Positions 1-64,000 of a stretch of 64,000 nt of DNA are shown piece after piece. Location of the stretch: assembly GCA_964527775.1 (NCBI GenBank), contig CAZGQS010000002.1, positions 16,883 to 80,882 of the forward strand, in the 5' to 3' direction. Below the pieces are notes generated by a model. The model saw only the letters and a list, made by a program, of their open reading frames with translations, did not search any database and was not told the DNA's origin. The DNA is from an uncultured Rhizobium sp. GTDB taxonomy: Bacteria; Bacteroidota; Bacteroidia; NS11-12g; UBA955. Each line of letters begins with the position of its first letter. Position 1 is the stretch's first letter. Both the position numbers and the translations under genes were made by a program.

Positions 1-2
1 GA

Positions 3-1475
3 TACAAGTTAAATACATCACTGCCAAACTTTGAGATGTGGCCCAATCAACATCCAGATCAACACGTTTGGATGTTTCACCCAAAGGATCGTCAAATTGC
101 CTTATCTGGTAATGACGGTGGCTTGTTCATTACGCAAAATTGCCTAGAAGATTCGGTTCGTTGGGAACACATCAATAACGGTTACTTGACAACTCAATGG
201 TACACGGTAGCATTAGATCCAGCAACGAACATGAGTGACTTGATGGTGGCGGGTGCACAAGATAATAATCAAATGATGGTGAATGATCGTTCGCCTGAAG
301 CCGAGTGGGATATTGCCTACCCAGGCGACGGATCATATTGTGCAGTAGAACCGGGAGGTAAGTTCGCATACTTTTCAAAGCAGTTAGGCAATACGGTAAA
401 AGCCGAACTCGATGCTCAGGGTAAAGTCCTGAAAAAGAGGAGGATAGATCCTATTGGTGTCCCTCGAAACAATTATCAATTCATCAATCCTTACCTTCTT
501 GATCCAAACAACTCAAAGGTGATGTATATGGCGGGTGGTCGACATATTTGGCGAAACGATAAGTTGAACGAGATTGTATTGGATCAAAGTACTGATTCCA
601 TTTCATTTGGATGGACGAAGTCGAAAGATTCGTTGCGCATAGTTACACAAAAGATTACCGCATTGGGGGTATCGAAGAACAATCCGAAGAATCGTTTATA
701 TTTTGGAAACAACGTGAAGTACATCTATTCAATAGATAGTGCAGATAGGGGAGAGATGAAGTTCAAGACGTTGAAAACGCCTTTGGTTTCGGGAAATGGC
801 AACGTTAGTTGCATTGCAGTTCACCCAGACAACGGAAATGAGTTGGTGGTATGTTATTCAAACTATGGAATATACAGTTTGTTCAGAAGCAAAGACGGCG
901 GCGAAACTTGGGAGAAAATTGGCGGAAATTTGGAAGCTAACGTGAACGGAACAGGCGATGGCCCATCGGTTAGATGGTTCAGTTATGTGCCTGTGAAAGA
1001 CGGCATGTTATATTTTGTGGGAACGAGCGTAGGACTTTTCGCCACTGATACTTTAAAAGGAACGGAAACTGTTTGGATTCAACAGGGCGCAGGTGAAATT
1101 GGCAACGCTGTGGTAGACATGATGGATTATAGAGCGATTGATGGAACGTTAGCGGTGGCCACTCATGGCAGGGGTATCTATTACGCCCGAATTTTTGAGC
1201 AGGACGCTATTTTGTCTGCAAAGGATTTGCAAGCGGTGAAGAATACGTGTAAAGTTTATCCCAATCCGGCTAGAGACAAGGTGAATATTTCTTCTGTTTC
1301 CCGCTTAAAGAAGGTTTCAATTTACACTCCACAAGGTCAATTACTGAAAGTGTTCAATGGAGGCAGTGAATTGAACTTGGCTTTGAGTTTAGAGGGCTTG
1401 AATGATGAACTGTTAATCTTGGTTGTAGAAACTGAGGTTGGGGTGGAGTATGTGAGAGTGGTGGTTGGTCTTTGA
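3..1475 (+). CDS. T9SS-secreted BNR/VPS10-like beta-propeller protein, 5' end truncated by window
   Basis: Frame is open from base 3. Asp-box/BNR motif (FRSKDGGETW), ATHGRGIY propeller-closing motif and C-terminal VYPNPA T9SS sorting domain. Confidence 0.8.
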   Translation, partial: YKLNTSLPNFEMWPNQHPDQHVWMFHPKDRQIALSGNDGGLFITQNCLEDSVRWEHINNGYLTTQWYTVALDPATNMSDLMVAGAQDNNQMMVNDRSPEAEWDIAYPGDGSYCAVEPGGKFAYFSKQLGNTVKAELDAQGKVLKKRRIDPIGVPRNNYQFINPYLLDPNNSKVMYMAGGRHIWRNDKLNEIVLDQSTDSISFGWTKSKDSLRIVTQKITALGVSKNNPKNRLYFGNNVKYIYSIDSADRGEMKFKTLKTPLVSGNGNVSCIAVHPDNGNELVVCYSNYGIYSLFRSKDGGETWEKIGGNLEANVNGTGDGPSVRWFSYVPVKDGMLYFVGTSVGLFATDTLKGTETVWIQQGAGEIGNAVVDMMDYRAIDGTLAVATHGRGIYYARIFEQDAILSAKDLQAVKNTCKVYPNPARDKVNISSVSRLKKVSIYTPQGQLLKVFNGGSELNLALSLEGLNDELLILVVETEVGVEYVRVVVGL

Positions 1476-1476
1476 G

Positions 1477-1609
1477 TTTAGAGTTTAGGGTTTAGGGTTT
1501 AGGGCCGAGAGCTGAAGGCTGGCTGCTGGGTGCCGACGGCCGAGAGCTGATAGCTGAAGGCTGACGGCTGGGTGTCGACGGCTGATCACCGATCACCGAA
1601 AACCGGTGT
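1477..1609. repeat. Degenerate heptamer tandem array (19 units; TTTAGRG then mostly CYGANNR)
   Basis: Unbroken 7-nt register: tttagag tttaggg x3 ccgagag ctgaagg ctggctg ctgggtg ccgacgg ccgagag ctgatag ctgaagg ctgacgg ctgggtg tcgacgg ctgatca ccgatca ccgaaaa ccggtgt. Confidence 0.9.
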
Positions 1610-1612
1610 TTG

Positions 1613-1684
1613 TGGTCCCGCCGCGAATCGAACGCGGATCTAAAGTTCCGGAGACTTTCGTAGTATCCATTCTACTACGGGACC
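1613..1684 (-). tRNA. tRNA-Arg(CCG)
   Basis: Reverse complement GGTCCCG...CGGGACCA forms the acceptor stem; D-arm GTAG/CTAC; anticodon arm AAAGT-CTCCGGA-ACTTT; T-arm CCGCG-TTCGATT-CGCGG. CCA not encoded. TATCTTTG promoter element upstream near 1701-1708. Confidence 0.95.
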
Positions 1685-1710
1685 GTTAAAAATATCGCTG
1701 CAAAGATAGG

Positions 1711-3273
1711 CTATTCCTTTATGAAGCGAATGTAGGTATTAGTGTTTTCTGTCCTAGAGTGCAAGATAAGAAGGTAGGCTCCAGGGTTTAAATGTTTGAT
1801 TTGTAAATATGAATGGGATAATGGTTGGTTATGTTCTAATTTTCTTCCAAATGGGTCAAGAATGCTGTAAGAATCAATATTCACAGTAGAATTTATTTGG
1901 ATGATTTCTGATGCTGGGTTTGGAAAAATAGAGATATTTGGGGAGAAGGAGTTTGCAGACATTGTGCTATCTGGTCCTTTTTGGTACACCCTGACGTAAT
2001 CAATTTCCATACGGGATGAATCAAACGTCGCATCAACTTGGGGTAATACTGCAATGTTGAGTAAGATGTATTGATCTTTGGTGAATGGCCAATTGTCTGA
2101 AGTTTTTGTTGTAGGTTCATAAGAGTGAATTTCAATACTATCAACAAAAAACAGTAGTTTTTCGGGTGTCCAAACTAGGGAATAAACATGGTAATTGTTG
2201 TAGGGATCAGGTAGGTATTTTCCGCCGGTTTCAACACCACCAAACCGTGCTTGGGTATGAACGGCCGCCGAAACATAACGAGGGTTATGTCCCCAGCTTT
2301 CCATAATATCCATTTCGCCACATTTAGGCCAACCCACGGTTTCGGCGTTTCTGCCCCAATAGTTTCCGGTTTCACCAATATTGGTTCCGAGGGTCCAAAT
2401 AGCGGGCCATACGCCGTTTCCTGACGGAAGTTTGGCTCTGACGTCTATTCGTCCGTAGGTGAATGCGAATTTTGAGTTAAGTCGTGCGGAAGTGTAATCT
2501 TTGGTGCTGTTTTCGTAGGTGTACTTTTCTTTTTTCAGCACAATTTTCAAGCTTCCGTTGCTCACATAAGAATTGTCAAGTTTGTCTGTGTAGTGTTGAA
2601 TTTCGCCGTTGAACCAGCCGCCATTATTAGGGGGGATGATTTGCGGGTGCCAATTTTCGGATTTGGGTTTTCCTGTGTAGTCAAATTCATCGGCCCAGAC
2701 GAGTTTGCCGAAATGTGGAATGCCTGTGTTTTGTTGGCTTCCCCCGGGAGAAACAAATCCTTTGATATCGTCTAAATGGTATTCACCGGCTTTATACTCA
2801 TTGGGTTCAAAGAAGATGGTTAATCTTGTGTAGGTTCCTTTGGCATTGATGGGAGCGTCAGATCCTACAGTTTTGGCTTGAGCAAAATTGAACGAATCTA
2901 AGTGCCAAGTGCTGGTTTTGAATCTTTTTTGGACGTAGACATTGGGCTCCCCCGTGGTGCTATTTTCGAGTTTTATTTGGAAAGTGAATGAGTCGCCTTC
3001 TGCGTGATAAAGACTGAAAAATAACTTTTTGGATGAATCAAGAATAACTCCTTGTTTCAAGTCAATGAAAGCACCTTCGTATAGGCTGCCTGCGGTGTTG
3101 GTGAAGACGGCAACATTATTATTTGGACGCAGAGGGTCTTTTGCTTTAGTGAATTCGGTTCCGCCAAAAACAGAGAAATTATGCTCATTGGATTCGAAAG
3201 TGAGAGGTAAATTCTGAGATTTAATTGAATAAGTGAGACCAATAAGAATAAATAGGAGCAGGTTTCTAAGCAT
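1711..3273 (-). CDS. T9SS-secreted GH16 beta-1,3-glucanase (laminarinase-like) with N-terminal CBM-like domain
   Basis: WADEFD, YTSARL, WPAIW and catalytic GEMDIME motifs; C-terminal IFPNPA sorting domain. Signal peptide favours ATG 3273 over 3315. Confidence 0.9.
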   Translation of the reverse strand: MLRNLLLFILIGLTYSIKSQNLPLTFESNEHNFSVFGGTEFTKAKDPLRPNNNVAVFTNTAGSLYEGAFIDLKQGVILDSSKKLFFSLYHAEGDSFTFQIKLENSTTGEPNVYVQKRFKTSTWHLDSFNFAQAKTVGSDAPINAKGTYTRLTIFFEPNEYKAGEYHLDDIKGFVSPGGSQQNTGIPHFGKLVWADEFDYTGKPKSENWHPQIIPPNNGGWFNGEIQHYTDKLDNSYVSNGSLKIVLKKEKYTYENSTKDYTSARLNSKFAFTYGRIDVRAKLPSGNGVWPAIWTLGTNIGETGNYWGRNAETVGWPKCGEMDIMESWGHNPRYVSAAVHTQARFGGVETGGKYLPDPYNNYHVYSLVWTPEKLLFFVDSIEIHSYEPTTKTSDNWPFTKDQYILLNIAVLPQVDATFDSSRMEIDYVRVYQKGPDSTMSANSFSPNISIFPNPASEIIQINSTVNIDSYSILDPFGRKLEHNQPLSHSYLQIKHLNPGAYLLILHSRTENTNTYIRFIKE

Positions 3274-3324
3274 AGTCTTCAAAAATAGGGCTAAAATATT
3301 TATACCTTTGTACATAGTTTACTC

Positions 3325-4167
3325 ATGATAGCCGCAACTTCAAAAACTTTAAAACACCTTCGCCGCTTGGCCTTTGCTGGGCTTCTTTCCTTCGGGTTTG
3401 TATGGTTAGCAGGCTGTGAGCTTTATTCTCAGTCAATGGAAAATTCAGCCGGTGATAATTATTTTTCAGACATGATTGTAACTCGTTTGGTACATACCGT
3501 TCAAGATGCCATTGTGGCGAATGATAGTGGTTGGAACATGGGTCATGCAGCGGAGATGACATTTTCAAGTAAACCGGGCGAAAAGAAGTTGGAAATGCGT
3601 TACGGAGTTGATTATGTTACAGATTATGACGGATTTGAAAGGAAGGGAACGGTTACAACAACTTGGGATAGAAGCTTTTTTATACCTGGTTCTACCATGC
3701 ACATTGTGATGGAAAATGAACACGGTACCAATAATTGGGCTACCAAGGGTTTTATTGATGTAACCAATTGGGGTTTGAATGAGTGGGATCAACCCATGTA
3801 CGAGGTAAGATGCAGTTTGGAGTTGATTTCACCGGCGTATAACTGGGAATGGACCAATGAGTATATCAGAGTTAAAATTTCAAAAGACAATACACCACAA
3901 TCAACGGATGATTTATGGAGTGTTACGGGAACGGCTTATGCCAGAAATAGGCAGGGTAGATTTTACAATGCCTTTATAAAAGATTCTTTGTACTACAAAC
4001 CTAGTTGTAAGTATGGTTACACTCGTGGCAAGGTAGATATTCAACATGTTGATGCTACTCAAAGGGTTTTTGTAGTTTATGGCGAAGGAACAGATACGGC
4101 TTGTTCTCAGTACATGACTTTTGATCGCGGAAATCGCAAATTAACGGTTACTAAAAATTTGAAATAA
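3325..4167 (+). CDS. Hypothetical lipoprotein
   Basis: 280-aa ORF with LAGC lipobox; TACCTTTG upstream. Confidence 0.7.
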   Translation: MIAATSKTLKHLRRLAFAGLLSFGFVWLAGCELYSQSMENSAGDNYFSDMIVTRLVHTVQDAIVANDSGWNMGHAAEMTFSSKPGEKKLEMRYGVDYVTDYDGFERKGTVTTTWDRSFFIPGSTMHIVMENEHGTNNWATKGFIDVTNWGLNEWDQPMYEVRCSLELISPAYNWEWTNEYIRVKISKDNTPQSTDDLWSVTGTAYARNRQGRFYNAFIKDSLYYKPSCKYGYTRGKVDIQHVDATQRVFVVYGEGTDTACSQYMTFDRGNRKLTVTKNLK

Positions 4168-4185
4168 ATCCAATACTTTTGGGGT

Positions 4186-4728
4186 ATGAAAAAAATAATC
4201 CTACCCTCATTTGTTATTGCCATAACTCTTTGGATGTGGCAATTTGTATCATTTGCGGCTGCTAATTTACATTCTGGCGGACAACAATACACTCCGTACC
4301 AAGATACTATCGCCTCTTTTATTGGAAAGTTAAATTTGGCTGATGGGGAGTATTTAATACCGCAGGTAGATCCCAAGAAACCAGACATGAAGATGGAAGA
4401 TTGGAATCAGTATTATGGCAAACCATGGATGTTTTTGAAATATTATAATAACCGTGAAGACGTTATGGGAATGAACATGATTAGGGGCTTCTCCAGTAAT
4501 TGGGTTGCTGGCTTTATCATTATTTACCTGTTGAACTTAATGGGTTCAATGAAGTTGATTAAGTCTATTCTTACTACCTTGGGAATGGGACTTGTGGTAT
4601 TCATTTATGTACCATATACCAATCATATTTGGTTTCCGGATTTTGATACTCTAATTACTCTGTTGGATTGTTTAGCTCCATTTGCCTTGATAGGAGTTTG
4701 GAACGGATTATTCTGGAATAAACAATAG
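4186..4728 (+). CDS. Hypothetical integral membrane protein
   Basis: 180-aa ORF with about four hydrophobic segments; TACTTTTG at 4174-4181. Confidence 0.7.
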   Translation: MKKIILPSFVIAITLWMWQFVSFAAANLHSGGQQYTPYQDTIASFIGKLNLADGEYLIPQVDPKKPDMKMEDWNQYYGKPWMFLKYYNNREDVMGMNMIRGFSSNWVAGFIIIYLLNLMGSMKLIKSILTTLGMGLVVFIYVPYTNHIWFPDFDTLITLLDCLAPFALIGVWNGLFWNKQ

Positions 4729-4730
4729 TC

Positions 4731-7082
4731 TTATTGCCAGCTATAAATCTTGCCTTTTTGATTCATCCAATAACTGCGGTCTGGCTCTGAAATAAGCAGG
4801 TAATTTTGAAACATCTGATCTACAATTTCATTGAAATGGTAGTTACTGATTATGGCATTACCACCTTTTGTTACCAATTCATAACCGCCTTCGTCTTCGG
4901 AGTGCGGTGACTGAACAATCCAAGTTCCAGGAAATTGGGAAGATTCAATTTGAAGATAATCCTCAGGTAATACTGTATTGCCTTTGAGGTCAATAAGTCC
5001 AATAAAACCATCGCTGGAATTAGTAAGAAAATACTGCGTCTGATCTGATCTTGAAATGCTAAAATGGGGGGTTGGATGAACTGTTTTCTCTGTGATGATG
5101 TTTACTAAGTGAGTGCGAGAAACGATACTGTCTTTTTTGAGTTTAAATGTGGTATCTGTGGTAAATCCAATGAGACTGTCGTTTAAAATAGCAATTGATT
5201 GAGCAGTTGGTTTGCTCAGTTCCCAGTTGGAAGGATTTAGCCATTTTTGTCCCCAAAAAGAAGTATTGCCGCGCTTGTTATTAGATGAATTGACTTTAAT
5301 AGAAGTGGTAAATATCTTGTTATCAACCGTTTCAAATTGAAGTTTTTTGTGAACTTTTATGGGTTGGAAGTCTTGATTATATATTGTGGATTCAGATTTA
5401 TCATAGATACAGAAATACACTTGGTTGTTAGATTGGATCCATAAGGGTTCCTTTTTCAAGCCAACGGCAATGGTAGTAAGCCCTGTATCGGTGAATTTGC
5501 CGACATTCATTTTGTTGATCCAAAAATAACCTTTCGCAAATTGAGTACACGATTGAAAGGTATCTGAAATGGTCTTGAAATTTGAATCTAAGAAATAGAG
5601 GTTTGCGCCTTTTTGAACAAGAATACGAGTTTTTGGAATATTCCAAAGATCAACAGGCGATTGAAGACTATATTCGTTGAGTTCAGAGATGTCATCAAAT
5701 TCAAAAGGTGTTAGAATTTTACCCTGTTTGTTGTAAAATGCCCAATGAGTACCATTAAATAATGCTCCTTGTCCGCTGGCTGTATCAAAATAGATTTTCG
5801 GGAATTTGCAGGGTAAAAGTTCCTTTCCCGTGGAGTTTATAAGTCCATATCTTTCAGATTTTGTGACAAAGGCCAAGTTTTTTTGAATTTGAATGGGGAG
5901 ATCGCTGTACTTATTATTAGAGATGGGTGTTCCATCTTTTTCAATGTAATAGTATTCAGGGTTGTCAAATAAATCATATTTCATGACCAAAGCACATTCG
6001 GGAATGAGATGTGCGCCGTTTGAAAACCATTGGGTATGGTATTTTTTTGCAAAAGGGAAGGCGAAGTCGTATGTAGAATCCGTCCATTTTTCTAGAGTTA
6101 TTGAATCTACGAAGGCAAATTTACCGCGTTTGGTGTAGAACGGTACTGGGGTAATTTTGAGGTATCTGAGTAGATAGGACGCTGTCTTTTTGTGTTTACC
6201 GAAGGGATATTTATTCAGGTAGTTTGAATAGGCTACAGTAGAATTTATTTGTTTGCTCTGAATAAATGCAAGATTATCAGCAAGCGATAGTGCTTGTTTT
6301 TGTTGGGCTGCTTTTGGGTAGTCATCAATGAATTTCAAATAGGCTTCTTCGGTGTTTTGATATTCAGCTTCATTGAAGGCCATCTTATACAACGAGTCCG
6401 TTGCTTGTGTATAAAAGCTCAAGAGATGGGCAGGATAAGCGGAGCTATCAGGCATGGCTCTCCAAATCAAGGTGTATTTTTGCAAATCGGAGATTTTATT
6501 GGTTGAAAGCGCTTGTTTAAAAGCAATGGTATCATTTAAAGACGACAAACAATAAATGATATGAGGTAAGGATATTTTGGTGTTGATGTTGCCGTTTTTG
6601 GGGAAGTGTTTTTCTAAGGTAGTTTGCTCATTTTGAAAGAATTGCAAGAGTTCAATGTTCTGGTTGGGGTCAGTCATGGATCGTTCTTGGTTGTACTTGT
6701 CGTAAAGAAGTTTACGGTAGTATAGATTTAAGTAGGTTTCGTCAAAATAGTACCACTTCAGAAATTCTTGTTTTGTTTCAGGGTTAAACAAAAAAGCCGC
6801 AGTGGCTTTAATTGATGCATTTCTAGAAAAGAAAATGGCTTGGTTCTTTTGAAGGTGATGTGTGGCGAGTCGAGACAGAGAATGCCAATAAATGGGATTG
6901 GCTGTATCATTGGTTTGAGACCGTTTGATGAGTTTTTTCTCGGCCTTTAAGAACTGGCTATCAACAATATTTCTATGTATTCTGTACTGTGGATTTAACC
7001 AAGGTTTGAGCGATTGTGCTTTCAAGGCACTTATACTGGTCAAGCAGAGTAAAATAAGATGAAACCCAACTCTCAAATTCAT
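4731..7082 (-). CDS. WG-repeat-like secreted protein
   Basis: Signal peptide; repeats such as YGLINSTGKELLP and IGLIDLKGNTVLP; helical 'YLKFIDDYPK / YLNKYPFGKH' repeats. Confidence 0.65.
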   Translation of the reverse strand: MNLRVGFHLILLCLTSISALKAQSLKPWLNPQYRIHRNIVDSQFLKAEKKLIKRSQTNDTANPIYWHSLSRLATHHLQKNQAIFFSRNASIKATAAFLFNPETKQEFLKWYYFDETYLNLYYRKLLYDKYNQERSMTDPNQNIELLQFFQNEQTTLEKHFPKNGNINTKISLPHIIYCLSSLNDTIAFKQALSTNKISDLQKYTLIWRAMPDSSAYPAHLLSFYTQATDSLYKMAFNEAEYQNTEEAYLKFIDDYPKAAQQKQALSLADNLAFIQSKQINSTVAYSNYLNKYPFGKHKKTASYLLRYLKITPVPFYTKRGKFAFVDSITLEKWTDSTYDFAFPFAKKYHTQWFSNGAHLIPECALVMKYDLFDNPEYYYIEKDGTPISNNKYSDLPIQIQKNLAFVTKSERYGLINSTGKELLPCKFPKIYFDTASGQGALFNGTHWAFYNKQGKILTPFEFDDISELNEYSLQSPVDLWNIPKTRILVQKGANLYFLDSNFKTISDTFQSCTQFAKGYFWINKMNVGKFTDTGLTTIAVGLKKEPLWIQSNNQVYFCIYDKSESTIYNQDFQPIKVHKKLQFETVDNKIFTTSIKVNSSNNKRGNTSFWGQKWLNPSNWELSKPTAQSIAILNDSLIGFTTDTTFKLKKDSIVSRTHLVNIITEKTVHPTPHFSISRSDQTQYFLTNSSDGFIGLIDLKGNTVLPEDYLQIESSQFPGTWIVQSPHSEDEGGYELVTKGGNAIISNYHFNEIVDQMFQNYLLISEPDRSYWMNQKGKIYSWQ

Positions 7083-7185
7083 AGGTGTATATAACTTCAA
7101 ATATATATCAAATGGTATATGGGTTGTGATTTTTTCGTTAAGGGCTTGGAATTTAGAAATTAGGGAGGTATTTTTGTTGTCTATT

Positions 7186-7368
7186 ATGAAAAAGCAAATT
7201 TTATTTCTTGCTACATTTTGTCTGATTGCTTTGGCTTTTTCTCAGGCAGGTTTCGATGATGACGTAGTTGACGTACCCGTTGATGGTGGTATTATTTCTG
7301 TGGTTGGCAGTGCGTTAGCGTATGGCATTTATCGCAACAGAAAAGCGGCTAAAGCAAAGAACGATTAA
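7186..7368 (+). CDS. Small secreted peptide with PID-CTERM-like sorting signal (60 aa)
   Basis: Signal peptide MKKQILFLATFCLIALAFSQA, short acidic core, VPVDGG motif, TM helix ending in AYG, basic tail RNRKAAK. TATTTTTG at 7169-7176. Confidence 0.75.
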   Translation: MKKQILFLATFCLIALAFSQAGFDDDVVDVPVDGGIISVVGSALAYGIYRNRKAAKAKND

Positions 7369-7388
7369 GATTCTAAAATTCAGATAGT

Positions 7389-7419
7389 AAAAAGGCTACC
7401 CTTGGGTAGCCTTTTTTTT
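7389..7419. terminator. Bidirectional intrinsic terminator
   Basis: AAAAAGGCTACCC-TT-GGGTAGCCTTTTTTTT between convergent genes. Confidence 0.85.
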
Positions 7420-7422
7420 GTT

Positions 7423-8406
7423 TTAGTATTGTGGATGAATGGGTTTGTTTTGAAGTATATCCTCAATTTTTAACATGATCTCGTCTGTCAAGAGAGGCAA
7501 GATATCAGCAGATTTCAGTGTTTCAGTCAGTTGCTCCTCTTTGGTAGCTCCTAAGATTACCGTTGAAACATTTGGATTTTTCATGCACCATACAACTCCT
7601 AATTTAGGAAGGGTTGTACCCAAGTCTAATGCCAATTGATGAAGACTTTTCACTTTAAGGGCATTTTCGGGGGTCATTAATCTTTCTGCAAGCCATCCCA
7701 GCTCTTCGCGTTTGAGTCTAGAATCTGCGGGAATACCATTGAGGTATTTGCCTGTTAAAAGCCCACTAGCTAAAGGTGACCAAATGGTGGTTCCTAGTCC
7801 CACGGTTTTGTAAATTTGGGAATACTCCACTTCTACCTTGTCTCTCACCAACATATTATATTGTGGTTGCTCTACTACCGGTCCAATTAAATGGTTTTGA
7901 CGCGCAAACATATGGGCTTCCATGATTTCTTGGGCACTCCACTCGCTGGTTCCCCAATACAGAATTTTGCCCGACATGATCAATTGATGCATGCTCCAAA
8001 CCGTCTCTTCAATAGGGGTTGCTTTATCTGGGCGGTGGCAGAAGTACAGGTCTAAATATTCTACTTTTAATCGTTCAAGTGCTTGATTACAAGCTTCAAA
8101 AATGTGTTTTCTGTGAAGTCCTTTTTGTGTGGGGACTTTCGCACCAGCACCAAAAAAAACTTTAGAAGAAACGATGTATGAATCTCGCGACCAGGTTCGG
8201 TTGCTGAGTATTTTACCCATCACTCTTTCTGATTCTCCTGCTGCATATACTTCGGCGTTGTCAAAGAAATTAACTCCTGCATCATAGGCAATGTCCATGA
8301 GGCGTTCGCTGATTTGATTTTGGATTTGATTTCCGAAAGTGATCCAAGAGCCAAAGCTCAATCTACTAACTGGTAGCCCGGTTTTTCCTAAATTGACGTA
8401 TTCCAT
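7423..8406 (-). CDS. Aldo/keto reductase, Kv-beta-like subfamily
   Basis: SRLSFGSWITFG, FFDNAEVYA, YWGTSEWSA and WSPLASGLLTGKY motifs. Confidence 0.9.
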   Translation of the reverse strand: MEYVNLGKTGLPVSRLSFGSWITFGNQIQNQISERLMDIAYDAGVNFFDNAEVYAAGESERVMGKILSNRTWSRDSYIVSSKVFFGAGAKVPTQKGLHRKHIFEACNQALERLKVEYLDLYFCHRPDKATPIEETVWSMHQLIMSGKILYWGTSEWSAQEIMEAHMFARQNHLIGPVVEQPQYNMLVRDKVEVEYSQIYKTVGLGTTIWSPLASGLLTGKYLNGIPADSRLKREELGWLAERLMTPENALKVKSLHQLALDLGTTLPKLGVVWCMKNPNVSTVILGATKEEQLTETLKSADILPLLTDEIMLKIEDILQNKPIHPQY

Positions 8407-9877
8407 GTATTGCTTTTTGTATTTGTTCGTTGAATTCGGGTGATATCTTCCAATAATATATGCAAGGTATCAATAGGGCCAACATCAAAGGTGTTTTCAA
8501 GAATGAATCAGTAATGGGATTTTCAGCCAATTTGATGTATGTAGCCAAAGGTATGAACAAAGCGAGAAGTAATATGGTTTTTATTTGGTTTTTTGTGAAA
8601 GGATGTATTTTCATTTTTACATAAATGAGCAACATGACAAATCCATATCCAAAAATGAAGGTTAACACGGTAGCAATGGCTGCACCATCAATTCCCAACA
8701 ACGGAATTAGCCACAGGTTCAGTCCCACGGCAGAAAAAATCATGATGAGTGAAGTGATCAGTCCCCAAGCGTAAAATTTAGAATTTGATAAGATAGGACT
8801 GGTGGTAATACCTACCATTTCGAAGAGTTTTCCAATGCCAATGTAAAAGACCACCATTTTTCCCGCTTTGTAATACTCTCCGTTGGGCATGATGTGAAAG
8901 GCAGTATCTACATTGAGCCAAATGAGTAAAAATAGAATAGATCCTACTAGTAATTGGTTGTTTGACAATTGTTTATATAGGGAACTTACTTTAGAAACAT
9001 TCTGATTTTTCATGTGCTCCGCAAAAATGGGATTGGAAATTTGCATGATGGTTCTTTTGGGAATTTCAATGAGTACCGCGAGGTAAAATCCAATAGAATA
9101 AACCGCAGTATCAGCCAATGATTTAGAGGCAGAGATCATGAGGAAGTCAATCTTGTTGATTACAAGTCCAACGGCGTTTACAATGAAAAACCAGAGGGTA
9201 AACTTGATGGCATCAGATTTGACTTCGGGATTGTCTGAGAGGAACTTAAAATCTGGTTTGAGGGAGATAGGGGTCAATTGTCCTATATAAATGAAAGAGG
9301 CGAGAGCTCCGATGAGATAGGCTCCTGTAAGCAACCAACAGAAAACCGAAAAACTAATGAGTTTTATAAAAAACAAGTAAGCGAATAGTAGAATTAACAG
9401 TCTAACCACCACTTCTCTGATGAAGTTGGGAATGGTGATTCGTCCGTGGTTAGAAGCAACCGATTCAAACAATGATTGCAGCATCATGAATAGAACCAAT
9501 ACTACAATCATGGGTAGAATGGCAGAAATCATGGAGGTGTCTTTATTGAATAGCTTGATGAAGTCGTCTTCAAGAATGACGATTCCGGAGGCACTGAGTA
9601 AATATCCCAAAGCGGGAATCAAGAATATCCAAAAGAAGAAACCGTGGTGATGGGGAGGGTTTTTAAAATAGGGGAAGAAGCGATTGACGGCGTATGTACT
9701 TCCCAATAGCGAAAATCCCGAAACGACCGCGCCAATTTCTACTAGGAGTCTGGAGGCACCGAGTTGTTTGGGGGTGAAAAAAAGGGGATAGAAGTAGAGG
9801 AGCGTAGCAAATCCGATTAAAACACCCAAATAATTGGATATGGAGGCTTTAATGCTCTGGCGTGCTACAATGCCCAT
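8366..9877 (-). CDS. Polysaccharide flippase (Wzx/MATE-like)
   Basis: 503 aa, many TM segments, MGIVARQSIK N-terminus typical of Bacteroidota flippases; lies in a glycan locus. Confidence 0.8.
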   Translation of the reverse strand: MGIVARQSIKASISNYLGVLIGFATLLYFYPLFFTPKQLGASRLLVEIGAVVSGFSLLGSTYAVNRFFPYFKNPPHHHGFFFWIFLIPALGYLLSASGIVILEDDFIKLFNKDTSMISAILPMIVVLVLFMMLQSLFESVASNHGRITIPNFIREVVVRLLILLFAYLFFIKLISFSVFCWLLTGAYLIGALASFIYIGQLTPISLKPDFKFLSDNPEVKSDAIKFTLWFFIVNAVGLVINKIDFLMISASKSLADTAVYSIGFYLAVLIEIPKRTIMQISNPIFAEHMKNQNVSKVSSLYKQLSNNQLLVGSILFLLIWLNVDTAFHIMPNGEYYKAGKMVVFYIGIGKLFEMVGITTSPILSNSKFYAWGLITSLIMIFSAVGLNLWLIPLLGIDGAAIATVLTFIFGYGFVMLLIYVKMKIHPFTKNQIKTILLLALFIPLATYIKLAENPITDSFLKTPLMLALLIPCIYYWKISPEFNEQIQKAIHGIRQFRKNRATS

Positions 9878-9882
9878 AAGAA

Positions 9883-10899
9883 TTAGACGTTGTCGGTTGC
9901 TTTATAAATTCGTTCAATGATATCAACCGTCTTCATGCCTTCGAGGGCATTGGTTGAAATGGTGTCTTCGCCTTTTATGGTTTTTACTGCGTTTTCAATC
10001 ACATAGTGGTGGTTTGCCGCAGAACCTTTGTAGGGGCCGTAATCGTTGGGTGGGTTGGTTTCTTGAAGTTCGGGCATGGTGTAATCTTTGATATTGCAAT
10101 GCTCAATCTTATTCATGTATTGGCCGCCAATTTTGATAGACCCTTTACTACCAATAACTGTGATTGAACTTTCCAGATTGGAATCCCAAACCGATGTAGA
10201 ATAATTGATGCTGCCTATGCCGCCGTTTTCAAATTGGAAGTTGACAAATCCAGAATCTTCGAATTCGGTAGTGGTTGCATGATTGAAGTTGCTGCTCACC
10301 GATTTGATGTTTTTGATGTCGCCAAAAACCCAGTACATGATGTCAACAAAGTGGCTGAATTGGGTAAAGAGTGTTCCACCATCCAATTTTTTGGTGCCTT
10401 TCCAATTACTTACAGAGTAGTAACGCTCGTCTCTGTTCCAATAACAGTTGGTTTGTACCATGTATATGTCGCCGATGATCTTTTTATCTACAATTTCTTT
10501 GAGCCAAAGGGATGGCGGACTGTAACGATTTTGTTTAACGATGAAGATATGCCTAGATACTCTCAAGCCGGTCATAATCACCTCTTCACACTCTTTTACC
10601 GTGAGGGCCATTGGTTTTTCGATGATTACGTGAGCTTTGTGATTGAGGGCGTTTATTGCAAGTTCAGCATGTAATCCATTGGGTGTAGCAATTACTACAA
10701 CATCAGGACGGATACCTGCATTAAACAGAGCATCAATGCTTTCAAAAAGTGGAATATTGCTGAAGTGGTCTAATCCTTTAACGCAATCACTGTTGGTATC
10801 AACGAAACCTACAAGTTCGCAATGATCGTTTTGACTGACGAGAGTAGCATGGCGCTTACCAATATGTCCTAGTCCTACAATGCCAAACTTTATCTTCAT
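9883..10899 (-). CDS. Gfo/Idh/MocA oxidoreductase, WbpB/WlbA-like nucleotide-sugar 3-dehydrogenase
   Basis: GIVGLGHIG Rossmann motif, EKPMAL, VKQNRY, DGGTLFTQFSHFVD. Confidence 0.85.
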   Translation of the reverse strand: MKIKFGIVGLGHIGKRHATLVSQNDHCELVGFVDTNSDCVKGLDHFSNIPLFESIDALFNAGIRPDVVVIATPNGLHAELAINALNHKAHVIIEKPMALTVKECEEVIMTGLRVSRHIFIVKQNRYSPPSLWLKEIVDKKIIGDIYMVQTNCYWNRDERYYSVSNWKGTKKLDGGTLFTQFSHFVDIMYWVFGDIKNIKSVSSNFNHATTTEFEDSGFVNFQFENGGIGSINYSTSVWDSNLESSITVIGSKGSIKIGGQYMNKIEHCNIKDYTMPELQETNPPNDYGPYKGSAANHHYVIENAVKTIKGEDTISTNALEGMKTVDIIERIYKATDNV

Positions 10900-11064
10900 A
10901 TTTACAAAGGTATAATTTAATGTTCTATGGATTTGTATGTTTTGTGTTTAAGGTAGTTTTAAGTTGGTGATTTTCGGCCATTGACTTAGTTTATAATATT
11001 AATCAAGTTAAAGAAAAGTTATTTGTTTAGATTTGTGATATCAATGTTTATAAACAAATCGTAA

Positions 11065-11871
11065 ATGAAAGCTGCAATAAAGTGGGTAATAAGGATATTT
11101 TCAAGGGTAATTTCAAAAAACACTGAAGCATTAAAGTATCTTTATACGGTTGCATTAGAGGAAGAAACTCAACAATATTGCGATTATGGCGCTACTGCGA
11201 CGTATCCTCATATATTGAAATCAATAAGTATAATTAAAAAGTTACAACTTGCAGATTTTACCATAGTAGATATTGGTGGTGCTCAAGGTAATACTGTTAA
11301 GATGTTTGCAAAAGCATTCCCAAACAATAGAATTTTGGTATTTGAGCCGATAATTGATAATCAGAAATATTTAAATCCAATTAAAAATGAATTTGGAAAT
11401 ATTACGGTAATTTATAAAGCATTGGGTGATTATTTGGGGCAAAGCAATATGTGGGTAACTTCGCGTGTTAGTTCTTCATCATTATTGGATCCTGTAGCAA
11501 CAAATGAAATTGATAGCAAATTTATGAGTGATGCGTTGGCTGATAAAAAACAGATCACAGTTGATGTATCTACGCTAAATTTTGAATTAGGTAATAGATA
11601 TGGAAATATAGTTTTAAAGATAGATGTTCAAGGATTTGAATTGAAGGTTCTACAAGGGGCATCGGAAATATTAAATGAAGTTGCGTTTATCATCGTGGAA
11701 GTTAGTAATCAGGAAGTGTATTTGAATTCTCCTAAATATTATGATATCGATAATTACTTGATAAACAATGGTTTTGTGCTTGTTGATATGTGCTTATCGT
11801 TCAGAGAAGGTCACGTATTAAGAGAGTGGGATTCATTGTATTTGAGAAGAGATTTACTTCCAAAACTATGA
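11065..11871 (+). CDS. FkbM family methyltransferase
   Basis: VDIGGAQG, FEP and LKIDVQGFELKVLQGA motifs. Confidence 0.9.
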   Translation: MKAAIKWVIRIFSRVISKNTEALKYLYTVALEEETQQYCDYGATATYPHILKSISIIKKLQLADFTIVDIGGAQGNTVKMFAKAFPNNRILVFEPIIDNQKYLNPIKNEFGNITVIYKALGDYLGQSNMWVTSRVSSSSLLDPVATNEIDSKFMSDALADKKQITVDVSTLNFELGNRYGNIVLKIDVQGFELKVLQGASEILNEVAFIIVEVSNQEVYLNSPKYYDIDNYLINNGFVLVDMCLSFREGHVLREWDSLYLRRDLLPKL

Positions 11872-13025
11872 GAATCGCGTTATTAGAATTAATGCCCAAA
11901 GGGCATTTTACGTTGGTTGAGTCAATTGTAGATGTATTTAGTTCAGATCCATTAAATCAAATTGATGTTTACATTGCAAAATCTAGTTATGAGAATATTA
12001 TTGTAAATCGTAATTCTCATGTTAATTATATTATTGCGGGAAATGATATTTCAAAGGAACTTACAAATGTTGCAAAATTAAATTATGATATTTTAATTAT
12101 TTCGAGTTTAGATAGTTTTATAAAAGAATTTGCAATTTCTGATATTTATAAGAATAAAGTCTATTTGGTAGTTCATAACATAGATTATTGGTTTAATTTA
12201 AATTTATGGAAGAGAGTTAAAAGTGTAATATTTGGATTAATTAAAAATTATAAATCACTTGCATATTTAATCAAACAGAATTTTATTTATAATAAATCAA
12301 AAAGAATAATTATTAATAAAATAAACTCAAAAAATGGAGGCTTCGTTGTATTAAATGATAACTTAAGATACAATCTTAGTAAATATGTAAAGGAAAGCAA
12401 GATTAGAGTTATTCCATTCTCTGTTTTTAAAGAACAGTCTATTCTCATCAAACAAAGAAATTCAGAAAGAATTTTAATTACTGTTCCTGGAATGGTTTCA
12501 CAAGTAAGACGGGATTACGATAGTCTTTTAAGTTTGATTGAAGTTTTACATAAGAATCATCAAACAAATATACATTGGGAATTTTTGGGGGGAGTTGCTG
12601 AGAGTGAAGGAGGAAGAGAAATTATAAATAGAGCTCAAAAACTGATTCAAAAGGGGATTCCTTTATTAGTTCATGATAAAAGTGTAGTGAGCCTCAGTGA
12701 TTTTGATGAAAGAATGAAATACGCTGATTTTGTCTTGGGTAATTTACATGTTATGATTAATTCAGGTTCTATCTATGGTAAAACAAAAGATTCTGGTACT
12801 ATTTATACTATGATAAAATATGGAATACCTGGTATACTTCCATCTTCTTATCCAAATATTAAAGAATTGGAATCATCTACTCTGACTTTCTCAGACTACA
12901 ATCAATTATTGAAGATTTTAGTTAGTTTAGATATTAAATCAATTATTTTGCTAAATAATAATGCAAAATCTAATGCTGAATTATTCACCCCGCACAAAGT
13001 TTACAAGCAATTTATAGAACAATGA
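11868..13025 (+). CDS. Putative GT-B glycosyltransferase
   Basis: [14 protein letters not shown] and YGKTKDSG motifs; ATG 11868 overlaps the upstream stop; glycan-locus context. Confidence 0.55.
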
Positions 13026-14086
13026 AAACAATATTAATTACCGGTTCATCTGGTTTAATTGGAAGTGAGGCAACCAAATTTTTTTGCGATTTAGGTTTTC
13101 GGGTCATTGGAATAGATAATGATATGAGATCCTATTTTTTTGGTGAAGGGGCAAGCACTCTAAGACAAAAAAAGAATCTAGTAGATAAATATCCTAACTT
13201 CACAAGTTACAATACGGATATACGAGATTTAGAATCATTAAAAGTAATATTTCAAGAATATAATACAGATATCAAAGGAATAATACACACTGCCGCTCAA
13301 CCATCTCATGATTGGGCTGCAAAAGAGCCTCTAACTGATTTTGGAGTTAATGCTATCGGAACAATAAACTTATTGGAGTGCTTTAGAAATTATTGTTCGG
13401 ATGCTGTCTTTATTTTTACAAGTACGAACAAAGTTTATGGTGATTTACCTAACTATCTACCTTTAGAGGAATTAGATACAAGATGGGAGATTAGTTCAAA
13501 TCATGATTATTATTTAAAAGGGATAGATGAAAAGTTAAGTATCGATAATTCTAAGCATAGTATTTTTGGTGCGTCTAAGGTAGCGGCGGATATTATGGTT
13601 CAGGAATATGGGAAGTATTTTGGCTTAAAAACCGCAGTTTTTAGAGGTGGATGCTTAACAGGTCCTGCACATTCTGGTGCTGAATTACATGGATTTTTAG
13701 CATACCTTGTGAAATGTGCTGTAAATAAAACACCCTATACAGTCTTTGGTTATAACGGAAAGCAAGTCAGAGATAATATTCATAGCAAGGATTTGGTAAG
13801 CGCATTTTATGAATTTTATTTAAATCCGAGGTGTGGTGAAGTATACAACATAGGAGGTAGTCGTTTTTCAAATGTATCTATGATCGAAGCAATAAATTCG
13901 ATATTTAAATTATCGGGACATAAAGTAAATTATTCAATTTCTGATACAAATAGGATTGGTGATCATATTTGGTATATTAGCGATGTATCTAAATTTAAAA
14001 GTCATTACCCCAATTGGGAGTTATCATATAATATTGATATGATTTTAACCGAAATGATAGAAACAGCTGAGAGGTCAGCCTCTTGA
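13022..14086 (+). CDS. NAD-dependent epimerase, CDP-paratose 2-epimerase (RfbE/Tyv)-like
   Basis: [34 protein letters not shown] and GKQVRD motifs. Confidence 0.85.
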
Positions 14087-14208
14087 TTTTACTAACAGAT
14101 TAGGCAGTAGCTCAATGTAACCATAGTATTTTTATTAAGGTTTTTTAATAGGTTCAAATCATCCTATTTTTCAAGTGTATTTCAGATAATCGTGTAATTT
14201 TGTTTTTA

Positions 14209-15267
14209 ATGCCAAAAAAAGTAATTAGCGTAGTTGGTGCTAGGCCCCAATTTATCAAAGCCGCGCCTTTAGAAATAGTTTTTCGTGAACTTGAAGGTTT
14301 TGAATTTATTTCCATTCATACAGGGCAACACTACGATGAAAATATGAGCCAAGTATTTTTCAATGACTTTGGACTCGAACAACCCAAATACCAATTGCAT
14401 GTGGGTAGCTCAAGTCACGGCAAACAAACGGGTTTGATGTTAGACAAAATTGAAGAGATATTGCTTTCAGAGAAGCCCGACATGATGATTGTCTACGGCG
14501 ATACCAACAGTACTTTGGCAGCTGCCTTGGCTGCAGCTAAATTGAATATTCCGATAGCTCATATTGAGGCAGGATTGCGCAGTTATAATAGAACCATGCC
14601 CGAAGAAATCAATCGGGTGTTGACCGATCATGTTAGTTCTTTGTTGCTAGTACCTTCCGAGGTTTCGGTGAATAATCTAAAAAAGGAAGGCATCACAAAG
14701 GGTGTTGAAATTACGGGGGACATTATGATGGATATTTTGAGAATATCTACCGAGAAAAATGTGGTAAAGAAACCTGTAGATCATGCCTACTATTACGCCA
14801 CCATTCACCGTCCCTACAATACAGACATTCCTGAGAGAATGTCACAGATATTGACGGAAATGAATTCATTGGATAAGCCGGTTTACTTTGCCATTCATCC
14901 CAGAACGTCATCGCTTTTGGAAAAGTACGGAATCAATTTCGGGGATTTTAACAACATAAAATTCATTGAACCACAGAGTTATATTGGAAATTTAGGTTAC
15001 TTGCTCAATGCAGATCGCATCATCACAGATTCTGGGGGACTTCAAAAAGAGGCCTGGTTTGTAAAGAAACCCTGTGTTACACTGAGACCCGAAACCGAGT
15101 GGGTTGAAACCTTAGATAATCAATGGAATGTTCTCGTTTTTGATGATCTGGCTCAGTTAAAAGAAGCAATTACTGTTGCTCCAGGTGCATACAATGACGG
15201 TGTTTTCGGCGATGGACATGCAGCCAAGAAAATTCGCGATTCCATCCAAGCATTCTTAAACGTCTAA
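14209..15267 (+). CDS. wecB: Non-hydrolysing UDP-N-acetylglucosamine 2-epimerase (WecB/WbpI type)
   Basis: VVGARPQFIK, HTGQHYD, YGDTNS, HIEAGLRS, PEEINR, TDSGGLQKEA. Confidence 0.9.
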   Translation: MPKKVISVVGARPQFIKAAPLEIVFRELEGFEFISIHTGQHYDENMSQVFFNDFGLEQPKYQLHVGSSSHGKQTGLMLDKIEEILLSEKPDMMIVYGDTNSTLAAALAAAKLNIPIAHIEAGLRSYNRTMPEEINRVLTDHVSSLLLVPSEVSVNNLKKEGITKGVEITGDIMMDILRISTEKNVVKKPVDHAYYYATIHRPYNTDIPERMSQILTEMNSLDKPVYFAIHPRTSSLLEKYGINFGDFNNIKFIEPQSYIGNLGYLLNADRIITDSGGLQKEAWFVKKPCVTLRPETEWVETLDNQWNVLVFDDLAQLKEAITVAPGAYNDGVFGDGHAAKKIRDSIQAFLNV

Positions 15268-15271
15268 GAAT

Positions 15272-16456
15272 ATGAAAGCCAAAATTGTGCATGTTGTCTA
15301 TCAGTTCCATCCTGAAATGGGATACGATAGCAATTTATTCGCTCGATTTGCCCACCCCAAGTTGGAGGTCATCATTTTGACTTCAGATAATTTAGATTTA
15401 TGGAACCTGACAGCTGATGATATCAAGCAGTCTGACATCAAAGTGGAAGAACAATATGGGGTTCAAATTATCCGGTTGAATTCGTTTAAAACTGGTAAGA
15501 AAAAGGCCGGTGTATTCATGAAAGGATTGAACCGTAAAATTGAAGAAATCAATCCTGAAATCGTGTTTTACCACGGTTTGGAAAGTCCCACCTATGCTTG
15601 GTCTATGATACGGCAAATTGGAAAAAGATTCATTACCGCAGACACGCATACCTTATTCTCTCAGTTTAAGGATGTTACATTTTTAGGCGGTATTTATTTG
15701 AATTTTATTTTCAAGCCATTGATTGTAAATAGGTTGAAAAAAATCAATGCGCCTTTGTTCTACACCGCTCTGGAAAATAAAAAGGTGCTTCAATGGTTCG
15801 GATTTGAAGAGAACCAAATTTTTGATAATGAGATTTGTACCGATTTAGAGCTTTTTAGGAAAGTCAATGTAAACTTTAATGATTTTCTTCCTCAAACCAA
15901 CATTAATGGCAAGATATTGCTCTACACGGGTAAGTTTGATCATTTCAAGCAGCCCGAAATTATTCTCGATGCCATAAAAATCATTGAAAATGAAATTGAT
16001 TTTCATTTGGATTTGGTTTTCGTGGGACCTAAAAACGAGGAATATCAAAACACCCACTTCAACAAAACATTTGCGAACAAGTTGATTCAAGTTCATTTGT
16101 TGGGACCCGCTAAAAATCAAGATCTATATAAGTACTATTCAGCAGCTGATTTGGCCGTTTTCCCGAAGCAGAATACATTGAGTGCCTTAGATGCTCAAGC
16201 CTGCGGATTGCCTGTGATAATGGAAAGTGATGAGACCAATCAAGAGAGACTCAAAATGGGCGGATTGTGTTATGAACCGGGAAATGTTCAAGATCTAGCA
16301 ACTAAAATCTTGAAACTTTTGAAAGATGATGAGATGTTAAAATCTTTGTCAGAAAACGGACAAAAGTATATGCATGAACGTTACAACTACCAAAAGAAGA
16401 TGATGGACATACAAGAAATGCTTATTCAACGTTATGAAGAAACATTAAAAGCATGA
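15272..16456 (+). CDS. Glycosyltransferase family 4
   Basis: GT-B C-terminal motif YSAADLAVFP...LDAQACGLPVI. Confidence 0.85.
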   Translation: MKAKIVHVVYQFHPEMGYDSNLFARFAHPKLEVIILTSDNLDLWNLTADDIKQSDIKVEEQYGVQIIRLNSFKTGKKKAGVFMKGLNRKIEEINPEIVFYHGLESPTYAWSMIRQIGKRFITADTHTLFSQFKDVTFLGGIYLNFIFKPLIVNRLKKINAPLFYTALENKKVLQWFGFEENQIFDNEICTDLELFRKVNVNFNDFLPQTNINGKILLYTGKFDHFKQPEIILDAIKIIENEIDFHLDLVFVGPKNEEYQNTHFNKTFANKLIQVHLLGPAKNQDLYKYYSAADLAVFPKQNTLSALDAQACGLPVIMESDETNQERLKMGGLCYEPGNVQDLATKILKLLKDDEMLKSLSENGQKYMHERYNYQKKMMDIQEMLIQRYEETLKA

Positions 16457-16989
16457 AAAGAATTCACAAAATAGCCTTTATCTGTTTGTTCGCATGCTTC
16501 TTGCCTGCAACTTCAATGGCCCAAAGAATTGCCATGATTGACATGAAGGGACATCCTGATACATTGGCATTGAGGTTGGTTAAGGAAAAAGGATTTCAAT
16601 CGCTTCCAAACAAGGGCGAAGACAGAATATTGAAGGGTAAGTTGAATGGGGAAGATGTGGAGCTAAGAATTTATTGCTCACCCATCAGTAAACGGGTTTG
16701 GATGGCCACCGCGTTTTATGTCCCCCGAAAAAACTATAAAAAAGCCCTTTTAGATTTTGAATTGAAGGTGCAAAATTTGGTGGAACGCTATGGGAAGTTT
16801 GAAAGTAAAACCATCCTGAAGAAGCAAAAAACAGCGAAGGCGGACTGGGGTTACATGCAATATTTTCAAAATTTACAGCTCATTGCTGAGATTGTTGAGG
16901 GGAACAGAGTGGCGGTGCATTTTATTTTGAGGGACGAGATGGTCAAGTATAAGGAGGAAAAGCTACTTTCAGATAATCAGTTGTTTTGA
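16453..16989 (+). CDS. Hypothetical secreted protein
   Basis: 178-aa ORF with signal peptide; overlaps both neighbours. Confidence 0.65.
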   Translation: MKRIHKIAFICLFACFLPATSMAQRIAMIDMKGHPDTLALRLVKEKGFQSLPNKGEDRILKGKLNGEDVELRIYCSPISKRVWMATAFYVPRKNYKKALLDFELKVQNLVERYGKFESKTILKKQKTAKADWGYMQYFQNLQLIAEIVEGNRVAVHFILRDEMVKYKEEKLLSDNQLF

Positions 16990-18275
16990 TGAAAAGGAAG
17001 CACTTCATTTATTCCTTGGGATTAGGAGCTGTAGCACCATCGGTGTTGAGCGGAAGTTCGATGGGAGAATGGGATCTCAAAGGCAATCCAAAAGAGGAGA
17101 AGTTTTGGGAAGACTTAGCGAAAAAGTTCCCCAGAAACTATCAAAAAGGCAGTAAATACTGGGATACCAACATCATCAACTTGGAAAATGGGTATTTCAG
17201 CCATCAACCTCCATCGGTAATTAATGCCCATGCGGCCTACGAGAATCATATCAATGATTCTACCAGTTTATTCATGAGATTGAAGCAACAGGATGAGATT
17301 GAGCGCGTACGATTGGAGTTTGCAAAATCTCAGAATTTGAATGTTGAAGAATTGGCTTTTACACGAAACACCACCGAAAGTTTGAACATCATTATCATGG
17401 GTTTTCCTTGGAAATCAGGCGACGAGGTAGTCATTGGGAACCAAGATTACGGCAGCATGGTTGATGCCTTCGAACAAGTATCGAAGCGCTATGGAGTGGT
17501 GGTGAAAGTGGCAAATGTACCATTATCGCCCAACACCGACGAGGATGTAGTTGCAGCTTATTTAAAAGAAATGTCGGTCAAAACCCGAATGGTTCATATC
17601 ACGCATTTGATCAATTTAAGCGGTCAAATAGTGCCCTTGCAAAAGGTTTTAAACGGGGTGAAGGCATTCAATCCTGCTGTGATGACGGTGGTTGACGCCG
17701 CTCACAGCGTGAATCATGTAAAGATTAAGGTTGGAGATATAACTCAAGCTGACGCAGTGGGTGCAAGTTTGCATAAGTGGACCTGTGCACCCATTGGGGT
17801 GGGCATGTTGACGGTGAAAACCGAGTGGATTTCACAAATTTGGCCCTTGATGGGAGATTCTGGCAATCCCAAGAACATCAGGAAGTTTGAGCATCAAGGC
17901 ACTCGTCCCATCAACAGCATCATGGCTTTGAGCGATGCATTGAAATTTGCAGACAACATTGGCGGTGCTGAGCCCAAGTGGAATCGGTTGGTTTCACTGA
18001 GGACGTTGATTCTGGGAAGTGGAGGCACTGGTTTCAATGTTCGTGAATCTGGATCGTACGAATTGGTTTGTAGGGAAGATCGATTGGGTGCAATTTCATG
18101 CATCCGACATAAGGCGAAATCGGTACAGGAGCTACAGAAAGATCTTATGAAAGAGGGAATTTTCACCGTGGGAATTGAACATGCGGTGGTAAAAGGGGTT
18201 AGAATAACTCCTCATTTAAGTACTTCAAAATCAGATGTGTTGAAGTTGAATACGGCATTGGCCAAATTGGCTTAG
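16989..18275 (+). CDS. Class V PLP-dependent enzyme (isopenicillin-N epimerase/cysteine desulfurase-like)
   Basis: FTRNTTESLN, VDAAHS, SLHKW (PLP lysine) and GVRITPH motifs; Tat-like leader. Confidence 0.85.
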   Translation: MKRKHFIYSLGLGAVAPSVLSGSSMGEWDLKGNPKEEKFWEDLAKKFPRNYQKGSKYWDTNIINLENGYFSHQPPSVINAHAAYENHINDSTSLFMRLKQQDEIERVRLEFAKSQNLNVEELAFTRNTTESLNIIIMGFPWKSGDEVVIGNQDYGSMVDAFEQVSKRYGVVVKVANVPLSPNTDEDVVAAYLKEMSVKTRMVHITHLINLSGQIVPLQKVLNGVKAFNPAVMTVVDAAHSVNHVKIKVGDITQADAVGASLHKWTCAPIGVGMLTVKTEWISQIWPLMGDSGNPKNIRKFEHQGTRPINSIMALSDALKFADNIGGAEPKWNRLVSLRTLILGSGGTGFNVRESGSYELVCREDRLGAISCIRHKAKSVQELQKDLMKEGIFTVGIEHAVVKGVRITPHLSTSKSDVLKLNTALAKLA

Positions 18276-18357
18276 TTGCATTTTTCCGTAAAATTCATTT
18301 TTGTACTTGCGATTATCCGTAATTGATTTATTGCGGTATGGTGTTGCTTTGTTGGAT

Positions 18358-18951
18358 ATGAGGAAATTCATTACTCAAGTAGGTATTTTTATATTGTTAT
18401 TGTTTCACTTTGGATGTTCTGGCGTTCAGGAAAGGACGGCATTTGGAGGTGGAAATTTTAGTCACCTAAAGCAAGTAGTTTCTTTGGATTCAACAACTAA
18501 AATTATTGAATCAAGTAGTAGTAAAGATTTAGATATCAGAGAAATTAAATCGATCTTTCCAAAGGTTGAAAAGGCTAATAAAGATAAGGGTATAAGCTTA
18601 AAATTGGAAGAGAAGATTCACAAAATGAATCAAAAAATGTGGTTTGAATCGGGCAGAATGCCAAAAACATTGAATAAGTTAAAACCAATACGAGAATACC
18701 AGAAGTTTTTGAAATCTGGCAAAACAGAATCCAATTTGGAAAGTGATAATAAAGGTACTACTATCATAATTGTTGGCCTGATACTGGGTTTGCTTGGATA
18801 TTTAATGATTGCGGCTGCTGATAGTGGGTGGTTTGGTTTAGGATTAGGAGGAAGTAATTTTAATGGTTGCTGGGTGGTTTTATTGGGTTTAGTATTGTTG
18901 ATTTCGTCAGTAGTTTTATTGATAGTTGGTTTAGTTACTTCATTAAGTTGA
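18358..18951 (+). CDS. Hypothetical lipoprotein with two C-terminal TM helices
   Basis: Lipobox-like FGCS after hydrophobic leader; C-terminal hydrophobic hairpin. Confidence 0.6.
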   Translation: MRKFITQVGIFILLLFHFGCSGVQERTAFGGGNFSHLKQVVSLDSTTKIIESSSSKDLDIREIKSIFPKVEKANKDKGISLKLEEKIHKMNQKMWFESGRMPKTLNKLKPIREYQKFLKSGKTESNLESDNKGTTIIIVGLILGLLGYLMIAAADSGWFGLGLGGSNFNGCWVVLLGLVLLISSVVLLIVGLVTSLS

Positions 18952-18955
18952 TATT

Positions 18956-19234
18956 ATGAAAAAACGCATTAATATTTCTATAGATTCTGATATACACGAA
19001 CAAGCCCAGCGGCATGCATTTAGAAAGGGCATAAGTCTGAGCAATTTTATTGAAACAGAACTAAGCAGGGCCATGAAACAATCTACTGAATTGAGCACAG
19101 CTGATTATCCTGGAATATGGTCTCATCTAAATTTGGAGCAGCGCAATCACCTTATTCAATATATGAGTTTCTTGGCAGACAAGGGTAAATCTGGTGATTT
19201 GCCTTTTACGGCTGAGGGGATAGGGTCGTTGTGA
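18956..19234 (+). CDS. Ribbon-helix-helix (DUF6364-like) antitoxin-like protein
   Basis: MKKRINISIDSDIHEQAQRHAFRKGISLSNFIE has the RHH pattern. Confidence 0.7.
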   Translation: MKKRINISIDSDIHEQAQRHAFRKGISLSNFIETELSRAMKQSTELSTADYPGIWSHLNLEQRNHLIQYMSFLADKGKSGDLPFTAEGIGSL

Positions 19235-19336
19235 CCAGCGATCGGTGATCGGTGATCGGTGATCAGTCTTCGGACAGCGGACAGCGGTCATCGGTCAACC
19301 GACAACCGATAACCGATAACCGATAACCATAGACCA
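19232..19336. repeat. Degenerate heptamer array with inverted halves (15 units)
   Basis: tgaccag cgatcgg tgatcgg tgatcgg tgatcag tcttcgg acagcgg acagcgg tcatcgg tcaaccg acaaccg ataaccg ataaccg ataacca tagacca. Confidence 0.9.
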
Positions 19337-19368
19337 AATACTAACAATAAAATTACATACTAAAAAAA

Positions 19369-19812
19369 ATGAGAGTGTATTTAAAATCTACTGTGATCCT
19401 TTTCTTGGGATTGTCAATGTTAATTTTCAGTTCATGCGGAAAGGATAAGCCTGAGGTAAAACCAAGCATTTTGGGGAAGTGGGATCTGCTTTCAATCAAA
19501 GGTGATTACTTCATTCACTCAACCAATAAGTTGATTGGCTCTGAGGAAGAAACCTATTTACCTGATGAAACGGTTCTTGAATTTAATTCGAGTAATCAAG
19601 TGTTGATTTATGAGAGTGGCTTTGTTGAAGATGTATTTAATTATACATATGAGAATAATAAGTTAATATTTAAGTATGATTTGACAGGTTCGGATAGTGA
19701 TACTTTTTTTGTGTCATCATTGAATAATACTCAGTTGATTTTCAAAGGAATTGAGATAGACACAAGCGAAGACTTTAGATCAGAATCCACTTTTAATTTG
19801 AAACGGAAATAA
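19369..19812 (+). CDS. Lipocalin-like lipoprotein
   Basis: FSSC lipobox and ILGKWDL (GxW) motif. Confidence 0.7.
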   Translation: MRVYLKSTVILFLGLSMLIFSSCGKDKPEVKPSILGKWDLLSIKGDYFIHSTNKLIGSEEETYLPDETVLEFNSSNQVLIYESGFVEDVFNYTYENNKLIFKYDLTGSDSDTFFVSSLNNTQLIFKGIEIDTSEDFRSESTFNLKRK

Positions 19813-19833
19813 TGGCTTACCTTTGGAGCCGCT

Positions 19834-21084
19834 ATGAAGAAATTCTCTATTATTCTTTTGGCAGGAATGTTGTTTACTTCGGTTTCTGCTCAAAACATCA
19901 AATCAGAAAAGGTTACTTATACTTACGTTAAGCTTCCTACCAATCCTGTTAAACCTAAGCCCGCCTCTTATTATTCTCAAATTCAGTCTGGAGCTGAATC
20001 TATCAATGCTGAATTAAAGTCAAGATACGAAACTGATTTGAATCAGGCCGAAAATGAATATCAAGAGGCACAAAACAATTATCAAGCTAACTTGAAGGCT
20101 GCGGATGAGCAGTATTTGAAAGAAATGGAAGAATACAACAACAAATCAATGGCCAAGAAGTTGGTTGAGAAGCAATTGTTGAATGAAAATACCAAGCCAG
20201 TAAAGCGATATGTACCAACTCCAAGTAAGAAATATGTTCCTGAGCCTAAATATGCTACTGCTCATGATGTGAGTACATTGGCTGCGACGTATTTGAAATT
20301 GGATGGATTTAACCGCGCAGAAGGAAGTGAGTTGAATTACTTGGTAACTATGGAAACGTTTGAGTTTTCTCAGCCAAAAGTAGTTTCAGAGGTTAGAAAA
20401 GAATCTACAGTTGCTAACGGGAAATCTACAAGTTACGATGTAACCTATTATCACTTGGAGTTTGAATATCGTTTGCCAATGACAGTAAAAGTGACTCGAA
20501 ACGGAAGTGAAGTTTATTTAGAGAATCCAGCCAAATTGCAGGAGTTTGCTAAATACAAAGGTTCTGAAGTAAAGAGTTATCCTTCAACTGATGTAACAGT
20601 ATTGGTGAAGAATCTTGAGCAGCAAGTGCTTAAGGAGAACCTTAATTACGTAAACCACTTGGTGAATGATCGTTTGGGATTTGAAAATACAGAACGCAAA
20701 ACCACCATAGATTATGTGAAGGATAAAAAGGGTGAGTATGCTGATCTTACAGAAGCATATAATTTGTCAAACATGGCTTATAATATGCTAGGTAAAACCG
20801 ATGATCAAGCTAAAGCTAAATTGGAACAAGCCGTTACTCTCTGGAATAAAGCTTTAGGTGAATCAGATTTATTGGATAAAAAAGCGAGAATTGATAAGAA
20901 GGTAACTGCTTCTTTGTGTTTCAATTTGTTGGAAGCCTATTTCGTTTTGAGAAATGCCGATGAAGGTGAGAAAATTTTAAACATGATGAACAAGATGGAT
21001 TTGTCTAGAAGCGACGCTAAGTTGCGTGATAATTATGCTCAAGAGTTTATTGACTTGCGCATGCGAATTATTGCTAATCAGTAA
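19834..21084 (+). CDS. Hypothetical secreted protein (coiled coil plus helical C-terminus)
   Basis: 416-aa ORF with signal peptide; TACCTTTG at 19818-19825. Confidence 0.75.
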   Translation: MKKFSIILLAGMLFTSVSAQNIKSEKVTYTYVKLPTNPVKPKPASYYSQIQSGAESINAELKSRYETDLNQAENEYQEAQNNYQANLKAADEQYLKEMEEYNNKSMAKKLVEKQLLNENTKPVKRYVPTPSKKYVPEPKYATAHDVSTLAATYLKLDGFNRAEGSELNYLVTMETFEFSQPKVVSEVRKESTVANGKSTSYDVTYYHLEFEYRLPMTVKVTRNGSEVYLENPAKLQEFAKYKGSEVKSYPSTDVTVLVKNLEQQVLKENLNYVNHLVNDRLGFENTERKTTIDYVKDKKGEYADLTEAYNLSNMAYNMLGKTDDQAKAKLEQAVTLWNKALGESDLLDKKARIDKKVTASLCFNLLEAYFVLRNADEGEKILNMMNKMDLSRSDAKLRDNYAQEFIDLRMRIIANQ

Positions 21085-21103
21085 TTAATGTTTAGTTTTT
21101 TAT

Positions 21104-21130
21104 AAAAAGGCCACCTTGAGTGGCCTTTTT
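21104..21130 (+). terminator. Intrinsic terminator
   Basis: AAAAAGGCCAC-CTTGA-GTGGCCTTTTT. Confidence 0.85.
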
Positions 21131-21218
21131 GTTGAACTTTTTAAGTTATTGCTTGCTCGTGAAAATAAAATGACATTGATTTTTTGCTAAAAATAGTTTC
21201 TGATTGTTGCTTTGGTGT

Positions 21219-22787
21219 ATGAAAAGATATTTTTATGTGATTTTAACTGTTCTAATAGGATTTATAGGTAGTTCGAATGCTCAATTTTTAGATTCCACAT
21301 GGGGCATTACCTGTTACACCAACAAATTTGATCCAACGTTTATTTTTAAATCAAACAAAATAGATACTTGTGTTACCTCTATAGACATAAAGGTTACATA
21401 TAAAGGTAAGCCTACCTACGCTTATTGGAGCGATGGACTTTCTGCTATCGATCGTACAATTAATTATTCAGGTACTTTTCAATTGTATCTATTTGATTCA
21501 GCAAATTGCGTTGATTCAACAGTTAAATTACAAGTAACTCTGAAAGGCGGTACTATTTATACTTATACTGACAACGGTTCCAAAGAAGTTACGATTTGTG
21601 AAGGTAACAGTACTAATTTATATGCCTATCACAACGAAGAGATTGTATGGAATACAGGAGAAACAAGTTCAAACATTTTGGTTGCAAAAGCAGGTATGTA
21701 TTTTGCAAAAACAAAATCAAGTAAGTCTTGTGTTACCGTTTCAGATACAATTACGGTTAAAGTAGTTACTCCGAAAAGGCTTTCAGTAAAGGTTACTGGT
21801 AAAACCGATTTTTGTTATGGGGATTCTTGTATTTTGGAAGTGAACACCACTGATTCGAATATTTATTGGTTCCCCTATTACACTTACGGAAAAAAGATTG
21901 TGGCCAAACAGTCAGGTATCTACACCGTCTACTACAAAGACCCAACCTACGGATGCGGCACTTTTTCAGATTCGGTTATTGTCAATGTAAAAACTCCTCA
22001 ATTGTTTTCAATATGTATGGTTACCAATGATAGCGCTACAGGAAAAAACAAAATTGTTTGGAAACCGCAAAGTTGGGTAACTAAGTATACAATATTTAGA
22101 GAGACTAATGTATCTGGTGAATTTGAGTTGATTGGTGAATTAAAAGGGTCATCTAATGAGTTTTTCATTGATACAACATCTAAGCCTAGAACCCGTGCTT
22201 ATACTTACTATGTTGATGCTTTTGATTCTTGCGGTAATTCAGCTATCGAAAATCAGTATTACAGACACACTACGTTGCATTTGACTGCAAGCTTGGGTGT
22301 TACGGGCGAAAATAATTTGAACTGGAGCGATTATTGGGGGATTTATCCAATCAATACCTATAATATCTACAGAAGTAACCAAGGTGGAGCATTTAAAAAG
22401 ATTGCTTCTGTAAGTGCATCTGTTAAGTCTTTTTCAGACTACGAAGCTCCTTCAGGAACCAATAGATATAAAATAGGTATTGACGCGGTTACCGATTGCA
22501 ATGCAGCTAAGGAAGAATTGAATTCCAACATTGTTGCATTTGGAATCTTGGCTGATGAAGATTTGAACATAAATACCTTAAGTTTGTCTCCAAATCCTGC
22601 ACAAAATACCGTTAGAATTAATGGTTTGAGTGGTTTGAATGCCATTAAGATTTACACTGCTGCTGGTGTTTTAGTTCAGGAGAATACCGTTTTTGATGGA
22701 ACAGACATTTCTATTGAGTCATTAACTAGCGGTTTATACTTGATTCAAGTAGAAAATATAGGAATTTTAAAATTAATAAAGGAATAA
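21219..22787 (+). CDS. T9SS-secreted protein with Ig-like/FN3-like repeats
   Basis: Signal peptide; ICEG...WNTGETS and FCYGDS repeats; LSPNPA C-terminal sorting domain. Confidence 0.8.
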   Translation: MKRYFYVILTVLIGFIGSSNAQFLDSTWGITCYTNKFDPTFIFKSNKIDTCVTSIDIKVTYKGKPTYAYWSDGLSAIDRTINYSGTFQLYLFDSANCVDSTVKLQVTLKGGTIYTYTDNGSKEVTICEGNSTNLYAYHNEEIVWNTGETSSNILVAKAGMYFAKTKSSKSCVTVSDTITVKVVTPKRLSVKVTGKTDFCYGDSCILEVNTTDSNIYWFPYYTYGKKIVAKQSGIYTVYYKDPTYGCGTFSDSVIVNVKTPQLFSICMVTNDSATGKNKIVWKPQSWVTKYTIFRETNVSGEFELIGELKGSSNEFFIDTTSKPRTRAYTYYVDAFDSCGNSAIENQYYRHTTLHLTASLGVTGENNLNWSDYWGIYPINTYNIYRSNQGGAFKKIASVSASVKSFSDYEAPSGTNRYKIGIDAVTDCNAAKEELNSNIVAFGILADEDLNINTLSLSPNPAQNTVRINGLSGLNAIKIYTAAGVLVQENTVFDGTDISIESLTSGLYLIQVENIGILKLIKE

Positions 22788-23069
22788 GGTTTTCTCTTAT
22801 TTCCTCGTTTTGAAGCAAACGCGAGAATTTGGCTTTGCTGAGATTAATTCGTTTCTGCTTTCGTTTTTATTAGGTATTCGGTTGATTCCAGGCTGATTGG
22901 AGAGGGCATTTTCGAATACATCAGTGAGCATTTCCAGGAGAAGGAAGGCGGATACGTTGTTGGCAGAATCATATTGAGTAAATTACGAGCAGTAAGTGAG
23001 ATATTCCACAACGATGTTGGAGTGGTGCTTTTTGCAAATCAAAACGGATGAATTTTAGTCAATTTATTT

Positions 23070-23098
23070 TGACGTATAAAAATTATATTTGTACGTCA
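23070..23098 (+). promoter_or_regulatory. TA operon promoter inside a 29-bp inverted repeat (putative operator)
   Basis: TGACGTATAAAAAT-T-ATATTTGTACGTCA (12 of 14 arm positions match) containing TATATTTG at 23084-23091. Confidence 0.65.
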
Positions 23099-23361
23099 TG
23101 GGTGAATATAAATTAACATTGCGTGTCTCAAACGAAGTAGCAGAGAAAGGAAAACTCTATGCTAAGCGTCATAAAACGAGTTTGTCTAAACTTGTTGAAG
23201 ACAAGTTATTAGAGTTATTGAATGAAGAAGCGCCGGAAATGAGGATAAATATATCCGATGACTTGATTTTTTTAAAAGGGTTGGTAAAAGATTTAGACAC
23301 AGATCAAAGCCGATGGGAAAATATGGAAGCTCGAATTTTGAGAAATGGTCATGCGGATTAG
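23098..23361 (+). CDS. DUF6364-like RHH antitoxin
   Basis: KLTLRVSNEVAEKGKLYAKRHKTSLSKLVED; overlaps the downstream PIN gene. Confidence 0.8.
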   Translation: MGEYKLTLRVSNEVAEKGKLYAKRHKTSLSKLVEDKLLELLNEEAPEMRINISDDLIFLKGLVKDLDTDQSRWENMEARILRNGHAD

Positions 23362-23767
23362 GATATTTTTAGACACCAATATATTGTCTGATTTGTTTTT
23401 GGATCGACGTCCTTATTCTGATCATACCTTGTTGCTTTTGAATAGTTCAAAAGATAAAGGTTGGGAATTGTCATGCTCTGCTCTCACAGTTGCTAACTTA
23501 TTGTATTTAATGAGGAGGTTAGATGACTCAATAAAGCAAAAAGCCTTAAGAATTATTCAACAATATATAGTCATTCTTGATTTAAAAGCAGAGCATCTCA
23601 TTGGAGCAATGTCATTGTACAGTAATGATGTTGAAGATGCAATTCAAATGCAAGTGGCAATTGAAAATAACCAAGACTATATCATTACAAGAGATTTGAA
23701 AGGATTTCTCAATTCTCCAATAGAAGTAAAAACCTTGGTGGAGTTTCTAGGGTTTGAAAGTGAATAG
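23345..23767 (+). CDS. PIN-domain (VapC-like) toxin
   Basis: IFLDTNIL, DVEDAIQ and IITRD acidic motifs. Confidence 0.85.
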   Translation: MVMRIRIFLDTNILSDLFLDRRPYSDHTLLLLNSSKDKGWELSCSALTVANLLYLMRRLDDSIKQKALRIIQQYIVILDLKAEHLIGAMSLYSNDVEDAIQMQVAIENNQDYIITRDLKGFLNSPIEVKTLVEFLGFESE

Positions 23768-23795
23768 AGGATCTTAAAATTCCACGAGAATACTT

Positions 23796-24353
23796 TCACA
23801 ATTCATCACTCCCTTTTTCGTAACCTTCGTAGTAGTAAGATTGTTCGATTCCCTTGAAAATTATTTCACGGTTATTGACGTCATCAGTTAGGTTTGAGTA
23901 AAGTAATGTTCGAAGCTCTAAGTCGTTAATTGGACTGCGTTCCATGGCTTGGAGGTATAGAGTTTTATCGACAAACTGCCAGTTTACTACTTTTTTTAAC
24001 TTATCTTTTAGAAGCAAATCGAGCCAAATACGCATGGTTCTACCGTTGCCTTCCATGAACGGATGAGCAATGTTCATTTCAACATATTTACCAATAATTT
24101 CCTCGAAAGTGCTTTCTGGCATCTGCTCAACTTTTTTAAGTGCTTCTTCCAGATATAAAACTGTTGCAAATCGAAAGCCACCCTTAGAGATATTTTGGGT
24201 TCTAATTCGGCCAGCGAAATTGTAAAGTCCTTCAAACAAATATTTATGGATTTGAATTAATCCATTGGTAGTTCCTATTTCAATCTTGTTGATGTCGCCA
24301 GATTCAAATAGTTTGTAGGCTTTTACTAAACTTTCTTTGTCCAAATTTTTCAT
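23796..24353 (-). CDS. fic: Class III Fic protein (NmFic-like AMPylase)
   Basis: Active-site [12 protein letters not shown] and C-terminal inhibitory SYYYEG motif. Confidence 0.9.
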
Positions 24354-24391
24354 GGGCGAAATTACTTATATTACTGAAAATAATACAATAA

Positions 24392-24766
24392 GGTGGAGTT
24401 GGGGGGAATCGAACCCCCGTCCGGAGATGCGAAAGCTGGCGCTTTCTACAGGTTTAGAACTAGATTGGTTTTCGAGCAATTCTAGGCTCCGTTCTTGCCT
24501 TTAAATTGCCTTAGCGAACTTTATAATGCAAGTGGTCATTCGCAACCCCTTATGCATACCCGTGCAGGTCGATTGCCTCTGATAGACTTCGGCACGAGTC
24601 AAGAAGTCTGAGACAAATGGCACAATGCTAATCGCTCGGATTAAGCAGCCATGGCGTAGTTATTTTCGCCTCTTAATGGTTTGAAAGTTCAGATTTGGGT
24701 GCAACACTTACAACGCACCACCTGCTTACACCGCGTTCATTCATCCCGTCAATTCCGATCAACCCC
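24392..24766 (-). ncRNA. ssrA: tmRNA
   Basis: 5' GGGGTTGATCGGAATTGACGGG; 3' GACGGGGGTTCGATTCCCCCCAACTCCACC; tag ORF at 24670-24641 encodes GENNYAMAA*. Confidence 0.95.
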
Positions 24767-24842
24767 TAACGCGACTACAAAAATACATAAAAATTCCCTA
24801 TTTATCTTGTATTTTCGTAGCTTTGAACGACTTCCCGCCGTA

Positions 24843-27800
24843 ATGATCACCCTTAATAATCTTCGGTTTCTTATTATTCTTCCCTTTCTGTTTCATTCAG
24901 TACTGTTTTCTGCTACTCGCTATGTAACATCTAATAGCACTTCTAGCAGTGGTGGTTTGGCCTACGAGATTGCGCAAGCATCCAGTGGTGATGTTGTAGA
25001 AATCCAAAATAACATAGTAATTTCAGCTCAAATAAGCATTTCCAAAACCATAACCATAAACGGAAATGGAAATAGCATTTCCGTACAAACTCCGGGAGTT
25101 GACGATAACGGTGTAAATAACACATCGCCTTCTACCCATAGATTGTTCTCTGTAACAGGAAACAGCATTACAGTTACTTTGAACAATATTAGGCTCAGAG
25201 GGGGCGATATTATGGGAGGTTGTATCTACAATACAGCCAAAGATTTGGTTCTTAATCGCGTCATACTTTCTAACGGCCGTAATTCAATGCCTGGTGCACC
25301 TCAATATAGTCAAGGTGGCGGTGCAATTCATAATGCAGGCGGTACAATTTACATGAATGAATGTCAGCTTATTCGTAATTCTGCAGGATTTGGTGGCGGA
25401 TTTGTGAATAATGGCGGAACAATGTATGTGGAACAAACTACTTTCGCAGAGAATCGTTCTGAAATATCTAATGGCGGGGGTGGAGGATGTGAAAATAAAA
25501 GCGGAGGTACTTTGGTGCTTAATAATTGTACATTTTCTAACAATAAGAGTACAGAAAGAGGTGGAGGTATTAATAACAATGGCAGTGGTTCAAAGGTGTA
25601 TGTTCTAAATTCAACGTTTACAGGAAATGTAGCTTATGGATCTACTTATGGCGGTGCCTTAGATAACAGATCTGACGCTTTAGTGTTGAATTGTATTTTT
25701 GCCTACAATTATTCAATTACCAGCGGAAACTTTAGCAGCCCTACGAGTTATAGACTCGATGACTTTTCTAGTCCAGGTGGAAATGGAACTCAAACTTATT
25801 ACAGTATATATCATGCTTCTGTAAATTCATTTTTAACAGGTAGTAACGGTAATATTCCATATGGTGGTGACCCTGATGGATCTGATAATGATATTTTTGC
25901 CGGTGGTATTTATACCAAAATAACTGACGGTACAGGTAGTGAAATTGGTACAGCCAAAGTATTTCAACCATATTTGGTGAGTAATTTGACCAAAACGGCA
26001 ACCCTTCAATTGGGCAGTTTTCCCAATCAATCATCCAACAAAGGTGTAGTAACCGGTTTCACCCCAGGAAATGGTACCATTTCAATTGGGTATAAAAACC
26101 CTTCAACAGGAAGTTGGGTTAACCTACTTAATTCTGCAGCTTCAAACAATGTGGTTACCGTTGACCAACTTGACTCAACTCGAAGCAATACGCCAACGCG
26201 CGGATCTGTAGAAACAGAAATCAATACGGTTTATATGTTAAAAGTATTGAAAGGCACCAATGGTTCATCTACCGGCGGTTCGCTTTACGGTGATATTTAC
26301 GAATCAGGTGAGCAGGTTACATTGACGGCTTTCCCTAATACAGGATACAGATTTAGTTATTGGAAGAACGTAAATTCAGGCAATTCAGTTTCAACATCCA
26401 ATCCCTGGACACTTACAATTACCAAAGATTCAACCGTTGAACCTGTTTTTGTTACTTCTACAAATTATTCAGTAACGTATATTGGCAATAATCAAACCAA
26501 CGGAAATGCTCCCAGTGTGCAAAGTTTTACAACTGGTGGTTCCGTAACATTGTCAGGCAAAAATACGCTTTATAAGGACGAGTATTATTTTAATGGATGG
26601 AATACGAATGCTACAGGTACGGGTACAAATTTTTCTCCAGGCACTGTATATTCAACAAGCAGTAACTTGACATTGTATGCAGTTTGGGTACCATATGTTA
26701 AATATTACGTTAAATCAGGTTCTACTTCTAGTTTAAATGCTACCAGTAGTTGGTCAGGTACTAAAGATGGAACCGGTGGGTCTCCAACTAATTTTGCTAA
26801 TGATAAAATATTCATTTTATCCAATACTGCAGGTTCTACCTCATTTACAACCGGTGGAACATGGACGGTAGAAGGTGCTGTGCAAATTCCGGTGGGTGCA
26901 ACTTTAAATATTAGCTCAAATACCACAACTACTTTTTCTAACGATGTCACCAATGAAGGCGTTATTATTGGTGGTTCTGGATCTACATTGGTTTTAGACG
27001 GAACGGATATGCAATTTGTTGGTGGTAGAAATCAGTTAATTAATTTGGTTTGCGATAATTCTGCTGGGATTACTTTTACTGATTCTACTGACATTTACGA
27101 GTCTTTGGAATTACTTCAAGGAACGTTATTTCCTGGAAATAAATTTACATTTAAGAGTAACGCTACAAAAACGGCTATTTTAAAACCAGTGGTTAATGGA
27201 GCATCCGTTTCTGGAAATGTTACTGTGGAACGATATTTTCCAGCTAAAAGAGCTTATAGATTGGTTTCTTCGGCAGTATCAAGTTCAGGTTCTATTCGAG
27301 AAAATTGGCAGGAAGCTGGAAGAACAAAATCTGGATTGGGAACCCATATCACCGGCTCTACCAACGGTGCCGATGGTTTGGATGCAACCTTAACTGGAAA
27401 TACTTCTCTTTTTGTATACAACAACTCATCTTCAAGTTGGGTTGCATTGACCAATACCAGTGTTACTAAATTAAATAGAAATACTCCTTATCGTCTAATG
27501 ATTAGGGGAGATCGAACAGTAAGTTTAGCAACCAATACACCGCCGCCAACAAATACTATTTTAAGAGCCAAGGGAACCTTAGGCATAGGTACAATCAATA
27601 TGCTCATGGGGAATCAGGGCTCCGGCGATAACCTGTTTGTTGCTAATCCGTATCAGTCTCCAGTTGATTTAAATACTGTGGTCACTTCCTCTTCTAAAAT
27701 TGATAATGATGTTTGGTTTTGGGACCCTCAATTATCTACTAGAGGAGCCTATGTTTCTGTTGACGTCTCAACAAATACTACCACCAATAGTTCATCTGCG

Positions 27801-28628
27801 GCAAATAAATTCTTGCAGCCAGGACAAGCCTTTTTTGCTATTGCTACTGGAAGTGAAGCTTCTGTGACGTTCTCTGAATCAGCAAAAGGAAATTCATTTA
27901 CCAATACCTTTAGAACCACTGTTCCAGATGCCAAGATGGCATTGAGATTGTTTCACAAAGATTCATTTGCCACTGAAGCGACTTCCTGTGATGGAATTAC
28001 CGCTTATTTTTCGAAGGAATATTCCAATGGGGTAGATTTTGACGATGTTGTGAAATTAAACAACCTTGATGAGACCCTTTCTTGGCTTCTTGATGGAAAA
28101 ACATTAGCAAAACAAAATGCAAGTTTGCCAGAAAGTTCAAGTGTGATGCCGCTTTCCATTAAACAGTATCGTGAGAAAAATTATGTTTTAGTAGTTGATT
28201 TTGAAGGTGAACTGACTCTACAACCATATTTGTTTGATAAAATCTTAAATTTACAATATCGTATAGATGCAGGTCAGAATGATTTCTTCTTTGATGTTCT
28301 AGCCCCAGGTAGTGATGCGAGCGATAGATTTCAAATTGTGTTTAAGGAAAAATCAACGTCTAATGTTTATCAGGTTTATCGTTCGGAGGTACAGGTTCAT
28401 CCAAATCCTTCAGAAAATCATCAAATTCAAGTTGTTGGTTTTATGAGCTCTGACCCCGTGAAAATTGAAGTACTTGATGTTCATGGGCGAACTGTACATA
28501 AACAGAGTTTACCCTGTTATTTGGGATTAGAGAACATTCAATTGCCAGTGAATTTATCACCAGCATGTTACACCCTTTTGCTCAATTCAAAAAGCCAATC
28601 TGTAACGTGTAAATTGATTTTGAAATAA
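24843..28628 (+). CDS. Large T9SS surface protein: beta-helix (Pmp-like GG/FxxN repeats) plus InlB B-repeats
   Basis: GGGAIHN/TFSNN repeats; Listeria-Bacteroides repeats (FNGWNTNATGTG...LTLYAVW); ANPYQSPVD and PGQAFF motifs; VHPNP sorting domain. The ORF-track start at 24681 overlaps ssrA. Confidence 0.8.
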   Translation: MITLNNLRFLIILPFLFHSVLFSATRYVTSNSTSSSGGLAYEIAQASSGDVVEIQNNIVISAQISISKTITINGNGNSISVQTPGVDDNGVNNTSPSTHRLFSVTGNSITVTLNNIRLRGGDIMGGCIYNTAKDLVLNRVILSNGRNSMPGAPQYSQGGGAIHNAGGTIYMNECQLIRNSAGFGGGFVNNGGTMYVEQTTFAENRSEISNGGGGGCENKSGGTLVLNNCTFSNNKSTERGGGINNNGSGSKVYVLNSTFTGNVAYGSTYGGALDNRSDALVLNCIFAYNYSITSGNFSSPTSYRLDDFSSPGGNGTQTYYSIYHASVNSFLTGSNGNIPYGGDPDGSDNDIFAGGIYTKITDGTGSEIGTAKVFQPYLVSNLTKTATLQLGSFPNQSSNKGVVTGFTPGNGTISIGYKNPSTGSWVNLLNSAASNNVVTVDQLDSTRSNTPTRGSVETEINTVYMLKVLKGTNGSSTGGSLYGDIYESGEQVTLTAFPNTGYRFSYWKNVNSGNSVSTSNPWTLTITKDSTVEPVFVTSTNYSVTYIGNNQTNGNAPSVQSFTTGGSVTLSGKNTLYKDEYYFNGWNTNATGTGTNFSPGTVYSTSSNLTLYAVWVPYVKYYVKSGSTSSLNATSSWSGTKDGTGGSPTNFANDKIFILSNTAGSTSFTTGGTWTVEGAVQIPVGATLNISSNTTTTFSNDVTNEGVIIGGSGSTLVLDGTDMQFVGGRNQLINLVCDNSAGITFTDSTDIYESLELLQGTLFPGNKFTFKSNATKTAILKPVVNGASVSGNVTVERYFPAKRAYRLVSSAVSSSGSIRENWQEAGRTKSGLGTHITGSTNGADGLDATLTGNTSLFVYNNSSSSWVALTNTSVTKLNRNTPYRLMIRGDRTVSLATNTPPPTNTILRAKGTLGIGTINMLMGNQGSGDNLFVANPYQSPVDLNTVVTSSSKIDNDVWFWDPQLSTRGAYVSVDVSTNTTTNSSSAANKFLQPGQAFFAIATGSEASVTFSESAKGNSFTNTFRTTVPDAKMALRLFHKDSFATEATSCDGITAYFSKEYSNGVDFDDVVKLNNLDETLSWLLDGKTLAKQNASLPESSSVMPLSIKQYREKNYVLVVDFEGELTLQPYLFDKILNLQYRIDAGQNDFFFDVLAPGSDASDRFQIVFKEKSTSNVYQVYRSEVQVHPNPSENHQIQVVGFMSSDPVKIEVLDVHGRTVHKQSLPCYLGLENIQLPVNLSPACYTLLLNSKSQSVTCKLILK

Positions 28629-28635
28629 GACGTAA

Positions 28636-29286
28636 TCACTCCCGAATCTCGGCAAAAAATTGGTCCAAATACTCCAACATGAATTCATGCCTTTCTTGTG
28701 CCATCTCTCTTCCCGTTTTGGTGTTCATTAAATCTTTCAGCAACAATAACTTCTCATAAAAATGATTCACTGAAGGTTGTTTGCCTTTTTTGTACTCCTC
28801 TTTGGTCATTTCTAAATTGGGTGGGATCTCCGGATTGTAAATTTCGTTGCCCTTGAATCCGCCATAGTTGAATGCCCGTGCAATGCCAATCGCTCCAATG
28901 GCGTCAAGCCGGTCAGCGTCTTGAACAATGTCTAATTCTTTTGAATGGAAGGTTCTTTCCGACTTTCCACCCTTGAAAGAAATATTTTCAATGATTGAAA
29001 CTACATGATTGATTTTAATAGAATCAAATCCCTCGGAACTAAGAAACACTCTTGCTGTTTCTGGACCAATTTGTTCGTTTCCGTTGTGAAACTTAGAATC
29101 GGCAATGTCATGCAGCAGCGCCGCAAGAAGCACCACCTCAGTGTCAATGTCAGATTCGCCGCTTGCAATTTTTTGGGCGTTTAAATACACCCTGTGGGTG
29201 TGCCACCAGTCGTGCCCGCCTTCAGAATTTTTCAACGTCTGCTGAACATAGTTGATGGTTTTATCTATTATTGAACTTGATTCCAT
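28636..29286 (-). CDS. HD-domain phosphohydrolase (YedJ-like)
   Basis: GHDWWHTHRV, LLHDIAD and VQDADRLDAIGAIGIAR. Confidence 0.9.
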   Translation of the reverse strand: MESSSIIDKTINYVQQTLKNSEGGHDWWHTHRVYLNAQKIASGESDIDTEVVLLAALLHDIADSKFHNGNEQIGPETARVFLSSEGFDSIKINHVVSIIENISFKGGKSERTFHSKELDIVQDADRLDAIGAIGIARAFNYGGFKGNEIYNPEIPPNLEMTKEEYKKGKQPSVNHFYEKLLLLKDLMNTKTGREMAQERHEFMLEYLDQFFAEIRE

Positions 29287-29312
29287 TTTGTTATCGCAAA
29301 GATGCATTGAAC

Positions 29313-30071
29313 ATGAATAAAATTTTTCTTCTTTTCTGGGGATTATTTATCCTCCCAATTTCCGGAAAAGCACAACATAGCGGTGGTAATTTTAGTTTCT
29401 GGGCTCGTCAAGATTCATCTTCCCAAGGGATGCAAAAACACTTAGATTCGCTGTTTGGTGACTCGTTTGATATGGAGTTGGGGTTAATGTCGAACACCTT
29501 ATTCGAGAAACACATTGGCGGTCAGGGGCAGTCGTTGTTGGGTTTGAAACTCGAAAGAAAAAACATCCCCCGAGAAAAAAGAGATACCTCTAAAAGGCTG
29601 CAGCCTTGGGCTATTTTAGATATTGTTACGGAGCGAGATACTTGGTTAAATCTGGCGGTGGGGTTGGAGCGATACGATTCGCTGAGCAAGTTTGAAGATG
29701 TTGATTGGCAGAAGTTTGGATGGGCCAGGAATGTGTCGAAATTCGATGAGCATTTTGTGGCAGATCAGTATATTTTGCCTTTGCCGTGCAATCATTTTCC
29801 TATATATGTGGCCTATTGGGGGCCGGGCGAGTCAACGTTATCAATTGATAATGATTTTGCCGATGGATTGAAATTGGATGATGTTTTACCATTTATGGAA
29901 GAGCAAAAATTTCATCAGGAGGCCTATCACGGAGGGCATTGCATGGAGATTTTCAGGGAGGTCATTTTTGATATTCAGACGCGACACGCTGACATACGTG
30001 AGATCAACGACTTTGTGGAGAAATTGACGGCGATGGGGTTTCGCTTGAAGGTGATGTACCCGGTAGATTAG
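29313..30071 (+). CDS. Hypothetical secreted protein
   Basis: Long ORF with signal peptide; no recognisable motif. Confidence 0.6.
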   Translation: MNKIFLLFWGLFILPISGKAQHSGGNFSFWARQDSSSQGMQKHLDSLFGDSFDMELGLMSNTLFEKHIGGQGQSLLGLKLERKNIPREKRDTSKRLQPWAILDIVTERDTWLNLAVGLERYDSLSKFEDVDWQKFGWARNVSKFDEHFVADQYILPLPCNHFPIYVAYWGPGESTLSIDNDFADGLKLDDVLPFMEEQKFHQEAYHGGHCMEIFREVIFDIQTRHADIREINDFVEKLTAMGFRLKVMYPVD

Positions 30072-30085
30072 GTGTAATGCGCAAT

Positions 30086-30640
30086 CTAGTTGAGGGAGGC
30101 GTCATAAGGGGCGTGCGAGAGCCATTCGTAGGTTCCACCAAGGTCGGTGAGGGCTTGCTTCCAAGCGTCATCGCTGTGCTTGGAAAGATATTCGGGTTTG
30201 AATTTGGAGGTGATCCAGGTCTGGGCGGTCAGTTCTTTCTGAAGTTGACCGGGAGCCCATCCGCAGTAGCCAGAAATGGCGTATGTTTGTTCTTTGTTGA
30301 GCAGCCCATTTTTGTAGTGGGTGAGGATTTCGTAGGTGTCGCCTCCCCAATAGAATCCACATCCAACAGAAACTGAACCCTCAATTTCGGGGTTTTTGTG
30401 TAAAATATTGATAGATTCTTTTTGATCAACAGGCCCACCAAGACAAAGTGGGAGTTCTAATGACGTACTTTTGTCTTCGTTCTCAATACGCACAAAATAA
30501 GGAGAAACTTCATTAACAACAATGCCCAAGGATCCGTCTTGGTTGTGGTCAATGATAACAATGAGCCTTCTGAAGAAATGCTCATCGGTAATGAACGGTT
30601 CTGCTATTAATAGGGTGCCGTTGGTGATTTGTGCGTTCAA
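30086..30640 (-). CDS. YqgE/AlgH family protein
   Basis: GTLLIAEP, GGPV, GYCGWAPGQL motifs and C-terminal SLN. Start uncertain; TTG 30640 chosen. Confidence 0.85.
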   Translation of the reverse strand: MNAQITNGTLLIAEPFITDEHFFRRLIVIIDHNQDGSLGIVVNEVSPYFVRIENEDKSTSLELPLCLGGPVDQKESINILHKNPEIEGSVSVGCGFYWGGDTYEILTHYKNGLLNKEQTYAISGYCGWAPGQLQKELTAQTWITSKFKPEYLSKHSDDAWKQALTDLGGTYEWLSHAPYDASLN

Positions 30641-30731
30641 GGACTGCAATGTTATAAAAAAAGTTGAACAATTGGAAAGCCGATTTGGAATAATCGAAAA
30701 CTTTACATATTGTTGAAAAAACAATAAGACT

Positions 30732-33632
30732 ATGGATATATCTTACCATAAGTGTACCAAATTATTAACCGCAGCTCTATGTCTATTGGCAGTCAATACG
30801 GCAACGGCGCAAACTTCCAAAGACACGGCAGAGAAGATTGACGAAGTGGTAGTTGTGGGGTATGGTACCGCAAAAGCAAAGGAATTTACAGGGGCAAATG
30901 CTACTTTGAAGGGCGAAAAGTTGGAGAAAATGAACGTTTCTCGAATGGATCAAGCTTTGCAAGGGCAATTAGCTGGGGTTACCGTGAGTACGAATTCAGG
31001 TTCACCGGGTGGTGGGTCTAGCATCAGAATCAGAGGACTTTCCACTTTTGGCGATAACGATCCACTGATTGTGGTTGATGGGGTGATTTATGACTCTGAG
31101 GGATTGAACGCTTTGAATCCGTCAGACATTGCGTCTATCAACGTGTTGAAAGATGCTACTGCGGGTATATACGGTGTGAGAGCGGCTAACGGGGTAATTT
31201 TGATTGAAACAAAAAAGGGCAGATTGAATGCGGCTCCTCAGTTTGAGGTTTCTGGTTTCCAGGGCTTCCAGCAGACGGCTAAGAAATTAAACATGCTCAA
31301 TGCCTCTGAATATGCAGTGTTGAAAAACGAAATGTTTGCCAACGGTAATCGCCCTATGCCTTTTAAGAATACGGCTTTGGGAACAGGAACAAATTGGCAA
31401 GATTCTGTTTTTGCAACCGCACCCATTACTCAGTTGAACATCAGTGCAACTGGTGGTACTGCAACCAGCAGATATTCTATTGGTGGTAGTTATTTTGATC
31501 AGCAGGGAATTGTGGGATTGGATAAAGCCAGCTTCAAGCGCTTGAATGCTCGTGTCAACTTTGACACCCGTATGTCTGACAAGTTGCAGTTGAGCAGCGT
31601 ATTTTTATTTACCAATGAAAACAGATCAGGCCTTCCTGAAAATGGCATTGGTTCTGTGTTGTACAACACCATCAATGCTTATCCCACCGAACCGGTGAGA
31701 GATGAGTTTGGTAATTACACTTACTTGAAAGAGGTGAACGATATCATCAATCCGTTGGCTCAAATGCAAAACTCCTACAACTGGGCGGTAGTCAATAAGT
31801 TTGTAGGTAAAGAAGAACTTGAATGGAAGGTAACTAAGAACTTGACGTTTACCAATCGATTGAACTACAACTACGCGTTGGTTGATAACAAGGTATTTTC
31901 TCCCTTGGTGTGGTATGGACCCGGAAAGGCTCAGAACACCGCCATCAATGCGAATTTAGATCCTAGCCAAGTTGAAATTGCACCGGGTACTTTGATTGAC
32001 CGCGGAGCAAGCGTTTACGAAGGAAGAAATACTTACGGTGATTTAAACTTTGAAAGTTTCGTAAATCATGTGAAGGAAATCTCAAAAAATTCAATCTTGA
32101 AAAGCACTCTGGGTGTTTCTGTATTCAAGCGTGACGGTTTAGGATTGGGTGGTACTGCATTCAACATTCCAAACAACAGTTTAGATTACGCGGATATCTC
32201 AGCGAATTTGGCTCCGGGCGGATTCTTGAACAACGTGTATTCTTTCCAGTTTCAAGAGCGCTTATTGTCAACGTTCTTCAGAACAGAATATAACCACGCT
32301 GGAAAATATATTTTGTCAGGTATTTTGCGTAGAGATGGATCTTCGAAATTTGGTCCAAACTCACGTTACGGTTTGTTCCCTACGGTTTCAGGTGCTTGGG
32401 TGATTTCGGATGAGTCTTTTTGGACGTTCAAGAAGGTGAGAAGTTTGAAATTACGCAGCAGCTTTGGAGTAAGTGGAAACGACCAAATTGATAATTTCGC
32501 TTACCGCGGAATGTTGAACGGTGAAGGTGTTTATGTATTTAACGATATCATCACACAAGGGGTTGCCATAGGAAGAGCTTCCAATCCTGATTTGAAATGG
32601 GAAACCACTCAACAATTCAACTTGGGAGTTGATGCAGAGTTGGGTGAGTCGTTCACAGCAGCTTTCAATTTCTTTGTGAAAAACACCCGTGATTTGTTGT
32701 TCCAACCCGATGTTTCTGCTTTGATGGGAACCGCTGGCCCTGGAAGTTATCCTCCAATCATCAATGCTGGTAATGTGCATAACAGAGGTTTAGAGTTGGA
32801 ATTGGGTTACAGCAAACAGTTCAGAAAGTACAGCAGTTTGCAAGTGAATTTCAACACTGCCTGGTTGAGAAATAAGGTAACAGCAACTCCAGAAGGGGTT
32901 GACTTCATTCCTGGAGCTCCTTTTGGGGTAGGTGGAAATATAGCTACTCGTTTCCAAACCGGTTTCCCTATTGGTTATTTCTTCGGATATGAGGTTGCAG
33001 GAGTATATCAAACTCAAGCCGAAATTGATGCGTCCCCAGTAAAACAAGCTGGAGCGAAGCCAGGAGATTTGAAATTTGTAGATCAAAACGGAGACGGTGT
33101 AATCAATTTCAGCAACGATTCAGACAAGAAGATGATTGGATCTCCGATTCCTGATTTTACGTTTGGTTTGGCTTTGAATTTCCGATATAAAAGTTTTGAT
33201 GTTTCGGCAAATTTGTATGCTGCTGTTGGACAAGAGATTGTGCGCAACTACGAGCGTCAACAACCCTATGCCAATCAGTTGAGCTACACCATCAATCGTT
33301 GGACCGGCGCTGGCAGTACCGATGAAAACCCAAGATTAACCACAGATTTGAACCGCAACACTGTGTTCTCTGATTATTTTGTGGAAGATGGTTCATTCTT
33401 GAGATTGAGAAATTTTCAAATTGGTTATTCATTCAGCAACAGAATGTTGAAGAAAATGAGATTCACAACGGCTAGATTCTATTTGGCATCGAACAACTTA
33501 TTTACTTTGACCCGTTATATGGGCTTTGATCCAGATATTGGATCTGTTGGCGGGCCTTTGGGTTCAGGAATTGATTACGGATTTTATCCCCAGGCTAGAA
33601 CCGTTTCTTTGGGATTCCAGTTTAAATTTTAA
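30732..33632 (+). CDS. susC: SusC/RagA TonB-dependent transporter
   Basis: EVVVVGYGT, VLKDATAGIYGVRAANGVILIETK, RRDGSSKFG, NPDLKWE and YPQART motifs. Confidence 0.95.
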   Translation: MDISYHKCTKLLTAALCLLAVNTATAQTSKDTAEKIDEVVVVGYGTAKAKEFTGANATLKGEKLEKMNVSRMDQALQGQLAGVTVSTNSGSPGGGSSIRIRGLSTFGDNDPLIVVDGVIYDSEGLNALNPSDIASINVLKDATAGIYGVRAANGVILIETKKGRLNAAPQFEVSGFQGFQQTAKKLNMLNASEYAVLKNEMFANGNRPMPFKNTALGTGTNWQDSVFATAPITQLNISATGGTATSRYSIGGSYFDQQGIVGLDKASFKRLNARVNFDTRMSDKLQLSSVFLFTNENRSGLPENGIGSVLYNTINAYPTEPVRDEFGNYTYLKEVNDIINPLAQMQNSYNWAVVNKFVGKEELEWKVTKNLTFTNRLNYNYALVDNKVFSPLVWYGPGKAQNTAINANLDPSQVEIAPGTLIDRGASVYEGRNTYGDLNFESFVNHVKEISKNSILKSTLGVSVFKRDGLGLGGTAFNIPNNSLDYADISANLAPGGFLNNVYSFQFQERLLSTFFRTEYNHAGKYILSGILRRDGSSKFGPNSRYGLFPTVSGAWVISDESFWTFKKVRSLKLRSSFGVSGNDQIDNFAYRGMLNGEGVYVFNDIITQGVAIGRASNPDLKWETTQQFNLGVDAELGESFTAAFNFFVKNTRDLLFQPDVSALMGTAGPGSYPPIINAGNVHNRGLELELGYSKQFRKYSSLQVNFNTAWLRNKVTATPEGVDFIPGAPFGVGGNIATRFQTGFPIGYFFGYEVAGVYQTQAEIDASPVKQAGAKPGDLKFVDQNGDGVINFSNDSDKKMIGSPIPDFTFGLALNFRYKSFDVSANLYAAVGQEIVRNYERQQPYANQLSYTINRWTGAGSTDENPRLTTDLNRNTVFSDYFVEDGSFLRLRNFQIGYSFSNRMLKKMRFTTARFYLASNNLFTLTRYMGFDPDIGSVGGPLGSGIDYGFYPQARTVSLGFQFKF

Positions 33633-35125
33633 TGATTAAAGACATGAAAAAAGGAAAATTATTTGGATTGTTGACTGTTGGATTTTTGACTCTGTTTCAT
33701 TCAGGATGTAAGAAATTCTTAGATATCAATCCGCTATATACACAAGACGCAGAAAATTATTTTGAAACTGCTGTTGATTATGAGCGTGCACTAACAGGTG
33801 CTTATGATTTGTTACAAGGAACATTCATAGACATTTGGATTGGCGAAATTGCTTCTGACAATTCTATTGCAGGAGGAGAAAGTGTGACTGATTCAGAAGG
33901 TCTTCACGAGATGGACGAAATGAAGCACGACGCGGTAAATCAGGAGTTAAGAAATGTATTTCGTTGGAATTATGCGGGTATTGCCCGTGCTAATTACATT
34001 TTGGAGCACAAGAATAAAATTGATTTTGACGGTAAAGATAAGATTCTTGCGGAGGCAACTTTCTTGAGGGCATTTTATTATTCTCAATTGGTAAAATACT
34101 TTGGCGATGTTCCATTGATCATTGACAAGCGCTTGGGTGCTGACGAGGTGACCAAAACAGATAGAACTCCCAAAGCTGAGGTTTATGCCCGAATTGAACA
34201 AGATTTGCAATATGCAGCGGGAATTTTGGATTGGACATCCTCTCAAAAAGGTAGAGTAAACAAAGGTATTTGCTTGTCTTTGTTGGGTAAAGTCTATTTG
34301 TATCAAAACAAGTTTGATCAAGCTGCTGCCACTTTTCAGCAAGTAATTGATGAAGGTAATTACAGTTTAATTTCTGATGTTACGAAAATGTTTGCAGTTG
34401 CCAACGAAGGACATTCTGAAACGGTTTTTGATGTAGAATATACTGGTGCTGAGGGTGGAAGTTATGGATGTTTGATTTGTTTGGAAGGAAATGCAGCTCC
34501 TGGCTTTCATGGAATTCGTCAATACGACGGTCCAGTGTACGGCGATGGAAACAGCTACAATTTGCCTACCAAAGACCTTTACGATGCTTATGAAGCTGGA
34601 GATGTTAGAAGAGATGCTACGGTTTTAGATTTGGATGCCTTTATTAAAAAGCAGGCACGTCCCGGAGACATTAAATTCGCCATTGGTGGTGGTGGACACA
34701 CAGGTTATTACAACAATAAATACATCAAAAAACAGGGTGAAATTGGTTTGCCAGACAATGATTTGACCAGTCCTGTGAATTATAAATTGATTCGTTATGC
34801 GGATGTGTTGTTGATGGCCGCCGAAGCAAACGCTCGTGCGAGTGCAGCGAATGAGGGACGTGCGTTACAGTATTTGAATCAAGTAAGAACTCGTGCAAAA
34901 GTTCAGCCAATTACTGCCTCAGGAAGTGCATTGGTTGAAGCCATTTGGAACGAGCGCAGATTGGAAATGGCCTGCGAAGGACATAGATTTTTTGATTTAG
35001 TGAGAACAGGAAAAGCTGCTCAAGAGATTAAAGATTTTGTAGTTGGCAAGCATGAGTTATTCCCTATACCACAAGTAGAAATTGACTTATCTGGTGGAAA
35101 TTGGTCACAAAATCCAAATTATTAA
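33632..35125 (+). CDS. susD: SusD/RagB lipoprotein
   Basis: SGC lipobox, FLRAFYY, IRYADVLLMAAEA, ERRLEMACEGHRFFDLVR and QNPNY. Confidence 0.95.
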   Translation: MIKDMKKGKLFGLLTVGFLTLFHSGCKKFLDINPLYTQDAENYFETAVDYERALTGAYDLLQGTFIDIWIGEIASDNSIAGGESVTDSEGLHEMDEMKHDAVNQELRNVFRWNYAGIARANYILEHKNKIDFDGKDKILAEATFLRAFYYSQLVKYFGDVPLIIDKRLGADEVTKTDRTPKAEVYARIEQDLQYAAGILDWTSSQKGRVNKGICLSLLGKVYLYQNKFDQAAATFQQVIDEGNYSLISDVTKMFAVANEGHSETVFDVEYTGAEGGSYGCLICLEGNAAPGFHGIRQYDGPVYGDGNSYNLPTKDLYDAYEAGDVRRDATVLDLDAFIKKQARPGDIKFAIGGGGHTGYYNNKYIKKQGEIGLPDNDLTSPVNYKLIRYADVLLMAAEANARASAANEGRALQYLNQVRTRAKVQPITASGSALVEAIWNERRLEMACEGHRFFDLVRTGKAAQEIKDFVVGKHELFPIPQVEIDLSGGNWSQNPNY

Positions 35126-35144
35126 ATAAATTTAAAAAGAGAAT

Positions 35145-36497
35145 ATGAGAAAATTATTTTTAATGTCTATTCTAACCGCAGGAATGTTGGGTTTGAATAG
35201 TTGTAAGGACGATGATCCCAAGTTGGGAGAAGCGCCAACTCAAGCGGATGCCTTATTTACGTATGAGCCATCTGCTACAAATCCTAACATCATCAGGTTT
35301 GAAGCAAAGAACAAAACTTTGACTGCAAAGTGGGATTTCGGAAATGGAACCAACGGAGAAGGTTCTTTGGCAGAAGCTAGTTACCCAAACAAGGGAAGTT
35401 ATACGGTTACCTTAACCGTATTCAATTCTGGTGGAAGTGCAAGTACTTCTCAAACTATTACCATTGATCAAGACGATCCAACTTTGTTGAGCGATCCACT
35501 TTACACACTTTTGACCGGTGGTGCATCAGGTAAAGGATACAAAACCTGGGTGATGGATTCAACTCGTGATGTGCACTTTGGTGTGGGTCCTAATCCTTCC
35601 TCTGCCTCAGCGGGTAATTACCCAGAGTATTATGCTGCTAAGCGTTTAGAAAAAGCGGGTGCAGGTCTTTACAACGACCAATATGTTTTCAGATTGCAAG
35701 GCTTTGGTTTTGACATGAAGACAGGTGGAGATGTTTATTTGAACACCAAACAAGCAGCAAATTTTGCGGGTTCAGCTCAGACCAACGTGGGTGATTACAG
35801 AGCACCTTATGATGATCAATTGAACGAGAAATGGACATTAACCATGGGTGAGAAAGACACCACATTGACTGTTTCTGGTAAATCATACATTGGTTATATC
35901 ACAGGAGTACAAACCTATAAGATTGTGCGTATTTCTGAAAATGAGTTGTTCTTACGCTACGAAGATGCTGCTGATCCTGCATTGGCTTGGTACATCAGAT
36001 TGGTTCCAGATGATTATCCAATCAATGGCGGAGGAGGAGGAGGAACTGATCCTACCTTTGCGTTGCCGTTGGATTTTGAAAGCACAGAGCCTACATTCAA
36101 TACTTTCGGTGGAAGCACTTATTCTTTTGTTGCTAATCCTTCAAAAACAGGGATCAACACTTCTAACAAAGTGTTAGAAACCGTTCACGGTAATGAAACT
36201 TGGGCTGGAATTTATGTAAATATTTCAAGTAAATTTAATTTCTCAACTAAGAAAACCATCACTCTAAAAGTGTGGGCACCAGCAACTGGTGATTTCAGAA
36301 TCAAACTTGAAAATAGTGCTGCTACTACTCAGTTTGTGGAGAAAGACGTAACAGTGACCAAAGCCAACGAATGGGTGGAAATCAGTGTAGACTTTAGCGA
36401 TGCAACAGCAGATTTGTATGACCGTTTGGTATTGTTCCCAGGTTGGGGAGTAGCGAATGCAGGTACTTTCTATCTTGACGATATTTCACAGCAATAA
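35145..36497 (+). CDS. Surface glycan-binding lipoprotein (PKD plus CBM-like domains)
   Basis: NSC lipobox, PKD motif WDFGNG, Gly linker, C-terminal LPLDFE...FYLDDI domain; follows susD. Confidence 0.8.
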   Translation: MRKLFLMSILTAGMLGLNSCKDDDPKLGEAPTQADALFTYEPSATNPNIIRFEAKNKTLTAKWDFGNGTNGEGSLAEASYPNKGSYTVTLTVFNSGGSASTSQTITIDQDDPTLLSDPLYTLLTGGASGKGYKTWVMDSTRDVHFGVGPNPSSASAGNYPEYYAAKRLEKAGAGLYNDQYVFRLQGFGFDMKTGGDVYLNTKQAANFAGSAQTNVGDYRAPYDDQLNEKWTLTMGEKDTTLTVSGKSYIGYITGVQTYKIVRISENELFLRYEDAADPALAWYIRLVPDDYPINGGGGGGTDPTFALPLDFESTEPTFNTFGGSTYSFVANPSKTGINTSNKVLETVHGNETWAGIYVNISSKFNFSTKKTITLKVWAPATGDFRIKLENSAATTQFVEKDVTVTKANEWVEISVDFSDATADLYDRLVLFPGWGVANAGTFYLDDISQQ

Positions 36498-37597
36498 TGA
36501 GAACGGTGAGTTTAGCCTTTTTGAGTATTTTGGGTTTGATGATTTCCAGTTGCAATGGAAATGATGAGCAGCCAAAAACTCAGTTGCCTGAGAATTTGAT
36601 GGTGGAAGTGACTTTGTCAAGTTCTGTCAGAGGAAAAGTGGATGTCAAAGCGACTGCTCAAAAAGTGAATTACTTCACCTTTTTATTTGGTAGCGGTGTA
36701 ACTGGTGTTTCCGTTGAATCTACAACAGGAAACGCCAGTCACACTTTTGATAAACCGGGTAAATATCCCATAAGAGTGCGTGCACATGTTACTGCAACAG
36801 CATTTATCGAAAAAATAGATAGTGTGGTTATTGATGAGGCCGGACTTCAGGATGGATATAACACACCCAATTCCTATACGGGTTACAATTTAGTTTGGGC
36901 CGATGAATTCAATGGTACCGAATTAGATCTTGGAAGTTGGTCTTATAATGTAGGTCGCGGTAACGGCGGTTGGGGCAATAATGAATCTCAATATTACACT
37001 GAGGGTACGAGCAATTGTGTGGTGAAAGATGGTAGACTAATCATCACAGCAAAGAAGGAAAGCGTGGCTAACGCTGAGTATTCTTCTGCAAGAATTGTCA
37101 CTCAAGGAAAACGAGAATTTCAATTTGGTAGAATTGATATTAGAGCAAAACTTCCTAAGGGACAAGGCATTTGGCCGGCACTTTGGATGTTGGGTTCAAA
37201 TATTACATCGGCTGGTTGGCCTGCCTGCGGTGAGATAGATATTATGGAGTTGATAGGACACATTCCTAATACCGTTTATGGAACCGCTCACTGGGGTGCG
37301 AGTTTTCCGTCTACTTATAAGACAGGACAAATCAGTTTGCCCGCTGGTGAGTTTGATGATCAGTACCATGTATTTACCATCATTTGGGAGCAAAATCAAA
37401 TCAAGTGGTACATGGATGACAAAGCATTTCATACTATTACGCCATCAAATACTGGAAGTATTTATCCGTTCAACAATAAATTCTTCTTTATTTTCAACGT
37501 AGCAGTGGGTGGAAATTGGCCTGGTTATCCTGATGGAACTACGGTATTCCCTCAAACGATGGAAGTAGATTTTGTGAGGGTATTCCAAAAAAACTAG
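36497..37597 (+). CDS. Lipoprotein GH16 laminarinase with PKD-like domain
   Basis: SSC lipobox; WADEF, GWGNNE, WPALW and GEIDIME motifs. Confidence 0.9.
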   Translation: MRTVSLAFLSILGLMISSCNGNDEQPKTQLPENLMVEVTLSSSVRGKVDVKATAQKVNYFTFLFGSGVTGVSVESTTGNASHTFDKPGKYPIRVRAHVTATAFIEKIDSVVIDEAGLQDGYNTPNSYTGYNLVWADEFNGTELDLGSWSYNVGRGNGGWGNNESQYYTEGTSNCVVKDGRLIITAKKESVANAEYSSARIVTQGKREFQFGRIDIRAKLPKGQGIWPALWMLGSNITSAGWPACGEIDIMELIGHIPNTVYGTAHWGASFPSTYKTGQISLPAGEFDDQYHVFTIIWEQNQIKWYMDDKAFHTITPSNTGSIYPFNNKFFFIFNVAVGGNWPGYPDGTTVFPQTMEVDFVRVFQKN

Positions 37598-37627
37598 AAG
37601 TTCAAGACTTGTGAGGATAAATTGTGT

Positions 37628-37658
37628 AGGGGTGCTGTGAGAGGCACCCCTTTTTTTT
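37628..37658 (+). terminator. Intrinsic terminator ending the PUL
   Basis: AGGGGTGC...GCACCCCT followed by a T-run. Confidence 0.85.
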
Positions 37659-37741
37659 GTTCGTCATTTTTCGGTGTGGAAAGACCTAACTTTGAATATT
37701 ATTAGTTAGTTTGCGTCAATTTGACACTTATTTGTTCCGAT

Positions 37742-40549
37742 ATGAACTATTTCCGCACCCTATTTTTGATTTGTTTTTGCATTGCAAATGCTGCGTTTGC
37801 TCAGGTTGTTTCAACTGAGCCCGTTTTTCCTAAAGAAACCGATACCGTTACCATCATCTATGATGCAACCAAAGGAAACGGTGCCTTAAAAGGGGCAACT
37901 CAGGTCTATGCCCATGCAGGAGTAATTACCAATCTATCAACTTCTGGAGCTGATTGGAAATACGTGATTGGAACTTGGGGTACTGCAGATAATAGGGTTA
38001 AAATGACATCCTTAGGAAACGATAAATGGCAAATGCGTTACCACATGAAGTCATTTTATCAGCAGGCAGGCACTTTTAAAGCAGGCGAATTCATCAAGCA
38101 AATGTCGTTTGTGTTTAGAGATGCTGCCGGAAATACCGTAGGTAGAGCTACCAATGGCGGAGATATTTTTGTGGATGTGTATTCAGCGTCTTCATCACTT
38201 TTAGCGCGAATCGTATCCCCCGAAACAGAAACGGTTTTAGGAAATAACTCCACTCAATTTAAACTTAAAGGTTTTACTTCTAAAAGTTGCAATATTGACG
38301 TTTATCTTGATGGTTCAATTTACAGATCTGTGACCTCTAAAGACAGTGTGCAGGCGGAATTTCAAGGCATTGGTGTGGGAAATCATACCGTTGTGATGAA
38401 AGCAACATCGGGCAGCGAGATGGCGTCAGATACTTTGATTATCGTGATAAATCCGTCAGTGGTGAATGCTTCGGTTCCTTCAGGGTTGGAACAGGGCATT
38501 AATTACGTTGATGATTCTACGGTTTATTTGGTTTTATTCGCGCCTTTCAAGAATTATGTTTACTTGTTGGGGGACTTTAACGATTGGAAGCCCAATGTGA
38601 ACTACTTCATGAATTACGATGCCAATAAATTTTTGTATTGGATCAAACTTACTGGCTTAACCCCTGGAAAAGAAGTGGCTTATCAATATTTGGTGAACGG
38701 CGATACCCGTGTGGCTGATCCTTTTTCTCCAAAAATGTTGAATGAATGGGATGATAGTTATATACCAGCAAGTAGATATCCCGGACTGAAGCTTTATCCC
38801 AAGAATAAAACCAACGGATGGGTTACTGTAATGCAGCCTGCAGCTCCAAAATACAATTGGAAAATCACTGACTTTAAGCGCCCTGAGAAATCACAATTGG
38901 TGATCTATGAGTGCTTGATTCGAGATTTTACAGCGGCACAAACCTATAAAAGTGTCATGGACACCTTGTCTTATTTGAAACAACTGGGAATTACAGCTCT
39001 TCAGTTGATGCCCATTACAGAGTTTGAAGGGAACATCAGTTGGGGATACAATCCTGCATCGCACATGTCTTTGGATAAATATTATGGCACACGTGAAGCT
39101 TTTAAAGCCTTGGTGGATGCTTGTCACGAACAAGGAATTGCGGTGATTTTAGATGTAGTTTACAATCATGCTTTTAGCTCTGCGCCTATTTGTCAGCTTT
39201 ATTGGGATGCAGTGAATTTTCGTCCTACAGCAAACTCACCGTATGCTTATCAAACGGCAAAACATCCGTTCAATGTGGGTTATGATTTGAACCACAGTAC
39301 CACACAGATGCAGTATTATACCAAGAGAACGTTGAAGTATTTGTTGGAGGAATATAACATTGACGGTTTTAGATTTGACCTAAGCAAAGGCATCACTCAG
39401 ACTGATTATGGTACGGATGTGGCTGCTTGGGGACGATACGACGCCTGGAGAATCAACCGTTTAGACGATTATCACAAGCACATACAATCGGTTTCTCCCG
39501 GTGCTTACACCATCTTGGAACATTTTGCTGATACTGACGAAGAGAAAGAGCTTGGCAATCGCGGAATGATGGTTTGGGGAAATGCCGTTCATCAAGCTAC
39601 GGAGGCAGCTATGGGATTTGTAAATACATCGGATTTTGGATGGGGTGTAGATTACATCAAGCGCGGAATGCCCGCAAATTCTGTTATTGCTTACGCCAGT
39701 TCTCACGACGAAGAACGCATGGGTTATAAATCGAAAATGTATGGAAATGCATTTGGTGGATATAATATCAAAACTGAAAATACCTATTTGAAGAGAAATG
39801 CCTTGACCTATGCCTTTGTGCATTTAGTGCCAGGTCCCAAAATGATTTGGCAATTCGATGAGTTGGGATACGATTATAGCATCAATTGGTGCAAAGACGG
39901 AACCATCAGCGATGCTTGTAGATTGGTTGAGAAGCCTGTGAGGTGGGATTATTGGACCGGAATATCAGACCGTCCTGATTTGTATTACCAACACGCTATG
40001 TTCAATCAGTTGAAAATTAATCATGCTTCGGTTCATTCTCCAACGGCTCATTATTTTACCAGCAACGGTGGATTTAAACGATTGCAATTGAATGGAGCAG
40101 ATTTTACCACCATTGTAGTGGGTAATTTTGATGTGGTGAGCGCAAGTAAAAGTCCATCGTTCACACAAACGGGTTGGTGGTATGACTATCTAACGGGTGA
40201 TTCGGTGAATGTTTCGGATGCCAACATGTCTATGAATTTTGCGGCAGGAGCGTATAAAATTTATACTAGTAAGAAAGTAGAAAATAAGATTTTAAATGAT
40301 TTAAATCGTGTTTCTACCTACAGTTTAAACGGTCGTTTGAGAAAGTTAAATGTATATCCAGTGCCAGCGAGCAATACCTTATTTGTAGAAGGAATGGATG
40401 CAAATGAATATGTTATTTTGAATTCATTGGGGCAACAAGTTGTTGAAGGCTTTTATCAAAATGGAATTGACGTTTCTTCCTTGACCAACGGTGTGTATTA
40501 TTTGAAGTCTGAGCAAGGTTTATCACAAGCTTTTTTGATACAGCATTAA
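37742..40549 (+). CDS. T9SS-secreted GH13 alpha-amylase/pullulanase-like enzyme with CBM48-like domain
   Basis: WGYNP, LDVVYNH, DGFRFDLSK, ILEH and SHDEE GH13 regions; VYPVPA sorting domain. Confidence 0.9.
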   Translation: MNYFRTLFLICFCIANAAFAQVVSTEPVFPKETDTVTIIYDATKGNGALKGATQVYAHAGVITNLSTSGADWKYVIGTWGTADNRVKMTSLGNDKWQMRYHMKSFYQQAGTFKAGEFIKQMSFVFRDAAGNTVGRATNGGDIFVDVYSASSSLLARIVSPETETVLGNNSTQFKLKGFTSKSCNIDVYLDGSIYRSVTSKDSVQAEFQGIGVGNHTVVMKATSGSEMASDTLIIVINPSVVNASVPSGLEQGINYVDDSTVYLVLFAPFKNYVYLLGDFNDWKPNVNYFMNYDANKFLYWIKLTGLTPGKEVAYQYLVNGDTRVADPFSPKMLNEWDDSYIPASRYPGLKLYPKNKTNGWVTVMQPAAPKYNWKITDFKRPEKSQLVIYECLIRDFTAAQTYKSVMDTLSYLKQLGITALQLMPITEFEGNISWGYNPASHMSLDKYYGTREAFKALVDACHEQGIAVILDVVYNHAFSSAPICQLYWDAVNFRPTANSPYAYQTAKHPFNVGYDLNHSTTQMQYYTKRTLKYLLEEYNIDGFRFDLSKGITQTDYGTDVAAWGRYDAWRINRLDDYHKHIQSVSPGAYTILEHFADTDEEKELGNRGMMVWGNAVHQATEAAMGFVNTSDFGWGVDYIKRGMPANSVIAYASSHDEERMGYKSKMYGNAFGGYNIKTENTYLKRNALTYAFVHLVPGPKMIWQFDELGYDYSINWCKDGTISDACRLVEKPVRWDYWTGISDRPDLYYQHAMFNQLKINHASVHSPTAHYFTSNGGFKRLQLNGADFTTIVVGNFDVVSASKSPSFTQTGWWYDYLTGDSVNVSDANMSMNFAAGAYKIYTSKKVENKILNDLNRVSTYSLNGRLRKLNVYPVPASNTLFVEGMDANEYVILNSLGQQVVEGFYQNGIDVSSLTNGVYYLKSEQGLSQAFLIQH

Positions 40550-40566
40550 TCAATTATCTTTGACGG

Positions 40567-41994
40567 GTGCTGTTCAACTCTCTTGAGTTTTGGATTTTTC
40601 TACCAGTAGTTTGGCTGCTGTATTTCGCCCTGCCTCAGCGAATTCGTTGGGTCTGGATGTTGTTGGCCAGCTATTTTTTCTACGGATTTTGGAAGATTGA
40701 ATTTGCTGGACTGATGTTGGTAACCAGTTTAATGGATTGGTTTTCAGCGAGGCAGTTGTATAGAAGTTCGGTCAAATCGGTTCGCTTGTTTTGGATGTGG
40801 TTTGCCATAGGTACCGATTTATTTCTGCTTTTCATGTTCAAGTATTTCAATTTTGCTTTGGGGAAATCTTGGATTGCCGATGCGTTGTATCACCACAATG
40901 AAACCGCTTGGATCATTGAATTGGGCAAGTATACCATTCCAGCAGGAATTTCGTTTTATACGTTTCAGAGTATCAGTTATGTTGTAGATGTTTACCGTGG
41001 TGAAGAGGTTCCAGAGAATAAACCGGTAAAATTCATGCTCTTTGTGTCGTTCTTTCCGCAGTTGGTGGCAGGTCCCATTGAGCGTTTCGGTAAATTACAT
41101 AGGCAGTTGTTTGCGAAATACTCTCCCAAATTGGAAGACCTGAAAAACGGCGGAAGACTGTTGTTGTATGGCTTGTTTTTGAAGGTAGCCGTTGCAGATA
41201 ACGTAGCCGGTGTAGTAGATCAGTTTTACAGCAATCATTTGCAGTACACAGGGGCTTCCACGTGGTTGGCTGCGTTCATGTTTACCTTTCAGGTTTATTA
41301 TGATTTCTTTGGATATTCCTTGATGGCTCAAGGTGCAGCGCTTCTTTTTGGTATAGACCTCATGGATAACTTCAACAAGCCCTTTTTGGCAGGAAGCGTT
41401 CCCGAATTTTGGCATCGCTGGCACATCAGTTTAAGTACATGGTTTAGAGATTATATCTTTATTCCCGTTGGCGGAAACAGGAGTGGGAAATGGATCTTAT
41501 CGTTTTCGGTTTTGTTGGTGTTTTTTACCAGCGGACTATGGCACGGGGCAAATTCAACCATGATTTATTTTGGTTTAAGCCAAGGCCTCTTGTATTTATT
41601 TGATCGGTTTATTGTGGGAAGACGTGGTTCAGAACATCCCGTTGGATTGTTTCTAAGACGGCTGAAAACGGGGTTCTTTTTTATGATGACACTGGTCTTT
41701 TTCAGGTCACAAACCTTAGATCAGAGCTTTGATGTTTATCGAATTTTATTTCAAGGAGTTCAAATCAGCAACGAAAATGCGGCGGAGTTATTGAAGTTAT
41801 CAGCAGAGAGCCAGGTCTGGTTGTTTTTGATTGTAGGATTTGTATTTGATCATTTCATCATGAAGGTTAGAGCCGATAAATGGTTCGGCAACCAAAATCT
41901 TGTGTTAAGATGGTTAGTTTATTTATTTATGCTTACAGCTGTTTTGTTATTTGGCGGAGCAGTAAATCATCCATTTGTTTATTTCCAGTTCTAA
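40567..41994 (+). CDS. MBOAT O-acyltransferase (AlgI/DltB-like)
   Basis: GISFYTFQ, FFPQLVAGPIER, FWHRWHISLSTWFRDY and SGLWHGA. Confidence 0.92.
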   Translation: MLFNSLEFWIFLPVVWLLYFALPQRIRWVWMLLASYFFYGFWKIEFAGLMLVTSLMDWFSARQLYRSSVKSVRLFWMWFAIGTDLFLLFMFKYFNFALGKSWIADALYHHNETAWIIELGKYTIPAGISFYTFQSISYVVDVYRGEEVPENKPVKFMLFVSFFPQLVAGPIERFGKLHRQLFAKYSPKLEDLKNGGRLLLYGLFLKVAVADNVAGVVDQFYSNHLQYTGASTWLAAFMFTFQVYYDFFGYSLMAQGAALLFGIDLMDNFNKPFLAGSVPEFWHRWHISLSTWFRDYIFIPVGGNRSGKWILSFSVLLVFFTSGLWHGANSTMIYFGLSQGLLYLFDRFIVGRRGSEHPVGLFLRRLKTGFFFMMTLVFFRSQTLDQSFDVYRILFQGVQISNENAAELLKLSAESQVWLFLIVGFVFDHFIMKVRADKWFGNQNLVLRWLVYLFMLTAVLLFGGAVNHPFVYFQF

Positions 41995-41995
41995 G

Positions 41996-43171
41996 ATGAT
42001 GGCAAAGAAAATAGCGGTTTGGTTTTTTACGCGGTTGTTGGTTGTGGTGGCCTTTTTATTAGTTCTTAACGAGGTTTATAAATCCACTTTGTACCCTCAA
42101 GATGTTCAGAAATTTAGCAGGGTAAAAAATCGGATCGATTCAGCTTTTGCGATGGGGGATATCATTTATTTAGGAGAAAGCAGCAATACCAGTTTCAATC
42201 CTTGGACCGATACCCTGAATCAAAGCATTGGTGATTTTTTGCAACTGTATATTCAGGATGGGCGCAGAGTAGAGCAAATTACCCATGAGGGTTACCATCC
42301 AGGGTTGTTCTTGAAAATGTTGAATTTACTACCTGAGGATGTTCAATCGGGTAAAACAGTCATATTGGGCGTGAATATGCGCACCTGTGGTCCCACGGCC
42401 ATGTTTTCAGGAAATGAGGCTAGCAATCAACGCGAAGCGTTGTTTTACAGCAAAAGACCTCCTTTGGTAACTCGGATTTTTATGGGACTTCATTTCTACG
42501 ACAATAGAAATGAGTTGGAACGTGAGAGTTTGAAGGTACAATGGTGGCGAACTCAAAAATTACCGGTACCAGAAGAAACGGTTATGCTTTGGAATGAACG
42601 TATTGCCCAAAATTATCACAGTGAACTGTCCCCCGAAATAAAAGCCATGGCGGGCGCCTACATCAAGGAATTTGGTTTTATTTTGGATGATGAAAATCAG
42701 CGGGTGAATGACTTAAAGGAAATTGTAAACGTTTGTAAAGCCAAGGGTATCCATCTTGTTTTTCATGTACTTCCACCGAATAGATATCATGCAAAACGAC
42801 TATTTGGAGAGAAATTGGTCAATATTATGGATGCCAATCATGATTTTTTCATGGAAAGATTCAAGCAATGGGGAGTAGAAACCGTTGACAATTATTTCCT
42901 CAAAGAGGCCAATGAAATTAATGCAGCGAACAAGGGCTCATATTATACAGATCAATGGTACCCTACAGAACATTTCAATGCGCAGATTCGACGGGCAATA
43001 GCTGAGACTATTGCTGCTAGCATTCAAAAAAAATCGCCTGAATCTCAAGAATTTCAGGCGATTAAAGGAGGAGTTTCTCTAAAGTTGAAACAAAATAACT
43101 ATCCCAATTGGAGCATTGTTATGCCTTTGAGTGATTCGTTGATTAGAACTGATATCCTAAACTCAAAGTAA
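41996..43171 (+). CDS. Membrane-anchored SGNH-like MBOAT partner (AlgJ/DltD-like)
   Basis: N-terminal TM helix, IIYLGESS block I-like motif, late D...H motif; directly follows the MBOAT gene. Confidence 0.55.
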   Translation: MMAKKIAVWFFTRLLVVVAFLLVLNEVYKSTLYPQDVQKFSRVKNRIDSAFAMGDIIYLGESSNTSFNPWTDTLNQSIGDFLQLYIQDGRRVEQITHEGYHPGLFLKMLNLLPEDVQSGKTVILGVNMRTCGPTAMFSGNEASNQREALFYSKRPPLVTRIFMGLHFYDNRNELERESLKVQWWRTQKLPVPEETVMLWNERIAQNYHSELSPEIKAMAGAYIKEFGFILDDENQRVNDLKEIVNVCKAKGIHLVFHVLPPNRYHAKRLFGEKLVNIMDANHDFFMERFKQWGVETVDNYFLKEANEINAANKGSYYTDQWYPTEHFNAQIRRAIAETIAASIQKKSPESQEFQAIKGGVSLKLKQNNYPNWSIVMPLSDSLIRTDILNSK

Positions 43172-45461
43172 CGTTCCTAATAGCAGTTGGGAAGACAAAA
43201 ACTTCTTGAATGACGTCTCTACTGCCGTATAGGTATCCCCAAGTGTAGCCGTTATTAGCAAAGTAGTTGTTCAGGGCATTCGAAACTTGAAGCTTGAATT
43301 GCAGTTGATTATTATTTTTTAAAGTTTGATTGTAATTGACGAAAACTTCTGTGAAATTGTAAGCGTCAAGGCTTCGGGTGATATCGCCGGTATTGTCTAA
43401 AAACTGTCTGCTTACAAATTTTTCTAATATTTGAATGTCTAGGTTCTTGTAAGAGTATTTGATTCCTGCCGCAGCAACTCTATTGGGTGAATAAGCAATG
43501 GGAGTGTTGTTGAACTGAGAATCTACTTGTTCGTAGGTGGCGTAATCGAGCCATGATGCGGTGAATTGCCTAATTTGATTTTGGCTCAAGGCTAAGTTTC
43601 CTGAAAAGCTCAATCGATGCTGTCCTTTTGTCCATAAATTTTGTTGGAGCGTCAACTCAATTCCTGTTCTGTAGCTCCTTGCTACGTTTTTTCTAAGCGA
43701 AGTTCCTACGTCATTTACAGCCCCTGTTAGCACCAACTGATTGAAGTAATCCATGTAGTAAAGATTGGTGGCCAATTGCGTATTTTTCAAAAATAGAGTG
43801 TGCTGAATTTCATAGTCTATAAGTCGTTCAGGTTTAGGGATTTCTTGGAATTTATTATCTGTAAAGTCACTTCTTGAGGGTTCTCTATTTGATACAGCCA
43901 CCGACGCCGTGAATGTTTGATTTAAAGATTGATAATTTATTCCTGCTTTAGGATTGAAGAAGTGGAAGGTTTGGTTGAAATCAATATTTTGGAGATCATT
44001 GTCGGTTCCTTTTCCAAGGTGATGAACAAATCGGTATTGGAGGTCAGCAAAGGCATTCCATTTGTTGGTTCTATTGAATGATAAAGGAGTCAGAACCTTT
44101 ATGAAAGTACTGACATCGGTTTTATTTCCTGAAGATCTGTAATATTCCTTGGGAAGGGTTTGAACGCCAAGGGCTTCTACACTTACAACATCACCAAAAT
44201 GCTGTCCGAAATATTGGCATCCGCCTAAACCAAAATGGAGACTGGTTTTATTCCATTGAGTGAAAAGATTCAAGTTACTGCCAATTAGGTGATTTTGAAG
44301 CCAACGTTGACGAACTAAGGGTGCTGAGTTTGTTGTATCGGTGCCATCTATGATATTGGGTATGTCATAATAGGATAGTTCGTCTGAGAGTCTGTATTGC
44401 TCAAAATAGCCTGCTCCATACGTGTAATAGGTGGTGGCCGTAAACCGAGTCTGATTATTGATCTTTTTATCTGCGTACAAATGAATATGATGCTGCTGGT
44501 AATTGTCTGTTTCTCCTGGGTAGGTGTAATAGTTATATCTGTTCGATGCCGAAGAAAATAGATTTATTGAATCTTGAGCATTTCTATAGGTGTAGGGGAT
44601 GTTTCTGTAATAGTGGTCAATGAGTGGTTGCTCGGTGGTTTCCGTATTCTTAGGGTTTCCCAATTGGAATTTTTCTATGGGGATGCCCCACCATGCTTGA
44701 TAAGTTCTTTCCTTTCCTCCGAATGCGAGTAACTTGTAGTTCCAGTTTTTGCTGTTTTTTGCATCTAATTGCGCAGAGAACAAGTATCCCCACATTTCGG
44801 TGCTGGCTCGATCTATGAATCCGTCAGATGCAATATTCGAAAATCTAGCACTCAGCTTTAGGATTCTGTTTTCATTAATTTTCATGGAAGAAGAATTCCA
44901 TTTGGAGGTTATTTTTCGGGTGTTGAAACTGCCGTAACTGAGGTTTAATTGGCTGCTTTGTTTTTCGGGGGACTCTGTTTGAATGAAAACCGCACCGCCA
45001 AAGGCACCGGGTCCGAATACGCTAGAGCCCACTCCTCGTTGGATGGAGATATTCTGAGCGGAACTAACGAGATCGGGCATGTTTACCCAAAAAGTACCTT
45101 GGCTTTCGGCATCGTTTATGGGTACTCCGTTGATGTTGACTTGGGTACGGGTTGCATCGCTGCCTCGCACTCGAATACCCGTGTATCCAATACCGTTTCC
45201 GGCATCGGAGGTAGAAATTACCCCAGTTTGATGTTGTAGAATCATGGGAATGTCTTGTCCCAAGTTTTTGCTTTGTAGTTCTTTGGAGTAAACTACTTGG
45301 GTAGTACCCAAAGAAATGTTGGAAATTTGAGCAGAGGCTCGCACAAGAACAGCTTCAATGCTATTTTCATTGGCGATCGTGTCTGCTGATTGTGCGTTTG
45401 AGTAGTTAGGGAGAGTGAATATCCCCAGAAAAAACCCGAATAAGTAAGTTGCTTTTTTCAT
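43143..45461 (-). CDS. TonB-dependent receptor, probable thiamine importer
   Basis: SDAGNGIGYTGIRVRGSD, INGVPINDAES and QRGVGSS motifs; C-terminal Phe; upstream TPP riboswitch. Confidence 0.85.
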   Translation of the reverse strand: MKKATYLFGFFLGIFTLPNYSNAQSADTIANENSIEAVLVRASAQISNISLGTTQVVYSKELQSKNLGQDIPMILQHQTGVISTSDAGNGIGYTGIRVRGSDATRTQVNINGVPINDAESQGTFWVNMPDLVSSAQNISIQRGVGSSVFGPGAFGGAVFIQTESPEKQSSQLNLSYGSFNTRKITSKWNSSSMKINENRILKLSARFSNIASDGFIDRASTEMWGYLFSAQLDAKNSKNWNYKLLAFGGKERTYQAWWGIPIEKFQLGNPKNTETTEQPLIDHYYRNIPYTYRNAQDSINLFSSASNRYNYYTYPGETDNYQQHHIHLYADKKINNQTRFTATTYYTYGAGYFEQYRLSDELSYYDIPNIIDGTDTTNSAPLVRQRWLQNHLIGSNLNLFTQWNKTSLHFGLGGCQYFGQHFGDVVSVEALGVQTLPKEYYRSSGNKTDVSTFIKVLTPLSFNRTNKWNAFADLQYRFVHHLGKGTDNDLQNIDFNQTFHFFNPKAGINYQSLNQTFTASVAVSNREPSRSDFTDNKFQEIPKPERLIDYEIQHTLFLKNTQLATNLYYMDYFNQLVLTGAVNDVGTSLRKNVARSYRTGIELTLQQNLWTKGQHRLSFSGNLALSQNQIRQFTASWLDYATYEQVDSQFNNTPIAYSPNRVAAAGIKYSYKNLDIQILEKFVSRQFLDNTGDITRSLDAYNFTEVFVNYNQTLKNNNQLQFKLQVSNALNNYFANNGYTWGYLYGSRDVIQEVFVFPTAIRNVTLSLGYQF

Positions 45462-45504
45462 ATCTCGATGGTTTACGCACTCGAGATGTTCTCAGGAATT
45501 CCTG

Positions 45505-45582
45505 GTCATTTCCCTCCGCAGGCATTATCCTGAGCAGGTTAGCGGGTATAATCTCAGCGCTCCTTAGAGGCACCCCGAATGC
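45505..45582 (-). promoter_or_regulatory. TPP riboswitch
   Basis: GGGGTGC...GCTGAGATTATACCC...ACCTGCTCAGGATAATGCCTGCGGAGGGAA matches the THI-box consensus. Confidence 0.92.
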
Positions 45583-45633
45583 GGTGCGAATATACAATCT
45601 TTTTAATTAGCCCTACCTTTGTGGAAGATTTTT

Positions 45634-46662
45634 ATGTGGCAAGCCAATCGACATACCGAAATTCAAAAAATTGAAGTAACCTTTAGAGGTAAGAAGTATG
45701 CCTTTAGAATTCAGCGCGATGATTTGATTGATCCATATGTTTCAGGAAACAAACTTCGTAAACTTTTGGGTTGGGAACATCTCATGGCTTGGCAAACTGC
45801 TGATTCCATAATCACCTTTGGAGGCGCTTATAGCAATCATTTGGTGGCAACCGCTGCTTTTTTTAAAGATCGAACAAAACCTGTGATTGGAATTGTTAGA
45901 GGGAACGAAGGATTTGACAATCATTATCTTCAGAAATGCCGAGAGTTTGGGATGCGCTTGTATTTTATTTCGAGGGAAGATTACCGTCGGAAATATGCAT
46001 GGATTCAAGAACAATTGTCTGATATTTCAAAATTCCCCTTTATCATTCCTGAAGGTGGTAGGGGATTTAGGGGAACCAATGGTTTTCACTCGGTTGTAGA
46101 TTCATGGAGAGATTTTGAGCCTGAAACCGTGGTTCATGCCTCGGCCACAGGAACCACCTTGGCGGGATTTGCTTATTTCCGGAAATATAAAAATCTCAAC
46201 TTCAATATTGAGGCTGTTTTGGTTTTGAAAAATCTCGAAGAGCAAATTTCAAATGTTGTTGATATCATTAATAATAATGACGAAGGTGGGGGCAGAAGCA
46301 TTGAAGGTTTGGTAGAATATGAGCGCAAGAATTTAGAACGAATGCAGGATCGTTTTTATGAATTTGAACAAGAAAATAGGAAGGTGTTTGTGGATCAAGA
46401 ATGGAAGCGTTGGTTTAGTAAATTCACTTATTTGAATGATCAATTTATTTTCGGGGGATATGCAAAGACTACACCTGAACTCCTAGAACTTATTCATTCT
46501 GCCCGAAAAGAAACCGGGATCATCTTTGATCAAGTATACACGGGTAAGGCGCTTTATGCCATGCTATTAGCCTTTGAAGAAGGCCGGATAAATCCTGAAA
46601 CTACGCTTTTTTATCACACCGGCGGACAAATGGGCGTTGAGACTTTGAACCCAAGTAATTAG
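45634..46662 (+). CDS. ACC deaminase/D-cysteine desulfhydrase family PLP enzyme
   Basis: QRDDLI, SGNKLRKL, TFGGAYSNH, IPEGG, FGGYAK, DQVYTGKA and HTGG. Confidence 0.88.
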   Translation: MWQANRHTEIQKIEVTFRGKKYAFRIQRDDLIDPYVSGNKLRKLLGWEHLMAWQTADSIITFGGAYSNHLVATAAFFKDRTKPVIGIVRGNEGFDNHYLQKCREFGMRLYFISREDYRRKYAWIQEQLSDISKFPFIIPEGGRGFRGTNGFHSVVDSWRDFEPETVVHASATGTTLAGFAYFRKYKNLNFNIEAVLVLKNLEEQISNVVDIINNNDEGGGRSIEGLVEYERKNLERMQDRFYEFEQENRKVFVDQEWKRWFSKFTYLNDQFIFGGYAKTTPELLELIHSARKETGIIFDQVYTGKALYAMLLAFEEGRINPETTLFYHTGGQMGVETLNPSN

Positions 46663-47162
46663 GGTTTCATCATCGCATCTACGTTGCCTGTGAGAATCAG
46701 GTGGTAACCATTGGGATTTTTATCAAAATACACATCAATGTGTTTTCTGAATCTTCCAAAGGTATTGGAAGTTTTATAATCGGCGGTAACCCAGCCCGTA
46801 TCTTTAGGTTGAACAGGGGTTTTAGTGAACTCTGTAGCAGTGCAACTACATCCGGGGTGTAATGCCGTTATGGTAACGGGTTTGTTGCTTGTATTGATGA
46901 AATAGAACTTTGTTCTTGCAGGTGGTCCTGAAGGTACATCTTTGAAATCGTGGATCATCTCATTCCAAATGAGGGAATCTGGGATTGGAGATTTAGCAAC
47001 AGGAGTTTGATTGTTGCTGTTATTTTGGATTATGGTGGTGTTGGTAGTGGTTGTAATGGTAGTATTGCTCGTTGAGGTGTTTACCTCCTTGTTCGAATAA
47101 GAAAGGTGGGTATTGCAAGCAAAGATTGACAAAGTAATTATGGCGATTATTGCAGTTCTCAT
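46659..47162 (-). CDS. DUF1573-domain lipoprotein
   Basis: FAC lipobox, Thr/Asn-rich tether, HDF...F.NTS..PV.I...PGCSCT motif. Confidence 0.8.
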   Translation of the reverse strand: MRTAIIAIITLSIFACNTHLSYSNKEVNTSTSNTTITTTTNTTIIQNNSNNQTPVAKSPIPDSLIWNEMIHDFKDVPSGPPARTKFYFINTSNKPVTITALHPGCSCTATEFTKTPVQPKDTGWVTADYKTSNTFGRFRKHIDVYFDKNPNGYHLILTGNVDAMMKP

Positions 47163-47623
47163 TATTGGTTAACCTTTCTGATTTGCGTGGGTTGATAAAT
47201 GATTGGTTTTTCTCCTTGCTTGTATTTTGGACGAATCACAGTGATATCTCCTTCTAATTGGAGTTCAAATGAACCTTCGGTGTAATCTACAAAAGCTCTT
47301 TTAAAGAAAGGGCCAGGAGGAACATTTTTTGATTGCAAGAACAAAACAATGCTGTCGGTGGCGCCGGCTTCTATGCCTTTTTCAGGGAAGGCGAATTGAG
47401 TGCACACACAATCGGGTGCTACTTGTGCGATATACTGTGTTTCTGTTGAGTTATTGCGGACGTGAAATACGGCCTCAAAAATATCTCCTGAGTTTAATTT
47501 AGCTGATAATTTATTGCTGCCAATAACCTGAAGTGGACCTTCAGGGGTTGAAGTTAATTGAGCATAGGAAATGCTGAATTTAAGGGATAGGAAAATTAGG
47601 AGGATTAGTTTGGTTGTTTTCAT
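47162..47623 (-). CDS. DUF1573-like secreted protein
   Basis: Signal peptide; FHVRN...VAPDCVCT...GIEAG. Confidence 0.7.
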   Translation of the reverse strand: MKTTKLILLIFLSLKFSISYAQLTSTPEGPLQVIGSNKLSAKLNSGDIFEAVFHVRNNSTETQYIAQVAPDCVCTQFAFPEKGIEAGATDSIVLFLQSKNVPPGPFFKRAFVDYTEGSFELQLEGDITVIRPKYKQGEKPIIYQPTQIRKVNQ

Positions 47624-47625
47624 AT

Positions 47626-48378
47626 TTATTTGATACCAAACTGAAGTTTTACGGTAATACTTGCTTTCTTATTGATGTCAGTGGTATTGTACACACCTCC
47701 CCATGAGAATTCTTCCGATGAGTTTTTACCTGTAATTTGGAATACACCCATACTTGCCTGTCTGAGCGCACCTAGACTGCTGTTGCTTTTCTCAGCGATG
47801 TTTTTAGCTCTGTTGGTGGCATTCGCCGTAGCATCTGCGATCAAAGCAATCTTTAAATCTTCCAACTTTGAGTAGAAATACGATGGAGTGGAAGAATTGA
47901 TTTCAATTTCTTCGTTGATCAACTCAGTAATTTCTCTCGATGTTTGTTCTACCAATTCAATATTTGATGTTTCAATGTCAATGGATTGACTGAGATTATA
48001 TCCATCAAACACTTGGGTATAACTATAATTGCCATACTTGTTCTCTTCGCGTTTTTCCAAATATGATTTATCCGCTTCAATGGATGAAAAGATGAGCTCT
48101 TCAGGTTTAAATCCTTTAGAAATTAAATATTCCTTTACTCGCTGAGCATCCTTTTTTAGTTGAGTAAATCCTTCAGTTCTTGACATTGCTTTTCTTCTAA
48201 ATGAAACGCTCCAATTCGCGAGATCTGAACGAAATTCTTTTTCAGCTAGTCCTGTGGTTGCTATGGTTTCTTGGGATGTAAATTTGTATTTATATCCTTC
48301 GGAAAGAATAGCCGATGAGATAATAACAGCAAGGGATATCAATCCTACGGCAACGATGTTAAGAGTTCTTTGATTCAT
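47626..48378 (-). CDS. SIMPL (DUF541) domain protein
   Basis: TTGLAEKEFRSDLANW, ATANATNRA..IA, LRQASMGVFQI and K.ASITV motifs. Confidence 0.85.
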   Translation of the reverse strand: MNQRTLNIVAVGLISLAVIISSAILSEGYKYKFTSQETIATTGLAEKEFRSDLANWSVSFRRKAMSRTEGFTQLKKDAQRVKEYLISKGFKPEELIFSSIEADKSYLEKREENKYGNYSYTQVFDGYNLSQSIDIETSNIELVEQTSREITELINEEIEINSSTPSYFYSKLEDLKIALIADATANATNRAKNIAEKSNSSLGALRQASMGVFQITGKNSSEEFSWGGVYNTTDINKKASITVKLQFGIK

Positions 48379-48417
48379 AGTGAGTTTAACGAGTAAAAAT
48401 AGGAATTATTTTAACAG

Positions 48418-48446
48418 AAAAAGGCTGCTTTGAAGGCAGCCTTTTT
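48418..48446. terminator. Intrinsic terminator
   Basis: AAAAAGGCTGCTT-TGA-AGGCAGCCTTTTT. Confidence 0.8.
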
Positions 48447-48450
48447 AAAT

Positions 48451-48882
48451 TTACTTAATGATGATTGGAGAAACGGGTTTTTCTGGTTCTTTAATCACAT
48501 TTCCAGAAATAGTCAAAGTAGATTGACCAGCATTGCTGGTTACAAAAATGTTTTTGCTGAACGTTCCGGGTCTTCCACTGGAATTGTATTCTGCTCTAAC
48601 TACAGAAGATTGTCCAGGTTGAATCAATTCACGTGGCCACTTTGGTGTTGTACATCCACAACTCGCACGCACGTTAGTGAGTTCTAGAGGTTCAGTACCA
48701 GTGTTTGTGAATTTAAATTCGTATGTGGCAATTTGTCCTTCGATGATGTTCCCAAAGCTGTGGCTAGAGGTTTCAAATACTAGATTTGCATTGCTGGTTT
48801 TTTCAGCTGGGGCTGTCTCCGTTTGTGCAAAAGCACCAACGGCAAAAAACAGGCTTGACAATGATAAAAGGAACTTTTTCAT
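48451..48882 (-). CDS. DUF1573-domain protein
   Basis: HSFGNI...FKFTNTGTEPL...ASCGCTTP..IQPG. Confidence 0.9.
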   Translation of the reverse strand: MKKFLLSLSSLFFAVGAFAQTETAPAEKTSNANLVFETSSHSFGNIIEGQIATYEFKFTNTGTEPLELTNVRASCGCTTPKWPRELIQPGQSSVVRAEYNSSGRPGTFSKNIFVTSNAGQSTLTISGNVIKEPEKPVSPIIIK

Positions 48883-48888
48883 GGTTAC

Positions 48889-49308
48889 TTATTTAATGTC
48901 GCTTTTCTTGGTCTCAGGTTCAGTAGTTACTGTGCCGCTGATGGTTAAGTCGGTCATATTTCCATTGTCAAATTCTACTTTTACAGATTTTTGGAAATAA
49001 CCAGGGCGTCCATCAGTTCCATAGCTAGCCTTTACTTCTCCAGATTCACCTGGCATGATGGGAGTTTTGGTCCATGAAGGAGTAGTACATCCACAAGATG
49101 CTTGAGCATTTTTAATGACAACAGGTGCGTTAGAAGTGTTGGTGAATTTGAAAACGATATCAGCTGGTGGACCCATTTTAATGTTACCAAAATCGTGTGA
49201 TTTGTGTTCCCATTTGATTGCAGGTTCAGGTTGAACAGCTGTTTTTTGAGCGAAAGCTGAGGTCACCACGGTGAGAGCTACAGCCAAGAATGATAATGCC
49301 TTTTTCAT
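48889..49308 (-). CDS. DUF1573-domain protein
   Basis: HDFGNI...FKFTNTSNAPV...ASCGCTTP..IMPG; signal peptide from ATG 49308. Confidence 0.9.
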   Translation of the reverse strand: MKKALSFLAVALTVVTSAFAQKTAVQPEPAIKWEHKSHDFGNIKMGPPADIVFKFTNTSNAPVVIKNAQASCGCTTPSWTKTPIMPGESGEVKASYGTDGRPGYFQKSVKVEFDNGNMTDLTISGTVTTEPETKKSDIK

Positions 49309-49414
49309 ATTCTTTTGTTTTTTATTTTCGTTGTGCAAGTTTTATACCAAAGTAGACGATTTCAATGGGATTTTCGTTGCAGTGTCGTTAAAAATTATTT
49401 TTTTTCAGACGAAA

Positions 49415-52216
49415 TTACAACTTACGTTTAACTTCTTCTTCTACGAAAACCTCGAGGTAATCGCCTTCTTCAATGTCGTTGTAATTCGAAATTTGAAGTC
49501 CGCACTCGTATCCCTTGGTCACTTCTTTCATATCGTCTTTGAAACGTTTTAAAGAAGCTAAGCTACCTTCATGTTTAACCACACCGTTGCGAATGACGCG
49601 TATTTTACTTCCGCGCTCCACTTTTCCGTCGGTAACATAAGAACCTGCAATGGTACCCACTTTAGTAATTTTGAATACTTCGCGAATTTCAACGTGACCA
49701 ATGACTTTCTCAACGATTTCAGGAGACAACATGCCTTCCATAGCCGATTTGATTTCTTCAATGGCTTGGTAGATGATGCTGTAGGTTCTGATATCAATTT
49801 GTTCATTTTCAGCAATCAATCTAGCCTTAGCAGATGGTCTCACTTGGAAACCAACAATGATAGCGTCAGATGCCGAAGCCAACAATACGTCACTTTCGGT
49901 GATTTGTCCAACACCGCTGTGAATCACGTTAACGGCAATTTCATCGCTACTCAACTTCATCAAGGCGTCTGTCAATGCTTCTGAAGAACCATCTACGTCT
50001 GCTTTAACAATAACTTTCAATTCCTTGAAGTTACCAATTGCCAAACGACGTCCAATTTCATCAAGGGTAATGTGACGCTTGGTTCTGATACCTTGTTCAC
50101 GCACCAATTGTTGACGTTTGTTTGCAAGTGTTTTGGCTTCGTCTTCGTTGGCCATGATGGCGAAAATATCACCAGAAGTTGGTGCATCTGAGAATCCTAA
50201 TATTTTAACTGGTGTAGATGGTGGTGCCTCTTCGATTCGTTGTCCACGTTCATTGAACAATGCACGAACTTTCGCATATTGAGCGCCAGCTACCATATGG
50301 TCACCCACTCTTAGGGTACCTGTTTGAATTAATAGGGTACAAACTATACCTCTTCCTTTTTCTTGAGTTGCTTCGATGACGGTACCTTTAGCTCTTCTGT
50401 CAGGATTAGCCGTAAGCTGCATCATTTCTGCTTCCAAAAGTACTTTTTCAAGAAGTACATCTATGTTAAGACCTTTTTTAGCACTGATTTCTTGAGCTTG
50501 GAATTTACCACCCCAATCTTCAACCAAGATATTCATAGATGCCAATTGTTCGCGAATTTTATCTGCGTTAGCACCGTCTTTATCAATTTTGTTGAATGCG
50601 AAAATCATAGGAACACCTGCTGCTTGAGCATGTGCGATAGCTTCTCTTGTTTGAGGCATGACGCTATCGTCAGCTGCAATAACAATGATGGCCATATCTG
50701 TAACTTTGGCACCACGAGCACGCATAGCGGTAAACGCTTCGTGACCTGGAGTGTCTAGGAAGGTGATTTTCTTACCGTCTTTCAATGTTACTTCATAGGC
50801 TCCAATGTGCTGTGTGATACCACCTGCCTCACCGGCAATTACGTTTTCCTGACGGATATAATCGAGCAACGATGTTTTACCGTGGTCAACGTGTCCCATC
50901 ACCGTAACGATAGGAGCTCTTGGCTTTAAATCAGCGGGGTTATCAATTTCTTCATCAACGGCTTCAACTTGAGATTCTGCATCAACAAATTGTACTTCAA
51001 AGTGGAAGTCGTCTGCCACCAATTGAATGGTTTCAGCGTCAAGACGTTGGTTGATAGAAACCATCATACCCAAAGCGAAACATTTAGAAATTACTTGAGT
51101 AACTGGAACGCTCATCATAGTTGCCAATTCATTGGCTGTCAAGAATTCTGTTACTTTAAGAACTTTGCTTTCCTCGTCTTTGCGGCGTCTTTCAGCTTCG
51201 AAACGGCGGTTACGTTCTTCTTTATTGTCTGTTCTTTTTCTATCGCGCCCGTTCTTCTTACTGCCCATTCTGTTGAAGGTAGATCTCACATTGGTATTCA
51301 CCTGTGAGGTAGTAACTTCTGGTTTTGGAGATGTAACGGGTTTGTGTGCTTTATTGTGTTGATGTTCACGTTGAACCGTTTCTTGAACGGCCACTTTAAC
51401 TTCAACACCTTTTTCTTTGCGTTTACGTTTTTTGCGGATCTCTTGCATGTCCTTACGGGCTTCTTGTGCAAGCGATGAGTTTCCGCTTTTCTCAACTGGT
51501 AAAAGGATTTTTCCTAAAACTTTAGGGCCAGAAAGAACTTCTCTTCTGGTCTCGTGTCTTTCGGGTTCATCAGATACTGTTACTTCAGCTGCAGGAGCTT
51601 TAACCTCTTCAACAGCTGGAGCTTCTTCCTTAATTTCTACAGGCGCAGGAATTGGGGTTTCTACTTTTACTTCAACGGGTGCAGGGGTTTCAACTGGGAT
51701 TTCTTCTTTTACTTCAACAGGTGCAGGTGTTTCAACCTTAACCTCTTCCACTATTTTCTTACTTTTCGGAGTAAGATCAATTTTCCCAATAACTTTTAAT
51801 CTTGATGCTGGTTTCTCCTCAACAACTTCTTCTACTGAAACTTCAACTGGGGCTGGGGTATTTTCTACTTCAGCTGGTTGGATTGTTTCGGTAATTGGAG
51901 TTTCAATTGGGGTTTCTACAACGGGCTCAGGAGCTGATACCACAATGGGTTCAGGTGCGGAGATTGTTTCTACTGTCTCTACTTTTTCACGAGTAGGAAC
52001 TGGGCGAGCGGGTTGATTCGCTTTTAGTTTGTCAGCTTCTTCTTTTGCAGCTCTGTCTGCTGAAAACTCTTTCAGACAAGCTTGATACATATCCTCGGTT
52101 ATTTTGGTTGTAGGACGTGCATCAACACTAAAGCCTTTCGAATTTAAAAAATCGGCTATAGCAGTGGCACTGCGATTGATTTCTTTGGCAACTTTTGCTA
52201 AACGGTATTCCGCCAT
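49415..52216 (-). CDS. infB: Translation initiation factor IF-2
   Basis: [20 protein letters not shown] and NKID G-motifs; C-terminal LKRFKDD...ECG. Confidence 0.98.
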
Positions 52217-52328
52217 AATTTCATTCAAATTTAATGGTATCCTTTATAACTCCCAAGGATTTATCGGGGAAACTGCAAATGGAATTTCCCCGATCGGCTC
52301 CAAAGGAAGGCCGTTTTTATAAATTGTC

Positions 52329-53582
52329 TTATTCTTCGTCGAATTCTTCGCGTAGAATTTTCTGCACTTGAAGAATGGTTTCTTCTTCTAGGTCAGTGCG
52401 TTGGAGAAGATCTTGAACTGAGGTTCTCAGTACATCTTTTGCAGAGTCTAGGCCAATTTTCTTAAATTCTTCGATAATCCAAGTATCGATTTCGTCTAAG
52501 AATTCGTCCAAATCAACGTCGTCTTCAGAATCGGCATTGACACGATAAACTTCAATTTGATATCCGGTCAATTTAGACGCTAACTTGATGTTATGTCCGC
52601 CACGTCCTATAGCTAAAGAAACCTGATCGCTTTCAAGGTATACGTTAGCGGTTCCGTCTTGGATGTCCATTTTGCTAATTGCAGCAGGTTGGAGAGCGCG
52701 TTGAATGAAGAGGGTTTCATTGGTGGTGAAGTTGATCACGTCAATATTTTCATTGCGTAATTCTCTAACAATACCATGAATACGAGCACCTTTTACACCC
52801 ACACAAGCCCCAACTGGATCAATGCGGTCATCGTAGCTTTCAACGGCCACTTTAGCTCTTTCACCTGGTTCACGTACAATTTTCTTGATGGTAATCAAAC
52901 CGTCTAAGATTTCAGGAACTTCCAATTCAAACAAACGTTCCAAAAATTCAGGAGAGGTACGAGAAAGGATGATTTTTGGGCTTCCCTTATCCATTTCAAC
53001 ATCTTTAATGACAGCACGAATGGCGTCACCTTTTTTGTACATATCGCGAGGAATCATTTGGTCTTTAGGAAGGGTTAATTCGTTTCCTTCGTCATCAAGA
53101 ACCATGATTTCACGTTTCCAAACATTATAAACCTCACCTGTGATAATTTCACCGCGGCGATCTCCGTATTTACGGAACAATTCGTCTTTTTCAAGTTCAA
53201 TGATTCTAGACATCAAAGCTTGGCGAGCGTTCAACACGTTTCTACGTCCGAAGTCTTCCAAGCCAATTTGTTGAATACAATCTTCTCCCACTTGATAGTC
53301 GGCTTCAAGTTGCTGAGCATCTGAAAGAGAAATATGTAGGTTTTCATCTTCTACTTCGCCTTCTTCCACAATCAGTCGGAGGTGGTACATTTCAATATCA
53401 CCGGTTTCGGTGTTGATGATGATGTCAAAATTAGCTTCTTGACCGTACTTCTTTTTAAGGATGTTTCTAAATACATCTTCAAGCACGCGCATCATGGTGG
53501 CGCGGTCGATGTTCTTGAATTCTTTGAATTCTGAGAAACTTTCCACTAGGTTTATACCTAGCTCTTTGGACTTTGCTTTCAT
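52329..53582 (-). CDS. nusA: Transcription factor NusA
   Basis: REPGERAKVAV, DPVGACVG and SLAIGRGG; position in the rimP-nusA-infB operon. Confidence 0.97.
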   Translation of the reverse strand: MKAKSKELGINLVESFSEFKEFKNIDRATMMRVLEDVFRNILKKKYGQEANFDIIINTETGDIEMYHLRLIVEEGEVEDENLHISLSDAQQLEADYQVGEDCIQQIGLEDFGRRNVLNARQALMSRIIELEKDELFRKYGDRRGEIITGEVYNVWKREIMVLDDEGNELTLPKDQMIPRDMYKKGDAIRAVIKDVEMDKGSPKIILSRTSPEFLERLFELEVPEILDGLITIKKIVREPGERAKVAVESYDDRIDPVGACVGVKGARIHGIVRELRNENIDVINFTTNETLFIQRALQPAAISKMDIQDGTANVYLESDQVSLAIGRGGHNIKLASKLTGYQIEVYRVNADSEDDVDLDEFLDEIDTWIIEEFKKIGLDSAKDVLRTSVQDLLQRTDLEEETILQVQKILREEFDEE

Positions 53583-53583
53583 A

Positions 53584-54048
53584 CTATTTAAAACTTATGA
53601 TAATTTTTGCTTCTTTTATGTCTGAAAAGGGAACGTCAACAGGTTGAATTTCTATTTTTTTCTTTCCTTTTTCTTTGTATTCGTTCAATATTTTAAGGAT
53701 ATCACCCTCAATGGCCTCAAGCTTTCCGGTGTAGGAATTTTCTTGGGTATGAATTTCAAAAGATCTCCCTATATGTTTGTGAAATTGTCTAAAGTCTCTA
53801 AGAGGAGCATCAGCTCCTGGTGAAGAAATTTCGAAGGTAAAAGGATGATCTCCAAAGTCGTCTTCATCAATCAAATTAGAAACTTGTTTGGTGAAATCGG
53901 CCAAGGATTTCATTGAAAGAGGTTCTTGAGAGTCAACATAAAAGCGGAACAAACCGGTAGGACTTACCGTGTAATGAACTACAAAAAGATCAAAAGCTTG
54001 GGCTTCTTGATCAACGAGGGCTTTTAATTTTTCTCCTAACTTTTTCAT
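53584..54048 (-). CDS. rimP: Ribosome maturation factor RimP
   Basis: EISSPGADAPL motif; synteny with nusA. Confidence 0.92.
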   Translation of the reverse strand: MKKLGEKLKALVDQEAQAFDLFVVHYTVSPTGLFRFYVDSQEPLSMKSLADFTKQVSNLIDEDDFGDHPFTFEISSPGADAPLRDFRQFHKHIGRSFEIHTQENSYTGKLEAIEGDILKILNEYKEKGKKKIEIQPVDVPFSDIKEAKIIISFK

Positions 54049-54055
54049 ATCCAAT

Positions 54056-54090
54056 AAAAAAGGGGACTGCTTTTCGCCTGCCCCCTTCCT
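54056..54090 (-). promoter_or_regulatory. rimP leader terminator-like hairpin
   Basis: AAGGGGGC-AGGCGAAAAGCA-GTCCCCTTTTTT just upstream of the rimP start; TATATTTG promoter element near 54123-54116. Confidence 0.65.
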
Positions 54091-54169
54091 AACTTTTAAC
54101 TTTGGAAAAGTCTTGCAAATATAGCAAAAATTTAGAAATTTTCACCACAATTGCGCTTGATATCTACAA

Positions 54170-54532
54170 TTATTCGTCAAATACGATAATCTCTTCTTGT
54201 TCGAAGTACTCAATGATGTGTTGTCTGAGCAAATTTTCTTGTTCCAACAAGGTTAAATTAGGAATGGGCTGATCTTTTTCCCAAACGGGCCACCCGTTCT
54301 GGTCTTGTCCAATGAGTTTATAATACCCCGAATAACTTAGCACCCTGCAATTAGCAATGTGCATGAGGTGCGTTTTCTCTTCTTTTGTGAAGGGTTTCTC
54401 GTTTATTTGTCCGAGTTCTCTGATACCAATCAAAAACAACACCGCATTCAAATCGGGTTTTTTTTCGAAGTTCTTTTCTATAAACTCCACTACTTGGAGC
54501 CATTTCGATTTTATTTCTTTGTGGAGGGACAT
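54170..54532 (-). CDS. Conserved Bacteroidota hypothetical protein
   Basis: PDLNAVLFLIGIRELG...FTKEEK..LMHIA.C..LS..GYY...D..GWP.W pattern. Confidence 0.8.
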   Translation of the reverse strand: MSLHKEIKSKWLQVVEFIEKNFEKKPDLNAVLFLIGIRELGQINEKPFTKEEKTHLMHIANCRVLSYSGYYKLIGQDQNGWPVWEKDQPIPNLTLLEQENLLRQHIIEYFEQEEIIVFDE

Positions 54533-54540
54533 TTTTTTGG

Positions 54541-54644
54541 TTGTCGGTTTTCAGTTTTCAGTTTTCAGTTTTCAGCCTCGGCTCTCGGCTCTCGGCTCTC
54601 GGCTGACGGCTGACGGTTGACGGCTTTCGGCTGACCGCTGAATT
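54541..54644. repeat. Degenerate heptamer array (about 15 units)
   Basis: ttgtcgg ttttcag x4 cctcgg(6 nt) ctctcgg x3 ctgacgg x2 ttgacgg ctttcgg ctgaccg ctgaatt. Confidence 0.9.
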
Positions 54645-54709
54645 CTGTTTTGCAAAACTAAACATTGCAATGCAGAACATTGGGTAGGTGTGAGTAAATT
54701 TGTTGAAGA

Positions 54710-55519
54710 ATGAATACAGAAAGTACCTCTAGGCATGATCATTTGGAACAAAAAGATACTTTTCAGTTGTTGCAGGGTATCAATGATGAAGATCAAACCA
54801 TTGCTGGACAGGTGACCAAGGCCATTCCGCAAATAGCGGCGTTGGTAGATGCCGTTTATGAGAAAATGAACCATGGAGGACGACTGTTTTATTTGGGGGC
54901 GGGAACTTCAGGGAGGCTGGGAATTGTTGATGCGTCTGAATGTCCGCCAACCTTTGGGGTAGATTTTGATCGGGTCATTGGACTGATTGCTGGCGGGGAT
55001 AAAGCCATTAGAAGGGCCGTTGAGAATGCGGAAGATGATGAAAATCAAGGGTTTGAAGATTTGAAGGCATGGAATGTAAATCAGAACGATTTTGTGATTG
55101 GAATCGCTGCATCTGGTAGAACCCCATATGTAGCTGGGGCGTTGACTGCTTGTAATGAACTTGGTGCTGGAACAGGTTGCGTGGTGTGTAATGAGGGTTC
55201 AAGAGTGGCAGAAGTTGCTCAATATCCCATTGAAATTATTACAGGTCCTGAATTTGTGACGGGTTCTACGCGCATGAAGGCAGGTACTGCTACTAAAATG
55301 GCCTTGAACATGATTACTACCTCGGTGATGATTAAATTGGGACATGTGAAGGGAAATAAAATGGTAGATATGCAGTTGACCAACCATAAGTTGGTTGAAA
55401 GAGGAACGAGAATGATTGTGGAAGAAACCGGACTTTCACAGGAGGAAGCTCGAGCGTTGCTCCTGCAGATGGGAAGCGTACGCAGGGCTGTTGATGTCCA
55501 CCGAAAGGAAAAAAATTAA
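54710..55519 (+). CDS. murQ: N-acetylmuramic acid 6-phosphate etherase
   Basis: GAGTSGRLGIVDASECPPTF, GPEFVTGSTRMKAGTA and N.MVD..TN.KL. Confidence 0.96.
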   Translation: MNTESTSRHDHLEQKDTFQLLQGINDEDQTIAGQVTKAIPQIAALVDAVYEKMNHGGRLFYLGAGTSGRLGIVDASECPPTFGVDFDRVIGLIAGGDKAIRRAVENAEDDENQGFEDLKAWNVNQNDFVIGIAASGRTPYVAGALTACNELGAGTGCVVCNEGSRVAEVAQYPIEIITGPEFVTGSTRMKAGTATKMALNMITTSVMIKLGHVKGNKMVDMQLTNHKLVERGTRMIVEETGLSQEEARALLLQMGSVRRAVDVHRKEKN

Positions 55520-55980
55520 GCGAGAATTTCCCAAGTTTTGTCTGGGAGCAATCTTACAGTGTTGATGAACTGCTCGAATGGCATGGTTTTGCCCCATTCG
55601 TAGGGCGCAATCATGGTGAGCACTTGACTTCCGTCAGTTTTCTGATAGAGGTGATAAATGCCGTGAATGATGGGTTCGAAGTTAATTTCAGCCTGGTAAA
55701 TGGAGTGGGAGAGCGCGAGTCGGTCTTCGATGGCTTTTGCTTGTTTGATGAGCAGTTCGGCCTGTTTTTTAAGCATTTGAATTTGTTGCTCGGCCTGATG
55801 CTGCATAGCCTCATGGGCGTTGGCCTTGAGCAAACGTTTATCGATGGGTTCAATTTTAGGAGAACTTACCGTCAATGCATAAGGAGCAGAATGCAACTCA
55901 CCCTGATAGAGGGCATCTTTCAGGAACAGTGGACGGTTGTCTTGGGTGGTGTTAGATTGAACTTCGTTGTCTTCAGACAT
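55516..55980 (-). CDS. DUF2452-like protein
   Basis: PY..TVSSPKI, FEPIIHGIYHLY and L..IAP.EW...V.LL.D.TW motifs. Confidence 0.75.
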   Translation of the reverse strand: MSEDNEVQSNTTQDNRPLFLKDALYQGELHSAPYALTVSSPKIEPIDKRLLKANAHEAMQHQAEQQIQMLKKQAELLIKQAKAIEDRLALSHSIYQAEINFEPIIHGIYHLYQKTDGSQVLTMIAPYEWGKTMPFEQFINTVRLLPDKTWEILA

Positions 55981-55994
55981 GCTTAACTAACCAT

Positions 55995-56981
55995 TCAAAC
56001 TCTGTTTTGGTTTTTTAATAGCTCCGCAATTTGTACGGCGTTGGTTGCGGCCCCTTTTCTGAGGTTGTCTGACACTACCCATAAGTTCAATGTGTTGGGT
56101 TGAGATTCGTCCAATCGAATTCGTCCTACAAAAACTTCGTCTTGGTCATGCGCGGTGAGCGGCATGGGGTATGACAGATTCTGGGGATCGTCTTGGAGGA
56201 TGATACCCGGGAAATCAGTCAATAATTGTCGGGTTTCAGAAAGCGTGGGTTGATGTTCAAATTCTGCATTAATACTTTCCGAATGTCCGCCCATGGTGGG
56301 TATTCTCACGGTGGTGGCGGTGATTTTCAAGTCAGGAAGCGACATAATTTTGCGGGTTTCGAGAATCATTTTCATTTCCTCTTTGGTGTAGCCATTTTCT
56401 TGAAAAACGTCTATGTGAGGCAGAACATTCAGGTCAATGGTATAGGGGTATACTTTGGGAGCCTCAATACCTGCTCTTTCATTCATGAGTTGTTCCACGG
56501 CTTTTTGTCCGGTACCGGTCACAGATTGATATGTGCTCACAATCACTCTTTTTAGGGAGTATTTTTGGTGAAGGGGTTTTAAGGCTACCACCATTTGGAT
56601 GGTGCTGCAGTTGGGATTAGCAATGATCATTGAATCATTGAGTGCTTCGGGATTGACTTCGGGTACGACCAATGGAACGGCAGGATCCATGCGCCAAGCA
56701 CTGGAATTGTCAATGACATAGCAACCAATTTCAGCAAATTTTGGTGCCCACTCCAAGGAAGTACTTCCACCTGCTGAAAAAAGAGCAATTTGAGGTTTTA
56801 AAGAAAGTGCCTGCATCATTGATACCACCGAATAAGATTTTCCGTTGAATTGAATTTGTTTACCCACGCTACTTTGCGAGGCTACTGGAATCAATTCAGT
56901 TACAGGGAAATTTCGTTCTTGCAGAACTTGCAACATTTTTGTTCCCACCAATCCGGTGGCACCAACTACGGCTACTTTCAT
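55995..56981 (-). CDS. asd: Aspartate-semialdehyde dehydrogenase
   Basis: VVGATGLVG, IDNSSAWRM, ANPNCSTIQ and DNLRKGAATNAVQIAE. Confidence 0.97.
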   Translation of the reverse strand: MKVAVVGATGLVGTKMLQVLQERNFPVTELIPVASQSSVGKQIQFNGKSYSVVSMMQALSLKPQIALFSAGGSTSLEWAPKFAEIGCYVIDNSSAWRMDPAVPLVVPEVNPEALNDSMIIANPNCSTIQMVVALKPLHQKYSLKRVIVSTYQSVTGTGQKAVEQLMNERAGIEAPKVYPYTIDLNVLPHIDVFQENGYTKEEMKMILETRKIMSLPDLKITATTVRIPTMGGHSESINAEFEHQPTLSETRQLLTDFPGIILQDDPQNLSYPMPLTAHDQDEVFVGRIRLDESQPNTLNLWVVSDNLRKGAATNAVQIAELLKNQNRV

Positions 56982-57181
56982 TATTTTACGTATTGTGTGT
57001 TATTGGTATCGCTGCTGCTGGTATCGTTCATCAATTCATCAAACGCAGCGTCTTGAGTGGCTTGATCTGTGCTGTCTTGTGTGGTTTTTTGCTCTTCAGT
57101 GAATGCACCTTCGTTGTTTGTGCATGCACCCATTGAAATGATTGCCGCAATGGCAATGGCTGGGATAATGATTTTTTTCAT
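56981..57181 (-). CDS. Small acidic lipoprotein
   Basis: MKKIII...MGAC lipobox; stop overlaps the asd start. Confidence 0.6.
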   Translation of the reverse strand: MKKIIIPAIAIAAIISMGACTNNEGAFTEEQKTTQDSTDQATQDAAFDELMNDTSSSDTNNTQYVK

Positions 57182-57185
57182 GGTA

Positions 57186-57671
57186 TTATTCATTTATGAT
57201 ATCAAAAAAGTCGTTCCAATTGCCGTAGTCTTTTTTTCCGACGGAAGTTTCCTTTTGGCAATTAATGTGTATTCCGAAGATAGGGTTTCCGTTTATAAGT
57301 TGATGAGCAGATGCTTCGTTTGGCTCAATAGAAATGAGTACTTCATCTTGAAATAAAAGGCTGCCATTTTGGTTCATCAAAAGCCAATCTTTTATTTCTG
57401 GAAAATGGGGTTTTAGAAGAGATAGCAGATCTTCATGGCATTGAATTCCATCTACAGGTATGATGTTCATCCAAGCATTGATTTTATCGATGTTTGGTTC
57501 ATGAACTTCTAAGATGATTTTTGGTCCAGAGCACCAACCTATAATTTCTTGCACCTGCTGAACGGGTATTGACGTTTCACCGTCTATGGCAAATCCCATC
57601 CATTCTGCCATAGCAGCAGCGGCATAGCGAGCATCACCAAGGTCTTGAATGCTATTAAATTTTATTTTCAC
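57186..57671 (-). CDS. TrpF-like (phosphoribosylanthranilate isomerase-like) short paralog
   Basis: KIKFNSIQDLGDARYAAA...WMGF and EIIGWCSGPKIILE resemble the Bacteroidota TrpF-like family. Confidence 0.6.
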   Translation of the reverse strand: MKIKFNSIQDLGDARYAAAAMAEWMGFAIDGETSIPVQQVQEIIGWCSGPKIILEVHEPNIDKINAWMNIIPVDGIQCHEDLLSLLKPHFPEIKDWLLMNQNGSLLFQDEVLISIEPNEASAHQLINGNPIFGIHINCQKETSVGKKDYGNWNDFFDIINE

Positions 57672-57685
57672 TTTAAATGATTCAT

Positions 57686-57713
57686 AAAAAAGGCCACCTT
57701 TTGGCAGCCTTTT
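57686..57713 (-). terminator. Intrinsic terminator after PDH E2
   Basis: Minus strand GGCTGCC-AAAA-GGTGGCC-TTTTTT (with G:U pairs). Confidence 0.7.
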
Positions 57714-57720
57714 ATTTTGT

Positions 57721-58965
57721 TTATACTAACAATTTTACAGGCTCTTCGAGGTAGTCTTTGAGGGTTTGTAGGAAAGCTGCTCCCATAGCACCGTCAACAA
57801 CTCTATGGTCACAGCTTAGGGTGACCTTCATGGTTTTGACTGGTTTAATTTCACCATTCACAACACCTACACTGTCTTTCACCGTTCCAACTGCCAAGAT
57901 GCAAGCATCTGGGGGATTGATGATTGCTGTGAACTCATCAATACCAAACATGCCTAGATTGCTGATGGTAAATGTATTGCCAGCCCAATCTTGAGGTTGA
58001 AGTTTCTTTTCTTTTGCTTTTGCACCGTATGCTTTTACCTCGCTAGAGATTTGGCTGAGTGATTTATGGTCTGCAAAACGCACAACAGGTACCAATAATC
58101 CATCTTCAACTGCCATAGCAACACCAATGTGAATGTGGTTATTGTAACGAATTTTAGTGCCTAACCAGCTAGAATTGATGTTGGGGTGTTTTCTAAGTGC
58201 AGAAGCTGCCGCTTTTACCACAATATCATTCATAGAAATTTTCACTGAACTGATGGCGTTCATTTGTTCGCGCGCTTTCACTGCATTATCCATGTTGATT
58301 TCAATGGTTAAATAGAAGTGAGGTGCGGTAAACTTCGACTCACCCAAACGGGCTGCGATGGTTTTGCGCATTTGCGAAACTGGAACTTCGGTATAACTTT
58401 CTTCACCCATAACAGCAGTGCTGGTTACTGCAGCGTTAGACGCAGAGGCAGCAGGTGCTTGGATGTTTTCTAAATCTCTTTTAACAATGCGACCATTTTC
58501 GCCACTACCAGCCACTGCTTTAAGGTCTATGCCTTTGTCTTCCGCAATCTTGCGTGCTAAAGGACTTGCCTTCAATCGAGAATCATCGGAGGTGGTGGTA
58601 GGAGTTGCAACTGGTACAGGAGTATTTGTTGAAGAAGTTTCAGCTACTGGAGTAGTGTTAGCTTCTGGAGTTGCACTGGCTGTTTTGGGTGCTGAACCTC
58701 CTGCTAAAAGAGCTTGGAAATCTTCACCGGCAGCACCAACAATTGCAACAGGGGCATCAATGGCAGCAGCTTCACCTTCTTGCACCATGATGTGCAAAAT
58801 GGTACCCTTGGAGTATACCTCCATATCCATGGTTGCCTTATCTGTTTCAACTTCAGCGATGATGTCGCCACTTTTAACCGTATCTCCCACTTTTACTGTC
58901 CAACGAACAATAACCCCTTCGGTCATTGTGTCGCTCATTTTGGGCATGGTAATCAGTTCAGCCAT
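57721..58965 (-). CDS. pdhC: Pyruvate dehydrogenase E2, dihydrolipoamide acetyltransferase
   Basis: Single lipoyl domain ETDKATM, ASPLARK E3-binding domain and SCDHRVVDGA. Confidence 0.95.
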   Translation of the reverse strand: MAELITMPKMSDTMTEGVIVRWTVKVGDTVKSGDIIAEVETDKATMDMEVYSKGTILHIMVQEGEAAAIDAPVAIVGAAGEDFQALLAGGSAPKTASATPEANTTPVAETSSTNTPVPVATPTTTSDDSRLKASPLARKIAEDKGIDLKAVAGSGENGRIVKRDLENIQAPAASASNAAVTSTAVMGEESYTEVPVSQMRKTIAARLGESKFTAPHFYLTIEINMDNAVKAREQMNAISSVKISMNDIVVKAAASALRKHPNINSSWLGTKIRYNNHIHIGVAMAVEDGLLVPVVRFADHKSLSQISSEVKAYGAKAKEKKLQPQDWAGNTFTISNLGMFGIDEFTAIINPPDACILAVGTVKDSVGVVNGEIKPVKTMKVTLSCDHRVVDGAMGAAFLQTLKDYLEEPVKLLV

Positions 58966-59065
58966 ATTCTATCTTATAAGAGGTGGCAAAAATAGTAATT
59001 TTTTGGGCTTAACAACCCGCATACCAATAGGGAATTCGTAAATTTGTTTGAAATTGCACCTTAAA

Positions 59066-59863
59066 ATGTATAATCAGTATGAAACTTTCCTAAAACATGT
59101 GCTCGAAAATGGAGCAAAAAAAACCGATCGCACCGGTACTGGTACCGTCAGTGTGTTTGGTGGCCAAATCAGGTTTGATTTATCGGAAGGATTTCCTTTG
59201 ATTACCACAAAAAAGGTTCATTTAAAGAGCATCATTCACGAGTTACTATGGTTCATTAAAGGTGAAACCAATATTGCTTATTTGAAAGAAAACGGTGTGA
59301 GTATTTGGGATGAATGGGCAGATGAAAATGGCGAATTGGGCCCAGTTTATGGCAAACAATGGCGTTCTTGGGAAGCCAAAGACGGCCGAACCATTGATCA
59401 AATCTCAGAGGCCATCAACATGATTAAAAACAATCCTGATTCACGCCGTATTTTGGTCAATGCATGGAATGTGGGAGAAATTGATCAAATGGCCTTGATG
59501 CCTTGTCATACCATGTTTCAATTTTATGTGGCCAACGGAAAATTAAGCTGCCAACTCTACCAAAGGAGCGCTGATTTATTCCTGGGTGTACCATTCAATA
59601 TCGCAAGTTACGCGTTATTAACCTTGATGATGGCTCAGGTTTGCCATCTTCAGCCCGGTGATTTTGTACATACATTTGGTGATGCACATATATACTCCAA
59701 CCACATTGAACAGGTAAATTTACAGCTATCAAGAGAACCTCGTCCTTATCCAACCATGAAAATCAATCCTACAGTAGATAATCTTTTTAATTTTGTGTAT
59801 TCCGATTTTCAAGTGGAAGGCTACGATCCTCATCCTGCAATTAAAGGTGCAGTTGCGGTGTAA
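59066..59863 (+). CDS. thyA: Thymidylate synthase
   Basis: [32 protein letters not shown]. Confidence 0.98.
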
Positions 59864-59921
59864 CTTTTTTTGGGGGATACTCGTAGTTTAAGTGTTACAT
59901 TCAACGTTGTCATTCATTTTT

Positions 59922-62345
59922 ATGAAATTAAAAAATACTTTCCAGCGCTTGCTGTTGTTTTTCTTGGGATGTTTAATCGCTGCTTCCGCTCAAGCACAAT
60001 CAAAATTTACAGTATCTGGATTCGTGCGCGATGCTTCATCGGGTGAACGATTTGGAGGCATTAGTATCTCGGCGGTAGAAACTATCGAAGCCTTTCCTAA
60101 ATCCCTGCAAACCTTTACCAATACCTACGGATTTTACTCGTTGACGGTTGAATCCGGAAAACAACAAATGGTATTGGTTAATATGACCGGATATGAGTCA
60201 AAGGCTTTTATTTGGTCTGGAACCAAAGATACTACCGTGAATTTAGAGATTTTACCGTTGGAAGATGTAGACAAAATTGAAGCGGTAAACATTGTCAGTA
60301 AGAAAAACACGGTGGCTGACAAGGTAGAAATGAGTAAGGTTGATATTCCTGTTAATCAGATTAAAGATATTCCGGCCTTGTTGGGAGAAAAAGACGTATT
60401 GAAAGTCATTCAACTGATGCCAGGTGTTCAAAAAGGGGGCGAGGGACAAAGCGGTATTTATGTCCGCGGAGGCGGCCCAGACCAAAACTTATTAATCTTA
60501 GATGAAGCTATAGTTTACAATGCCACTCACCTGTTTGGCTTCTTTTCTGTGTTCAACGGAGATGCTCTAAAATCGGTAGAATTAGTCAAAGGCGGTTTCC
60601 CTTCGAGATATGGCGGCAGACTTTCTAGTGTGATTGACCTAACCATGAAAGAAGGTAACAACCAAAAATATTCTGGAGAGGTGGGTATTGGTATGATAGG
60701 TTCTAGATTCACTTTCGAAGGGCCCATCAAAAAGGGTAAAAGTTCATTCATGATTTCTGGCAGAAGGACCTACTTAGATGTATTGATGCAACCCTTCATT
60801 ATGCTTGCCAGCAACGGCGGAAACCTCGGTTATTATTTTTATGATTTCAACGCTAAAGCCAATTATGAAATCTCAGACAAAGACAAATTGTATGTCAGTG
60901 GTTATTTTGGACAAGATAAATTCTACGCTACCATCAAAGACGGTGATTATAAGTTGATTTCTGATTTTGGATGGGGAAATAGAACTTTAACTACCCGTTG
61001 GAATCACGTTTTTAGTCCAAGGTTGTTTTCAAACGCATCCTTGATCTATAGTCATTACAAGTTGGGCATCAGCGTGGAAGACAGAAGTCCGTTTGATACC
61101 TTTAGTTTGAAATATCAAAGTTTAATCAATGATATAGGAATTAAATACGACTTTGATTGGCGCCCTGCACCAGATCATCAGGTAAGATTTGGTATCAGCA
61201 GCATCAGACATCAATTTTCACCGGGTGCAGTTGTGGTGAAAGGTGGATTTGATTTTAACATCAATAGAGCCATTAAAAATATCATTACGGTTGAGTCGGG
61301 CATTTACATCGAGGACCAATGGAAATTGGGTAAACTTCAATTGTATCCTGGGTTTAGATTGAGTCACTACCAAGTAGATCAAAAGCAATATGTTTTCCCA
61401 GAGCCTCGTTTATCAGTGGCCTATAATTTGAATCCGTCTTTGAGCTTGAAGGGGTCATATGCAAGAATGAATCAATACATTCATTTACTGAGCAACTCGG
61501 GCATTTCACTGCCCACTGATTTGTGGGTACCAGCAACAGCAAATATTGCCCCAATGAGCAGCGAACAAACTGCGGTTGGGGTTGCAAAAGATCTAAAAGG
61601 CGGGTACAGCATTACTTTGGAAGGCTATTACAAGCACATGAACAATGTGATTCAATACAAGGAAGGGGCTTCTTTCTTGTTGGGATCAGATGATTTGTTT
61701 GATATGCAAGCTCCAACTGATTCTAGGAATTGGGAAAATGCCATCACCTCAGGGCAGGGATGGAGTTACGGTACTGAGTTGTTTTTGCAAAAGAAGATTG
61801 GAAAACTTTCGGGTTGGGTTGGGTACACATTAAGTTGGACGCAACTTAAGTTTCCTGAATTGAACCAAGGGAAAGTATTTTGGGCGAAATACGATCGCCG
61901 ACACGATATTTCTATTGTGGGAATCTACAAGGCTTCTAAGAGATTAACCTTTTCAGCAACGTGGGTTTATGGTACAGGAAATGCCATTACTGCCCCACAA
62001 GGTATGATTCCGGGTAACGGACACAGCATGAGTAAGTTTCCCATTATTTGGAGTCCACAGTTCCAAAATCAAGGCAATTGGCTGACCGATTATGGATCTC
62101 GAAATTCCTTCAGAATGGAGGCATACCACCGCTTAGATGTGGGTATGCAATTTCACCGCGAGAAACGACGAGGTCGCGAAACTTGGGAGCTAAGTTTCTA
62201 TAACGCATACAACCGTTTTAACCCATTCTTTTATTATGGTAGCACCAGCTATAATTGGCAAACAGGAGAAGAATACTGGGGTTTGAAAAAAGTAACATTA
62301 TTTCCAATTATTCCGTCACTTTCATGGTCCTTTAAATTTAGATAA
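59922..62345 (+). CDS. TonB-dependent receptor with N-terminal carboxypeptidase-regulatory-like domain
   Basis: TNTYGFYSL, GEKDVLK, VRGGGPDQNL and GGFPSRYGGRLSSV. Confidence 0.9.
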   Translation: MKLKNTFQRLLLFFLGCLIAASAQAQSKFTVSGFVRDASSGERFGGISISAVETIEAFPKSLQTFTNTYGFYSLTVESGKQQMVLVNMTGYESKAFIWSGTKDTTVNLEILPLEDVDKIEAVNIVSKKNTVADKVEMSKVDIPVNQIKDIPALLGEKDVLKVIQLMPGVQKGGEGQSGIYVRGGGPDQNLLILDEAIVYNATHLFGFFSVFNGDALKSVELVKGGFPSRYGGRLSSVIDLTMKEGNNQKYSGEVGIGMIGSRFTFEGPIKKGKSSFMISGRRTYLDVLMQPFIMLASNGGNLGYYFYDFNAKANYEISDKDKLYVSGYFGQDKFYATIKDGDYKLISDFGWGNRTLTTRWNHVFSPRLFSNASLIYSHYKLGISVEDRSPFDTFSLKYQSLINDIGIKYDFDWRPAPDHQVRFGISSIRHQFSPGAVVVKGGFDFNINRAIKNIITVESGIYIEDQWKLGKLQLYPGFRLSHYQVDQKQYVFPEPRLSVAYNLNPSLSLKGSYARMNQYIHLLSNSGISLPTDLWVPATANIAPMSSEQTAVGVAKDLKGGYSITLEGYYKHMNNVIQYKEGASFLLGSDDLFDMQAPTDSRNWENAITSGQGWSYGTELFLQKKIGKLSGWVGYTLSWTQLKFPELNQGKVFWAKYDRRHDISIVGIYKASKRLTFSATWVYGTGNAITAPQGMIPGNGHSMSKFPIIWSPQFQNQGNWLTDYGSRNSFRMEAYHRLDVGMQFHREKRRGRETWELSFYNAYNRFNPFFYYGSTSYNWQTGEEYWGLKKVTLFPIIPSLSWSFKFR

Positions 62346-62353
62346 TCATCATT

Positions 62354-63238
62354 ATGAAGACTTTAAGAACTATCGCATTTTTATGGGTTTTTGTCGGATT
62401 GTTAACATCTTGCGAAAGAGATGCCGAGGTTGATCCACCTAAATTTGAGCGTAAACCTGTCATTATGTGTTTAATGACACCCCAAATGCCTTATGCCGAA
62501 GTACAAGTTACATATACCAAACCATATTATGGAAAACGCAAATGGGACGATACCGCGGAAACCGTCAACGGTTGTACTGTTGTGATGACTGATTTGTCAG
62601 GCAAACTCTCTGATACGTTTTATTCAACGGGTTCTGGATTATACAGACTTGACTTCAATAGAATTGTACTTGTTCCAAAATTAACTTATGAGTTGTCTGT
62701 AATTATGCCAGACGGAAAGGTTTTCAAGGCACAATCAACGGTGCCTCCTCGAGCTGATTTTACCAAGGCAAGAATATCGTATTTCGAAATGCGCGAACCA
62801 GAGGACCAAGGGGGTATGGGTTGGGAATACACTACCATTCCTTACACGATGGAGTTTGAGTATAAGGGTTTGGATGAGCGCTTTTATGTTTCTCCTCAAT
62901 TAGACGGTAACTTTTTGGATTCTGCAAAAAACAATCTCCTTTTAGAAATGTACTTCCCCGAAATCATGAAACAAGGTAATAACACTGATTTTATGTCTAA
63001 AATATTGACTCGAAGCAGTTTTTACGCCGGTTGGGGAAATGAGCCACCATTTACCTTGCAGCAATTTGAGGGGGCTATTTACACGATGGACAAAGCTTAT
63101 CGCAATTACTATTTGAGCCAATTTCAATACGATGCAACGCCGTTCAATGAGCCTACTTTGTTTATGTCAAATTTCTCCGAGGGTTCTTTGGGCGTTTTTG
63201 GATGTTACGATTTTGTTCAAGGAACATTGAAATATTGA
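62354..63238 (+). CDS. DUF4249-like lipoprotein partner of the TonB receptor
   Basis: TSCE lipobox; C-terminal EPT...SN...LGVFG; follows the receptor. Confidence 0.8.
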   Translation: MKTLRTIAFLWVFVGLLTSCERDAEVDPPKFERKPVIMCLMTPQMPYAEVQVTYTKPYYGKRKWDDTAETVNGCTVVMTDLSGKLSDTFYSTGSGLYRLDFNRIVLVPKLTYELSVIMPDGKVFKAQSTVPPRADFTKARISYFEMREPEDQGGMGWEYTTIPYTMEFEYKGLDERFYVSPQLDGNFLDSAKNNLLLEMYFPEIMKQGNNTDFMSKILTRSSFYAGWGNEPPFTLQQFEGAIYTMDKAYRNYYLSQFQYDATPFNEPTLFMSNFSEGSLGVFGCYDFVQGTLKY

Positions 63239-63271
63239 TTAGTGGCCTACCTTATTGATTGAGGTGAGAAT

Positions 63272-64000
63272 TTAGATGAGTCTCTGGTAAGCTCTCCACC
63301 AACGATCAGGCATTTCACCGTCACAAACCAATTGATAATCTTTGTATGAACAACCAATAAAAAAGGTTTGGTTGTCATAAGGGTGGGGTATTTCCATCCA
63401 CCATCGATTGCTTTTGCGGCTTTTATAGAAGTTGATTTCGTGCCCAGTACTTTCTAGTTTATTCCTATAAATGAGATAATCAGCATCTTCTTTATCGGGG
63501 TGGTCATTGTACCTAGTGATGTATCCGTCTAGGAAATACCAAATCAATTGAGCAGCAAGATTGTCAGTGATTGGACACGGTGATTGGCTAAAACCGTAAA
63601 ATTGTGCCGAAGATAATTTGTTAGATAGTCCAGCATAACGAGCAATTTGGCAGGCCTCTTCGGCGTAAAACCCGTTGGGATTAGGGAGTTCAACGCCGGG
63701 TGCATCAGAATATCTGATAGCGTTTAGGTCAAAAGACATTAAATGTGAACTTCTGAGCACGGGTTCAGTTTCTTCCATTTGGTTTCTGAGCATACCCAAA
63801 CGGTAATTTTCGAAGTATAATTTTTCTAGTGTATTTGATGTTTCTTGGGTGATTAAGTAAGATTGGGTACCCAAAAAGTCAATATTGAATAGGTGTTTAT
63901 TTTGATTGGTTGAAACAATGCGGTTCAAGTCAGAATCTTTGTCAAAATTTAATGTGGAACTGACATGTACCAATTCAATGGCATCATCGGAGTTTCTATA
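63272..64000 (-). CDS. Arginase/formimidoylglutamase-like protein, 5' end truncated by window
   Basis: LGTQSY, SFDLNAI, PNGFYAEEACQIARYAG, AQLIWYFLDG and RWWMEIP; frame open to the window end. Confidence 0.8.
   Translation of the reverse strand, partial: YRNSDDAIELVHVSSTLNFDKDSDLNRIVSTNQNKHLFNIDFLGTQSYLITQETSNTLEKLYFENYRLGMLRNQMEETEPVLRSSHLMSFDLNAIRYSDAPGVELPNPNGFYAEEACQIARYAGLSNKLSSAQFYGFSQSPCPITDNLAAQLIWYFLDGYITRYNDHPDKEDADYLIYRNKLESTGHEINFYKSRKSNRWWMEIPHPYDNQTFFIGCSYKDYQLVCDGEMPDRWWRAYQRLI

Follow-up and report, generated by a model that had tools for sequence, protein, structure and literature searches.

Introduction

Cyanobacterial STRR heptamers were reportedly described by Mazel in 1990. 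They belong to another phylum than the arrays reported here and probably use other words. As in our arrays, tandem heptamers of the STRR and long heptanucleotide type are over-represented in the non-coding DNA of whole genomes, and their phylogenetic distribution is sporadic (Mrazek, 2007, via PMC4679880). Conserved sites with species-specific words, as reported below, are not described for them in the literature consulted. The GGGAATC repeats of Xanthomonas and the GGGGAYT repeats of Nostoc have a period of 7. Each genome contains dozens to hundreds of such arrays between genes, a short distance after the preceding ORF, and some are paired as inverted repeats; sister species share sites, and length and sequence vary (Rehm et al., 2015; PMC4692102). 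As presented there, each family is G-rich, has a single word and was studied with regard to quadruplexes. By contrast, our arrays have about 16 effective words, consist of ordered dyad-symmetric blocks and are tied to four-helix-bundle cassettes. Heptamer direct repeats are also formed by TAACTGA in Beggiatoaceae, cyanobacteria and five Bacteroidetes (MacGregor, 2015; PMC4679880). Those sets are short (2-6 copies) and mostly located just upstream of start codons, whereas the present arrays are longer and mostly lie behind stop codons. According to the same source, Gramella, Aequorivita and Elizabethkingia have mixed heptamer assemblies between their genes and contigs can end in them, a property shared with the present assembly.

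The S23p proteins encoded in 23S rRNA intervening sequences (IVS) make up the family PF05635, which is homologous to Avd. In the Coxiella burnetii IVS two to three GACAGAT heptamers, variable between strains, come before the S23p ORF, and RNase III cuts a stem of 28 bp formed by inverted repeats (Warrier et al., 2016; PMC4990558). The IVS is regarded there as a selfish element, the ORF of which is dispensable and decays. Like the cassettes described below, it has a PF05635-family ORF in a long inverted-repeat stem loop with tandem heptamers beside the ORF. Unlike them it sits in rRNA helix 45 with only two to three heptamers; the present elements lie between protein genes, have arms of up to about 35 units and mostly lack an ORF. 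RNase III cutting was shown for the IVS only (PMC4990558).

Results

Three heptamer arrays at gene boundaries

The window, i.e. the entire stretch of 64,000 nt which was analysed, contains three arrays without assigned strand, each with period-7 rows in Tandem Repeats Finder (TRF). Array 1 (1477..1609) is placed between the stop codon of an ORF at 36..1475 (+) and the 3' end of a tRNA-Arg (CCG) at 1612..1684 (-; ARAGORN, Rfam RF00005). The ORF product has a type IX secretion C-terminal sorting domain (PF18962, E=1.2e-5, with 25.9 bits slightly below the cut-off of 27). The array starts with four GTTTAGR units, continues with about 11 GCYGNNN units and CTGATCA-CCGATCA-CCGAAAA, and ends as a small hairpin, CACCG-AAAAC-CGGTG at 1594-1608, followed by TTTG (TRF period-7 rows 1476-1504 and 1584-1599). 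Folding gave no single long hairpin (z -0.7 on the plus, -1.8 on the minus strand). Relative to G024, in which 20 nt separate the stop codon from the tRNA, array 1 is an insertion.

Array 2 (19232..19336; TRF rows 19241-19297 and 19297-19328) begins at the stop codon of an ORF at 18956..19234 (+), which codes for 92 aa with a weak match to DUF6364/CcdA-like families, and ends 33 nt short of the gene for a lipocalin-like protein at 19369..19812 (+). It is a dyad, (TGATCGG)x3-TGATCAG ... (CCGACAA)(CCGATAA)x3, and folds into one hairpin (-39.2 kcal/mol, z -2.5 on the plus strand; -44.2 kcal/mol, z -3.3 on the minus strand). At the orthologous sites in G005 (L016, 2916-3136) and G024 (L017, 2894-3101) arrays with other words are present.

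Array 3 (54541..54644; TRF rows 54547-54575, 54577-54604 and 54600-54641) is located in a divergent, i.e. promoter-side gap, not at a gene 3' end. It is 9 nt away from the start codon of an ORF at 54170..54532 (-), which matched no Pfam family, and ends 66 nt before the gene of a SIS-domain protein, MurQ/GKRP-like, at 54710..55519 (+). The order is TTGTCGG-(TTTTCAG)x4, a 6-nt slip, (CTCTCGG)x3, (CTGACGG)x2 and TTGACGG-CTTTCGG-CTGACCG. The plus strand folds into one dominant hairpin (-47.6 kcal/mol, z -5.5; equalled by 0 of 200 shuffles) compared with -27.7 on the minus strand. An array also occupies this site in G023, where it measures 68 nt and has other blocks, and in G005 and G024, where the words differ, but not in G001 or G017.

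The initial annotation had pointed out identical words in either orientation at these loci, and reading of the sequence bore out every word and position: CCGAGAG at 1505 and 1540 with its reverse complement CTCTCGG at 54582, 54589 and 54596; CCGATCA at 1589 with TGATCGG at 19246 and 19253; CTGACGG at 1561 and 54603; CCGACAA at 19299 with TTGTCGG at 54541. The single slip in array 3 is 'cctcgg', and ORF and tRNA coordinates confirmed that every array adjoins a gene boundary.

A genome-wide family with a narrow vocabulary

The genome of this freshwater bacterium (2,456,840 nt in 65 contigs, 39.8% GC, 93%-complete assembly) was scanned. The window arrays are members of a family which comprises 177 arrays at about 146 loci, 16.6 kb in total. 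Period autocorrelation at five threshold settings yielded 159-184 arrays with period 7 versus 0-3 at periods 4, 5, 6, 8, 9, 10 and 11; TRF rows with a score of at least 50 numbered 223 for period 7, one for period 6 and three for period 8. The median array length was 78 nt, and G runs were no longer than GG. Runs of identical units occurred in every array. In the 177 arrays 75 distinct words were exactly doubled (effective number 16.2), the commonest in 66 arrays. For comparison, 50 simulations retained the unit-to-unit change pattern of each array and started from a random heptamer. Such slippage produced 364 words (effective number 318) with the top word in at most five arrays. Thus, the two findings which the initial annotation had named as fatal, i.e. 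no excess of period 7 over 5, 6 and 8 and no word sharing above simulated slippage, were both not obtained, and its view that independent slippage cannot yield this vocabulary, which is about 20-fold narrower, held.

Changes between units clustered in three adjacent phases (64% versus 58% expected, p=1.7e-9), and the least variable blocks were GCTG, CGGT, CCGA, ACCG and CCAA. Therefore, the units have a moderately conserved core. A heptamer core had been proposed as CYGANNR; the core stood, its spelling did not: CYRA fits better because CCAAAGA and CTAAACT fall in the same register. The arrays follow a dyad rule, (NNNTCRG)n -> (CYGANNN)n: at 113 loci left halves had 233 TCRG-type versus 116 CYGA-type tokens, right halves 320 CYGA-type versus 81 TCRG-type tokens. 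Real loci folded more strongly than unit-permuted ones (-35.3 versus -31.5 kcal/mol, 138 loci; z < -2 in 22%, > +2 in 2%). The median distance to a stop codon was about 0-6 nt. Among the 112 arrays with two flanking ORFs 57 occupied convergent gaps (295 of 1876 gaps genome-wide) and 10 promoter-side gaps (305 of 1876). Assembly contigs break at arrays. A complex 35-mer was common to only 14 locus pairs, some of them contig-end duplicates; a recent burst of copying has thus not occurred.

Sites persist while words differ

Syntenic array sites were kept with different words in 6 of 9 cases against G005/G024 and in 7 of 7 against G023; content varies freely even between genomes which are 96% identical. 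In only one of nine orthologous array pairs of G000 and G023 was the length difference divisible by 7. Therefore, simple 7-nt slippage fails to describe the turnover. The most frequent words of G005 (GGTAGTT, GGTACAT, CTACCCT) form the arms of a cassette in G024, and the nearest G005 relative of the protein of that cassette is only 58% identical. A genome-wide homogenising or copying process is needed. To this extent the common generator of the initial annotation survived; templated, telomerase-like synthesis was not supported: the array-rich genomes G000, G005 and G024 gave no match to the reverse transcriptase family PF00078.

Four-helix-bundle genes often reside between arrays

The initial annotation had connected such arrays with four-helix-bundle (IVS/Avd-like) genes and noted none in the window. 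Both points were correct: all four PF05635 genes of the genome are on contigs C1, C14 and C34, the window is on C2, and 4 of 4 sit between repeat arrays. Three have period-7 arrays at a distance of 28-107 nt, the C1 gene with a period-7 array downstream and a period-8 run upstream; the fourth adjoins an allied 17-nt repeat. In trials with random 300-nt pieces, 3.4% of the pieces came within 100 nt of an array. The word class differs from one cassette gene to the next (TGATCGG/CCGATCA, TCTTTGG/CCAAAGA and GTTTAGA/TCTAAAC). At least one exact cassette word was present in 115 of 171 solo, i.e. gene-less, arrays, and cassette words made up 45% of doubled-word occurrences.

The C1 array-gene-array block of about 640 nt is absent from G017 and G021, in which about 80 nt lie between the same two genes; the unit is an insertion. 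At the syntenic C1 site in G005 the gene is only 55% identical and the words differ. At the G023 site orthologous to the C14 cassette arrays and leader are kept, and the gene is missing.

The association extends to other bacteria. In a phylum sample a period-7/8 array was present no farther than 250 nt from 10 of 30 PF05635 genes; the 15.0 kb closest to the genes contained 13 arrays, 73.6 kb farther off contained 6. In public genomes this applied to 43 of 80 loci (60 arrays in 39.6 kb near versus 8 in 142.2 kb far, about 27-fold); arrays at periods 4, 5, 6, 9 and 10 were absent near these 80 loci, and upstream and downstream arrays were mutually reverse-complementary. Even in the array-poor genomes G001 (L115) and G031 (L122) arrays flank four-helix-bundle genes. 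PF05635 genes without arrays were common (37 of 80, 20 of 30, and G017, G021 and G039), and 31 of 41 relatives have a PF05635 gene, most of them without array families.

Array words track the four-helix-bundle protein subfamily across phyla, with kinship of the hosts as a confounder. The mean 5-mer cosine of arrays was 0.70 at a protein identity of at least 70% (6 pairs) and 0.06 below 50%. This correlation, which host kinship confounds, was reached by only 2 of 500 label permutations, and 13 of 22 word-sharing pairs were above the 90th percentile of protein identity. Words were shared across phyla between L221 (Fibrobacteres) and L242 (Flavobacteriaceae), and between L194 (Ignavibacteriae) and both L204 and L153.

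Discussion

Our best explanation, at a probability of roughly 0.5, takes the arrays in the window for arms of IVS-like four-helix-bundle cassettes which lack the gene and which recombination has spread and reshuffled. The full element would be a small cassette in which two inverted arrays of 7-nt units enclose a four-helix-bundle gene (PF05635/TIGR02436). Array-array recombination may have moved arms and cassettes from locus to locus and reshuffled them, with short-tract conversion, block replacement and the exchange of cassettes at fixed sites among its forms. Slipped-strand mispairing would produce runs of identical units locally. Transcribed dyad arrays would form long stems, which RNase III could cut as it does in rRNA intervening sequences; if cut in this way, the elements would be tolerated, largely selfish spacers and not regulators. 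We know of no mobility enzyme for such cassettes. Against this explanation stands that no PF05635 gene is in or beside any window array, and that solo arrays carry no remnants of the conserved cassette leader: motif matches were at genes or far from arrays, the one exception being a loose match on C15, 17 nt away from an array. The length differences which are not multiples of 7, the merely 58% identical protein in G005, the many PF05635 genes without arrays, the few shared 35-mers, the lack of a long hairpin in array 1 and of better folding on the sense strand, and the confounding by host kinship weigh against it as well. So does the abundant CTGA word class (CTGAGAG, CTGACGG, CTGACCG), which belongs to no resident gene of the 93%-complete assembly.

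Word classes without a resident cassette, and the ubiquitous identical-unit runs, would also suit plain long simple-sequence repeats. Replication slippage would create and alter these, the replisome would inherently prefer 7 nt, harmless arrays would persist, and the four-helix-bundle genes would merely tend to land in or beside them. Heptamers are described as the most abundant long repeat class in many bacteria, with polymerase slippage as explanation (Mrazek, 2007, via PMC4679880; PMC4692102). The Xanthomonas GGGAATC repeats, 89-93% intergenic and on average 28 nt behind the upstream ORF, share sites in two species with varying length and sequence, like the present arrays (PMC4692102). However, the narrow vocabulary, the genome-wide change of words at conserved sites, the 8 of 9 length differences which are not multiples of 7 and the inverted array pairs at four-helix-bundle genes even in array-poor genomes, far above adjacent DNA, make this rather unlikely.

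The arrays might be putative binding sites in which a sequence-specific oligomeric protein reads a 4-nt core every 7 nt, for regulation or nucleoid/RNA organisation, with words and reader co-evolving. The initial annotation had suggested such a reader with one heptamer per subunit; the pentameric four-helix-bundle protein is a candidate, and some other factor could serve as well. The semi-conserved block of 4 nt beside three variable positions and words which follow the protein subfamily across phyla would be consistent with such binding. So would the Xanthomonas S23p protein, cited as a homopentameric toroid (PMC4990558), and the likeness of PF05635 to Avd, a nucleic-acid-binding DGR protein (PMC10053308; NF033474 match, E=6e-5). 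In Nostoc deletion of heptamer repeats altered promoter read-out, and a binding partner was proposed (bioRxiv 10.1101/2022.06.06.494920). Yet for two abundant word classes the genome concerned lacks a cognate gene, the three-phase clustering of changes is modest and arrays avoid promoter-side gaps. We consider binding arrays distinctly improbable.

Arrays which start at stop codons, occupy convergent gaps and often fold strongly recall bidirectional terminators or mRNA-stabilising stems under selection at gene ends; arrays 1 and 3 indeed terminate in small hairpins followed by T-rich tails. Nevertheless, hairpin-plus-T-run sites were not enriched (13 of 104 genes with arrays, 254 of 1749 without) and the transcribed strand was not the better folder (17 sense versus 31 antisense, n=49 loci). 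Array 1 is not a hairpin, array 3 is in a divergent gap, relatives manage without arrays at the same sites and content varies freely between close genomes. Functional 3' hairpins are thus very doubtful.

Like our arrays, REP/BIME elements with RAYT transposases are species-specific, number hundreds per genome and are located downstream of genes and between convergent ones. They are short palindromic repeats; unlike an array of tandem heptamers, each REP is one imperfect palindrome of about 35 nt. Synthesis by a retroelement polymerase or a templated, telomerase-like one, or spread through a Y1 transposase of the REP type, would suit the fixed period and the polar order of word blocks in many loci, yet is hardly credible: PF00078 reverse transcriptase had no match in G000, G005, G024 and G017, with one only in G023, the Y1 transposase (PF01797) had no match in 5 of 5 genomes examined, and recent identical copies are absent.

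Heptamer repeats themselves are already published. With the cassettes, these long-unexplained bacterial repeats gain a testable partner in four-helix-bundle genes.

A genome-wide family of heptamer arrays with a restricted vocabulary

The genome which contains the three window arrays (G000; 2.46 Mb in 65 contigs, 39.8% GC) was scanned as a whole. Autocorrelation detected 159-184 arrays at period 7 and 0-3 each at periods 4, 5, 6, 8, 9, 10 and 11, irrespective of the threshold. TRF returned 223 rows with a score of at least 50 for period 7 vs 1 and 3 for the neighbouring periods. By both methods the excess of period 7 holds genome-wide, so the periods are far from equally frequent. One setting yielded 177 arrays at 146 loci with a median length of 78 nt and a total of 16.6 kb. 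The loci are clumped (index of dispersion 1.7); contig C1 carries 15 of them in its first 100 kb. About 250 kb of the same contig (C1:100000-368000) is without any heptamer locus.

Read in a single register, the words have the form CYRANNN. The commonest are CCGATCA (281), CCAAAGA (177), CTGACGG (117), CCAAGGA (75), CTGAGAG (74) and CCGAAAA (70), and single substitutions separate neighbouring words. Within the units the blocks GCTG, CGGT, CCGA, ACCG and CCAA are stable; three adjacent phases take 64% of the unit-to-unit changes vs 58% expected (p=1.7e-9). Across the 177 arrays we counted 75 exactly doubled words with an effective number of 16.2, and the top word occurred in 66 arrays. Simulated arrays, in which each array's change pattern was kept and the starting heptamer was random, produced 364 words, none of them in more than five arrays. 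This confirmed for the whole genome what the initial annotation had proposed from three arrays, i.e. that independent slippage alone is insufficient. Sharing of 14-mers was dropped in favour of these word-spectrum statistics because simulated independent arrays share 14-mers as well (102 of 177 cases). Ideas derived from the words alone, i.e. G-quadruplexes, Dam/GATC sites or primase sites, were set aside since sister species use other words.

NNNTCRG units prevail in the left halves of the loci (233 vs 116) and CYGANNN units in the right halves (320 vs 81). The loci are dyads and the bias is family-wide. A frequent order of blocks is (TCTTTGG)n, (GTTTAGA)n, a 17-nt repeat or a small G+C hairpin, (CTGANNG)n, CTGATCA and (CCGATCA/CCGAAAA)n. 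The 17-nt repeat (GACTCACGCTTCGCTAG-like) forms 40 clusters, e.g. at C11:21358-21492, C3:5826-6251 and C14:65-199; 31 of them are located within 100 nt of a heptamer array and one is directly upstream of a four-helix-bundle gene. Real loci fold with -35.3 kcal/mol vs -31.5 kcal/mol for unit-permuted ones, and z is below -2 in 22%.

Arrays start only a few bases from stop codons. Convergent gaps are favoured (57 of 112 arrays vs 295 of 1876 gaps overall) and divergent gaps avoided (10 of 112 vs 305 of 1876). With a crude ORF caller, which took the longest ORFs, 75% of the arrays overlapped by less than 20% with a called ORF; thus, they are mainly non-coding. They are not canonical intrinsic terminators: a hairpin followed by a T-run was present at 13 of 104 gene ends with arrays vs 254 of 1749 without. 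The transcribed strand had no folding advantage (17 vs 31 of 49 loci), and no family-wide sense-strand bias was seen. Several arrays are accompanied by short sequences that are not heptameric and contain the inverted repeat TGTCTA...TAGACA (C1:368817-368970, C26:29250-29330, C27:36-122, C13:53922 and C29:19199; some may be one place duplicated at contig ends). Logan contigs from three DNA runs end or branch at the two arrays examined, with depth spikes there because other loci match; none of the RNA contigs extended over an array.

Array sites outlive their sequences

Of 41 related genomes, two have three consecutive CCGATCA units: G000 and its sister G023 (about 96% identical). Similarly, a six-unit CYRA pattern was abundant only in these two, with 596 and 747 hits vs 24 and 31 for a backwards control. 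In sampled DNA, arrays of period 7 and no other period were found in G005 (25 in 400 kb), G023 (10 in 400 kb) and G024 (3 in 200 kb); no period-7 array was found in 200 kb of G017. The arrays of G005 and G024 match the CYRA pattern and the backwards control alike and use different words, e.g. GGTAGTT, CCATAGT, GGTACAT and CCCGAAA.

The sites themselves are inherited. Seven of 15 array loci of G023 could be anchored in G000, and all seven have an array there; the flanks are 83-98% identical and the blocks differ. Nine of 21 array loci of G005 and G024 are syntenic, and six of these nine carry an array in G000, always with other words. In more distant species arrays are absent at the compared sites. 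The length difference between orthologous arrays of G000 and G023 is divisible by 7 in just one of nine pairs and blocks are replaced, in contrast to the gain and loss of whole units expected of heptanucleotide long simple-sequence repeats of the LSSR/STRR kind. Within G000 a complex 35-mer is common to only 14 locus pairs among the 146 loci. Therefore, turnover proceeds by short-scale block replacement rather than by simple slippage of units or recent copying of entire elements. The long shared tracts that recent conversion or transposition would leave behind were few. A vocabulary which is uniform within a genome and different between species, at inherited sites, requires a homogenising process that operates genome-wide.

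Four-helix-bundle cassettes share the array words

The comparison of G000 and G023 revealed an ORF of 114 aa that stands between arrays in G000 and is absent from G023. This ORF falls into PF05635/TIGR02436, which is the protein family of the 23S rRNA intervening sequences (IVS), and weakly matches Avd. Four PF05635 genes are present in G000. Three are located 28-107 nt from period-7 arrays, a proximity to an array that random pieces reached in 3.4% of trials. The genes on contigs C34 and C14 have inverted period-7 arrays on both sides, an arrangement we call a cassette with two arms. The upstream run of the C1 gene has period 8, and the fourth gene adjoins the 17-nt repeat. Each cassette has its own words: TGATCGG/TAGGTCGG...CCGATCA, TCTTTGG...CCAAAGA and GTTTAGA...TCTAAAC. 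At least one cassette word was present in 115 of 171 solo arrays, i.e. gene-less arrays, and the cassette words are among the main solo word classes.

The array-gene-array block on C1 is an insertion of about 640 nt compared with an empty site in G017 and G021; a target duplication was not detected at this cassette. The gene at this site in G005 is only 55% identical and has other arm words. Further, in G005 and G024 the left flank of the C1 cassette has the opposite orientation, and the inversion break lies in the array/cassette region (G000 C1:20695-23715 vs G005 C21 and G024 C32; locus L002). Arrays may thus serve as inversion points. The C14 cassette protein is 99% identical between G000 and G005; transfer was rejected as an explanation because the surrounding DNA is likewise 90-94% identical, as expected for ordinary orthology. 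Between arm and ORF a motif, TTTGCGGAAAGTGCAAA, is conserved 76-86 nt upstream of two four-helix-bundle genes (C1:21747-21767 and C34:13098-13118). A role as promoter or processing signal is possible.

The three window arrays

The stretch is present in public runs from aquatic and freshwater metagenomes. TRF and direct reading identified several head-to-tail copies of 7-nt units in all three arrays, word for word as initially described. Array 1 (1477-1609) fills the gap from the stop of ORF 36..1475 to the 3' end of tRNA-Arg. Array 2 (19232-19336) extends from the stop of a 92-aa ORF to 33 nt ahead of the next gene. Array 3 (54541-54644) occupies a divergent gap; on one side a minus-strand gene has its start codon 9 nt away. 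The protein of one array-flanking gene has a type IX secretion sorting domain. Rfam 15 had no match at gathering score over any of the arrays; matches in the window were a tmRNA, tRNA and a TPP riboswitch only. The tmRNA gene (24392-24766, minus strand, tag ENNYAMAA) and the riboswitch (45494-45587, minus strand) are ordinary. A 42-nt tandem repeat at 51653-51748 has two copies with 80-90% matches.

Arrays 2 and 3 are dyads and each folds as a single hairpin (z -2.5/-3.3 and -5.5). Array 1 has no single-hairpin fold and is not a dyad of inverted arms. At 54535-54650, despite the divergent gap, the plus strand of array 3 folds with -47.6 kcal/mol vs -27.7 for the minus strand; G-U pairs account for the difference.

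Arrays 1 and 2 have CCGATCA in common with the arms of the C1 gene. Array 1 additionally has a word of the C34 type, CCTAAAC (canonical AAACCCT). Array 3 consists of CTGA-class and related words only, for which the genome has no resident gene. Site 1 measures 20 nt in G024, i.e. array 1 is an insertion relative to this genome, and site 3 is without an array in G001 and G017. The orthologous sites of arrays 2 and 3 are among the array-bearing syntenic sites shared with G005/G024. The window's contig has no PF05635 gene; the window arrays can be no more than gene-less derivatives of cassettes.

Arrays and four-helix-bundle genes across phyla

Of 41 relatives, 31 have PF05635, as do 234 of the 301 genomes in a phylum sample. 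With the gene so widespread, its presence alone does not predict arrays. Among the top-scoring genes of the phylum sample 10 of 30 had an array of period 7 or 8 no more than 250 nt away, and in public genomes 43 of 80 loci did. Around the public loci, 60 arrays were located in 39.6 kb near the genes vs 8 in 142.2 kb farther away, and no near-gene arrays existed at periods 4, 5, 6, 9 or 10. The local association of arrays and genes is strong. Around four-helix-bundle genes, each arm is the reverse complement of the other. By record label, array-flanked examples outside Bacteroidota come from Acidobacteriaceae, Ignavibacteriae, Nomurabacteria, Fibrobacter, Anaerolineae, Gastranaerophilales and Rubricoccaceae. 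Some four-helix-bundle genes have inverted arrays of period 6 (L123, G031 C7:106500-108300) or period 8 (among loci L101, L188, L197, L207 and L240). The period-8 words carry a TAGAT core in common with period-7 words of related proteins.

Arm words follow the proteins. The 5-mer cosine of arm words was 0.70 at a protein identity of at least 70% and 0.06 below 50%, a figure inflated by host kinship. The correlation of words and proteins was reached by 2 of 500 permutations, with the same inflation. Several pairs that share words span phyla at 51-56% protein identity, compared to a median of 45% for all pairs. When the proteins were clustered by single linkage at 55% identity, 39 of 52 fell into one cluster and the result was uninformative.

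Origin and possible role of the arrays

We consider the window arrays to be gene-less arms of IVS-like four-helix-bundle cassettes that are kept uniform by recombination, and give this reading a probability of about 50%. The main rival is that the arrays are plain SSRs and the association with the genes is incidental. Several findings complicate the cassette reading. Many PF05635 genes are without arrays, and no gene resident in G000 carries its CTGA word class. The dominant words of G005 are the arms of a cassette type of G024 which is absent from G005, the best relative there being 58% identical. In addition, a genome-wide search with two leader motifs conserved upstream of the four-helix-bundle genes found no convincing copies beside solo arrays. 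Incidental association has to be weighed against the clustering of arrays near the genes in public genomes and the failure of slippage simulations to reproduce the vocabulary.

Other generators and element classes fare less well. The arrays do not match MITEs, for which many near-identical copies with defined ends would be expected; few locus pairs have a shared 35-mer. Telomerase-like templated synthesis, which the initial annotation had suggested, is not borne out: PF00078 reverse transcriptase was not found in the array-rich genomes G000, G005 and G024, nor in G017, and once in G023. Y1 transposase of the IS200/IS605 type (PF01797) was found in 0 of 5 genomes, which argues against REP/BIME-RAYT elements.

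To our knowledge, bacterial tandem heptamers have been catalogued since 1990 with neither function nor generator assigned. According to PMC4679880, heptamers are the leading class of long SSRs, for which slippage was considered (Mrazek 2007, as told there), and mixed heptamer assemblies exist in a few Bacteroidetes. The heptamers of Xanthomonas and Nostoc, as described in PMC4692102, resemble the G000 arrays in placement and site conservation, and expression effects of Nostoc heptamer repeats are reported in a preprint (bioRxiv 10.1101/2022.06.06.494920). In the Coxiella IVS the S23p ORF is preceded by two to three strain-variable GACAGAT repeats and a 28-bp terminal stem is cut by RNase III; a pentameric S23p structure is cited in the same source (PMC4990558). 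In main texts, with few subscription journals covered, this IVS was the only published case we found in which heptamer arrays are linked to PF05635 or to four-helix-bundle genes.

A wider and rather speculative proposal, which we regard as distinctly less probable than the cassette origin of the window arrays, is that pentameric S23p/Avd-like proteins might be sequence-specific readers of their own arrays and serve in spread, protection or processing of the cassettes. The heptamers of cyanobacteria, Xanthomonas, Bacteroidota and rRNA IVS would then be footprints of one ancient, enzyme-poor class of mobile elements, with hundreds of gene-less arms in genomes such as G000.

In practical terms, heptamer arrays break short-read assemblies, and they mark at least one inversion between sister species. 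A single genome combines an array family with a grammar, sites that outlive their sequences and words that are those of cassette arms; the cassette layout is seen again in other phyla and in the IVS of 23S rRNA. Grammar, lasting sites and arm words together turn a descriptive puzzle into questions for the bench, i.e. binding of the protein to the array, cutting of the stem by RNase III and movement of the cassette. PF05635, a large orphan family, thereby gains a candidate nucleic-acid partner.
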